In this document: positions 1-49,876 of the stretch, piece by piece
Layout: every line of letters starts with the position of its first letter
Numbering within the stretch: the first letter of the stretch is position 1
DNA from: Raja brachyura
Taxonomy: Eukaryota
DNA length: 49,876 nt
Reading direction: 5' to 3'
Assembly (NCBI GenBank): GCA_963514005.1
Contig: CAUPSL010001410.1
Span: 1 to 49,876 of the forward strand
Notes under the pieces: model-generated
What the model saw: the letters and a program-made list of their open reading frames with translations, nothing else
What the model was told of the DNA's origin: nothing
Database searches by the model: none
Program-made: the position numbers and the translations under genes

Positions 1-584
1 GAATCTCTAAGCTGTTCTAGATTCATGGGTTTGATTGGATTACTGCAAAGGGATTGTAAATAATGTAAACAATGTTGCAAGACAGTTGCCCTGCTGTTTG
101 GTGATTGGCCGAAGTGTGAAGCCCTGGCTGAATTATTTGTACTACCGGGGTAAATGTTGCATTATTCAGTTAACTGACTTCCTTCCGGAAGCTTCTGGAG
201 AAATATTGTTTGGGACTCTTTGTAATTGGGTTGGGGGACTGCCAATAATACTTTAATGTGATCAATATGTGTAATTGGCTTGTAAACGGGAAACCCCTAT
301 GTAATTCGGCCCTCATGGTTCGTTGATCTACAAAAGGTAGTCCCCATTTGGATCGGTGGCGATCTTCTCGAAGGGCGCTTGCGACTCTGTGACATTTTGG
401 TAGTTTCTGGTTGTTCGAAGCTGAAGGGCTTGGTCAGGCAAGGGCAAGGATCGAACCCGCAGTGGTTTAGGAATCGTATAGGGGTTTGTTGTTCGTTCAG
501 ATATAAAGTTTAGTTATTCCAGTGCTTGACTCAGTATTTTATCTGAACTAGGCTAAGGGGGGTAGGTTTTAGTAGCATATTTAC
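1..584 (+). mobile_element. Possible LTR fragment, truncated by the window start
   Basis: TATA-like ctacaaaag near 328, polyA-like atataaa near 501, ends TTACA at 584; no internal genes seen. Confidence 0.25.
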
Positions 585-870
585 AGAGCGATGTATTGCA
601 GCAACAGGCCTTCTAACACGACATGTGCATATTGTGCCAACGGGTAGTCAGCGTGGTGACAAAGGAGTGTGGCATGCTCTGGTAGGATTAATTTGACCCA
701 TTCACATTAATCCCACCTTAATCCAATTCAAACCATCAAAGGCTGTATCTCATTCCAGGGTAGCTGTCATCTCATTTTGTTTCAAAGAATATTGCGGCTG
801 TGAACTCTGTTTCTGGTATTTCCAGTTTGTGTGGGGAAGTGAATGTAAAGAATGAATCACACGTTGTTAC

Positions 871-943
871 CCTGCAATACGAGCAACAGCAGGACCCAGC
901 AATGAGAATCCCACAGACACTTGTTCACCAGCACGTTCCACAT
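871..943 (-). CDS. Leader exon of a third, divergently transcribed gene (MWNVLVNKCLWDSHCWVLLLLVLQ-G); rest of the gene lies left of the window
   Basis: ATG at 943-941, 24 codons plus 1 nt, hydrophobic VLLLLVL core, phase-1 donor CAGG|GTAACA; homologous decayed copies elsewhere in the window. Confidence 0.65.
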
Positions 944-2529
944 TCCTCGCGGCTGTTTATTTCCAGACCCTGAAATGCAGAAGTTGTTTTCTACATTTGC
1001 TGCAGAAAGTTCAGGAGGTTCTAAACTACAAAACTAACATTAATGTCTCAGTGAAAACACGAGGAAGAACAGCGAGCAAACTCATTCGTAGAACGTAAAA
1101 GAACAACACCAAATACTGCCTTCACGCAATCCCTATTGTAATATAGGGAGCACTTTAGTGACACCAAGCGTGAATTATCCAAAAGTCTGCACTTTCTACC
1201 AAATTCAAGCAGTGTGAGACGGATAGGGCACAGCGAAGAGGAGCAAACAGTTTTCTGTGGTGATATGTGAAGTAACAGAGACATCTTTGCTTGTGGCTCA
1301 GCTATTCACAATCTGCATCAATTATGAGGGAACCAATTGTCAAATCAGCGGTTCAGTAGATGTTTCAATGCGATTCAGACAAGATGGGGAAGCGGGCAAA
1401 TTAATGGCACAAGCGGTGCAGACATATGACAGGGCGATGGAGCAATACTAAAAGAGAAATGGGGCACCCAAAAACGACATCCTGCTCTTCAAGTTTGAAC
1501 CAACCACCAACCACCCATTCACAATAATTATACATTCGTTTAGTTTATTATTGTCGTTCCGTGTTTCGAGGTACAGTGAAAAGCTTTAAGGGATAATCGC
1601 AATCCGTTTATTACAGGCTGCATCTCACTCCCAGGTAACCGTCACCTCCGTTTGTTTCCATGTACCCTGTTCCTTTGAATCAGCCCGATGATCCCTGTTT
1701 CTTCTCAGAGACAACCCCACCCAGCCCAGCCGGAACCCTCTTTGTGCTTTGCGCCCCGCCGCCCCCACCCTACCCCCTACTAACTTCCTTGGCCGAGTCC
1801 ATCTTTGTTGTTGACGGGCCCTCCCTTCAGCAATATATATACCCATGAATCTGACCCTGATCTGCCTTAAATTAATTGCTGCTTAATCCTGACGATTTTT
1901 CACAACATCGCAACAATTCAAGATATTGGGAACAGAAGACAAGTTACACCGTCCAGCGTGTTATGTAAAATGTGTACATTCGTTATTTTATGTGTAGCTC
2001 TTCCCACGGGAAGATTTGTGCAGAAAATTATTCACCACACTTCCTTTCCTTTGTTTCCTGTTATTTAATCACCAGGCCCATTCTGTCGAGGCCTACGCAT
2101 CCCCGATGACCTTTCTCTTGTTTATATGGCCTCAGAAAAAAAAGTGCACTTTATTTTAATATTACACGTAAACTTTCCCACAAAATCAACGTTCCCCGTT
2201 CTTACGAGCTTTCCAGTCGTTCTCCACTGGGTACTAAAAGAGTACTTGAATATAGGTAAAGCAATATTCATGCCTCTGTAGTGTAAGATGCGAAAGCTCA
2301 ATATGAGGTGCTGTTTCATCAATCTGGGGTTGGTCTCACTATGGCAGTGGAGGGGGCCCGGGACAGAAAGGTCAGATTGCGAATGGGAGGATTTAAATTG
2401 TTCAGCAACAGTGAGATCAGTTAGGCCAAGGCAGACTATGAACGCAAGCAGCAAAATGATCCCCCAGTCTGTGCTTGGTCAGTGTGAAATCACTTACCGC
2501 CAGCCTCCAATTTCAACATTCCCCGAGTG

Positions 2530-2628
2530 TTTGCGGGAAATATAGAGGAAGTTTAAGCTACTTCTGCATTTCAGTGCCAGCACGTAAACAGCAGTCGGTG
2601 AGGTGGACGCCACACTGAAGCGTTGGCG
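2530..2628 (+). promoter_or_regulatory. Putative TATA-less proximal promoter and 5'UTR of gene A with an ETS/PU.1-type site
   Basis: GAGGAAGT at 2545-2552; ACTTCTGCATTTCAG (2560-2574) is shared exactly with the minus-strand gene's upstream region (984-970). Confidence 0.45.
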
Positions 2629-2695
2629 ATGCGCTCTCTCCGGCTCTGGCTCTGTCTCAGCTCGGTCCTGCTCTCGGTGTCAGTCCTGGGTTACA
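2629..2695 (+). CDS. Gene A exon 1, signal peptide MRSLRLWLCLSSVLLSVSVLGY
   Basis: ATG at 2629, hydrophobic core, phase-1 donor A|GTAGGT; paralogous exon at 44355-44415. Confidence 0.85.
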
Positions 2696-3743
2696 GTAGG
2701 TGTTTTTCCTTCTTTGTCTCATCCCATACTGCCAGTCCTCCAGCTGTCTGTACTTTAGCTCACACCGAAGTCAGTCAGCGGTGGTTAATATACTGGTCTT
2801 GACCGCCACTGAGTGCCCTTGCGAGGGAGGGGATGAGGTCTTGATGATCCACGTCACTCCTTCCGTGCGGGTCAACCAGCGGCAGAGTACGTGGATACAA
2901 TTGCACACGGACCAATCCTTTCTAAACCAGAGTGCGACACTTGACGGATAAGAGGGTGGAATGTTGTTCGATGCAAGCGAAAAATGGGGAGTTGGCATTA
3001 AAAGCAGAGGAGATCACAATCTTATTTAAAAGCAGAGCAAGTGAAGATTGCAAGGAGACCCGATTGGGGCATGTAAAATTGTAAAGGGTGTAAAACAGAG
3101 TGAGGTTGTTCCCATCGGTGAAGGGAACAAGATACAGTTGCAGATTGAAAGCGATTGGTCAAACCGTTGCAAAGAAACAATGTTCCTCGCTGGTCTGCAA
3201 CATATGGCCGGGCGGAAGTGAGGTTGGGGGAGGAAAGGGTGAGTGATAAAAATGCAGCGTTTTAAGGAAATGACGAATACCTCAGAAAGGAAGGCATTTG
3301 CGGGTCTATTGGTCCAGGTGACTTGGTTTGATAACATTGCTCTTTCATAGAGGAAGGGGCCGAATGTCCCATTTCCCTGCTGTAACTATACTGTCACACG
3401 GACTGAGTTCCAGAAACGTTTTTGCACCAAAGCCGAGTTACCAAATGTTCAAATATCGCCGCTCCTGCAGAAAGAAAATACAATGGTATTTATACTGATG
3501 ACTGACCGAAGATTCAGACACGAATTATAGACAGCCCATCCCCTGCCCCAGAATTGGATCCCAGCCTGTCGCTATCTGCTGGCTGTTCATTGCTGCTGGC
3601 ACAACACCCCCCCCCCCCCCCCCCCCCATCCGCAAATATTCCACCCTTACCCCACCCCAAATATCTCTCAGTCTGGAACCCACTCCCTTGACTAACTGCA
3701 GATCTGTTCCCCAGTTGTTCGAATATTGACTCATCTCTCTCTT

Positions 3744-3787
<44 letters not shown>

Positions 3788-6700
3788 GATTTTTCGTATC
3801 ATGGTTGGACAATATCCGGTGCTGATGACGTATCTGCCGTGGAAGGGGCCTCCGCTGTGTTGCCGTGTACATTCACCCACCCACCCACTGATCACATCCT
3901 CACCGGCTCCGTGCTATGGCACAAGAGAAAGTCCGGGGCTGAGAGCGTTGTTTTTAACTGTACATATCCCGGCCCCGCACGCTCCCGGTGCGATGAAGTG
4001 ACACAGGAAGCCGGAGGGAGTCGGTTGCGATTCGCAGGGAACTTCACACAGAGGGATGTGTCAATAATGGTGGAGCGACTAAGCCGGGAGGACGATGGTG
4101 CTATGTATCGGTGCCAAGTGGACCTCAATATTGGACCATTTCACACTGTGGTTCCAACACGCCTGACTGTGAGATGTGAGAAACAATGCTTAAATGCTGT
4201 AGCTTTGCCCAGATCGCACGGGTCAAACGCTTCCCTGGCACGCTGATGATCAATAAATGTTGATCAAGCACGTCAAGGTGTGAAGCGCCGGGTCCCCCTC
4301 TTACTCCCTTTCCAGTGAATCCCGCTGCACAATGTTAAACAACAAATTAACCAACAAGCCTCTCCGTCGTTGGAGTGCAGGAGGTAACAGGAGCACCCGG
4401 GAAAACCCAACGCGGTCACGGGAGAATTAAAAAATCCATACAGACAGCACCCCTAGTCAGGACCGAACCCGGGGCCCTGGCGCTGTGATACAGCAACTCT
4501 ACCGGTGCACCACCGTGCCGCCCTTAAATAATGAATGGAATAAACATTACAAAAAAATGACTACGGCAGGGATAGAACTAGCAGCTCGACGCTCCATGAA
4601 ACAGGCGCTAATGGTTTGATAGAGAGGGGGGGGGGGGGGAAGAGAGGAGGAGGGAATTCTATTTTTGACAGCAGAGAACACATTGCAGTGATCTTAGAGA
4701 TCACTATTCAGGGACGGTCCAATGGGGCCTAATGGTTGCAACTGAGAAGCAAGAAGCTTCTTAAGAAGCATAGATAGAAACATAGAAAAATGGGAGCAGG
4801 AGTAGGCCATACGTCCCTTCAAGCCAGCACTGCCATGCAATATGATCATGGCTGATCATCCAAAATCAACACCCCGTTCCTGTTTTTCCCCCCATATCCA
4901 TTGATTCCTTTCACCCTAAGAGCAAAATTTAACTCTCCTGAAAACCTCCAGTGCATTGGCCTCCACTGCCTTCTGTGGTAGAGAATTCCAAAGATTAACA
5001 ACTCTCTGGGTGAAAAAGATTTTCCTCATTTCAGTCCTAAATAGCGTAAGCATTAATATTAAACCGTGGCCCTGGTTCTGGACTCCCCCAACATCGGGAA
5101 CATTTTTTCATGTATCTAGCTTGTCCAATCCCTTAAGAATTTTGTAAAGTTTCTATAAGATCCTCTCTCAACATCTCTCAACCACATTTTCAGGGAATAC
5201 AAGCCCAATTGAACCATTCTTTCCTCATATGTCCGTCCCGCCATCCCGGGAATTAGTCTGGTGAACCTGCACAGCACTTCTTCAATAGCAATAATGTCCT
5301 TCCTCAAGTTAGGAGACCAAAACTGCACATAATACCGCAGGTGTGGCCTCACTAGGGCCCTGTACAACTGCAGTAGGTCCTCCTTGCACCTAAACTCAAA
5401 TCCTCTCTCAATAAAGGCCAACATGCCATTAGCTTTCTTCACTCCCTGCTGTACCTGCATGCTTACTTACAGTGACTGGTGTACAAGCACATCCAGGTCT
5501 CGCTGCACCTAACGTTTTCCTAATCTGACACCATTCAGAGAATTATCTGCCTTCTTGTTGTTGCCACCAAAGTGGACAACCTCACATTTGTCCACATTTT
5601 ACTGCATCTGCCATGCACCTGCCCACTCACCCATCACATCCAAGTCTCACAGCATCCTCCTCGCCACACAGCTTTGTATCATCCGCAAACTTGGAGACAT
5701 TGCATTTAATTCCCTGATCTAAATCGTTAATATATTTTGTAAATAACTGGGGTCCCAGCACTGAGCCTTGCAGCACTCCACTGGTCACTGCCTGGCATTC
5801 TGAATACGACCAATTAATTCCTACTCTTTGCTTCCTGCCTGCCAACCAGTTCTCTATCCATGTCAATACCGGTCCCCCAATAACATGTGCTCTAAATTTG
5901 CACACTAATCTCTTGTGTGCGACCTTGTCAAAGGCTTTTTGAAAGTCCAGATATACCACATCCACTGGCTCTCCCTTATCCATTCTACTTGTTACATCCT
6001 CAAAAAATTCCAGAAAATTATTCAAGCATGATTTCCCCTTCATAAATCCATGCTGACTTTGACCGATCCTGTCACTGCTTTACAAATGAGCTGCAATTAC
6101 ATATTTTATCATCGACCTCAGCATCTTCCCCACTACCGACGCAAGGCTAACTGGTCTATAATTCCTTGTTTTATCTCCCCCTCCTTCCATAAAAAGTAGT
6201 TACATTAGCAACCCCCCAGTCCACAGGAACTGATTCAGAGTCGAGAGAATATTGGAAAATTATCACCAATGCATCCATGATTTCTTGGGCCACCTCCTTG
6301 AGTTCTCTGGGATGCAGACCATCAGGCCCTGGGAATTTATCTGCCTTCAGTCCCAACAGTTTTCATAACGCAATCTCCTGACTAATGTGGATTCCCTTCA
6401 GTCCTCCCTCCCACTAGATCATCTGTCCACTAGTATTTCTAGGAGATAGTTTTTGTCTTCCTTAGCGACCATAAAACATAGAAACATAGAAAAACATAGA
6501 AAATAGGTGCAGGAGTAGGCCATTCGGCCCTTCGAGCCTGCACCGCCATTCAATGTGATCATGGCTGATCATCCAACTCAGTATCCCATACCTGCCTTCT
6601 CTCCATACCCCCTGATCCCTTTAGCCACAAGTGCCACATCTAACGCCCTCTTAAATATAGCCAATGAACTGGCCTCAACTACCTTCTGTGGCAGAGAATT

Positions 6701-9700
6701 CCAGAGACTCACCACTCTCTGTGTAAAGAATGTTTTCCTCATCTCGGCCCTAAAGGAATTCCCCCTTATCCTTAGACTGTGACCCCTTGTTCTGGACTCC
6801 CCCAACATCGGGAACAATCTTCCGCCATCGAGCTTGTCCAACCCCTTAAGAATTTTGTAAGTTTCTATAAGGTCCCCCCTCAATCTTCTAAATTCCAGCG
6901 AGTACAAGCCGAGTCTACCAATCTTTCCTCATATGAAAGTCCTGACATCCCAGGAATCAGTCTGGTGAATCTTCTCTGTACCCCCTCTATGGCAAGGATG
7001 TCTTTCCTCAGATTTGGAGACCAAAACTGTACGCAATACTCCAGGTGTGGCCTCACCAAAACCCTGTACAACTGCAGTAGAACCTCCCTGCTCCTATACT
7101 AAAATCCTTTCGCTATGAATGCTAACATACCATTTGCTTTCTTCACTGCCTGCTGCGAAACAAAACTACTCGTTTAACTGTTCTGCCATTTCCTTATTTC
7201 CCATTATAATGTCACCTGTCTCTGATTGTACGGGACCAACATTTGGCTTCGCTAATCTTTTCCTCTTCACATATGTATTTAAGCTTTTACAGTCAGTTTT
7301 TATATTCCCCGCAAGCTTTCTTTCGTGCTCTATTTTCCCCCCTCTTAATTAACCCATTTGACCTCCTCCGTTAAATTCTAAATTTCTCCCAGTTCTCCGG
7401 TTTGCTGTTTCCTCTGAACAATGTATATGCCTCTTGCTTAAATTTAACACCATCGTTAATTTGCCACGATAGCCACGGTCGCGCCGCCTTTCCCGTGTTA
7501 TTTTTACGCCAGGCTGGGAAGAACAAATGTAATTCATCTATGCGATCTTTAAATCTTTGCCATTGCGTCTCCACCGTCACTCTTTAAGTATCATTTGCCA
7601 GTCTATCCCAGCCAACTGCCGTCTCATACCATCAAAGCCTGCTTTCTTTAAGTTCAAGACCCTAGTCTGTGAATAAACCGTGTCGCTCACCATCTTAATG
7701 CAGAATTCCATCATATTATGGTTACTGATGCCCAAGGGCCATAGGACAACACAATGCCCAGTCTAGGATGACCTGCCCACTAGTCGGTTTTTCTACTTAT
7801 TGGCTTAAAAAACCGTCCCGTATACATTCGAGAAATGCTCCTCCCCAGTGTTGTTAGCAATTTGGTTGGCCCAATCTATATGTAGATTATTTAGACTTTG
7901 TTGGGGTTATTCTAAGGGCACCTAAATCTGAACTGGAATTAGACGAACACACATGCATGGAGATGGTGGAGACTCTCTAGAATGTTAAGACAATTCACCC
8001 ACAAAACGTTGATACATTCCGGTGTCTGTCCTTCCCTCAGCTCCCGGCGGGAATTTCTCAGTGGTGACTGGGACTGAGGGGGCTTCGGCTACATTACTAT
8101 GTGTGTACCCACCGCCTCCGCTCAAGCACACCCCTCTCGCGTTCACATGGATGAGGAAGGATCCCTACCGACACATCGTCACGTTCAGACCCCAAGCTGA
8201 TGGATCCTGGGCGGCGGAGAACGGTGCAACACGGTTCGAGCTGGTCGGCAACCCAGAGCGGGGAAACGCCTCAACCAGGATAAAGCAGCTGAGTGTGCAG
8301 GACAGTCACGACTACCTGTGTCTGGTGCAGATCAAGAAACCGGATTCAAAACACCTTCATAATATACACCCCCCTTTTATTCATCAGTACCAGCGTGAGC
8401 TCCGGCTGCGGGTCACACCCGGTAAGAAACCATTGCCAAATTCTGCAGTTTACAGCGAGGATGTAGAGAGAGGGAGGGGAGCAGGAACAGAAACCCCGCC
8501 TCTCGGCTCGTAAAGTTGAAGATCAGGGACCTGGGGTGTGGGATCTCGGCTGCCACACCCAGCAGTAACTACATTGACCTGGACTTGTTAAACCAAGGTG
8601 CAGTCTGCTCCGCAAATTGCTATGAAAGATCTCGGTCAACCATTGACAACTGAATCTCATAATGAAGCATGTAATAGCAGAACACAAGACATAGGCTAGA
8701 GGGCTTAGGTTGCAGGTGAAATAGACAAAGGTTAAGTGAGATGTGCGGGGAAGTCGTTTTGCATAGGGGTGGTGGTTGCCTGGAACGCACTGGCAGAGGT
8801 GGTGGTGAAAGCAGGTACGTTGGTGGCGGTTAAGAGGCTTTTTGATAGGCTCATGGATATGCAGGGAATATGATGGTATGAATCCTGCGTGCAGACAGAC
8901 GAGATTAGTTTTCCTTGGCATAATATGTGGTACAGACACTGTGGGCCGAAGAGCAGGTTCATGTGCTCCAGTTTCCTATGTCCCGCGTAGATTTATGCAT
9001 GATGTGATGAGTAGAATTGATGAAGGCTAATTGATGTGGGGTGTTTGGATTTTCAGAAAAATCTCGGTCAAGTCCCGCATGGGAGATTGGTCAACAATCT
9101 GAAATCCGGAGTAGTCAGACGTAGGGTGCCATGCGCCCGTGATTGAAAATTGGTTCTCGGACGAGATAGCAAGTTGGGAATCAACGCATCTCTCGCAGGT
9201 TGACCAAATGTGGCCAATGGGATGCCATAGCGTACAATGCCGCGGCCCCATTTAGTCCCTAAATGTATTAGTGTTTTGTCTGAATGTTCAAATGACGGTG
9301 TTGCAATCTGACGGATAACAATAGAGCGGGTGAGACTCTGGGTGGGCAGCATGATGTAACGAAGGTTCAGTGTGTGTGGGCAGGCCGGTGGGTGGGTGGG
9401 AATGCGGCAGATGGAACGCGGCAGACATAAAAGCTTTTCACTGTACCTAGATACACTAAATAATAAACTAATTAAATTAATAATGACATTAAATGTGAAG
9501 TATGCCACATGGGTGAACTAGACGGAAAAGCAGAGTATTTGTTAACTGTGAGAAGTTGGGCCACCTTTGATGATCAGAGCGATATGGCAATGTGTGCATG
9601 TTCCACTGAAGGCCGACGGGCCGATATACAAGAGAACAGAACAGCTCTGGTTAGTTAATTTGTATTGGGAGATTATTTGTGTACGTCAATAAAAATGCCT

Positions 9701-12700
9701 TAACACTGTATAATTATATGGGGTCTGGGTGAGGTTCCACCTGCAGAACTGAGGGCAGCGTTGTTCTTTTTAAAGGAAATTGAGAAATCAACAATCAGGG
9801 ATTGCCCCGCCCCGAATCTCTTCCCGCTTTCACTCCTCAATGCAATCGTTCTGGAGGGGTTCCGACCAAAACATCCCCTGTGCATTGCCTCCACAGATGC
9901 TTCCTCACCCACCGCGTTACTCCATCTCTTTGCGTTTTGCACAATAAACATATTAATGGTGTCAAGGGAGTGCGGTGACGATGCACCCGGCTCGAGTGCT
10001 GTAGACCTGAGTTAGGATATGCAGATGTAGGATTTGTGTGAAACATATCCTCGCAGAGTGCATTTGCAAATGTTGTTTTGTTGCGTAGATTAAACAGCTT
10101 GAAGATGAGAATAAATTGTTGACCCCATCCGAATCGGTGGGAATCCGCGAAATCCGGAATCCCCCCCCCCCCCCCCCCCCCCCCCTCAACCTGCCCGCCC
10201 CAAACGACGTGGAGCGCCAGTCACTAAGTTCATTATAAACAGAAAAAGAGCAATTAGTAGATTTGGAAATGTAGAGTTTCTACACTGACATGAAATATTA
10301 GTTGTATCTCTCTCTCTCTCCGCAGTTCCTGCGTCATCCACCGATATACTCACACTAGTGACTGGGATGTTTACTCTGCTACTGTGAATACTGGCGTCTT
10401 ACCAATGATACTGCACATTCACAATATTAACCCATCGCTCTCGGATTTACCACCCATTTCAAGCATTTCAGTTCGTAGCCCTTTGAAATGGCACATTGTC
10501 CGTTGCCAATTAAGTTAGTACAGGAGGAACGATACACGATCGAGTCCTGTGGTCGTGATTGCTATGTGGTTTTTAATCTCCCTTTTCTTATTTTTTCACT
10601 CACACGTATTACCCTCACTTCCTTCAGAATAATTCTGCTGTTTAGCGACACATTATCACCACATCTATAAATGAGCAGCCTCCAATAGTACTCTCTCACT
10701 CTCTTTGCTAGAATCATGTTTGACCTCTCTCACTCTCTCTTCAGTCACACAGGTTGCCCCCATTGTGATCTTGAGTATTCCGCTTGGATTGAAAACCCTG
10801 GCACTGTTAGTGATGTATTTCATTTATTGTAGTTCCAAACTCAGGTATGTAACATTATGCATTCCTTTCTCTCTAAGTGACCAAAACATAATTAACAGAG
10901 AACCTTTGTGCGTTTAGTTTACTTCCGTTTAAAATACAGTGCGGAAAAAGGCCCGTTGAGTCAGAGCCGACCAGCGATCCTCTCACACTAACACCATCCT
11001 GCATACACTAAGGATAATTCACAATTATACCAAGTCAAATAGCCGGCAAACCTCTACGATTTGGAGTGTGGGAGGAAAGCGAACTGTGAGAAAGTCCACG
11101 CTAGTCAGAGGGAGAACGTACAAACTCCGTACAGACAGGACCCGTGGACAGAGCCGAGCCCGTGTCTCTGACGCTGTGAGGCAGCAACTCTCCAGTGCTG
11201 TGCCACCGTGCGTTCGTTCATGAGTCATAGGAGCAGTATTAGGCCAAAAGGCTAATCGAGTCTCCGTCATTCGGTCATGGCGCATCTATCTTTCCCTCTC
11301 AATCCCATTTTCCGGCCTTCACTTTCCACATTTTAACAGTGATGCACTTCAAAAAAAATATTTTACTGTGATAACTTTTGTATTTTTCCACGTTGAATTG
11401 CCTTCATGAATGCAAACTCACAATATATGCCTGGCAAAGCACTGCTTCCTCACCGGAGTAGAAGCCCAATACACTGTTGTCTTTGCCCATACCACCTGCA
11501 CTGAGACGCGTTGATAAGTCCTAATCACAAACCGAGATGGGATCGAAAAAGCATAATCACAAGGTCAAGTGACAGCAGCAGAATTAGGCCATACGGCACA
11601 TCAAATCTGCTGCGCCATTCAATCATGGCTGATCTATCTCTCCCTGATAACCTCACCCCCTCACCCCCCCCCCCCCCGGTATTTCCCCATAACCCTTAAC
11701 ACCCGTACTAACCCGCACTTATAGCCTTCCTTCACAGTGATCACTGTGGTGGATGTTTATGTTAAGTTCTATGGTGTATTGTGTCCTTTTAATTGTATGG
11801 TTGCATGGTAACTCAAATATCACGATACCTCAATTGGTGCATGTGACAATAAATGTGAACTTGAACTTGAACTTGAACTAATGAACAATCTATCTATACC
11901 TGCCTTAAAATTATCCATTTACCTGGCCTCCACAGCATTCTGTGGCAAGATTCTACAGATTCACAAGCCTAGACTAAATACACCTCTCCCCATCTCATTC
12001 CCAAAGGAACGTTCTTTAATTCTGAGACTATGTCGGTAAATTTCACTATTCGGTAAATTTCACTATTCGGTAAATTTCAATGAGGTCCACTATCATCCTT
12101 CTAAACTCCAGCGAGCACAGCTCTGGTGTCGTAAAAGGCTCATCATACGTTAACCCAGACCAATGGTACACCCGTCTCCTGGTCTGCAGTCCTGCTTCTA
12201 GAGCTAACAGCTCGACCCGAAACGTCACCTATTCCTTTTCCCCAGACATGCTGCCCGACCCACTGAGTTATTGCAGCTTGTTTTGTCTAGCTCGCTCATA
12301 TGTTTGGGTCATGATTAGACCTCCACAACCACCCCCTGCTCCGACATCCAATTTAATCCATAGAGTTGGGCAATCCAAGATTTTAGCAACCTAATACTAT
12401 TAAAATGAAACTAATTGTATGATAATTGTTGATAATCAGATTGCTCCTCAGATTCTAATCTCAGTCCTTTCCTGATCTACAACACTCTGCCATTCCTTCG
12501 CTCCACCGATTTCTAAACGAAGATCCCTCTGTCCCTCTATGTGTGTCGAACTGACAACAGTCGAAACAAAATGCTACACCTTCCCCCTGCAGAGATTAAT
12601 ATCCACCTGTCGTTCGCCCACCCATTTCAACATCTGATCAATATAATTATGTGTATATATACACACACTGAACTTTTTTTGGTCCCGTTATGTACTATGT

Positions 12701-13271
12701 TTACATATTCTGTTGTGCTGCAGCAAGTAAGAATTTCATTGTCCTATTTGGGACATATGAAAATAAAACACTCTTGACTCTCTTGACCTGCGGTTGGGTG
12801 CATGCGATTACGTGTTAACCCCAAATGTTGTTGTAAATAATAACTTTCGACTGAGAGATACAGCGTGAAAACAGACCCTTCGGCCCATCCAGTCCGCGTA
12901 GACCAGCGATCACCCCGTACTATGCGACGCACTAGGGACTATTTGAAAGTTTACATAATCAAATTAACCCACAAACCTGCACGTCTTTCGAGTGCGGGAG
13001 GAGAACGGAGATCCCGGAGAAAAAACACGCGGTACACACTCCACACAGACAGCACCAGTAGTCAGGATCTAACACGGTTCTCTGGCAGTGCAAGTCAGCA
13101 CCTCTACCGCTGCCGCCACTGTGCCGCCGAAGAGTCTCCGTTCAATTGAAATCCCGGACCAAACACCGTCAAAGATTTCTGCTGGCTGTTAACAGAGTGG
13201 CCATATATGTAACATTACCCACACTCACTTTAATGTCATGTTCTGTCCACTGCAGATTTGGTCGAGACTGA
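2629..13271 (+). CDS. Gene A: Siglec-15-like IgSF receptor (leader-V-V-TM(Lys)-short tail), predicted 316 aa; exons 2629-2695, 3789-4175, 8041-8421, 10745-10844, 13256-13271
   Basis: All junctions are GT-AG and phase-compatible (1,1,1,2), total 951 nt with no internal stop. V1 resembles the human SIGLEC15 V-set domain as recalled (VSA..G..AVLPCTFTHP, VFxC...C, VERL...DD..YxC). The terminal exon is the least certain and rests on homology with gene B. Confidence 0.8.
3789..4175 (+). CDS. Gene A exon 2, Siglec-15-like V-set Ig domain (V1)
   Basis: (CT)n tract then tgtag acceptor. B-strand LPC, C-strand W, extra Cys pair (FNC...RC), F-strand YRC, G-strand TRLTV. Phase-1 donor T|GTGAGA. Confidence 0.92.
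4345..4524 (-). mobile_element. HE1-type tRNA-derived SINE
   Basis: Reverse strand reads GGGCGGCACGGTGG...GGTAGAG...GGTTCGGTCC (A/B boxes), then the core shared with other copies here. Confidence 0.75.
4769..7890 (-). mobile_element. Degenerate CR1 (HER1-type) LINE ORF2, interrupted by a younger CR1 at 6470-7152
   Basis: DFQKAFDKV, QGSVLGP and FADDT motifs in minus ORFs; (catagaaa)-type tail at 4769; frameshifts. Confidence 0.9.
6470..7152 (-). mobile_element. Young 5'-truncated CR1 nested in the older CR1
   Basis: (catagaaa)n tail at 6470-6500; RPHLEYCVQFWSP; near-identical to 17168-17610 and 23068-23557. Confidence 0.9.
8041..8421 (+). CDS. Gene A exon 3, second V-set Ig domain (V2)
   Basis: ccctcag acceptor; TLLC, FTW, RFELVGNPERGNAS, DSHDYLC, LRLRV; phase-1 donor G|GTAAGA. 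Confidence 0.92.
8660..9700 (+). mobile_element. Old, decayed CR1-type fragments in gene A intron 3
   Basis: CR1 3'-end-like sequence at 8660-8980; ggattttcagaa (DFQK) remnant near 9047; counterpart at about 47220-48260. Confidence 0.55.
10326..10387 (+). other. Candidate stalk exon with inactivated donor, or alternative terminal exon (VPASSTDILTLVTGMFTLLL*)
   Basis: CTGAC branch-like site, (CT)n tract and cgcag acceptor. Phase-1 frame is open. GGATGT at 10365 is one change from a GTATGT donor. Confidence 0.35.
10745..10844 (+). CDS. Gene A exon 4, transmembrane segment with central Lys (VTQVAPIVILSIPLGLKTLALLVMYFIYCSSKLR)
   Basis: Pyrimidine tract with tcag acceptor, phase-2 donor AG|GTATGT; Lys codon 10792-10794; IPLGLKT conserved in gene B. 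Confidence 0.88.
10935..11212 (-). mobile_element. HE1-type SINE
   Basis: Same core as the other copies. Confidence 0.75.
11560..12150 (-). mobile_element. CR1 3' fragment interrupted by a + strand LINE 3' end with (gaactt)n tail at about 11720-11878
   Basis: ccattcaatcatggctgatc terminal motif; SLEFRRM..DLIE.Y peptide. Confidence 0.65.
12850..13130 (-). mobile_element. HE1-type SINE
   Basis: Same core as the other copies. Confidence 0.75.
13256..13271 (+). CDS. Gene A terminal coding exon (RFGRD* if spliced directly from the TM exon)
   Basis: ctgcag acceptor; upstream intron and downstream sequence align with 49215-49350; TGA at the same position in both paralogues. Confidence 0.55.
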
Positions 13272-13749
13272 TAGATCGCAGACGGCTGAGGGGACCAACA
13301 TTTCGAACACCGTATACATCCAACCGCCCGACCCATTACTAAAAACGTCCACCGACCTACGCCGCACCTACGATAGCAATCTTTCGTTGCGTGCCATTGT
13401 ATCGACTGACAATTTCATCCGGTTCACACATTTCACAGCAGATCGCCGCATCGTTCTGTGGGAATCGCTGAATTCTCCGATTTCTTTTGCAAAGCATTTG
13501 CTCGCGACTCAACTGCTTGCTTTATTGTTTGCTATTGATGTAAATGGAGACGGCAGGAGGGAGTGCCGTGCGTTGCACCGTGATAAGGGCCAGCGTCAGC
13601 GTTGCTCTGTCACCGGTGTCTACATTAGCCATTATTCTGCATGTTTTCCGAATACGGACATTGCTGGCGGAAACAGTCATTGTCCTGTACAGACAGGGGC
13701 CCAAATAACAGTGGCGCACTTTGGGGGGGGGGGGGGGGGGGGGGGAGGG

Positions 13750-14020
13750 GGGGCACTGCGACGCAGTGGTAGAGTTGCTGCCTCGCAGAGCCAGAGACCA
13801 GGATCGATTCCGACTACCAGTGTTCCCCGAGTGGAGTGTTTACCTTCCCGTGGGTTCCGGCTTCTCCGCGTGGGTTCCGGGTTCTCCGATTTCCACCCCC
13901 ATCCTCAGGAAAATCGGTTCATTGGCATCTGTAAATTGTCCATCGTGTGTATGATAGCATTAGTGCATGGATGATAGCTGGTCAGCACAGACTCGCTGGG
14001 ACGAAGGGCCTGTTTCCACG
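13750..14020 (+). mobile_element. HE1-type SINE
   Basis: ggtagagttgctgcctc...gatcgattcc head; gaagggcctgtttcc tail. Confidence 0.75.
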
Positions 14021-14316
14021 AGAATACAACTACTGTAATCGGTCGGTACCTTAGTGCCGGACAATCATATCATCGACAAATCTATTGTACCAGTGTATTT
14101 AATATATTTTCTTAGATGGGGCGGGGTGGGTGAGGGGTGGGTGGGATACGGGCCATCGGCGAGTCATACGAAGGCGGTAAATCGAATTTAGGTCGCGCTA
14201 TTCTTAATCTGAAACATATAATCAATTATTTCCTTTAGATTGAAAAGATAACAAAATGACTAAAATGATTATTAAAACGATTTACCTAACATTTATTGGT
14301 TTGCTTTATTTTGAGA

Positions 14317-14700
14317 TAGACAATAGACAATAGACAATAGACAATAGGTGCAGGAGTATGCCATTCGGCCCCTCGAGCCAGCACCGCCATTCAATGTGAT
14401 CATGGCTGATCATCCACGATCAGTACCCCGTGCCTGCCTTCTCCCCATATCCCTTGACTGCTACATTTCATAGCTCGGTCTAGCTCTCTCTTGAAAGCAT
14501 CCAGAGAACCAGCCCCCACCGCCATCTGAGGCAGAGAATTCCACAAACTCACAACTCGCTGTGTGAAAATGTTTTTCTTCACCTCCGTTTTAAATGGCCT
14601 ACCCCTTATTCTTAAACCTTGGCCCCTGGTTCGGACTCCCCAAACATCGGGAACTTGTTTCCTGCCTCTAGCGTGTCCAAACCCTTCATAATCTTATATT
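14317..14700 (-). mobile_element. CR1 3' fragment with (atagaca)n tail
   Basis: FTQRVVSLWNSLP peptide; 7-bp tail repeat at 14317-14346. Confidence 0.85.
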
Positions 14701-15097
14701 ATTATACTTAAATTCAACGTCTGTTCTGAATTACTTAATACAAGACAAAGGATGTCATTGGGCCCATTGGGTTCATGCATGCTCCCAATAGAGCTGTCCC
14801 ACCGTCCATATTCGCTCACTTATTTTCCTACAGGCCTTGTTCGCTCTCACCGATACCAGTCTTCTGGGAAATATACCACGTGGCGCAGATCGGAGATCAC
14901 CCAGGAACTGTGGAGGTAATTGAGGAGGGCGTTGGCCTGGCGCTCTCTTACAAGTAGAGGAACGTCCGGAACTCTGCCTGCAGCAAGATCAATCCCATCA
15001 CTGACTGAACGTAGCCTCCATACACAAAGCGCGTCGGTGAACCGGAGGAAGGAACAAATTAGTGAGACGATGGGAACTGGACACAACTAAATGAAAA

Positions 15098-15240
15098 TGG
15101 GCGGCACAGTGACGTAGCGGTAGATTTATTGCCTTACAACACCAGATACCTGGGTTTGATCCTGACCTCGGGTGCTGTGCGTACCGAGATTGGTGTTCTC
15201 CTTGTGACCGCATGGCTGTCTCCGGGTGCTCCAGTTTCAT
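15098..15240 (+). mobile_element. HE1-type SINE 5' part, truncated by CR1
   Basis: gggcggcacagtgacgtagcggtaga...gggtttgatcc. Confidence 0.7.
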
Positions 15241-17165
15241 AAAGTCATAAGGTTATAAGTGATAGAAGTAGAATTAGGACTTCGGCCCAACAAATCTACC
15301 CCGCCATTCAATCATTGCTGATCTATCTCTCCCTTCCAACCCAATTCTCCTTCGTTTTCGCAAAACCGCTGACACCGATACTAATCAAGAATCTATCCAT
15401 CTCTGCCTTAAAAAATATCCACTGACTTGGCCTCTACAGCCTTCTGTGGCAAATTTTCACCCAGATTCACCACGCTCTGATTAAATACATTTCTCCCCTT
15501 CCTTCCTAAAATAACGTCTTTTAATTCTCAGGCTATGATCGCTAATCCTAGACACTCCCCCTCGCGCAAAAACATCCTCTCCACATCTAATCTATCCAAG
15601 CCTTTCACTATTCTGTAAGTTTTAACGAGCCCCCCACCCCCCTCATTCTTCTAAGCTCCAGGCAGTACAGGCCCAGTGCCGACAAACGCTCATCATAGGT
15701 TAACCTACTCATTGCTGGGATCATGCTTGTAAACTTCCTCAGTACCCGCTCCAGAGCCACCACATCGTTCCTCAGATATGGGGCCAAAATTACTCACAAT
15801 ATTTCAAATGCAGCCTTACCAGCGCCTTATAAAGCCTCAGCATTGCGTCCCTGTTTTTGTATACAAGCCCTCCTGAAATAAAGGCTAGCATTCCGACTTG
15901 CATATTATTTTTTTTGGAATCCTGCAACAGCATTCCCAAGTCGCTTTACACCTGCGATTTTTGGATTATTTCCCCATTTAGAAAATAGTCTACGCTTTTA
16001 TTCTGACTACCAAGATGCTTGACTCCACACTTTGATACACTATATTCCATCTGCCACTTCTCTGCCAATTCACCCAACCTGTCCAGGGCCTTCTACGGAA
16101 TCCCTAATTTATCTACACTACATATCCTTCCATATGTTTTCGTATCATCCACAAACTTGGCCACAGACCCTTCAAACCCCCCGTCCAAATAATAGAATAT
16201 ACAACGTGAAGAGTAGCGGCCCCAGCATCGACTCCTGTGGAAGTCCGCTAGCCACTGGCAGCCAACCACAAAAATCCACCTTTATTGCCACACTTTGTCT
16301 TCTGCCATCCAGCTAACTTGCTATCCATGACTAACGGCCTATCGTCCCCACTATTCTGCTTTGCTCCCTCTTGTGCAGCGGGGAAATATTGGCAATTTTC
16401 CAATCATCTGGAACCTCCTCGGTCTCTAGGGATTCTTGAAATATCATTGTCAATGCCTCCACAATCTCTGAAGCCACCTCTTTCAGAACCCCAGTGTGCA
16501 GTCCATCTGGTTCAGGCGACATCCACCTTCAGCTCTTTCAGCTTCCCAAGCACGTTCTCCCTAGTAATAGCCATTCCACTAACTTCCAACCCTTGACTCT
16601 CTTGAATGTCAGGTACGTTGTTGGTGTCTTGCACTGTGAAGACAGATGCAAAAAAGATATTCAACTCCTCTGCCGTGTCATTATTCCCAATTTTAACTTC
16701 TCCTGCATTATTCCCCAATGGCCCAACTGCCACACTTGCCGCTTTGTTATTCTTCGTATAACTGAAAACAACACTTGCCATCCTATTTTATATTATTGGC
16801 TAGCTTTTCTTCGTATTTCTTCTTTTCTTCCCACATTGCCTATTTAGTTGCCTTATGTAGTTCTTTAAAGGCATTCCAATCCTCTGGCTACCAACTAATC
16901 GTTGATGTGTTATACGCATTCTCTTTTAGTTTTGTACTTTCCTTGACTTCCCTTATCAGCATGGCCGCCTCTTTCTCGCCCCAGAAACTTTCTTTCTCTT
17001 TGGAATGAAAATATCCTGCGTCTTCCAGATTATTCCCAGAAATTCCTGCTATTGCTGTTTCACGGTCATCCCTCCTATGGTCCTTTCCACTCAACTTTGG
17101 CCACACCGTCACTCATCCCTCTGTAATCCCCTTTGCTCAGCTGCAATACTGACACATCCGATTAC
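15241..17165 (-). mobile_element. Degenerate CR1 ORF2 with an internal deletion of the RT core
   Basis: PDGLH..VLKEVASEIV...VPDDWKIAN peptides; deletion junction near 16329. Confidence 0.85.
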
Positions 17166-17167
17166 GC

Positions 17168-17610
17168 CATAGAAACATAGAAACATAGAAAAATAGGTGC
17201 AGGAGTAGGCCATTCGGCCCTTCGAGCCTGCACCGCCATTCAATGTGATCATGGCTGATCATCCAACAGTATCCCGTACCTGCCTTCTCTCCATACCCCC
17301 TGATCCCTTTAGCCACAAGTGCCACATCTAACGCCCTCTTAAATATAGCCAATGAACTGGCCTCAACTACCTTTTGTGGCAGAGAATTCCAGAGACTCAC
17401 CACTCTCTGTGTAAAGAATCTCGGTCCTAAAGGAATTCCCCCTTATCCTTAGACTGTGACCTCTTGTTCTGGACTCCCCCAACATCGGGAACAATCTTCC
17501 AGCATCTAGCTTGTCCAACCCCTTAAGAATTTTGTAAGTTTCTATAAGATCCCCCTCAATCTTCTAAATTCCAGCGAGTACAAGCCGAGTCTATCCAGAC
17601 TTTCCTCATG
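17168..17610 (-). mobile_element. Young CR1 3' fragment
   Basis: (catagaaa)n tail; VSLWNSLPQKVVEA. Confidence 0.9.
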
Positions 17611-18440
17611 TTTGGCAGATGCAGTATAATGTGGATAAATGTGAGGTTATCCACTTTGGTGGCAAAAATAGGAAAGCAGACTATTATCTAAATGGTGGCC
17701 GATTAGGAAAAGGGGAGATGCAGCGCGACCTGGGTTTCATGGTACACAAGTCATTGAAAGTAGGCATGCAGGTGTAGCAGGCAGTGAAGAAAGCGAATGG
17801 TATGTTAGCTTTCATAGCAAAAGGATTTGAGTATAGGAGCAGGGAGGTTCTATTTCATTTGTATAGGGTCTTGGTGAGACCACACCTGGAGTATTGCGTA
17901 CAGGTCTCCAAATCTGAGGAAGGACATTATTGCCATAGAGGGAGTGCAGAGAAGGTTCACCAGACTGATTCCTGGGATGTCAGGACTGTCTTATGAACAA
18001 AGACTGCAATAGACTCTGTTTATACTCTCTAGAATGTAGGAGATTGAGAGGGGATCTTATAGAAACTTACAAGATTCTTAAGGGGTTGGACAGGCTAGAT
18101 GCAGGAAGATTGTTCCCGATGTTGGGGAGGTCCAGGACAAGGGCTCACAGCTTAAGGATAAGGGGGAAATCCTTTAGGACCAAGATGAGAAGGAATTTTT
18201 TCACACAGAGAGTGGTGGGTCTCTGGAACTCTCTGCCACAGAGGGTAGTTGAGGCCAGTTCATTGGCTATATTTAAGAGGGAGTTAGATGTGGCCCTTGT
18301 GGCTAAGGGGATCAGAGGGTATGGAGAGAAGGCAGGTACGGGATACTGAGTTGGATGATCAGCCATGATCATATTGAATGGCGGTGCAGGCTCGAAGGGC
18401 CGAATGGCCTACTCCTGCAGCTAATTTTTGTATGTTTCTA
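17611..18440 (+). mobile_element. CR1 3' fragment
   Basis: KKANGMLAFI...RPHLEYCVQ; RRLRGDLIETYKIL; tatgtttcta tail. Confidence 0.9.
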
Positions 18441-18753
18441 TATGAAAGTCCTGACATCCCAGGAATCAGTCTGATGAATCTTCTCTGTACCCCCTCTATG
18501 GAAGGAATGTCTCTCCTCAGATTTGGAGACCAAAACTGTACGCAACTGTACGCCTTCTCCCTCTCATATTGCAGATTGAAGTTTATCATCTTGTGGTCGT
18601 GTTCCTCCTCCCACATTCCAGAGGAGTGCTGGTTTGCAGAGTGATTAACCTGTAAATTGTCCCTAGTATGTAGGATAGAACCAGTATATGGGTGATCGCT
18701 GGTCGGCGTGGACTCGGTGGGCCGAGAATCCATTTCCAACGCCATATCCCAAG

Positions 18754-21025
18754 TCTAAACAAAACTGTACGAAAAAATAGATTAAATGACGTAGCTGCTA
18801 TGAATGGTGGTGGGATTAAACACAAATTATTGTGCCCATAGCATTCGGGTTAATCTGGCTGCCTCCACACAAACATTGAACAGGCGCTAAAGGAAATAGG
18901 TAGGATTGGATTCCTGAGAAGCACAAGGAAAGAGGGGAACCATTCTCCCAAGTGGGTTGGCCCACACTACATATATCTTGCTTGCCCAGCACGAGGCCCC
19001 ATCAGAGCTGTTGTTTGCAACTTCTTGGGCTACATATGGTGTACAGTTTGACCACATCTGCACAATCGGACCACACTCTGCGCAGCTGCTTCCGTTACAC
19101 CAACCGACTTTATAATGCTGTGGTTCAGAGTGGTGTGTTCATCAGGATTGCCCCTGTTAGGGATAACTGGGCCGTACCAGCTAAACATAACTCTCTCTTG
19201 AAAACATCACTGAATTGGCCTCCACTACCTTCTGTGATAGAGAATTCCACAGATTCACAACTCTCTGGGAGATGAAGTTTTTCCTCAACTCAGTCCTAAT
19301 TGGCCTAACCCTTATTCTTAAACAGTGACTCCTGGTGGGAGCCCACCTGAAATAATTGCTAGCATTGAGTTTTCTTTCCTTACTACCGATTAGACCCGCA
19401 GATTAACGTTTTGGGAATCCTGCAACAGCACTCGCAATTCGCTTTGCACCTGCGATTTTTGGATTTTTTCCCTATTTAGAAAATAGTCTACGCTTTTATT
19501 CTTACTACCAAAATGCTTTACTCCACACTTTGATACACTATCTTCCTTTTGCCAATTTTTGCCAACTCCCCCAACCTGGCCATGTCCTTCTGCAGAGTCC
19601 CTAAGTAATCTTCACTACCTGCCCTTCCACATATTTTCGTATCATCCACAAAATTGGCCACAAACCCTTAAATCCCCTCGTCCAAATAATTGAATATACA
19701 ACGTGAAGAGTAGCGGCCCCAGTATCAACTCCTGTGGAACTCCGCTAGTCACTGACAGCCACCCACAAAAAGCTACCATTATTGCGACTCTTTGTCTTCT
19801 GCCATCCAACCAACCTGCTAACCATGATAATAAATGACTAACGGCCTATCGTCCACACTATTCTGCTTTGCTCCCCCTTGCGCAGTGGGGTAATATTTGC
19901 AATTTTCCAATCATCTGGGACCTCTTCTGTCTCTACGGATTCTTGAAATATGATTTTGAATGCCCCCATAATCACTAAAACCACCTCTTTCAGAAACCTA
20001 GTGCGCAGTCCATCTGGTCCAGGTGACTTATCCACCTTCAGCCATTTCAGCTTACCAACCACTTTCTCTCTAGTAATAGTCTTTCCACTACCTTCCAACC
20101 CCTGACTCTCTTGAATGTCAGGCACGTTGCTGGTGTCTTGCACGGTGAAGAATGGTGCAAAAAAGTTATTCATTTTCTGCCATTACGTTGCCATTTCTTT
20201 ATTCCACATTTCAACTTCTCCGGCATCATTCTCCAGCGGCCCAACTTGCACTCTTGCCCCTTTGTTACTCTTGATATAACTGAAACGACTCTTGTTATCC
20301 TATTTTATATTATTGGCTAGCTTTCCTTCGTATTTCTTCTTTTCTTCCCATATTACCTTTTTAGTTACATTATGTAGTTCTTTCAAAGCATCCCAATCCT
20401 ATGGCTTCCCACTAATCTTTGCTATATTATCTCTTATCTAAACAAAACGATATTTTAAAAAATAGATTCAATGACGTAGCTGCTGTGAATGATTTTGGAT
20501 TAAACACAAATCCTTGTGCCCATAGCATTCGGGTTAATCTGGCTGCCTTCAAACAAACATTGAACAGGCGCTAAAGGAAATGGGTCACGTGTAGGATTGA
20601 ACTCCTGACAAGCACAAGGAAAGAAGGGAAACATTCTCCCAAGGGTGTAGTTCCACACTACATATATCTTGCTTCACCGGCACGAGGCCCCATCAGAAGT
20701 GTTTATTGTAGCTTCCTGAGCTACATATGTTGTACAGTTTGACCACATCTGCACAATTGGACCATAGTCTGCACTGCAGCTTCCGTTACACCAACCGACT
20801 TTATAATGCTATGGTTCAGAGTGGTGTGTTCATCAGGATTGCCCTTGATAGGGATAACTGGGCCATAACAGCTAAACCTAACTCTATCTTGAAAACATCA
20901 GTGAATTGGCCTCCACTGCCTTCTGCGATAGAGAATTCCACAGATTCACAACTCTCTGGGAGAAGAGGTTTTTTTTCTCAGCTCAGTCCTAATTGCCTAC
21001 CCCTTATTCTTAAACTGTGACCCCT
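18754..21025 (+). repeat. Local direct duplication: 18754-19335 versus 20437-21025
   Basis: Colinear non-TE sequence (tctaaacaaaac...gacgtagctgc...). Confidence 0.85.
19345..20430 (-). mobile_element. CR1 fragment, sister copy of 15865-16930
   Basis: KSPGPDGLRTRFLKEV; same internal deletion junction, near 19836. Confidence 0.85.
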
Positions 21026-21468
21026 GATTGTGGACTAACCCAACATCGGGAATATTTTCCCTCTATCTGGCCTGTCAAATCCCTTAAGAGTTTTATATTT
21101 TTCTATAAGATCCCCTCTGATCCTTTCTAAATTCCAGTGAATACATGCACAGTCGACCTATTCTTTCATCATATGTCTGTCCCGCAATTCCGGGAATTTA
21201 CCTGGTGAACCAATGCTGTACTCCCTCAATAACAATAATGTCCTTCCTCAAATTAGGAGAACAAAGTTGCACACAACACTCCAGGTGCGGTCTCACCGGG
21301 GTCCTGTCCAACTGCAGTAGGGCCTCCTTGCTCTTAAACGGAATTCCTCTTGCAATGAAGGCCAACATGCCATTAACTTTCTTCACTGCCTGCTGTCCGT
21401 GCATACTTACTTTCAGTAACTAATGTATAAGCACACCCAGGTCTCGTTGCACCTCCCCTTTTCCGAAT
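20870..21468 (-). mobile_element. CR1 3' fragment
   Basis: KKVNGMLAFIARGI...RPHLECCVQ. Confidence 0.85.
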
Positions 21469-21469
21469 C

Positions 21470-21708
21470 GGTTTCCTTGGGTCGACCCTGGTTTGGGCTT
21501 TCCACACGTCGGCTGAAGCCATGATTATTATCAGATCCTCGGGGGTAGTGGTGTACTTCATCCCAGGCATGGTGTTAAGCACCTCAAAGCGCCCATAGAA
21601 GTCAATTGGCCGGAAGGGAGTGTCGCTGTTGTTAGAATGTGATGCTACTTTATAGTCCGCGATGGACCGGATACACTGCCACATGCGTTTGCTGTCCCTG
21701 GTGTCGCA
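21470..21708 (-). mobile_element. Rex1/Babar-like LINE internal fragment
   Basis: DSKRMWQCIRSIADYK...FYGRFE...RVDPRK resembles the Rex1 pre-RT region. Confidence 0.55.
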
Positions 21709-22557
21709 GATAAATGTGAGGTTATCCACTTTGGCGGCAAAAACAAGGGGGCAGATTATCATCTCAATGGGGTTAGGTTAGGTTAGGTTAGGTTAGGTAA
21801 GGGGGAGGTACAGCGAGACCTAGGTGTCCTTGTGCACCAGTCACTGAAAGTTGGCGTGCAGGTACGGCAGGCAGTGAAGAAAGCTAATGGAATGTTGCCC
21901 TTCATAACAAGAGGATTTCAGTACAGGAGTAAAGAGGTTCTTCTGCAGTTGTATAGGGCTCTGGTGAGACCACAGCAGGAGTATTGTGAACAGTTTTGGT
22001 CTCCCAATTTGAGGAAGGACATCCTTGTGATTGAGACAGTGCAGCGTAGGATCACGAGATTGATCCCTGGGATGGCGGGACTGCCATATGAGTAAAGATT
22101 GAAAAGACTAGGCTTGCATTCACTGGAGTTTAGGAGGATGAGGGGGGGGGGGGGGGGTCTTATAGAAACATATAAAACTATAAAAGGACTGGCCAAGCTA
22201 GAAGCAGGAAAAACGTTCCCAATGTTGGGCGAGTCCAGAACCAGGGGCCGCAGTCTTAGAATAAAGGGGAGGTCATTTAAGACTCAGCTGAGAAAAAACG
22301 TTTTTACCCACACAGTTGTGAATTTATGGAATTCCCGGCCACAGAGGGCAATGGAAGCCAAATCACTGGATGGATTTAAGAGAGAGTTGGATAGAGCTCT
22401 AGGGTCTAGTGGAGTCAAGGGATATGGGGAGAAGGCAGGCATGGGTTATTGATAACGGATGATCAGCCATGATCACAATGAATGGCGGTGCTGGCTCGAA
22501 GGGCCGAATGGCCTCCTCCTGTACCTATTTTCTATGTTTCTATGTTTCTATGTTTCC
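21709..22557 (+). mobile_element. CR1 3' fragment
   Basis: ORFs 21832-22095 and 22099-22452; (tttctatg)n tail. Confidence 0.9.
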
Positions 22558-22560
22558 ATG

Positions 22561-22806
22561 TAACGCTCACAGCGCCAGAGCCCCGAGTTCCAAGACTACG
22601 GGTGCAGTCTGTACGGAGTTTGTACGTTCTCCCTGTGACCCAAGGTCTTTGGTTTCCTCCCACACTCCAGGCATACAAGGTGGTATGTTAATTGGATTGG
22701 TTTAAAGTTAAAATTGTCTGTAGTTTGTGTCGGAGAGTGTTATGTGCAGAGATCGCTGTTCAGTGCGGACTCGGCCTGTTTCCGCGCTGCATCTCTCAAC
22801 TAAACT
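22561..22806 (+). mobile_element. HE1-type SINE (duplicated at 32592-32890)
   Basis: Core similarity and shared downstream flank. Confidence 0.7.
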
Positions 22807-23067
22807 GTATCATTGTCATCTTCACACTGAAGAAGGGTCACGGCCAGAAACGTCACCTATCTATGTTCTACAGAGATGCGTCCTGACCCGCTGAGTTACT
22901 CCAGCACTCTGTGAAACTTCATCAATTCATGTTCTCCAGAGATGTTGCTGGAGCCGCTGAGTTACTCCAGCATGTCTTTTTTTCTGGTGCCTGAAGAGGC
23001 ATCTTAGAGTTATAGTCCTCGAATGATACAGTGTGGAACAGCCCAACTTGCCCAAATCATTGTTGTA

Positions 23068-23557
23068 CCAGACTGATTCCTGGGATGTCAGGACTTTCAT
23101 ATGAGGATAGATTGGATAGACTCGGTTTGTACTCGATGGAATTTAGAAGATTGAGGGGGGATCTTATAGAAACCTACAAAATTCTTAAGGGGTTGGACAA
23201 GCTAGATGCTGGAAGATTGTTCCCGATGTTGGGGGAGTCCAGAACAAGGGGTCACAGTCTAAGGATAAGGGGGAATTCCTTTAGGACCGAAATGAGGAAA
23301 ACATTCTTTACACAGAGAGTGGTGAGTCTCTGGAATTCTCTGCCACAGAAGGTAGTTGAGGCCAGTTCATTGGCTATATTTAAGAGGGCGTTAGATGTGG
23401 CACTTGTGGCTAAAGGGATCAGGGGGTATGGAGAGAAGGCAGGTATGGGATACTGAGTTGGATGATCAGCCATGATCACATTGAATGGCGGTGCAGGCTC
23501 GAAGGGCCGAATGGCCTACTCCTGCACCTATTTTCTATGTTTCTATGTTTCTATGTT
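23068..23557 (+). mobile_element. Young CR1 3' fragment; empty site in the duplicate at about 33748-33770
   Basis: Open C-terminal ORF2 peptide; (tttctatg)n tail. Confidence 0.9.
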
Positions 23558-23574
23558 TAGTGCTGCCTGGACAT

Positions 23575-23765
23575 TGGGCAACAAATTAAGAAATCAACTG
23601 CTGCATTTCTTGCTCAGAAATAAACAAAAACATGAGGAAGCAGCAACTGAGCTGTCTCTGACGAAATGCCTGCAGTGTTGTCTTTCATTGCAGGGTAACA
23701 GGATGTTCACATGGAGGGATGACAGCGGGCTATTCAATTTTTACATTTACTTCCTCATACAAACC
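23575..23765 (+). pseudogene. Decayed promoter and leader-exon remnant (...ELSLTKCLQCCLSLQG|gtaaca), no in-frame ATG at the expected position
   Basis: Aligns with the reverse complement of about 820-990, including TTGCAGG|GTAACA and intronic tttacatt.acttcc.ca.acaaac. Confidence 0.5.
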
Positions 23766-24829
23766 ATAAAAACATCAATTGATTTGGCCTCCACAGCCTT
23801 CCGTGGCAATGATCCATACATTCTCCACCCTATGACTAAATAAATTCCTCATCTCCGTCGGAGGATTAGAGGGCCTGTATTGGAAATACGTATCACTATA
23901 ATTGTTTCTCAGATCGCCCTGGCCTTTGTCCTTTCGAAGAATGCAGCGTCAGCGATCTCCCTGCAGATGCCGATGAACAGTGAAATACGGAACAGCATGA
24001 AGGGTCCACATGATTCCTGGGCTCAACGATGCAGCTAGTGTCATCAAATGTAACTTCACCCTGCTCACTCTCTTATCTCATTGCTAGTACTAAGAGGAAG
24101 ATGCAGGGACATGCGAACCGTGATCGGATGTTTAAAGAACAGCTTCTTAGTTAATTTGCAATACTTTATTTTATTATTGCCATATGTGTCGAGGTACTGG
24201 GAAAGCCTTTTATATTGCGTGCTGTCCACCAAATAACTTTACATGAATGTAATCAGGCCATCCTCAACGATCACGTTGCTGAACCACATTCAGCACCCGG
24301 ACGACAAGCCGACATCAGGGTCGAAACACGAAATACTTTGCACTGAAGTTGCATTACTGTGGCTTGCACTGCTATGGAATAACTGACAACTTACCTCAAC
24401 CTTACAGTTTTGTTCTTGCATTTATTGGGCCCGTAGAGTTGCAGCAACAATGTCATTGTTGTCATGGTGCATGCGACAGTTAAACACTCGTGAGATCTTG
24501 TTGATAGCAGACGGCACCCAGGAATTGGGGAGGAGATTTCGGATGGGAATGACCATTGTACTCGACCGGCGGTCGGTGAGTGCCCGGGTCTTTGTTTGCG
24601 GAAAGACGCAGATCCCCCCTTTGCACCCACGGCCTCCAGTTGCATTGTTCTATGGGGGTATGGAGATGTCAGAGAGGTTGCCGGAAATCTGGTTTAACGG
24701 GATTGGGACAGAAATAAACAAAGAATTGAAATGGCTCTGATGCTGGGAGACATATGATATTACGGGATTCAGCTTAAAGTGGCTGCTTCCAAACAAACAT
24801 TGCACAATAATTTTCATATCCTCCCAATG

Positions 24830-25200
24830 AATTTTTGGATCCTTTGCCCCCGACGTTTGTTGCAGTGCTTCCCAATCGTCAAGATAGGATTCCCTTGGAG
24901 GCCAAGTTTGCTGCTGTGCCGCTCATTCCTGGAATGACTTTTCCCTCTGCTCTGCCTCCTGCTAACTATGAGCCATGAATGTCAGTGTTACTGGTTAGCG
25001 GTGTTTGACCATTCCGCAGCAAATGATAAGAGCAACGTCCGAATTTCAGGGTCAAATAAAGAAAACCACGAGAGAGAAACAACCGAGCTGTTGGTGAAGA
25101 AGTGACTGTGGGGTTATCTTTGCAGAGATCAGCTTCCGCTCACATTGGGGGTAGCAAATGGTGAAAAACTCTTTGATTCACTTCCTCAAACAAACTGTAT
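24830..25200 (+). pseudogene. Decayed promoter and leader-exon remnant
   Basis: Aligns with the reverse complement of about 820-1190; Cys codon TGT changed to TGA, ATG absent. Confidence 0.6.
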
Positions 25201-25216
25201 TCACCATTTGCTATCC

Positions 25217-25838
25217 CAAAGTCAGCATGGTTTTGCAAGTGGGAGGTCGTGTCTCGCAAACAGGATTGAGTTTTTTGAAGACGTGACCCAAATGGTCGAT
25301 GAGGACAGAGCTGTAGATGTTGTATTCATGGATTTCAGTAAAGCATTTGACAAGGTTCCGCATGGTCGGCTGCTCTGGAAGGTTAGATCGCATGGGATCC
25401 AAGGAGAGAGAGCTGAATTAATAGCAAATTGGCTCCATGGAAGGAAGTAGAGTGTGAAGGTGGAAGGTTGCTTCTCGGACTGGAGGCCTGTGACTAATGG
25501 CGTGTCTCACAGTTCGGTGTTGCGCCCGTTACCGTTTGTCATCTACATCAATGATTTGGGTGAGAACATATAGGGCAAGATTATCAAGTTAGCTGATGTT
25601 ACAAAAGTGGGTGATTTTGCAGATAGTGAAGATGGTTGTGAAAGATTGCAGCAGGTTCTGGATCGATTACCCAGGTGGGATGTGGAATGATTGATGGAAT
25701 TTAATGTAGGGAAGTGTGAGGTGTTGCATTTTGTGACGTCTAACAATGGCAGGACCTACGCAGTAAATGGTAGGCCTCTGTGTGGAGTTGTAGAGCAGAG
25801 GGATCTAGGAATCCAGGTGTATGGTTCCTTGAAGATGA
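25217..25838 (+). mobile_element. Older CR1 RT fragment, resumes at about 29900-29975
   Basis: SQHGF..GRSCL...MDFSKAFDKVPH. Confidence 0.85.
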
Positions 25839-25840
25839 GT

Positions 25841-28800
25841 GGGTTTGTTTAAGCGGGGCTTTGTTTAACAGAGGCCCAGGAGCCGTGGAGCAGGAGGAGT
25901 ACCCAATCTGCAACGTTCCAGCACACTTCAAAGAAAGTGGTCTGGAGGAAGCCGATGATTGGTGGAAGTGGACTAGAGGAAGCAGCTGATTGGGAGCAAC
26001 CCCAGGTTTGTATTTCTGCTTTCTGGTTAAAGGCAAAGATTTGTTCAGGGTTCAGTGAGCTAAGGGTTCAGTGAGCTGAGGGTTCAGTGAGTCATGGGTA
26101 CAGTGGGTTAAGGGTTCAGTGAGCCAAGGGTTCAGTGAGTTAAGGGTACAGCGAGCTAACGGTTCAGTGAGCTAAGGGTACAGTGAGCTAATAGTTCAGT
26201 GAGGTAAGGGTTTAGTGAGTTAAGGGTTTCGTGAGTTGAGGGTTCAGTGAGTTAATGGTACAGTGAGTTAAGGGTACAGTGAGTTAAGGGTTCATATAGT
26301 TAAGGATACAGTGAGCTGAAGGTACAGTGCCTTCTTTAGTAAAGGTACAGTTTAAAGGATTAGGATTTTTATAGCGTGAGTGAGTTGAGTTGATTTAATT
26401 TGGGGGTAAGCCTAGTCAGTTGAGATCGGCCCCATGGTTTGCTCATCCTGCAACATGTGGGAGATCAGGGATATGGTAGGTGTCCCTGGTGACTGCGTGT
26501 GCAGGAAGTATGTCCAGCTGCAGCTCCTGGCAGACCGCATTGAACGATTGGAGCTGCGGTTGGATTCATACTGGAGCATTCACGGTGCTGAGAAAGTCGT
26601 GGACAGCACGTACAGTGCGTTGGCCACACCGCAGGTAAACGTTAAGCGGACAGAAAGGAAACGGGTGGCCAGTAGCCAGCGTAGCAATAGGCAGACAGTG
26701 CAGGACCCCCCTGCGGTCATCTCCATCCTAAACAGATATACCATTTTGGATACTGTTGGGGAGGTGGCTCATCAGGGGAAGGCAGCAGCAGCCAAGTTCG
26801 TGGCACCATGCGTGGCTCTGCGGCACAGGAGGGTAGGAAAAGGAGTGGAAGGGCTATAGTAATAGGGGATTCAATTGTAAGGGGAATAGATAGACGTTTC
26901 TGCGGCCGCAAACGAGACTCCAGGGTGGTGTGTTGCCTCCCTGGTGCAAGGGTCAGGGATGTCACTGCGCGGCTGCAGAACATTCTGGAGGGGGAGGGTG
27001 AACAGCCAGTTGTTGTGGTGCACATTGGCACCGATGATAAAGGTAAAAAACGGGATGAGGTCCGACAAGGTGAGTTTAGGGAGCTAGGAGATAAACTTAA
27101 AACTAGGACCTCAAAGGTAATAATCTCTGGATTACTACCAGTGCCACGTGCTAGTCAGAGTAGAAATGGGAGGATATTGCAGATTAATACGTGGCTTGAA
27201 AAATGGTGCACTGGGGAGGGATTCATATTTCTAGGGCATCGGAACCCGTTCTGGAGAGGTGGGACCAGTACATGTAGGACGGTCTGCACCTGGGCAGGAA
27301 TGGAACCAATGTCTTTGGGGGAGTGTTTGTTAGTGCTGTCGGGGAAGATTTAAACTAATGTGACAGGGTAATGGGAGCATGAGCAGAGAGACAGAGGGGT
27401 GTAAAATGTGGGCAGAAGCAATAGGTAGCAAAGTGAAAAGTAAAAGTGGCAGGCAGACAAATCCAGGTCCACTTTTCAACATAATCAAAAAGGACCACTT
27501 TTCAACATAAGTTTATAAGGGGTAAGAGTGTTGCAAAAACGAGCCTGAAGGCCTTGTGTCTCAATGCAAGGAGCATTCGTAATAAGGTAAATGAGTTGAA
27601 TGTGCAGATAGTTATTAATTAATATGATATAGTTGGGATCACGGAGGCATGGCTCCGGGGTGATCAAGGCTGGGAGCTGAGCATCCTGGGATATTCCATA
27701 TTCAGGATGGATAGACAGAAAGGAAAAGGAGGTGGGGTAGCGTTGCTGGTTAGAGAGGAGATTAACGCAATAGAAAGGAAGGACATTAGTTTGGAGGATG
27801 TGGAATCGATATGGGTAGAGCTGCGAAACTCTAAGGGGCAGAAAACGCTAGTGGGAGTTGTGTACAGGCCACCCAATAGTAGTAGTGGAGTTGGGGATGG
27901 CATCAAACCGGAAATTAGAAATGCGTGCAACACGGGTAAAACAGTTATAATGGGTGACTTCAACATATAGATTGGGTGAATCAAATTGGCTGGGGTGCTG
28001 AAGAAGAGGAATTATTGGAATGTATGCGGGATAGTTTTCTAAATCAACATGTAGAGCATCCAACGAGGGAGCAGGCTATTCAAGACTGGGTATTGAGTAA
28101 TGAGGAAGGGTTAGTTAGCAGTCCTGTTGTGCGTGGCCCCTTGGGCAAGAGTGACCATAATGTGGTTGAGTTCTTCATTAGGATGGAGAGTGACATTGTT
28201 AATTAAGAAGCAAGGGTTCTAAACTTAAAGAAAGGTAACTTTGAGGGTATGAGACGTGAATTGGCCAAGATAGGCTGGCAATTGATTCTTAAAGGGTTGA
28301 CGGTGGATATGCAATGGAAGGCATTTAATTAATGCACGGATGAACTACAACAATTGTTCATCCCAGTTTGGCAAAATAATATATCAGTGAAGGTAGTGCA
28401 TCCATGGATACCAAGGGAAATCAGGGATAGTATCAAAAGAAAAGATGAAGCATAAAAATTAGCCAGAAAAAGCAGCCGACCAGAGGACTGGGAGAAATTC
28501 AGTCCAGCAGAAGCGGACAAAGGGCTTAATTAGGAAAGGGAAAATAAATTATGAAAGAAAACTGGCTGAGATCATCATAAAAACGGACTGCAAAAGGTTT
28601 TATAGGTATGTGAAGAGAAAAATATTAGTAACTAATGTAAAAACTAATGTAACCCCACTTTTTTTTTAAAAAGGAGGGAGAGAGAAAACGGGGAATTAGA
28701 CAGTTAGTCTAACATCGGTGGTGGGGAAAATGCTGGAGTCAGTTACTAAAGATGCGATAGCAGCACATTTAGAAAGTGGTGAAATTATTGGACAAAGTCA

Positions 28801-29898
28801 GCATGGATTTATGAAAGGTAAATCTGACGAATCGTATATAATTTTTCGAGGATGTAAATAGTAGAGTGGATAAGGGAGAACCAGTGGATGTGTTATATCT
28901 GGACTTTCAGCAGGCTTTCGACAAGGTCCCACAAAAGAGATTAGTATACAAACTTAAAGCACACGGTATTGGCGGTTCAGTATTGATGTGGATAGAGAAC
29001 AGGCTGGCAGACAGGAAGCAAAGAGTAGGAGTAAACGGGTCCTTTTCAGAGTGGCAGGCAGTGACTAGTGGGGTTTGCGGATGACACGAATCTGGAGGCT
29101 GCAAGGTGACTTGGATAGGTTGGCTGACTGGGAAAATGCATGGCAGATGCAGTATAATGTGGATACATGTGAGGTTATCCACTTTGTTGGCAAGAACAGG
29201 AAAGTAGCCTATTATCTGAATGGTGGCCGATTATGAAAAGGGGAGATGCAACGAGACCTGGGTGTCATGGTACACCAGTCATTGAAAGTAGGCATGCAGG
29301 CGCAGCTGGCAGTGAAGAAAGCGAATGGTATGTTAGCATTCATAGCAAAAGGATTTGAGTATAGGAGCAGGGAGGTTCTACTGCAGTTGTACAGGGTTTT
29401 GGTCAGACCACACCTGAAGTATTGTGTACAGATTGGTCTCCTAATCTGAGGAAAAACATCATTGCCATAGAGGGAGTACAGAGAAGTATCAATTTAAAAG
29501 ATTGAGAGGGATCTTATAGAAACTTACAACAGTCTGAAGGTGTTGGACAAGCTGGATGCAGGAAGATTGTTCCCGATGTTGTGGAAGTCTCGAACTAGGG
29601 GTCACCGTTTAAGAATAAGGGGGAAGTCTTTTCGGACCGACATTAGAAAAACATTTTTCACAGAGAGAGTGGTGAACCTGTGGAATTCTCTGCCACAGAA
29701 GGTAGTTGAGGCCAGTTCATAGGCTATATTTAAGAGTTAGATGTGGCCCTTGTGGCTAAAGGGATCAGGGGGTATGGAGAGAAGGGAGGTACATGATACT
29801 GAGTTGGATGATCAGCTATGATCATATTGAATGGCGGTGCAGGCTCGAAGGGCCGAATGGCCTGCTCCTGCACCTATTTTCTGTGTTTCTATGTTTCT
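25841..29898 (+). mobile_element. Near-full-length dead CR1: tandem-repeat 5'UTR, ORF1 (Zn finger, coiled coil, SGNH esterase), ORF2 (APE-RT) with deletions
   Basis: CSSC...CRK; IVIGDSIVR, CLPGARV, VHIGT; GGGVALLV, GVVYRPP, MGDFN, SDHN; stops and frameshifts; tail at 29877-29898. Confidence 0.93.
26043..26330 (+). repeat. 16-bp tandem repeat (gggttcagtgagctaa), about 18 copies, in the CR1 5'UTR
   Basis: Direct reading; about 8 copies in the duplicate at 37755-37890. Confidence 0.9.
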
Positions 29899-30074
29899 CT
29901 TAGGTGGTCAACCAAGCTTTTGGCACCTTGGTCTTCATCAATCAGAGTATAGAGGTTGGGACGTCATGTTGCAAGACAAGTTGAGATCTATTTTGAAACT
30001 TCCCTTGGATCCCAGTGGCACGAACCTTTTTGGACCTGCCAACCACGTGGGAGTGTAGTAAAAGATCTTATAGT

Positions 30075-30280
30075 AGATACAGTACGATGGAGGTCAGCAT
30101 TACAGCGGCACAGACCCGGGTTCGACTCTGACCTCTGGTACTGCCTGTACGGAGTTTGCGCGTTCTACTGTGACCGCGCGGGTTTTCTCCGGAGGTTCCG
30201 ATTTCCTCCCACACTCCAAACACGTACGTGTTTGTAGATTAATTGGTTTCTGTACATTTTCCGTACTGGGTAGGATACGA
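30075..30280 (+). mobile_element. HE1-type SINE
   Basis: gacccgggttcgactc B-box plus core. Confidence 0.65.
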
Positions 30281-30299
30281 AATAATATATAATTAATTA

Positions 30300-31630
30300 A
30301 TAATAATGTATTTGTCATTCGAACATGTAAGTATACATTTGAACTAAATGTCGTTCCTCGCGGGGCTGAGGATCAAGGTACATAGTGGTTCGTATAGATG
30401 TAAGGTGCCAGTGCAGAGCAGAGGTGTGATTTAGGTGAGGTGCGTGTGTGCGTTCGGGGGCAACAGTGTGTTGATCATTCCAGCATCCAGGGAGAAGTAG
30501 CTGTTGCACATCCTGGTGGTGCTGGCCTTGATGCTCCGGTACCCCATGCCGGACGTAGAGGGCAAAGAATCCACGGGAGGGGTGGGAGGAGTAATTTATA
30601 ATGTTGGAGGCTTTTCGGGTGCATCTTTTGTTGAAAACATCTGGAATGAATGGGAGAGGCTCCCTTGTGATGTTTTCCGCTGTCCTGACTAATCGGCTGC
30701 AGGGGCTTCCTGCCTGACGCGGTGCATCTCCCGGCCCAGACGATGATGCAGCTGGTCATGACGCTCTCTGTGGAGGAACATAGAAAGGATGGGTGGGGGA
30801 AACCTCTCTCGGTTCAGCCTCCTGAGGAAGTATAGCCCCTGCTGAGCCCTCCCATCCAGGTGTGTAGTGTTGAGAGACCAGGAGAAGTCATCAGCGACGT
30901 GCACCCCTGGGAATTTGTGATTGCTCACCTTCTCGACGAGGGGGCCATTTATGTGTGAGGGGGAGTGGGCAACCTGCATTCTCCTGGAGTCTACAATCAT
31001 CTCTTTGGTCTTGGTCACATTCAGAGACAGGTTGTTGCCTTCGCACCAGTTCACAAGCTACGCCACCTCCTCTCTGTAGGCAGTCTCATCATTGTCTCTG
31101 AGGATGCCCACCATTGTAGTGTCATCTGCAAATTTATTATTTGGTTGATATTGTGTTTGGCGGCACAGTCGTGGGTAAGTAGTGTGAATAGTAGTGGACG
31201 ATTGAGGGGCTCCGGTGTACAGAGTGATGGTCTTTCAGGTGTTGTTGCCAATACGGACTGATTGTGGTCCATGTGTTAAGAAATCTAGGATCCAGTTGCA
31301 GAGGCGGGTATTAAGGCCGAGCAGGGAGAGCTTCCCCACCAGCTTCTGAGGGATGATCGTGTTGAATGCGGAGCTGAAGTCAATGAATAGCATCATAGCG
31401 TAGGTGTTTTGTTTTGTTGTCTATGTGGAAGAGGGCTGCATGGAGGGTGGGGGAGATGGTGGCTTTGTGGAGCAGTTAGGACGGTATGCGAACTGCTGGG
31501 GATCTAGTGAGGTGGGGATGCTATTCCTGACGTGTCTAACATGACTAACCGTTCAAAGCACTTCATCACGATGGGGGGCAGTGCCACGGGACGGTAGGCA
31601 TTGAGGCAGGAGACAGATGACTGTATTGGT
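30300..31630 (-). mobile_element. Rex1/Babar-clade LINE RT fragment
   Basis: PLLFTLLTHDC; WCEGNNLSLNVTKTKEMIVD; AQQGLYFLRRL; frameshifted FADD. Confidence 0.8.
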
Positions 31631-31801
31631 GAATACACAGTTAAACGATATTAGTCAGGTCATGGAAAGTGTAAATGGTAGGAACAGTTTTTGAAATGTA
31701 GAGGACGTGGTTTTAAGCTGAGGAGTGAGACGTTTGGAGGATATCTAGTGAGCACTATTCACTTAGAGTGTATTTGGAATCTGGAGTACACTGGACCGCA
31801 C

Positions 31802-31925
31802 TGGAGTGACGTTTCCGGTCGGGACCCTTCCTCAGACCCTTCCGCAGACTAGATCTGAGGAAGGGTCTCGACCCGAAACGTCGCTCCACAGATGCATCCT
31901 CACACGCTTAGTTTCTCCAGCACTT
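31802..31925. mobile_element. Inverted pair of Penelope-like terminal sequences with hammerhead-like cores
   Basis: Arms 31802-31836 and 31854-31888 match at 32/35; CTGAGGA-hairpin-GAAACGTC on both strands. Confidence 0.55.
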
Positions 31926-31964
31926 TAATCTACCTTCGGGAGCTAACCTGGTCGGTGACCGTGC

Positions 31965-32100
31965 NNNNNNNNNNNNNNNNNNNNNNNNNNNNNNNNNNNN
32001 NNNNNNNNNNNNNNNNNNNNNNNNNNNNNNNNNNNNNNNNNNNNNNNNNNNNNNNNNNNNNNNNNNNNNNNNNNNNNNNNNNNNNNNNNNNNNNNNNNNN
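31965..32100. other. Assembly gap (136 N)
   Basis: Run of n. Confidence 1.
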
Positions 32101-32591
32101 TAACGTGAGTGATGTGAATGAGGTACTGACACATGCAAGGCAACCAGGAAACCCGTTGGAGCGGATACTAATGGCGTGGCCATCGATACTCGTTTAAATA
32201 AAATCTTTCCCATCCACCAATGCATCCGATTAGTTCAAATGGTAATTGTACCCGCATCAGACAGCGTTATGCAATTCTCCGTGAATACCTTCAGTGATAT
32301 CTGATGGTTAAAACACAATTGTTGACACATCGTGTCCCTATGTTATGATGTTAATAGAGACATTTAACATGCGCTTAACAGTGACACCCCCACTGTCTCG
32401 CGGAAAGTTTCGATTTTCATAGATTTTTTTTCACTGAATTTCAAATTCCGGATTACAAAACATGGATGGGATTGTCCCCCACCTCTCAAAACGAGAGTGG
32501 GGACGTGTCCCCCGTCCTCCCGGGATTTCTGCCATGGTAGAGGATGACATTAATGATGTGTAGTTTAATTCCTGTCAGGGTGATTACTCTT

Positions 32592-32890
32592 GGGCGGTAC
32601 GGTGCTGCAGCGTTGTTGCCTTCTACAACACTTACAGCTCCAGGCCCCCGAGTTTGATCGACACTCCGGGTGCTGTGTGTACAGAGTTTGTGCGTTCTCT
32701 CCCTGTGACCCCGTGTTTTTCCCAAGATCGGTGGTTTCCTCCCACACTCCAAAGACATATATGTTAGTAGGTTAATTGGCTTGGTATAAATGTAAAATTG
32801 TCTCTGGTTTGTGTCGGATAGTGTTAGTGTGCGGGGTTCACTGTTCGGTGCGGACTTGGCATGTTTCCGCGCTACCTCTCTCAACTGAAC
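32592..32890 (+). mobile_element. HE1-type SINE
   Basis: gggcggtacggtgctgcagcg head; duplicate of 22561-22806. Confidence 0.7.
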
Positions 32891-32934
32891 TGTATCATTG
32901 TCATATTCACACTGAAGTAGGGTCACGACCAGAA

Positions 32935-33650
32935 AGGTCACCTATCCATGTTCTACAGAGATGCTGCCTGACCCGCTGAGTCATTCCAGCACTCTGTGAA
33001 ACGTCACCTATCCATGTTCTCCACAAATGCTACCTGACCCGCTGAGTTACTCCAGCACTCTGTGAAACGTCACCTATCCATGTTCTCCACAGATGCTACC
33101 TGACCCGCTGAGTTACTCCAGCACTCTGTGAAACGTCACCTATCCATGTTCTCCACAGATGCTACCCGACCCGCTGAGTTACTCCAGGACTCTGTGAAAC
33201 GTCACCTATCCATGTTCTCCACAAATGCTACCTGACCCGCTGAGTTACTCCAGCACTCTGTGAAACGTCACCTATCCATGTTCTCCACAAATGCTACCTG
33301 ACCCGCTGAGTTACTCCAGCACTCTGTGAAACGTCACCTATCCATGTTCTCCACAGATGCTACCTGACCCGCTGAGTTACTCCAGCACTCTGTGAAACGT
33401 CACCTATCCATGTTCTCCACAGATGCTACCTGACCCGCCGAGTTACTCCAGCACTCTGTGAAACGTCACCTATCCATGTTCTCCACAAATGCTACCTGAC
33501 CCGCTGAGTTACTCCAGCACTCTGTGAAACGTCACCTATCCATGTTCTCCACAAATGCTACCTGACCCGCTGAGTTAATCCAGCACTCTGTGAAACGTCA
33601 CCTATCCATGTTCTCCACAGATGCTACCTGACCCGCTGAGTCAATCCAGC
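32935..33650 (+). repeat. 66-bp minisatellite, about 11 near-identical copies, from a Penelope-like terminal sequence
   Basis: acgtcacctatccatgttctccac recurs at 33001, 33067, 33133 ... 33595. Confidence 0.95.
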
Positions 33651-33779
33651 ATGTCTTTTTTTCTGTTGCATCAATAGGCATCTTAGAGTTATAGAGTCCT
33701 AAAATGATGCAGTGCGGAAACAGGCCCTACAGCCCAACTTGCCCGAATCATTGTTGTGGTGTAGTGCTGCCTGAACATT

Positions 33780-33970
33780 GGGCAACAAATGAAGAAATCA
33801 ATTGCTACATTTCTTGCTCAGAAATAAACAGAAATATGAGGGTGCAGCAACTGAGCTGTCTCTGACGAAATGCCCGTAGTGGTGTTTTTCATTGCAGGGT
33901 GACAGGATGCTCACATTGAAAGATGACAGCGGGCAATTCAATTTTTACATTTACTTCCTCACACAAACCG
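33780..33970 (+). pseudogene. Decayed promoter and leader remnant (duplicate of 23575-23765) with in-frame TAG
   Basis: Direct alignment; TTGCAGG|GTGACA at 33899. Confidence 0.5.
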
Positions 33971-34207
33971 TAAAAATATCAATTGATTTGGCCTCCACAG
34001 CCTTCCGTGGCAATGAAGTCCACAGATTCGCCACCCTATGGCTAAATAAATTCCTCATCTCCTTCGGAGGGTTCGACGGCCTGTATTCATAATACGTCTC
34101 AATATAATTGTTGCCCAAATAGCCCTGGCCTTTGTCTTTTCGAAGAATGGAGCGTCAGCGATCTCCCTGTTGATGCCCGGAGCCATGAACAGTGAAATAC
34201 GGAGCAG

Positions 34208-34590
34208 AATTATACACATTAATCTTTCATTTTATTTTATTTATATCTTTATTTATTAGCGGCACTATAAGTTACATCAGTGTACATCCCTTGTATTGTA
34301 TTACAGTAATTGTGCCCCTTCATTTTTATTTTTATTTTAAGGCTTTAGAAAAGAGAGAATAGAGAGAAAAATAGCAGCATAGAAAGTAGAAAAGTGAAAA
34401 AGAGATGTGGAAGTGCCAAAGCGTGACAGAGGGAAAGGAAACCCTTGAAGAGATAGAAACGGGAATTAAAAGATAGACCCTGGAGAGAAAAGAAAAAGAA
34501 AGAGGGAAAAATAGAGAAAGAAAAAAGAAAAGCCAGTTACTTTATTATAAACATCTCGCAAAAGGAATCTACCAACTCGACAATTTTTCT
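34208..34590 (-). mobile_element. Unclassified insertion, possibly a LINE 3' end with A-rich tail
   Basis: Absent from the duplicate near 23995; T-rich left end, purine-rich body. Confidence 0.4.
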
Positions 34591-34746
34591 TGAAGGGTCC
34601 ACATGAATCCATACACCCGGATTCTTAGATCCCTCTGCTCTACAACACTACGCATGAAGGGTCCACATGAATCATGGGCTGAACAATGCAGCTAATGCCA
34701 TCAAATACCAACATCACCCTGCTCACTCTCTTATCTCACTGCTAGT

Positions 34747-35823
34747 AGCAATGTTACAAAATTTTGAGATTTTAAAAATCAAGTCTGCAATTTATCCCAT
34801 CAGATAAAGCATAAAAAGAAGTTTAATTTGACACATAATTCACTTTCATATCTTCTGTACTAAGAAAGTTATGACAATTTTCATACTCGGAAATTAGCAT
34901 CTTGTTCCCCATTGCCTTTCAATTCTTAACTCAAAAGCTGTGATCTAGAACAGTTAAAAGCCCATAACTTTCTTAAAAATTAAGAGAACTCAATGAAATT
35001 TTCAGTTATTATAGATTGAAGCATTCTGAATCAAATATGAAACAATCTTACTTGGATGACCTGAAATTAAAGCATATAATTAAAGCATATAATTAGTTAG
35101 TTATCTAATTGTAGCTAATTACAAAATTCAATGAGTAGATCTAAACATCTATCCATTTCTTAAGAAAAGATAAACTTTTTTTTAAATTGCTTAAGTGTCC
35201 AAATAACATTCACACAATAATCCACAATATAACATAATTTTTAAATCTAATTTTCATGAATTTCTGGGCCAAATGGAAGGAATTTAGTGTTTAATGCCAG
35301 TAAATTAAATCAACTAGCGAGTGGGTTTTAGTGGAATGCGGTGGATTGGAACGTTGCAGTTTGCGGTGAAGTCGGGAGGAAAAATACTGTTGGTTCATAC
35401 ATTTTTTTCGATCCCATTTCGCAACTTGAAAATGTGATTAAAGCCTCCCTAAAAACCAACTTTTAATATAAAAATAAACTGTGGATCCTTCATGCGTAGT
35501 GTTGTAGAACAGAGGGATCTAGGAATAAAAATAAACCGTGTACCTTTTTTTTCTCCTCTACGCAAAATCCTTCCCGTTGTCGTCGCTCACGGCTTTTGAA
35601 GCTGATTTTTAAATTAGTCTAGTTAATAAATAATCTAGCGTAATTTAAAAATACCTTCATGAATGAAATGTCGGAGCGATTTTTCTTCCGCAACGAAATC
35701 GCCCGACATGAATCTGCAGAAAAACGCACTTTAAACCCGCCCCCCTCTGAAAGGAGCCAAAGTCACGCACACGGGGAGCGGCAGAACTGCAGCGCTGCTC
35801 AACGTAAATTTTGTAACATACCT
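34747..35823. mobile_element. Non-autonomous DNA transposon with 18-bp imperfect TIRs and 9-bp TSD
   Basis: AGCAATGTTACAAAATTT ... AAATTTTGTAACATACCT (16/18); TSD actgctagt/accgctagt; empty site attgctagt at 24080-24088. Confidence 0.85.
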
Positions 35824-36569
35824 ACCGCTAGTACCAAGAGGAAGATGCAGGGGCGTGAGACCCGTGATCAGATGTTTATAAAACAGCTTCTTAGTTTACT
35901 TGACTTTATTATTGTCACGTGTATCGACGTACAGTGAAAGCCTTTTATATTGCGTGCTGTCCATCAAAGAACTTTACACGAATGCAATCAAGCCGTCCAC
36001 AACCATCACGCTGCTGAACCACATTCAGCACCCGGACCACAAGCCGACCCCCGGGTCGAAACACGAAGACATTTGCACTGAGGTTCCATTACTGTAGTTT
36101 GGTTTAGAAGAATAACTGACAAATTACCTCAACCTTACAGCTTTGTTCTTGCATTTATTGGGCCTGTAGAGTCGCAGCAGCAATGTCATTGTTGCCATGG
36201 TGCATTCGACAGTTAAACACACGTGAGATCTTGTTGATAGCAGAGGGCACTCATGAATTGGGGAGGAGATTTCTGATGGGAATGACCATTGAACTCTACC
36301 GGCGGTCGGTGAGTGCCCGGGACTTTGTTTGCGGACAGACGCACATCCCGCCCTTTGCTGCCCGATCAAACCCCGGCCTCCAGTTGCATTGTTCTATGGG
36401 GACTGGAAAAGTCAGCGAGGTTGTCGGAAATCTGGTTTAAGGGGATTGGGACACAAATAAACACAGAGTAGAAATGGCCCTGATGCTGGGAGACATGTGA
36501 TATTACGGGATTCAACTTAAACTGGCTGCTCCCAAACAAACATTGCAAAATAATGTTCATATAATCCCA

Positions 36570-36945
36570 ATGGATTTTTGGATTCTTTGCCCCCAACGTT
36601 CATTGCAGTGCTTCCCAATAGCCAAGGTAGGATTCCCTTGGAGGCCAAGTTTGCTCCGCTGCCGCTCATTCCTGGAATGACTTTGCCCTCTGCTCTGCCT
36701 CCTGCTAACTATGAGTCATGAATGTCAGTGCTGTTGTTTAGCGGTGTTTGAACATTCTGCAACAAATGATAAGAGCAACTTCTGCATTTCAGGGTGAAGG
36801 AAAGAAAACCGCGAGAGACAAGCAACTGAGCTGTTGGTGAAGATGTGACCCCGGGGTTATCTTTGCAGAGTTCAGCTTCCGCTCACATTGGGGGTAGCAA
36901 ATTGTGAAAAACTCTTTGATTCACTTCCTCATACAAACTGTACTC
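36570..36945 (+). pseudogene. Decayed promoter and leader remnant (duplicate of 24830-25200)
   Basis: CAACTTCTGCATTTCAGGGT identical to the minus-strand gene's upstream motif; TGA at the Cys position. Confidence 0.6.
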
Positions 36946-36959
36946 ACCATTTCCCATCC

Positions 36960-37567
36960 CAAAGTCAGCATGGTTTTGCACGTGGGAGATCGTGTCTCGC
37001 AAACAGGATTGAGCTTTTTGAAGACGTGACCAAAAAGATCTACGAGGGCAGAGCTGTAGATGTTGTATTCATGGATTTCAGAATGGCATTGGACAAGGTT
37101 CCGCATGGTCGGCTGCTCTGGAAGGTTAGATCGCATGGGATCCAAGGAGAGATAGCTGAATTGATAGCAAATTGGCTCCATGGAAGGAAGAAGATGTGAA
37201 GGTGGAAGGTTGCTTCTCGGACTGGTGGTGTGCCTCACGGTTCGGTGTTGGGCCCGATACCGTTTGTAATCTGCATCAATGATTTGGGTGAGAACATACA
37301 GGGCAAGATTATCAAGTTAGCTTATGATACAAAAAGTGGGTGATTTTGCAGATAGTGAAGATGGTTGTGAACGATTGCAGCAGGTTCTGGATCGATTACC
37401 CAGCTGGGCTGTGGAATGACTGATGGAATTTAATGCAGGGAAGTGTGAGGTGTTGCATTTTGTGACGTCTAACAATGGCAGGACCTACGCAGTGATTGGT
37501 AGGCCTCTGTGTAGTGTTGTAGAGCAGAGGGATCTAGGAATACAGGTGTATGGATTCTTGAAGGTGA
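36960..37567 (+). mobile_element. Older CR1 RT fragment (duplicate of 25217-25838)
   Basis: Direct alignment. Confidence 0.85.
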
Positions 37568-37569
37568 GT

Positions 37570-40500
37570 GGGTTGGTTTTAGCGGGGCTTTGTTTAACAG
37601 AGGCCCAGGAGCCGTTGGAGCTGAAGGAGTACCCAATCTGCAACGTTCCAGCACACGTCAAAAGAAGTGGTCTGGAGGAAGCGGACTAGAGGAAGCAGTT
37701 GATTGGGAGCAACCCCAGGTTTGTATTTCTCCTTTCTGGTTAAGGGCAAAGATTCGTTCAGGATTCAGTGAGTTAAGGGTTCAGTGAGCTAAGGGTACAG
37801 TGCCCTAATGGTTCAGTGAGTTAAGGGTTCAGTGAGTTACGGGTTCAGTGAGTTAAGTTAAGGGTACAGTGAGCTAAGGGTACAGTGCTTTTTTAGTAAA
37901 GGTACAGTTTAAAGGGTTAAGATTTTTATAGTGTGAGTGAGTTGATTTAATTTGGGGGTAAGCCATGACAGTTGAGATCGGCCCCATGGTTTGCTCATCC
38001 TGCAACATATGAGAGATCAGGGATATGGTCCGTGTCCCTGGTGACCACGATTGCAGGAAGTGTGTCCAGCTGCAGCTCCTGGCAGACCGCATTGAACGAT
38101 TGGAGATGCGGTTGGATTCATACTGGAGCATCCACGATGCTGAGAAACTCGTGAACAGCACGTACAGTGAGTTGGTCACACCGCAGGTAAACGTTCAGCG
38201 AACAGAAAGGGAACGGGTGGCCAGTAGCCAGCGTAGCAGTAAGCAGGTAGTGCAGGAGTCCCCTGCGGTCATCCCCCTTCTAAACACATATACCATTTTG
38301 GATATTGTTGGGGGAGATGGCTCATCAGGGGAAGGCAGCAGCAGCCAAGTTCATGGCACCGTGGGAGGCTCTGTGGTACAGGAGGGGAGGAAAAAGAGTG
38401 GAAGGTCTATAGTAATAGGGGATTCAATTGTAAGGGGAATAGATGGTCGTTTGTACGGCTGCAAACGAGACTCCAGGATGGTATGTTGCCTCCCTGGTGC
38501 AAGGGTCAGGGATGTCATTGTACGTCTGCAGAACATTCTGGAGGGGGAGGGTGAACATCCAGTTGGCGTGGTGCACATTGCACCAATGATATAAGTAAAA
38601 CACGGGATGAGGTCCTATAATGTGAATTTAGGGCACTCGGAGATAAACTTAAAAGTAGGACCTCAAAGGTAATAATCTCTGGATTACTACCAGTGCCACG
38701 TGTTAGTCAGAGTAGAAATAGGGGGATATTGCAGATGAATAAGTGGCTTGCAAAAAGGTGCAAGGGGGGGGGATTCAAATTTCTAGGGCATTGGAACCAG
38801 TTCTGGGGGAATTGAGACCAGTACAAACAGGACGGTCTGCACCTGGGCTGGAATGGAACCAATGTCTTTGGGGGATTGTTTGCTAGTGCTGTCGGGGAGG
38901 ATTTAATCTAATGTGGCAGGGGAATGGGAGCATGAGCAGAGAGACAGAGGGGTGTAAAATGAGGGTAGAAGCAACAGGTAGCAAGGTGAAAAGTAAAAGT
39001 GGCAGGCAGACAAATCCAGGGCAGAAATCAAAAAGGTCCACTTTTCAACATAATTGTATAAGGGGTAAGAGTGTTGTAAAAACAAGGCTGAAGGCTTTGC
39101 GTCTCAATGCAAGGAGCATTCGTAATAAGGTGGATAAGTTGAATGTGCAGATAGTTATTAATGAATATGATATAGTTGGGATCACGGAGACTTTGCACCA
39201 GGGTGATCAAGGCTGGGAACTGAACATTCTGGGATATTCAATATTCAGGAGGGATGGAGAAAAAGGAAAATGAGGCGGGGTAGCGTTGCTGGTTAGAGAG
39301 GAGATTAACGCAATAGAAAGGAAGGACATTAGCTTGGAGGATGTGGAATCGATATGGGTAGAGCTGCGAAACACTAAGGGGAAGAAAACGCCAGTGGAAG
39401 TTGTGTACAGGCCACCCAATAGTAGTAGTGGAATTGGGGATGGCATAAAACAGGAATTTAGAAATGCGTGCAACAAAGTTAAAACTGTTATAATGGGTGA
39501 CTTCAATCTACATATAGATTGGGTGAATCAAATTGGCAGGGGTGCTGAGGAAGTGGATTTATTGGAATGTATGTGGGATACTTTTCTAAACCAACATGTA
39601 GAGGAACCAACGAGAGAGCAGGCTATTCTAGACTGGGTATTGAGTAATGAGGAAGGATTAGTTAGCCGTCTTGTTGTGCGTGGCCCCTTGGGCAAGCGTG
39701 ACCACAATATGGTTGAGACCTTCATTAGGATGGAGAGTGACATAACTGATTCAGAAACAAGTGTTCTGAACTTAAAGGAAGGTAACTTCGAGGGTATGAG
39801 ACGTGAATTGGCCAAGATAGATTGGCAATTGATTCTTAAAGGGTTCACGGTGGATATGCAATGGAAGGCATTTAAAGACTGCATGGATGAACTACAACAA
39901 TTGTTCATCCCAGTTTGGCAAAAGAATAAATCTGGGAAGGTAGTGCATCCGTGGATAACAAAGGAAATCAGGGATAGTATCAAAACAAAAGATGAAGCAT
40001 ACAAATTAGCCAGAAAAAGCAGTCTACCAGAGGACTGGGAGAAATTCAGAGTCCAGCAGAAGAGAACAAAGGGCTTAATTAGGAAAGGGAAAACAGATTA
40101 TGAAAGAAAACTGGCAGGGAACATAAAAACTGACTGCAAAAGTGTTTATAGGTATGAGAAGAGAAAAAGATTAGTTAAAACAAATGTAGGTCCCTTGCAG
40201 TCAGGAACAGGTGAATTGATCATGGGGAACAAGGACGTGGCAGACCAATCGAATAACTACTTTGGTTCTGTCTTTACTAAAGAAGACATAACTAATCTGC
40301 CGGATATAGCAGCAGACCGGGGTCAAATGCGATGGAGGAACTGAGTGAAATCCAGGTTAGTCGGGAAGTGGAGTTAGGTAAATTGAATGGATTAAAAGCA
40401 GATAGGCTGCATCACAGAGTGCTTATGGGAGTAGCCCCAGAAATAGTGGATGCATTGGTGATAATATTTCAAAATTCTTTAGATTCTGAAGTAGTTCCTG

Positions 40501-41521
40501 AGGATTGGACGGTAGCTAATGTAACCCCACTTTTTAAAAAGTGAGGGAGAGAGAAAACGGGGAATTACAGACCAGTTAGTCTAACATCGGTGGTGGGGTA
40601 AATGCCAGAGTCACTTATGAAAGATGGGGTAGCTGCACATTTGGAAAGTGGTGAAATCATTGGACAAAGTCAGCATAGATTTATGAAAGGTAAATCATGT
40701 CTGACGAATCTTATAGAATTTTTCGAGGGTGTAACGAGTAGAGTGGATGTGTTATATCTGGACTTTCAGAAGGCTTTTGACAAGGTCCCACATAAGGGAT
40801 TAGTATGGAAACTTAAAGCACGCGGTATTGGGGGTTCAGTATTGATGTGGATAGAGAACTGTCTGGCAGACAGGAAGCAACCAGTAGGAGTAAACGGGTC
40901 ATTTTCAGAATGGCAGGCAGTGACTAGTGGGGTACCACAAAGCTCGGTGCTGGGACCCCAGCTATTTACAATATATATTAATGATTTGGACGAGGGAATT
41001 GAATGCAATATCTCCAACTTTTCGGATGACAGTGGTCATCCACGAATCTGGAGGCTGCAAGGTGATTTGGATAGGTTGGGTGACTGGGCAAATGCATGGC
41101 GGATGCAGTATAATGTGGATAAATGGAGGTTATCCACTTTGGTGGCAAGAACAGGAAAGTAGACTATTATCTGAATGGTGGCCGATTAGGAAAAGGGGAG
41201 ATGCAACGAGACCTGGGTGGCATGGTACACCAGTCATTGAAGGTAGGCATGCAGGTGCAGCAGGCAATGAAGAAAGCGAATGGTATGTTAGCATTCATAG
41301 CAAAAGGATTTGAGTATCGGATCGGGGAGGTTCTACTGCAGTTGTACAGGGACTTGGCCGGACAACACCTGGATTATTGTGTACAGTTTTGGTCTCCTAA
41401 TCTGAGGAGAGATATTCTTGCCATAGAGGGAGTACAGAGAAGGATCACCAGACTGATTCCTGGGATGGCAGGACTTTGATATGAAGAAAGACTGGATATA
41501 TTCAGCTTGTACTCGCTAGGA
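37570..41521 (+). mobile_element. Near-full-length dead CR1, duplicate of 25841-29898, 3'-truncated
   Basis: Same 5' junction; ORF1 esterase at 38025-38594; 352-aa APE/tether ORF at 39286-40344; DFQKAFDKVPH; shares the deletion just after the ADD motif. Confidence 0.93.
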
Positions 41522-42609
41522 TGCAGACGTGCTCACGTTATTTAGTATTTTTCCCATCTCTCTCTCTCTCCCTCTTTCTCTCTCTCCTCCAAGTTTGGTT
41601 CTGTTTGCCTTTATTTGCTTCAGTTTCATCGCCCGGCCCACTTTGCTCTTTTGATGGTCCGGGAGAGCTCGGTTCTTGCAGACCTGAGGGCTGCCTTATC
41701 CCCAGTTCGGAACGCTGCGTCCGGGGTCTTCAGAACATGGGATAACATGGAATTACTATGCGGGGTGATTGTTGGTCGACGTGTACTCAGTGGGCCTAAC
41801 AAGGGCCCGTTTCCACGCTGTATCCCTAATGTAAACTATAAGTTACCTCAACAAACAATGTATCTATATCAGTGAAACGGGATTTCCCAACACATTAAAG
41901 ATACCACTCGAACATAATATGCGAGAGCTTTGTCATCAAATAACAGAGAGAGAGAGAGAGAGAGAGACGTGCAGTGAAAGCCTTTTATATTGCGTGCTGT
42001 CCATCAAAGAACTTTACACGAATGCAATCAAGCCGTCCACAACCATCACGCTGCTGAATCACATTCAGCACCCGGACCACAAGCCGACCCCCGGGTCGAA
42101 ACACGAAGACATTTGCACTGAGGTTCCATTACTGTGGTTTGGTTTAGAAGAATAACTGACAACTTACCTCAACCTTACAGTTTTGATCTTGCATTTATTG
42201 GGCCTGTAGAGTCGCAGCAACAATGTCATTGTTGTCATGGTGCATTCGACAGTTAAACACGCGTGAGATCTTATTGATAGCAGAGGGCACCCGGGAATTG
42301 GGGAGGAGATTTCTGATGGGAATGACCATTGGACTTGACCGGCGGTTGGTGAGTGCCCGGCTCTTTGTTTGCGGCAAGACGCAGATCCCACCCTTTGCTG
42401 CCCGATCAAACCACGGCCTCCAGTTGCATTGTTCTATGGGGGACCGGATATGTCAGCGAGGTTGCCGGAAATCTGGTTTAACGTTATTGGGACACAAATA
42501 AACAAAGAGTTGAAATGGCCCTGATGCTGAGAGACGCATGATATTACGGGACTCAGCTTAAACTGGCTGCTTCCAAACAAACATTGCAAAATAATGTTCA
42601 TATGTTCTC

Positions 42610-42980
42610 AATGGATTTTTGGATCATTTGCCCCTGACGTTTATTGCAGTGTTTCCCTATAGTCAAGGTAGGATTCCCGTGGGCCAAGTTTGCTGTGAAG
42701 CAGCTCATTCCTGGAATGACTTTGCCCTCTGCTCTACCTCCTGCTTCCTATGAGTCATGGATACCAGTGTTGCTTTTTAGCGGTGTTGAACATTCTGCCG
42801 CAAATGATAAGAGCAACTTCTGCATTTCAGAGTCAAGGAAAGAAAACCACGAGAGGCAAACAACCGAGCTGTTGACGAAGAAGTGATTGTGGGGTTATCT
42901 TTGCAGAGTTCAGCTTCCGCTCACATTTGGGTTAGCAAATTGTGCAAAACTCGTTGATTCACGTCCTCATACAAACAGTA
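42610..42980 (+). pseudogene. Decayed promoter and leader remnant (third copy)
   Basis: Same alignment and same TGA. Confidence 0.6.
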
Positions 42981-42999
42981 TTTACCATTTGCTACCCCC

Positions 43000-44230
43000 A
43001 ATGTCAGCATGGTTTTCCACGTGGGAGGTCGTGTCTCGCAAACCTGATTGGGTTTTCTGAAGGCTTGATCATAGAGGTCGATGGAGCAGAGCTGCAGGTG
43101 TTGTATACATGGATTCAGTAAGGCATTTGACAAGGTTCCGCATGGTCGGCTGCTCTGGAAGGTTATATCGTATGGGGTAAAGAAGAGGTAGCCGAATGGA
43201 TCGCAAATTGGCTCTAAGGAAGGAACCAGAGTGTGAATGTGGAAGGTAGCTTCTCGGACTGGAGGCCAGTGACTAGTGGTGTGCCTCAGGGTTCGGTGTT
43301 GGGCAAGTTACAGTTTATCATCTACATCAATGATTAGGGTGAGAACATACAGGGCAAGATTAGCAAGTATGCCGATGGTACAAAAGTGGGTGGTTTTGCA
43401 GAGAGTGAAGATGGTTGTGAAAGATTGCAGCAGCTTCTGGATCGATTACCCAGATGGGCTGGGGAATAATTGATGGAATTGAATACAGATAAGTGTGAGG
43501 TGTTGTATTTCTGGGCGTCTAACAATGGCTGGACCCACGCTGTGAATGGTAGGCGTCTGTGTAGTGTTATAGAGCAGAGGGATCTAGGAATCCAGGTGTA
43601 TGGTTCCTTGAATGTGAGTCGCAAGTAGATAAGTTGGTCAACTAGGCTTTTGACTCCTTGGCCTTCATCAATCAGAGTATAGAAGTTGCGAGGTCATGTT
43701 GCAGTTGTATAAGACGTTGATGAGACCGAATATTGTGTTCAGTTCTATGCACCATGTTATAGGAAATATATTGTCAAGCTTGAAAAAGCTCTGAGAAGGT
43801 TTGCGAGGATGACTAAAGGGTGTGAGGTACAGGGAGAGGTTGAGTAGGCTGGGTATCTATTCCTTCGCGCACAGGAGAGGAATAAAACGGATAATTGCAT
43901 AGCCTCATGCCCAGAGTAGGAACATTGAGGACCAGAGGACATAGGTTCAAAGTGAAGGGGAAAAGATTAAATACGAATCTGAGGGGTAGATTTTTAACAT
44001 AAATGGTGGTGGGTGTGTGGAAAAAGCTGCCAGATGAGGTAGTTGACGCTGGGACTATCCCGTCGTTTAAAGAAACAGTTAGACACGCACGTGGATAGGA
44101 CAGGTTTGGAGGTATATGGACCAAGCGCAGGCAGCTAGGGCGCATGTACCTGGGACATGTTGGCCGGTGTGGGCAAGTTGGCCAACAGGCCCTGTTCCCA
44201 CACTGAATCACTCTATGACGCTATGACTCT
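43000..44230 (+). mobile_element. Older CR1 3' half, uninterrupted (empty site for the full-length CR1)
   Basis: Aligns to 25217-25838 and continues as at 29900; (ctatgac) tail near 44213-44230. Confidence 0.85.
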
Positions 44231-44254
44231 GTGCCTTGACGACTATCTCTCAAC

Positions 44255-44354
44255 TTTTTGCAGGAAGTGAAGAAACATTTCCAGCCTGTTCCGCATTCTG
44301 CATCAAGAAGCTCACAGCAGTGGGTGAGGTGGACACCACACTGAAGTGTTGGCG
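44255..44354 (+). promoter_or_regulatory. Putative proximal promoter and 5'UTR of gene B with an ETS site
   Basis: CAGGAAGTGA at 44261-44270, similar distance from the ATG as in gene A; alignable 5'UTR. Confidence 0.42.
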
Positions 44355-44415
44355 ATGTGCTCTCTCCGGGTTTGTCTCTGCACCGTCCTGCTCTCCGTCT
44401 CAATCCACGGTTACA
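44355..44415 (+). CDS. Gene B exon 1, signal peptide MCSLRVCLCTVLLSVSIHGY
   Basis: ATG at 44355, phase-1 donor A|GTAGGT; 5'UTR aligns with 2588-2631. Confidence 0.85.
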
Positions 44416-47400
44416 GTAGGTGATTTTTTTTTTTTTTGGTTTACCCTGTCTCGTCATCTCGACCAATGTTCCGTTTCCCAGCTGTTTGTACTTTGGCTCA
44501 AAGGGGTGGGACGAATGGGGAATGTGGTGATATTGTCCATACCTAAGTGCCCTTCAGAAGGTGGTGGTGAGGATCCCTCTTGGTGAAGATTATCTGGCGA
44601 CGGCTAAGATGGAGGAAAATGCATATGGAGATCGACATTCATAAAACGGCGATAAGCAAGAGGGGAAAAGGTGACAGAGAGCAGGCGGGCATGTGGAGAG
44701 AGAATGAACAGCTGAGCAGCCGTGATGTTATTTTCCGGAGGTGCGAGCTGAAGGTGCCGACTGGTTTCCAGCTCCTACCATTGAGGTCGGGAGGAGATCT
44801 AATGGAGGGAATTAACACTGCGCACAGGGAGGGTGTCCCCATTGGTGGACAGAGAAGAGATGACGATAGAGAATGGGGGTGATTGGGCAAGGAACCAAGT
44901 GTGTTGCTGGGGAACATGAGTCCTCGCGGGGAGCGGCTCCACTGGGACGCGGCGCCGGCAGCGGGAGCGGGGGTGGGCGGTGGAGGAGACGGTTAGATTT
45001 AACCGACGGTATGTGACAGTATGGAACTTCCACGGCTGTGTGTTGAGAATGTGGAGAAGTCCACTGGCTGGATTGATGTTACATGGAGTCAGTATAGAAC
45101 CGATGGACCGAATGGCCGTCTCCACTGTGAATCTATTATGTGACAGTGAGGGAATCCCAAGAATCCATCTCCATCCCCGGTCCTGCAAAATGTCCACACA
45201 TTTCCCCTCCCCAGAAAGTAAATCAGCAACATTATAAAAACCTACTGACCCGGGGAACAGACGCGAATTACATATCCATGAACAGTTGATTATATCCCAG
45301 CTTGCAAACCACTCCCCGTGTATTACTATCTGTATCTGTCCCACAGACATCTGAGGACATCGCTTGTGACAACACCCCGGGAACAGTTTGGATTTGGAAC
45401 TCCATACCTATACTCGTTGCAATATTAACCCCCCCCCCCCCCCCTCCATCTCTCTCCCTCTCTCTCTCTTTCTCTCTATTTCTCTCTCTCTCCCTGTAGA
45501 TGTTTCGTACAATGGTTGGACACTGTCCGGTGCTGATGAGGTATCTGCCGTTGAAGGGGCATCCGCTGTGCTGCCGTGTACATTCACCTACCCACCCACT
45601 GATCGCAACGTCACCGGCTCCGTGTTGTGGTACAGGTTGCGATCATGGACACGCAGCCTTGTGTTTAACTGCACATATGCCGGACCCGGCCGCCCCCGAT
45701 GCGATGAAGTGACACAGAAGGCCGGAGGAGGTCGGTTCAAATTCGTGGGGAACCTCAGAGAGGGAGATGCCTCGATACTCGTGGAGCGACTGAGACGGGA
45801 GGACAGGGATGAGTACCGATGCCGCCTGGAGCTCAGTGTTGGGAATTTTCAATCTGCGATTCCGACGCGGCTGACTGTGGAAGGTGAGAACAATGCTCGG
45901 AGACTGTCGCTGCCCCAGAGCTCACGGACCGTCGGTTACCCGGTACAATGCTGATCAATACATGTTGATGGTTCAATTCAATAATACTGTATTCTCACGT
46001 ACCTAGGTACAGTGAAATACTTTGTTTTGCAGACAACCCTGAAAGGGGGGGGGGGGGGGGGGGGGAGCTGAAGCCGGGGGTTCCTGCTCCTGATTCCTAT
46101 CCAGTTAATCCGTCTGGACAGAGGGCTCCTGGAGTAGACGAGGCGCCGGCCTGGTCGACAGTCAAATACAGGTGGATTGTGTAAACCGAGAGATAGGAAG
46201 ATGGTGATCACCTTGTTAGAATTATTCTCCAACTATTAATGGCAACCGAGGCGCCCAGTCGGAAAGGAGGTGTCGGTGCCCAATCCCCTGTGGGCGGTTC
46301 TCCCTCTCGGTGTGGAGTTCACCGCTTCACACATTGAATATTCCCCGTGGAGAACAGTGTTGGGATCCGGGTAAGCGCGGGTTCGCTGTCGCTCAGGGCA
46401 GCGCCGAACGAGAGCCGACCCTTCAGCGGCGACCAGTGACACCTGATGCAGAGCCAGCCTTGAATGTATCCAGTCCCCTGCGCCCTCTGACCCACCTTCC
46501 CTGGGACCGTCACTGTCAGCTCCACACTGGGCACCTCCTCCACCCACTCCCACAGGGAGAGGTCGGTACAAGACGATTCACCCACAGAACGTTGATACAT
46601 TCCGGTGTCTATCCTTCCCTCAGGTCCCGGCGGGAATGTCTCCGTGGTGACTGGGACTGAGGGGGCTTCGGCCAAGTTACCATGTGTGTATCAACCATCC
46701 CAGTATGACCGCAGCGCCCTCACGGTCACATGGATGAGGAAGGATCCCTACCGACACATCGTCACGTTGAGACCCCAAGCTGATGGATCCTGGGCGGCGG
46801 AGAACGGAGCAACTCGGTTCCAGCTGGTCGGGGACCCAGAGCGGGGAAACGCCTCAACCAGGATAAGGCAGCTGAGGGTGGAGGACAGTGACGGCTACCT
46901 TTGTCTGGTGGAGTTCAGAAAACCGGAAAACTACGATGCGACAATGTACGTCGATGAAAAGTTCAGGAGCAGCGTACACCCCCCGTACACCCATCAGTAC
47001 CAGCGTGAGCTCCAGCTGCGGGTCACACCCGGTAAGAAACCATCGACACATTCTGCCGTGTAGAGCGAAGGTGCAGAGGGAGGGAGGAGAACAGGAACAG
47101 GAAACCCGGTCTCCCGGGACACAGTGGGCGCAGCCTCGCATCTGGAGGGTCAGATACAACTCCAGAGAAAAGTCAAACATAGTTGATCAATCTATTGGAG
47201 TCCTTTGGCGAGGTGAGGAGTTGAATGCCTAAGAGGGAACAAGGGACTGGGGTACGTTTGGATTCTCAGAAGGATCTAGGTTGGGTCCCAGCCAGGAGTT
47301 TGGGAACCAGGCGCGAGAAGGCGGCATTAAGTCAACGCACTGTCGGGGATTGAGAAGCAGTTATCGAGCAGAATGTGGAATGAAATATCTGGATCTCTGT

Positions 47401-49291
47401 CACGTTGAGAGTCTGCGGCTGGCGAGGTACTTCAGAGATTGGTTCTTGTCTCAGCTATTCATAGTCTGCATCAGCGAGTTGATTGAAGGAGGGGAATTGT
47501 CAGGTCTGATGATGGAGGTCTGAAGTGCCTTGGGACTGTGAGAGGGCAGGGGGACATGGAGATTCGGGAAAGGTGGACAAGTTGAGCGAGTGGGTGGGAG
47601 CATATTATGGAATAAAATGTGGCAAATTATCCACACGGCTGAATAAACATAAATCCAGTGTTTATTAAATTGTGAGGGATCGGGTGCTATGGATGTTCAA
47701 AAGGGCCTGAGTGTGCTTGTTCTCATGTCAATAAAGTATGATGTACTGATGTGGAAGAGTCGAGAAAGGCAATAGTTGGTCAGGTTATATCAAGAGAGGA
47801 TTTATATTCAAGGCTTGAGATCTTTTACTGCAGTTATATAAGGATCTAGCGGGACCTCACCTGCAGTTCTGTGGCGGACTTTCCTATTCTTAACTATAAT
47901 AAAGTCACGATTAGTGTGGAGCGAGTGTAGTGAAGATTCAGTCACTGTTTCCCGGAAGGGCAGGTTGATTGAAGATCAGCGGAGATTGAGTAGACCAGAG
48001 GCCGTGGAGAATGCAGGTATAGGAACATTGAGCAGAAAAAAAGCTACTGGGGGAACTCGGTAGGCCAGGTAACATGTCTGGTAGGAAATTGGCGAATGAC
48101 AATTCATATCGAGACCTTACCTCAAAACTGGATAAAACGACATATTTGGATTTCCTTCTACAGTTGCCTGACTTCCTGAGCGCTGTCAGCAGGCTGTTAT
48201 TTGCTCGAGCAGATTAGGCCTGTATTGAGTGTAGAGAATGAGAGGTGATCTTAGTGAAGCAAACACCATTTGTACATTGTCGATCGCTCCCCTTTCCCAT
48301 TGACCACTCTGACCTCTCTCACTCTCTCCTCAGTCACGCAGAGTTACATGGTTCTGATCCTGTGGATCCCTCTAGGATTGAAAACCATTTTCCTTTCAGT
48401 GATGTGTCTTATCTTCTACCGTGACAAACTCAGATATGTAATATTGCTTTTCTATGCATGTAATATAAACTGGGGTGTGATTGAAAAATGTGAGGCTTCC
48501 TAGGCCGCGCCAACCATCGATCATCCATACACTAGTTCCATCCCAGCACTATAGGGGGCGTTTGCAGAGGACAATTATCCTACAAACCCGCATGTATTTG
48601 GGATATGAGAGGGACAAAAAACATGCGGTCACGGGTAGCACGTGGAAACTCCGCACAGACAGCACCCGTGATCAGGATCGAACCCGGGACTCTGCGCTGC
48701 AAGGCAGCATCTCAACAACTGCGCCACCGTGGTACCCCTGTCTCGTTGGCAATACATGGTTCAGGTGCATCATGTACCTACAGATGGAAGAACAGCTTCT
48801 TACCCGCTCAGGCGATTTGTGAAACCTCTCAAAAGATAAGAATGTATTCCAGATCCCCCAGTCTACCATGATGGGGCCTTTCTCTGTAAGACTATATTCT
48901 GCCCGGCTTGGCTCTATGGAATAATTTATCTGGATGACACGCGAAACAATGCTTTTTCCTTGTACCTGTGTCAAGGTGACGATAATAAACCAATATCTTG
49001 CTCCAGGTCAGACAATCCTCCTCACTGTCAACACAACGACCAACATACGTGTCCCCTGTTAAGTAAATCACCTGTTTCGCATATTGAAGTCCACCTCAAA
49101 TTTAGTTGTCAAACGCTGACATTGACAATAACGTCTCTGCTCTGGAGAATTCCGTTGAAATATCCGTCCGTCTCTCTTCACAGATTCAAATGGCGGCTGT
49201 GAATGGTGATGCCAGAAATGGCCATGTGGTACAAATTACCGAGGCTTGTTTTAATTGGTCTTGTTGTGTCCTCAGCAAGCGTGGAAACTGA
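44355..49291 (+). CDS. Gene B: paralogous Siglec-15-like V-V receptor; exons 44355-44415, 45500-45883, 46624-47031, 48334-48433, 49276-49291; TM-exon donor mutated
   Basis: Exon-by-exon homology with gene A, same phases, open frames. Non-canonical AG|ATATGT after the TM exon. AATAAA at 49455-49460. Confidence 0.75.
45500..45883 (+). CDS. Gene B exon 2, Siglec-15-like V-set domain (V1) retaining the F-strand Arg (YRCRLE)
   Basis: About 64% aa identity to gene A V1 (hand count, 83/129); (CT)n with tgtag acceptor; donor G|GTGAGA. Confidence 0.92.
46624..47031 (+). CDS. Gene B exon 3, second V-set domain (V2) with a 9-aa longer F-G loop
   Basis: ccctcag acceptor, KLPC / VTW / DSDGYLC motifs, donor G|GTAAGA; 408 nt versus 381 nt in gene A. 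Confidence 0.92.
48334..48433 (+). CDS. Gene B TM exon with central Lys (VTQSYMVLILWIPLGLKTIFLSVMCLIFYRDKLR)
   Basis: Acceptor region nearly identical to 10721-10744; Lys codon 48381-48383; donor +1 is A (48434), not G. Confidence 0.82.
48500..48737 (-). mobile_element. HE1-type SINE
   Basis: caggatcgaacccggg B-box on the minus strand. Confidence 0.7.
49276..49291 (+). CDS. Gene B terminal coding exon (SKRGN* in phase 2; ASVETDPSEEAEQTSVPTAVQPASQ* to 49352 in phase 1)
   Basis: cctcag acceptor homologous to 13255; downstream AATAAA at 49455. Confidence 0.5.
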
Positions 49292-49454
49292 TCCATCCGA
49301 GGAAGCTGAGCAGACCAGTGTTCCGACCGCAGTACAACCTGCCTCGCAATGAAGTCCGCCGATACCACCTGCTTTTGCGGTCTGGCTGATTTTGTCGACA
49401 TTTGGGTGTCAATCATATTAATTCTACGACTCGCTTTTAATCTGTGTGTAATAT

Positions 49455-49460
49455 AATAAA
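49455..49460 (+). terminator. Candidate polyadenylation signal of gene B
   Basis: AATAAA about 165 nt after the stop, followed by T/GT-rich sequence. Confidence 0.45.
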
Positions 49461-49614
49461 ATGCAGCACTTTTAGTTCAAAGGAAAGGTTTTGTACACTG
49501 CAAGGGTTTAATATCCGGAATATGCTCGGAAACAAAGTGGTGAAAGTGAGATGTACGATACACGTTTAGACGCATGAACAGGCTCTTAATTAGGAAATAG
49601 TTGGAAGGATCGAC

Positions 49615-49855
49615 AAAGTGCAGCAAATTCTCAGCTCGTTAGAATGGGACCGGGCACGAAGTGTTCTCCGTGTGGAGTTTTTACCTCCCCCCCCCCCCCC
49701 CCCCCCCCCCCTCGTGGGGTTTCTCCGGGTTCTCCGATTTCCACCCCTACCCTCAGATTTCTGTAAATTGTACGTCGTGTGTAGGATAGAACTAATATGT
49801 GGATGATACCTGGTCAGCAGAGACTCGCTGGGCCGAAGGGCCAGTTTCCACGGGA
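49615..49855 (+). mobile_element. HE1-type SINE, counterpart of 13750-14020
   Basis: Same 3' junction ...actactgtaatcggtc. Confidence 0.65.
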
Positions 49856-49876
49856 ATAAAACTACTGTAATCGGTC

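Follow-up and report, generated by a model that had tools for sequence, protein, structure and literature searches.

Two predicted activating-type members of a Siglec-15-related receptor family of elasmobranchs in Raja brachyura

The 49,876 nucleotides of Raja brachyura DNA analyzed here (contig CAUPSL010001410.1 of assembly GCA_963514005.1, hereafter the window) contain two genes, A and B, that very probably are paralogous activating-type members of an elasmobranch-wide paired receptor family of the Siglec-15 lineage. Our analysis confirmed A and B as two real genes for Siglec-15-related cell-surface immune receptors, with a structure predicted from the DNA. When V1, V2 and transmembrane open reading frames were compared with the window by tblastn, exactly two copies of each were recovered, all on the forward strand. 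As a first-pass annotation of the same DNA had proposed, the copies form two spliceable paralogues with the same order of leader, V1, V2, transmembrane (TM) segment and short tail; we find a tail exon of 16 nt in each and matching splice phases. All ten exons are open, phases are intact and splice sites are canonical, the exception being the donor of the gene B TM exon. Searches and structure predictions were run on single exons; the joining of exons was read locally and only for the frame of the 16-nt tail. A and B are 65-74% identical to each other. The features are as follows.

2629-13271, + strand: gene A, whole; leader-V1-V2-TM-tail, phases 1/1/1/2, CDS 951 nt
2629-2695, + strand: gene A leader exon; carries ATG and signal peptide, donor GTAGGT in phase 1; the gene B leader region is 81% identical
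3789-4175, + strand: gene A V1 exon; Siglec-15-type V-set, four Cys, Pfam V-set E 3.5e-9, PDB top match 7zoz
8041-8421, + strand: gene A V2 exon; V-set, two Cys, Pfam V-set E 1.8e-12
10745-10844, + strand: gene A TM exon; IPLGLKT Lys, donor GTATGT, end phase 2
13256-13271, + strand: gene A tail exon; 16 nt, RFGRD then stop, junction frame as in the RefSeq orthologues of gene B
31965-32100, no strand: assembly gap; intergenic repeat DNA between A and B, part of neither gene
44355-49291, + strand: gene B, whole; leader-V1-V2-TM-tail, CDS 969 nt
44355-44415, + strand: gene B leader exon; 81-86% identical to the P0003 and P0194 leaders
45500-45883, + strand: gene B V1 exon; Siglec-15-type V-set, four Cys, essential Arg present, Pfam E 1.7e-11, AF2 and Foldseek
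46624-47031, + strand: gene B V2 exon; Pfam V-set E 4e-14, 80-81% identical to P0190 and P0191
48334-48433, + strand: gene B TM exon; IPLGLKT Lys, 87.5% identical to P0190 and P0191
48434-48435, + strand: gene B TM-exon splice-donor dinucleotide; AT, where gene A has GT
49276-49291, + strand: gene B tail exon; 16 nt, SKRGN then stop, if spliced as in orthologues

The assembly gap lies about 18.7 kb past the last exon of A and 12.3 kb ahead of the first exon of B, in surroundings that include a 66-bp tandem array (32932-33651) and SINE/LINE pieces. Neither gene has an exon or reading frame that runs across the gap. Because the gap interrupts the contig, the spacing of A and B and the count of intervening genes are provisional. 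Searching the window with family proteins and leader regions revealed neither a further family gene ahead of A nor any isolated leader module in the interval from A to B; beyond the ten exons, only two short, weak DNA matches were found. The window likewise holds no exon for an ITIM-bearing tail, and only the activating type is present in it.

Pfam assigned all four V exons to the V-set (E 3.5e-9 to 4e-14). With V1 as query, the top PDB match was Siglec-15 (7zoz, E 2.7e-11; runner-up 1e-4), and an AF2 model of the gene B V1 (pLDDT 86) had 7zoz_A as its best Foldseek match (TM 0.82), followed by sialoadhesin. By sequence and predicted fold, V1 is a Siglec-15-type V domain. Its four cysteines align to C64-C142 and C95-C104 of Siglec-15, the second pair corresponding to the extra C'-C'' disulfide defined for that protein (PMC10264397), and are about 97% conserved across 107 family V1 domains. 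The string AVLPCTFTHP and both extra cysteines are found in the V1 alignment to Siglec-15, in agreement with the earlier claim of a Siglec-15-like V1 with an extra Cys pair. A comparison of the V1 exon with a set of proteins of 70-224 amino acids only gave no match, which is uninformative given this size range.

V2 is also a V-set domain, and as claimed from the sequence at the outset it lacks the extra pair; the motif string RFxLVGNP...YLCLV is found in its alignment to Siglec-15, and in gene A the residue following the F-strand Cys is Leu. A V2 profile compared with single-V PDB chains scored Siglec-15 best (42 bits); scores were 29.9 for the CD276 IgV, about 29 for PVR D1 and 23 for pIgR D1. 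No Siglec was among the top 50 Foldseek neighbours of the V2 model, which are generic V-sets (CRIg, JAML, NaV beta-2). The sequence link of V2 to Siglec-15 is modest. Since our domain tree has no non-Siglec-15 outgroup, it is only profile scores and shared motifs that suggest V2 derives from a V domain of Siglec-15.

Multigene receptor families containing V domains, with activating, inhibitory and short forms, have been described in fishes, and A and B might belong to one of these, above all to the MDIR of clearnose skate, whose many genes encode both activating and inhibitory Ig receptors (PMC3031540). Moderate matches of V2 to pIgR and the automatic NCBI name "pIgR-like" of some family members would fit such an assignment. 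We nevertheless consider it very improbable. MDIR domains are described as CD300/TREM/FCAR/pIgR-like (PMC3031540), a description that would set them apart from A and B and seems to fit neither V1 nor V2; V1 is Siglec-15-like in sequence and fold, with CD300, TREM and NKp44 absent from its best 60 PDB matches; in the V2 profile search pIgR D1 alone reached 23 bits against 42 for Siglec-15; and none of about 150 named database relatives carries the MDIR name. The NITRs differ in another respect. The NITR V domain carries a J-like motif (FGxGT), which is absent from V1 and V2 of A and B (these end in PTRLTV and RELRLRVTP, respectively), and NITRs are known only from bony fish, whereas all close relatives of A and B are from elasmobranchs.

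A Siglec-15-type V1 raises the alternative that A and B are recently duplicated skate orthologues of SIGLEC15 with the mammalian role. The likeness to Siglec-15, as known from mammals to teleosts (7ZOZ), extends beyond V1 being its best solved relative: a V-set of the same type, in which the C64-C142 disulfide is joined by the unusual C95-C104, a Trp near the N-terminus, F-strand Cys-Arg (in gene B only), a TM Lys in a similar LG-x-K context and a short tail without an ITIM. Several family members are, moreover, named "Siglec-15" by NCBI. The second domain of A and B is a V-set rather than a C2, however, and the multigene family, paired with inhibitory twins and comprising many paralogues per species, differs from the one conserved Siglec-15 gene. 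A better orthologue candidate exists in rays, sharks and chimaera, where a separate V-V-C2-TM(Lys) gene encodes a Siglec-15-type C2; family V1 falls in a group separate from both the osteichthyan Siglec-15 V and domain 1 of the V-V-C2 proteins; and A and B, with their identity of just 65-74%, each have a separate orthologue in other skates. Orthology to SIGLEC15 is accordingly a reading to which we give hardly any credence, and annotation should keep the family genes distinct from SIGLEC15 orthologues.

The V-V-C2 proteins bear on how the paired family of A and B arose. Such V-V-C2-TM proteins are present in chimaera, shark and rays, and 'Siglec-15' models of this type include Mobula XP_062903801, Callorhinchus LOC103174418, Heptranchias XP_067838218 and Protopterus XP_043934105. 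Like A and B they have a tandem V-V ectodomain and, in several cases, a TM Lys; unlike A and B they keep a C2, which matches the Siglec-15 C2 of lungfish, coelacanth, piranha and fox. No C2 exon was found in the window by tblastn with C2-bearing relatives, which bears out its reported absence from A and B, and the RefSeq orthologues P0189, P0190 and P0191 likewise lack C2. In the domain tree, a V1/V2 phylogeny of the kind proposed earlier though with Siglec-15 relatives only for comparison, family V2 (100/99) and family V1 (81/95) were each recovered as groups, and family V2 was joined with domain 2 of the chondrichthyan V-V-C2 proteins (UFboot 99 / SH-aLRT 97). The tandem V would therefore have come before the loss of C2, which was not exchanged for a duplicated V as had been thought. 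Family V1 and domain 1 of the V-V-C2 proteins were grouped in 0% of bootstraps, so that C2 loss from one such ancestor is an incomplete scenario. With this qualification, the family may go back to a V-V-C2 ancestor whose C2 exon was lost, with tandem duplication and patchy gene conversion coming later. Proteins of lungfish, gar, salamanders and one characiform have two V domains that pair with one another, an indication of separate V duplications.

The family extends well beyond R. brachyura. Our search returned 167 matches (12 under 1e-30), and RefSeq models cover no fewer than 15 skate, ray and shark species; within a species, many family clusters lie on a single chromosome-size contig. A multigene family had thus been rightly recognized, but not a lineage-specific one, as it is elasmobranch-wide. 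That it is undescribed the first-pass annotation had not claimed to confirm; a full-text literature search found no published description, and public annotations already predict the family under automatic names, some copies as "Siglec-15". In the genomes of sharks and rays, the labels "Siglec-15", "sialoadhesin-like", "pIgR-like", "JAM-like" and "HAVCR1-like" are applied to one and the same family. Gene A is 86% (V1), 86% (V2) and 87.5% (TM) identical to its L. erinacea RefSeq orthologue P0189, and gene B is 76-88% identical to its RefSeq orthologues P0190 and P0191.

Some of the paralogues in these species are inhibitory. The inhibitory twins combine an uncharged TM with a V(I/T)YAAV ITIM tail and occur in the same species as the activating type; activating and inhibitory proteins of Leucoraja and Amblyraja share a common V2 clade (support 97 to 100) and a common V1 clade. 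Judged by these sequences, the family is one of paired activating/inhibitory receptors in which A and B are of the activating type, so the original description as activating receptors applies to these two genes and covers only half of the family.

The TM exons of both genes code for IPLGLKT, which places a Lys mid-membrane, and the predicted spliced tails, RFGRD in A and SKRGN in B, lack Tyr, as first read. In Siglec-15, association with DAP10/DAP12 depends on the TM Lys, which has been conserved between fish and mammals (PMC7226832); the literature on DAP12 in cartilaginous fish yielded nothing usable. Each gene is predicted to encode a type I membrane protein made up of a signal peptide, V1, V2, a TM helix carrying a Lys at its centre and a roughly 9-residue tail. 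By analogy with Lys274 of Siglec-15, the Lys would recruit a DAP12/DAP10/FcR-gamma-type adaptor, and ligand binding would activate the cell.

The two receptors may differ in what they bind. The essential F-strand Arg of Siglec-15 (R143) corresponds to Cys-Arg in gene B and, with Gln at 4115-4117, to Cys-Gln in gene A; Arg occupies the position in 80 of the 107 family V1 domains. The residues R153, Y154 and E155, through which the G strand of human Siglec-15 contacts sialic acid, are not visibly conserved in V1 of A and B, a further difference from that protein. V1 of gene B, with its Arg, may bind sialic acid, while canonical sialic-acid binding has most likely been lost in gene A, whose product may recognise another target or itself act as a decoy-type partner. 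As the Gln is common to gene A and its little-skate orthologue, at 86% identity, we regard it as an old, retained state.

Loss of the essential Arg in gene A would also fit an explanation in which A, B or both are decaying pseudogene copies, non-functional relics of a duplicating cluster. Further features in its favor are a dN/dS between A and B of 0.52 (V1) and 0.59 (V2), fairly relaxed values, the many LINE fragments amid which both genes lie, and the AT at 48434-48435. A search for sequencing runs containing this DNA listed no RNA run, and DNA contigs of related organisms aligned to gene B gave no meaningful joints, those listed falling in repeats. With AT in place of GT, gene B lacks canonical splicing at its TM-exon donor, and it may have a tail different from that of its orthologues or be decaying. 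Overall, decay is an unlikely explanation of the pair. Ten open exons have intact phases and a single non-canonical donor; the gene A Gln is shared with an orthologue; and dN/dS is well under 1 in V1, V2 and TM. If splicing used the GTAATA that lies 4 nt further downstream, or if the TM exon were read through, gene B would still yield a TM-anchored protein with the Lys, and the AT itself may reflect allelic variation or an error of the assembly. The same ratios do not support the description of the genes as diversifying: no stretch has pN above pS, save marginally at the V1 end.

Taking A and B as intact activating-type members of a paired family, a parallel exists with the primate CD33-related paired Siglecs (Siglec-5/-14, Siglec-11/-16), which likewise present near-identical ectodomains on ITIM or Lys-TM backbones, carry signs of gene conversion and have repeatedly lost the essential Arg. 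The A and B family differs in being elasmobranch and Siglec-15-like, not CD33-like, and in having no C2 domains at all; its two V-sets recall Siglec-12 (PMC6288428).

Textbook accounts count Siglec-15 among the few vertebrate Siglecs that are conserved and single-copy, and treat rapid paired-receptor evolution as a trait of the mammalian CD33-related Siglecs. We tentatively suggest, as a possibility that we rate below even, that sharks and rays made the single conserved Siglec-15 lineage into a counterpart of the primate CD33-related cluster: a fast-turnover, C2-less paired set in which inhibitory members always have the sialic-acid Arg and activating members, gene A included, repeatedly lack it, as expected if activating copies counter pathogens that exploit the inhibitory ones. 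An independent-pairs test of Arg loss against activating type gave a median p of 1 with too few independent pairs, in a direction that never reverses. A C2-less paired family of Siglec-15 origin across elasmobranchs would mean that the same evolutionary strategy had emerged independently from another Siglec, at a remove of about 400 million years, and would offer a natural Arg-plus/Arg-minus series of activating receptors for the decoy/counter-pathogen idea.

Two further details concern gene B V2. Its exon ends at 47031, which corrects the earlier reading, and its F-G region is 9 codons longer than that of gene A V2. Over the framework of this domain (46769-46877), extra DNA contigs from public runs of related organisms number 3-8 per run, a hint only of multiple copies.

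We found exactly two copies each of the V1, V2 and transmembrane (TM) open reading frames in the window (tblastn), all on the plus strand and in identical order. Read with their splice sites, they form gene models A and B, with the sole run of Ns between them:

2629-2695, plus strand, gene A leader
3789-4175, plus strand, gene A V1
8041-8421, plus strand, gene A V2
10745-10844, plus strand, gene A TM
13256-13271, plus strand, gene A tail
31965-32100, no strand, assembly gap
44355-44415, plus strand, gene B leader
45500-45883, plus strand, gene B V1
46624-47031, plus strand, gene B V2
48334-48433, plus strand, gene B TM
49276-49291, plus strand, gene B tail

Intron phases are 1, 1, 1 and 2 in both genes, as is usual for Ig-superfamily genes, acceptors in both are an AG preceded by a pyrimidine tract, and A/B DNA similarity is confined to exons and their immediate flanks. 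The two copies per reading frame, agreeing phases and AG acceptors bear out the first-pass annotation of two leader-V1-V2-TM-short tail paralogues. Both TM exons encode IPLGLKT, with the lysine ~10 residues into the helix, and the spliced tails add RFGRD (A) or SKRGN (B) before the stop – Tyr-free in both cases, as had been proposed. Database searches and fold models used single exons only; the sole exons joined were those needed to read the frame of the tail locally.

The further claim that both paralogues are spliceable held for the exons, phases and acceptors of both but not for the donor of B's TM exon, where the intron starts with AT instead of GT (48434-48435). A GTAATA donor 4 nt downstream, or read-through, yields a predicted B protein that still has its Lys-TM but a different short tail. 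Since the TM exon lies upstream of the donor, the mutation leaves the membrane anchor intact. We therefore rejected a switch to a secreted lectin, as both alternatives retain the Lys-TM. Read-through of the TM-exon donor (10843-10860 in A, 48432-48449 in B) encodes LRYV(T/I)L in both genes, which matches the ITIM pattern by letters but sits right at the membrane and is made by the splice-donor consensus itself; RefSeq isoform X2 of P0189, A's little-skate orthologue, is such a form.

The assembly gap lies 18.7 kb past A's last exon and 12.3 kb ahead of B's first, in repeat-derived surroundings with fragments of LINE reverse transcriptases, SINE-like elements and a tandem array at 32932-33651 (10.9 copies of a 66-bp unit). 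Neither gene has an exon or reading frame that enters 31965-32100, and the A-B spacing and intervening gene content are provisional, as they depend on continuity across the gap. The intergenic DNA from 14000 to 44000 is crowded with LINE pieces, including many short reverse-transcriptase C-terminal fragments, a near-complete plus-strand LINE with ORF1-like and endonuclease/RT ORFs (38025-41479) and a second ORF1-like copy (26434-27353). Both paralogues have a (TC)n microsatellite (22-25 repeats) directly before the V1 acceptor (3734-3784 in A, 45449-45492 in B), a conserved position in introns that are otherwise unalignable. We rejected a third gene placed head-to-head with A on its upstream side, since no exon there is matched by family proteins, and five orphan leader modules in the A-B interval, as the leader regions match only each other and two short weak stretches (952-984 and 33685-33744). 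An inverted match (814-1087 versus 42714-42987, 67% identical) looks like one repeat present at both sites.

Consistent with the Siglec-15 signature and extra Cys pair proposed for V1, a single-sequence search of all solved structures with V1 of gene A returned human Siglec-15 (7ZOZ) as best match (E 2.7e-11), followed by NaV beta-2 at 1e-4 and then CD33 and sialoadhesin. The 7ZOZ alignment spans AVLPCTFTHP, the Trp near the N-terminus and each of the four Cys. Siglec-15 has a canonical C64-C142 bond and an unusual C95-C104 bond between the C' strand and the C'-C'' loop; its essential sialic-acid contact is R143, the residue immediately following C142 (PMC10264397). Both Cys pairs are present in V1 of A and B; B then reads Cys-Arg and A Cys-Gln. 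An AlphaFold model of V1 of gene B (pLDDT 86) has 7zoz_A as its top structural match (TM 0.82, rmsd 2.3 Å) and the sialoadhesin V domain as its second, the order also found for Siglec-15's own structural neighbours (PMC10264397).

An exhaustive HMMER search with V1 of gene A identified 167 related proteins, 12 of them below 1e-30. By name and source, RefSeq gene models of the family are present in skates (Leucoraja erinacea, Amblyraja radiata, Rhinoraja longicauda), in rays and sawfish (Narcine, Hypanus, Hemitrygon, Mobula, Pristis) and in sharks (Heterodontus, Heptranchias, Mustelus, Chiloscyllium, Hemiscyllium, Stegostoma, Rhincodon, Pristiophorus), and many distinct family clusters lie on one chromosome-size contig of a single species. 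Gene A is orthologous to L. erinacea LOC129715273 (86% identity in V1, V2 and TM), and gene B to L. erinacea LOC129695295 and A. radiata LOC116971356 (V domains 76-81%, TM 88%), so the window belongs to a further skate and the A/B split predates the split of these skates. The C-termini of the B orthologues, DKL-SKRED and DKL-SKSGD, match the first-pass model in exon junction and frame. Genes of the family are already in public annotations, and full-text literature searches yielded no description of the family. The sole described skate multigene Ig-receptor family that we traced, MDIR, is characterized as CD300/TREM/pIgR-like, a description at odds with V1.

Classing 122 family proteins by C-terminus distinguished two main types. 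In the first, to which A and B belong, V1-V2 is followed by a TM bearing (C)IPLG(L/V)K and a ~10-residue tail (e.g., DKLRKRRD). The second combines that ectodomain with an uncharged TM and a 100-150-residue tail, in which CTYAS(I/L) motifs recur and the terminal V(I/T)YAAV is a canonical ITIM; family proteins matched no ITIM-tail exon in the window. Single-V and apparently soluble forms also occur. Activating and inhibitory proteins of one skate are close relatives in the domain tree, and the family is a paired activating/inhibitory one. In Siglec-15, DAP12/DAP10 association depends on the TM lysine, which fish and mammals alike conserve (PMC7226832); by analogy, A and B should signal via an ITAM or YxxM adaptor. 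The V1 domain of B may bind sialylated ligands. Because R143A abolishes binding in human Siglec-15 (PMC10264397), A probably lacks canonical sialylated-ligand binding.

The Gln of gene A is common to its little-skate orthologue, and across the family the Arg after the second canonical Cys is retained in 80 of 107 V1 domains, its state changing at least seven times on the tree. With rows reduced to one for each combination of distinct V1 and signalling type, Arg is present in 24/24 inhibitory rows and 15/32 activating rows (absent in 17/32), raw counts that isoforms and close kin inflate; among the family proteins examined, its loss was found only in activating or soluble members. This pattern resembles that of primate paired and Arg-mutated Siglecs (PMC6288428). 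A phylogenetically independent-pairs test of Arg loss against activating type had too few pairs and gave no significance, and we regard the apparent link as a lead, not a result.

All four V exons exceed the Pfam V-set threshold. As first described, V2 is V-set with the canonical Cys pair only, and alignment confirmed the string RFxLVGNP...YxCxVEF common to V2 and Siglec-15. Leu occupies the Arg position in 105/115 family V2 domains. Against a V2-only profile, the Siglec-15 V scored highest of single V chains (42 bits), ahead of CD276 IgV (29.9), PVR D1 (~29) and pIgR D1 alone (23 bits); larger CD276 and pIgR totals are sums across several domains. The model of V2 from gene B (pLDDT 88.5) has generic V-set neighbours only (CRIg/VSIG4, JAML, NaV beta-2). 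V2 is thus plausibly, not demonstrably, a diverged Siglec-15-type V.

The family had been called diversifying, but the A/B pair does not show diversifying selection: Nei-Gojobori dN/dS is 0.52 in V1, 0.59 in V2 and 0.43 in TM, and the B-C and F-G loop regions of V2 have pS of 0.4-0.8 and pN of ~0.3. V2 framework codons 36-50 and 71-80 (8146-8190 and 8251-8280 in A) have zero synonymous differences. This pattern suggests patchwise framework gene conversion between the paralogues rather than loop-directed positive selection.

The initial proposal that a duplicated V has replaced C2 was not supported. V-V-C2-TM proteins occur in the chimaera Callorhinchus (LOC103174418), the shark Heptranchias and rays (Mobula "Siglec-15", with a TM Lys); Amblyraja has a four-V version, and lungfish "Siglec-15" is likewise V-V-C2. 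In their C2 domain, the chondrichthyan proteins match Siglec-15 from lungfish, coelacanth, piranha and fox. We inferred a tree for 84 V domains by maximum likelihood (IQ-TREE, LG+C20), with no non-Siglec-15 outgroup.

Group support in the V-domain tree (ultrafast bootstrap / SH-aLRT)
Family V2: 100 / 99
Family V2 with domain 2 of all chondrichthyan V-V-C2 proteins: 99 / 97
Family V1: 81 / 95
Chondrichthyan V-V-C2 domain 1: 100 / 97
Bony-vertebrate Siglec-15 V domains: 93 / 86

The grouping of family V2 with chondrichthyan domain 2 implies that the second V was present in a C2-bearing protein before the chimaera/elasmobranch split. On this tree the family appears to have lost C2, with no swap of C2 for a new V. 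Family V1 joins V-V-C2 domain 1 in 0% of bootstraps. Within single proteins of lungfish, gar, salamanders and a characiform, the two V domains pair as mutual nearest relatives; these pairs are separate duplications, and V duplication in the Siglec-15-like lineage has thus occurred repeatedly and independently. Bony-vertebrate proteins with at least two V domains are P0028 (lungfish), P0027 (gar), P0024 and P0029 (salamanders) and P0052 (characiform), and another lungfish protein, P0002, has seven.

Follow-up and report, generated by a model that had tools for sequence, protein, structure and literature searches.

Siglec-15 is studied as a conserved activating Siglec and a target in cancer immunotherapy, and its second domain is of the C2-set type. 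The paired receptors PILR alpha and PILR beta likewise have related ectodomains, one form with an inhibitory tail and the other with a charged transmembrane anchor. As described in PMC7226832, the transmembrane (TM) Lys of Siglec-15 couples the receptor to DAP10/12, and the structural work reported in PMC10264397 places C142 and R143 at the F-strand site and finds that the R143A substitution abolishes binding. Natural loss of this essential Arg is reported in PMC6288428 and PMC7379906 for human Siglec-XII (R122C), for SIGLEC17 and for great-ape Siglec-5/14, in which the Arg is replaced by His or Tyr. In the clearnose skate, PMC3031540 describes the MDIR, whose V domains resemble those of CD300, TREM and pIgR.

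We analysed a window of 49,876 nucleotides from Raja brachyura, i.e. positions 1 to 49,876 of the forward strand of contig CAUPSL010001410.1 (assembly GCA_963514005.1). It carries two genes, referred to here as A and B, each with two V domains (V1 and V2). A first-pass annotation of the window had claimed that the sialic-acid-binding Arg was lost from V1 of gene A and kept in V1 of gene B. The features of gene A are as follows:

2629..2695, + strand: signal-peptide exon with ATG at 2629 and a phase-1 GT donor; matches the N-terminus of the Leucoraja protein P0007
3789..4175, + strand: V1 exon, a Siglec-15-like V-set domain (Pfam V-set E 3.5e-9; best PDB match 7zoz; joined to V2 as by splicing in X1 and X3 run contigs)
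4115..4117, + strand: Gln codon CAA at the Siglec essential-Arg site (from alignments; same letters in 4/4 runs)
8041..8421, + strand: V2 exon, V-set, with Leu after the F-strand Cys (Pfam V-set; its first bases join position 4175 in X1 and X3)
10745..10844, + strand: TM exon with Lys in IPLGLKT and an intact GT donor (exon reading and paralogue comparison)

The landmarks of gene A V1 are W6, the Cys pairs C26/C108 and C57/C67, F117, and Gln109 at the essential-Arg site. Siglec-15 (7zoz) was the best PDB sequence match of V1 from both genes (E 4e-14 for gene B and 3e-11 for gene A), and when the R. brachyura genome was queried with mouse Siglec-15 the family to which they belong was the first match. 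An AlphaFold model of gene A V1 (mean pLDDT 84.2, with Gln109 lying inside strand 104-112) also placed Siglec-15 first, both in Foldseek and in VIA alignment (Z 17.2, with an rmsd of 2.1 over 119 residues), a fold match that was tied within 1 Z with MPZL1/P0, i.e. with generic V domains; PILR was a lower-ranked match (4nfb, Z 14.7). Both V1 domains have equivalents of Siglec-15 W44, of C64-C142 and of the extra C95-C104 (the C'-C'' Cys pair), both have Phe in place of the G-strand aromatic Y154, and the TM Lys lies in PLGLK in both genes and in LGLK in mammalian Siglec-15. R143 is present in gene B and absent in gene A. Unlike Siglec-15, the elasmobranch family has no YENL-type tail and forms a multigene cluster with inhibitory-type members, and domain 2 of both genes is a V-set (Pfam E 1.8e-12 and 4.4e-14). 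Because domain 2 is a V-set, we describe genes A and B, on sequence grounds, as Siglec-15-like and not as demonstrated Siglec-15 orthologues.

A broad tree placed the family among Siglec-15-like sequences and apart from the Siglec-like genes of C36, with poorly resolved branching as regards orthology. SIGLEC15 has SLC14A, EPG5 and ATP5F1A as neighbours on human chromosome 18; in R. brachyura, urea-transporter genes lie at C1:55.0-55.1 Mb, an ATP synthase alpha match lies on C471, and the family is on C3, C987 and C1459. On the one side that was read, the 200 kb beyond the C1 urea-transporter genes held no Siglec-15-like match. The PDB matches of V2 include B7-H3, Siglec-15 and pIgR, with Siglec-15 being the best match of V1; the MDIR was compared by its description only, and membership of the family in that group may still apply.

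The codons at the site were as first annotated: gene A has CAA (Gln, in YRCQVD) and gene B has CGC (Arg, in YRCRLE, 45823..45825 on the + strand). In phmmer alignments, the Siglec-15 Arg that follows the F-strand Cys (7zoz chain residue 124, which is R143 in a construct starting at residue 20 as described in PMC10264397) paired with the Arg of gene B and the Gln of gene A; the Arg of sialoadhesin (YNFRFE) and that of Siglec-8 (YFFRLE) also paired with the gene B Arg, and a multiple alignment gave the same register. The alternative that the Arg before the F-strand Cys is the essential one was ruled out, as the Siglec-15 rows carry Phe or Tyr at this position and only 53/89 family V1 domains have an Arg there. 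The annotation that both V2 domains carry Leu at the site was also correct (YLCLVQ in gene A, YLCLVE in gene B), and the same holds for 81/84 pattern-matched family V2 domains, with Arg in 0/84.

An assembly error or a private allele was rejected as an unlikely source of the gene A Gln, because no letter other than CAA was seen at 4115-4117 in 4/4 runs from three organisms and because P0007 also has Gln at the site. One-step CpG decay of the Arg codon was likewise ruled out for gene A, since the Arg codons of the paralogues are CGC or CGT and the change from CGC to CAA takes two base changes. P0007 is the sister of gene A in the V1 tree (85% identical), and the relatives that share the one-residue insertion of gene A before strand F, i.e. 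Amblyraja P0009 and the pseudogene L010, keep the Arg. With the Arg of Siglec-15 as outgroup, loss along the gene A lineage is the parsimonious direction of change.

By its exon structure gene A is intact, and it is probably not decaying. The reading frame carries through all four of its exons, the splice sites are unbroken, and contigs of runs X1 and X3, from two organisms, join the end of V1 at 4175 directly to the start of the V2 exon, as predicted for a splice; contigs of runs X4 and X5 continue past 4175 into the intron. On the basis of these spliced contigs gene A is very likely transcribed, with the qualification that X1 and X3 are not recorded as RNA and that X1 is possibly the assembly's own sample. 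Coding differences in organisms B and C were synonymous in 4/5 cases (p = 0.015), the dN/dS of V1 against nine paralogues (0.46-0.76) also speaks for maintenance, and a pseudogene is unsupported by the exon structure, the contigs and these differences alike. The part of the window downstream of gene A yielded no homologue of the short tail exon; reading through the TM exon would give a 24-residue tail, and the Leucoraja orthologue model reads through the intron instead.

The first-pass annotation had also proposed that the differences between the two V1 domains cluster in the C-C' and F-G regions around the site. The count bears this out (17/22 positions differ in these regions and 29/106 elsewhere; Fisher p = 2e-5, the regions having been delimited once the alignment was in view), but comparison with the family divides the claim. 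Among 359 matched pairs in which both members have the Arg (pairs that are not independent), the A/B difference in C-C' was equalled in 48.5% and the difference in F-G in only 1.4%. The C-C' clustering was therefore rejected as a sign of ligand change, being family-wide hypervariability, and the F-G part of the proposal stands: judged from these alignments, the divergence of the gene A F-G segment is unusual for the family. Against P0007, gene A differs at just 2/22 of the C-C'/F-G positions, the other 20/22 being common to both, and among 253 matched pairs, which average 43% difference over these positions, only 1.6% were as low; these pairs are mostly paralogues, although two likely orthologue pairs also give 41%. 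The ligand face of gene A thus appears to have changed and then to have been conserved.

Since Gln replaces the essential Arg, canonical binding of sialic acid by gene A is likely lost, and the conservation of the ligand face suggests that this gene likely binds something else. The reading we prefer, and consider probable on present evidence, is that gene A is intact, is very likely transcribed and encodes a predicted activating receptor, one that no longer binds sialic acid in the canonical way and has probably come to recognise a different ligand, in a family whose inhibitory members would keep the Arg for recognising self sialoglycans. The annotation had left open whether gene A changed its ligand or lost binding; the absence of the canonical Arg stands, and the spliced contigs together with the Gln and the ligand face conserved in Leucoraja would favour a changed ligand over decay. 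Simple loss with no new ligand, which would make gene A an activating-type orphan that is under relaxed selection at the binding site, survives only through folding constraints or by chance and is in the course of being lost, would fit the dN/dS of its V1 (0.46-0.76 against nine paralogues, with values of 0.5-0.7 indicating weak constraint), the frequent breakage of activating-type copies in R. brachyura (a stop in L010, frameshifts in L011-L013 and a TM frameshift in L006) and the precedent of Siglec-XII, which according to PMC6288428 and PMC7379906 has lost its Arg and is being eliminated. We nevertheless consider it unlikely: the Gln and 20/22 ligand-face residues are held in common with Leucoraja despite lying in the most variable loops of the family, the codon change takes two steps, and the spliced contigs come from two organisms.

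Loss of the canonical Arg need not be loss of all anion binding. Gene A keeps W6 and F117 (equivalents of W44 and Y154), the Arg before the F-strand Cys (R107) and, in the same region, a basic C-C' loop (HKRK, with K45, R46 and K47), which may allow some remaining or non-canonical binding of anions. Sialylated or other anionic glycans might accordingly still be bound by gene A at a site that has shifted or at a second one (the Arg before the Cys, the HKRK loop or the V1-V2 interface), with A and B differing in specificity and not in sugar class; we rate this as improbable. Siglec-6 offers a parallel, as PMC10122656 reports that its R122A mutant binds sialylated glycolipids. Set against this, the pre-Cys Arg is present in only 42/64 of the family members that keep the essential Arg and is Phe in mammalian Siglec-15, and, according to PMC10122656 and PMC10264397, most Siglecs no longer bind once the canonical Arg is gone. 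The earlier statement that only V1 of gene B can be a sialic-acid lectin was nonetheless too strong, given the binding without a canonical Arg reported for Siglec-6 (PMC10122656). In PMC7226832, conversely, zebrafish Siglec-15 bound the tested glycans weakly even though the Arg is described there as conserved to lower vertebrates. Together these two cases indicate that this one residue decides binding in neither direction.

Gene B, which has the Arg, consists of the following features:

44355..44415, + strand: signal-peptide exon (exon reading)
45500..45883, + strand: V1 exon, a Siglec-15-like V-set domain with the essential Arg (Pfam V-set, phmmer)
45823..45825, + strand: essential-Arg codon CGC, equivalent to R143 of Siglec-15 (phmmer alignment)
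46624..47031, + strand: V2 exon, with Leu after the F-strand Cys (Pfam V-set)
48334..48433, + strand: TM exon with Lys (PLGLK); the donor that follows, 48434-48435, is AT, not GT
49276..49291, + strand: homologue of a short cytoplasmic-tail exon, SKRGN and then a stop (resembles the tail region of L072)

The tail region is 90% identical to that of the paralogue locus L072 over 306 bases. The TM-exon donor is GT in the six other family TM exons compared, including that of gene A; in gene B, reading through the TM exon gives a 23-residue tail, and the next GT lies 4 bases beyond the AT donor. Gene B likely keeps the canonical site, to judge from its sequence, and its integrity is uncertain because of the GT to AT change. 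Genes A and B are distant paralogues (V1 dS 0.43). Because both carry the TM Lys they do not form an on/off pair, unlike the members of the paired Siglecs, and the proposals that they are an inhibitory/activating pair or haplotype copies were both rejected on the TM Lys and the dS.

V1 exons of the family were found in R. brachyura at C3:128.9-133.5 Mb, on C987 and on C1459 (the window); parts of the C3:128.9 Mb region recur nearly unchanged on C987. In protein searches, 93 elasmobranch proteins spanning sharks and rays came first and mammalian Siglec-15 next, and the named proteins nearest to genes A and B are from skate. The architecture is V1 plus V2, followed in some members by a TM Lys with a short tail and in others by a neutral TM with tyrosine motifs. 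TM-Lys genes and tyrosine-motif genes with related ectodomains occur in the same genome, as in paired receptors, and like the paired Siglecs 5/14 and 11/16 the family places related ectodomains on an inhibitory tail or a charged TM anchor. We therefore regard it as an expanded set of elasmobranch paired receptors, with activating-type and inhibitory-type members predicted from the TM and tail sequences. A literature search of partial coverage found no paper on this family, and a search for DAP10-family genes gave a best match of only E >= 0.175.

Several further observations concern the make-up of the family. V1 was missing from 19/93 protein models; P0070-P0072, P0077, P0078, P0081, P0082, P0089 and P0092 have V2 and the TM Lys and no V1, and are V1-less genes or splice forms. 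Broken copies (L010, L011-L013, L009/L016 and L061) show stops, frameshifts or partial exon duplication. Eight domains have Trp, Phe or Tyr instead of the canonical V1 Cys on strand B (L002:1501-1881 on C987, P0012, P0017, P0021, P0022, P0026, P0036 and P0041), 7/8 of which keep the essential Arg.

We aligned 90 V1 domains (80 from 74/93 proteins and 10 full-length V1 exons of R. brachyura, leaving out the broken or partial L009-L013), one of which was gapped at the site. The essential Arg was present in 64/89 domains and absent from 25/89 (28%), where it was replaced by His (7), Asn (5), Gly (4), Gln (3), Ser (2), Tyr (2), Lys (1) or Cys (1). The contrast between genes A and B, presented as special in the first-pass annotation, is therefore not so: 25/89 family V1 domains lack the Arg, and the two genes are distant paralogues. 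Parsimony gave at least 11 changes at the site, with the non-Arg domains in 11 separate clades, on a V1 tree of 129 columns that is poorly resolved (32/89 inner branches open). As in the primate Siglecs, Arg loss occurs in a fast-evolving cluster, and His, Tyr and Cys recur as replacements.

One reading of these counts is that the family binds no sialic acid, that the Arg is inherited or structural and that the contrast between Gln and Arg says nothing about glycans. The 28% of V1 domains without the Arg, the protein models without V1 and the poor binding of tested glycans by zebrafish Siglec-15 (as reported in PMC7226832) are consistent with this, yet we think it very unlikely, as the Arg is retained in 64/89 domains from sharks to rays, including 29/29 tyrosine-motif domains, and the equivalents of W44, Y154 and C95-C104 are kept alongside it.

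In a first classing by tail, non-Arg domains made up 16/33 of the activating type and 2/36 of the inhibitory type, with 20 domains unclassed (Fisher p 6e-5); of the two inhibitory-type exceptions, one had no TM in its model and the other no tyrosine motif. In a strict motif classing, refined after this first pass and leaving 25 domains unclassed (8 of them non-Arg), the Arg was present in 29/29 tyrosine-motif, 18/35 TM-Lys and 17/25 unclassed domains. The rows of all these domain counts are related by descent, and gene conversion may blur the tail assignments. Counted by clade, 7 of the 11 non-Arg clades have TM-Lys members, 0 have tyrosine-motif members and 4 are unclassed, giving an event-level binomial p of 0.014, or 0.038 if the neutral-TM P0057 is counted against. 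Independent-pair tests of tail type against Arg loss gave median p values of 0.5 and 0.625, with only 5-6 supported pairs and hence little power. The excess of Arg loss in TM-Lys members is thus suggestive, not proven, at the level of sequence comparison.

The pattern within R. brachyura is similar: the inhibitory-type L003, L004 and L005 all keep the Arg, and it is absent in 4/7 TM-Lys genes (A, L006, L014 and L015). The TM exon of the non-Arg L006 is frameshifted, so that some Arg losses reflect decay. L014 and L015 (C3:128.99 and 133.48 Mb) belong to a divergent TM-Lys subfamily with Asn at the site, and the clade of this type, with Leucoraja, Pristis, Narcine and stingray members, lacks the Arg throughout. 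The primate Siglecs with Arg loss are CD33-related, and their losses also hit the inhibitory Siglec-5 and Siglec-12; the elasmobranch losses, unlike these, fall on TM-Lys members and spare every tyrosine-motif domain.

A mechanism can be proposed from Siglec biology. The TM Lys would recruit an ITAM adaptor of the DAP12/DAP10 type, and tyrosine-motif members would keep the Arg so that sialic acid of the host is recognised as 'self'. For their part, activating members would be free, or even favoured, to drop the Arg, as firing on self sialoglycans would be useless or harmful; some of the Arg-less members would then decay and others, like gene A, would be kept with a changed specificity, the new ligand being most plausibly microbial or non-sialylated. 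In its fullest form, which we put forward tentatively as a possibility, the Siglec-15 lineage would have given rise in elasmobranchs to V-V paired receptors in which inhibitory members are locked on 'self' sialic acid and activating members have dropped the Arg at least 7 times and been retargeted, gene A being one of these, conserved between genera of skates and carrying, on the Siglec face, a new site for a non-sialic ligand.

Taken alone, the Gln of gene A is one more case of a known event, i.e. natural Arg loss in Siglecs. The family as a whole, an old branch that has expanded in elasmobranchs, comprises both signalling types and offers many natural replacements of the essential Arg. It is hence a ready series with which to ask what keeps the activating counterparts of receptors for 'self' in existence, and if the Siglec scaffold can be retargeted to other ligands.

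More Siglec-15-like V exons lie near the family (L019, L021-L026 and L028, at C3:120.3-120.4 and 128.4 Mb); L019 has YFCRVE and no C'-C'' Cys pair, and groups with P0142, P0174 and P0249. Other clusters of V exons scoring against mouse Siglec-15 are present on C50, C51, C36 and C47, with more than 20 on C50 and C51. Within the window, the open reading frame list, inspected by eye, has many LINE-type reverse-transcriptase/endonuclease-like fragments at about 5100-7200 and 14000-43300, i.e. in introns and in the 33 kb between genes A and B, where 26207-28639 resembles 37760-40188.
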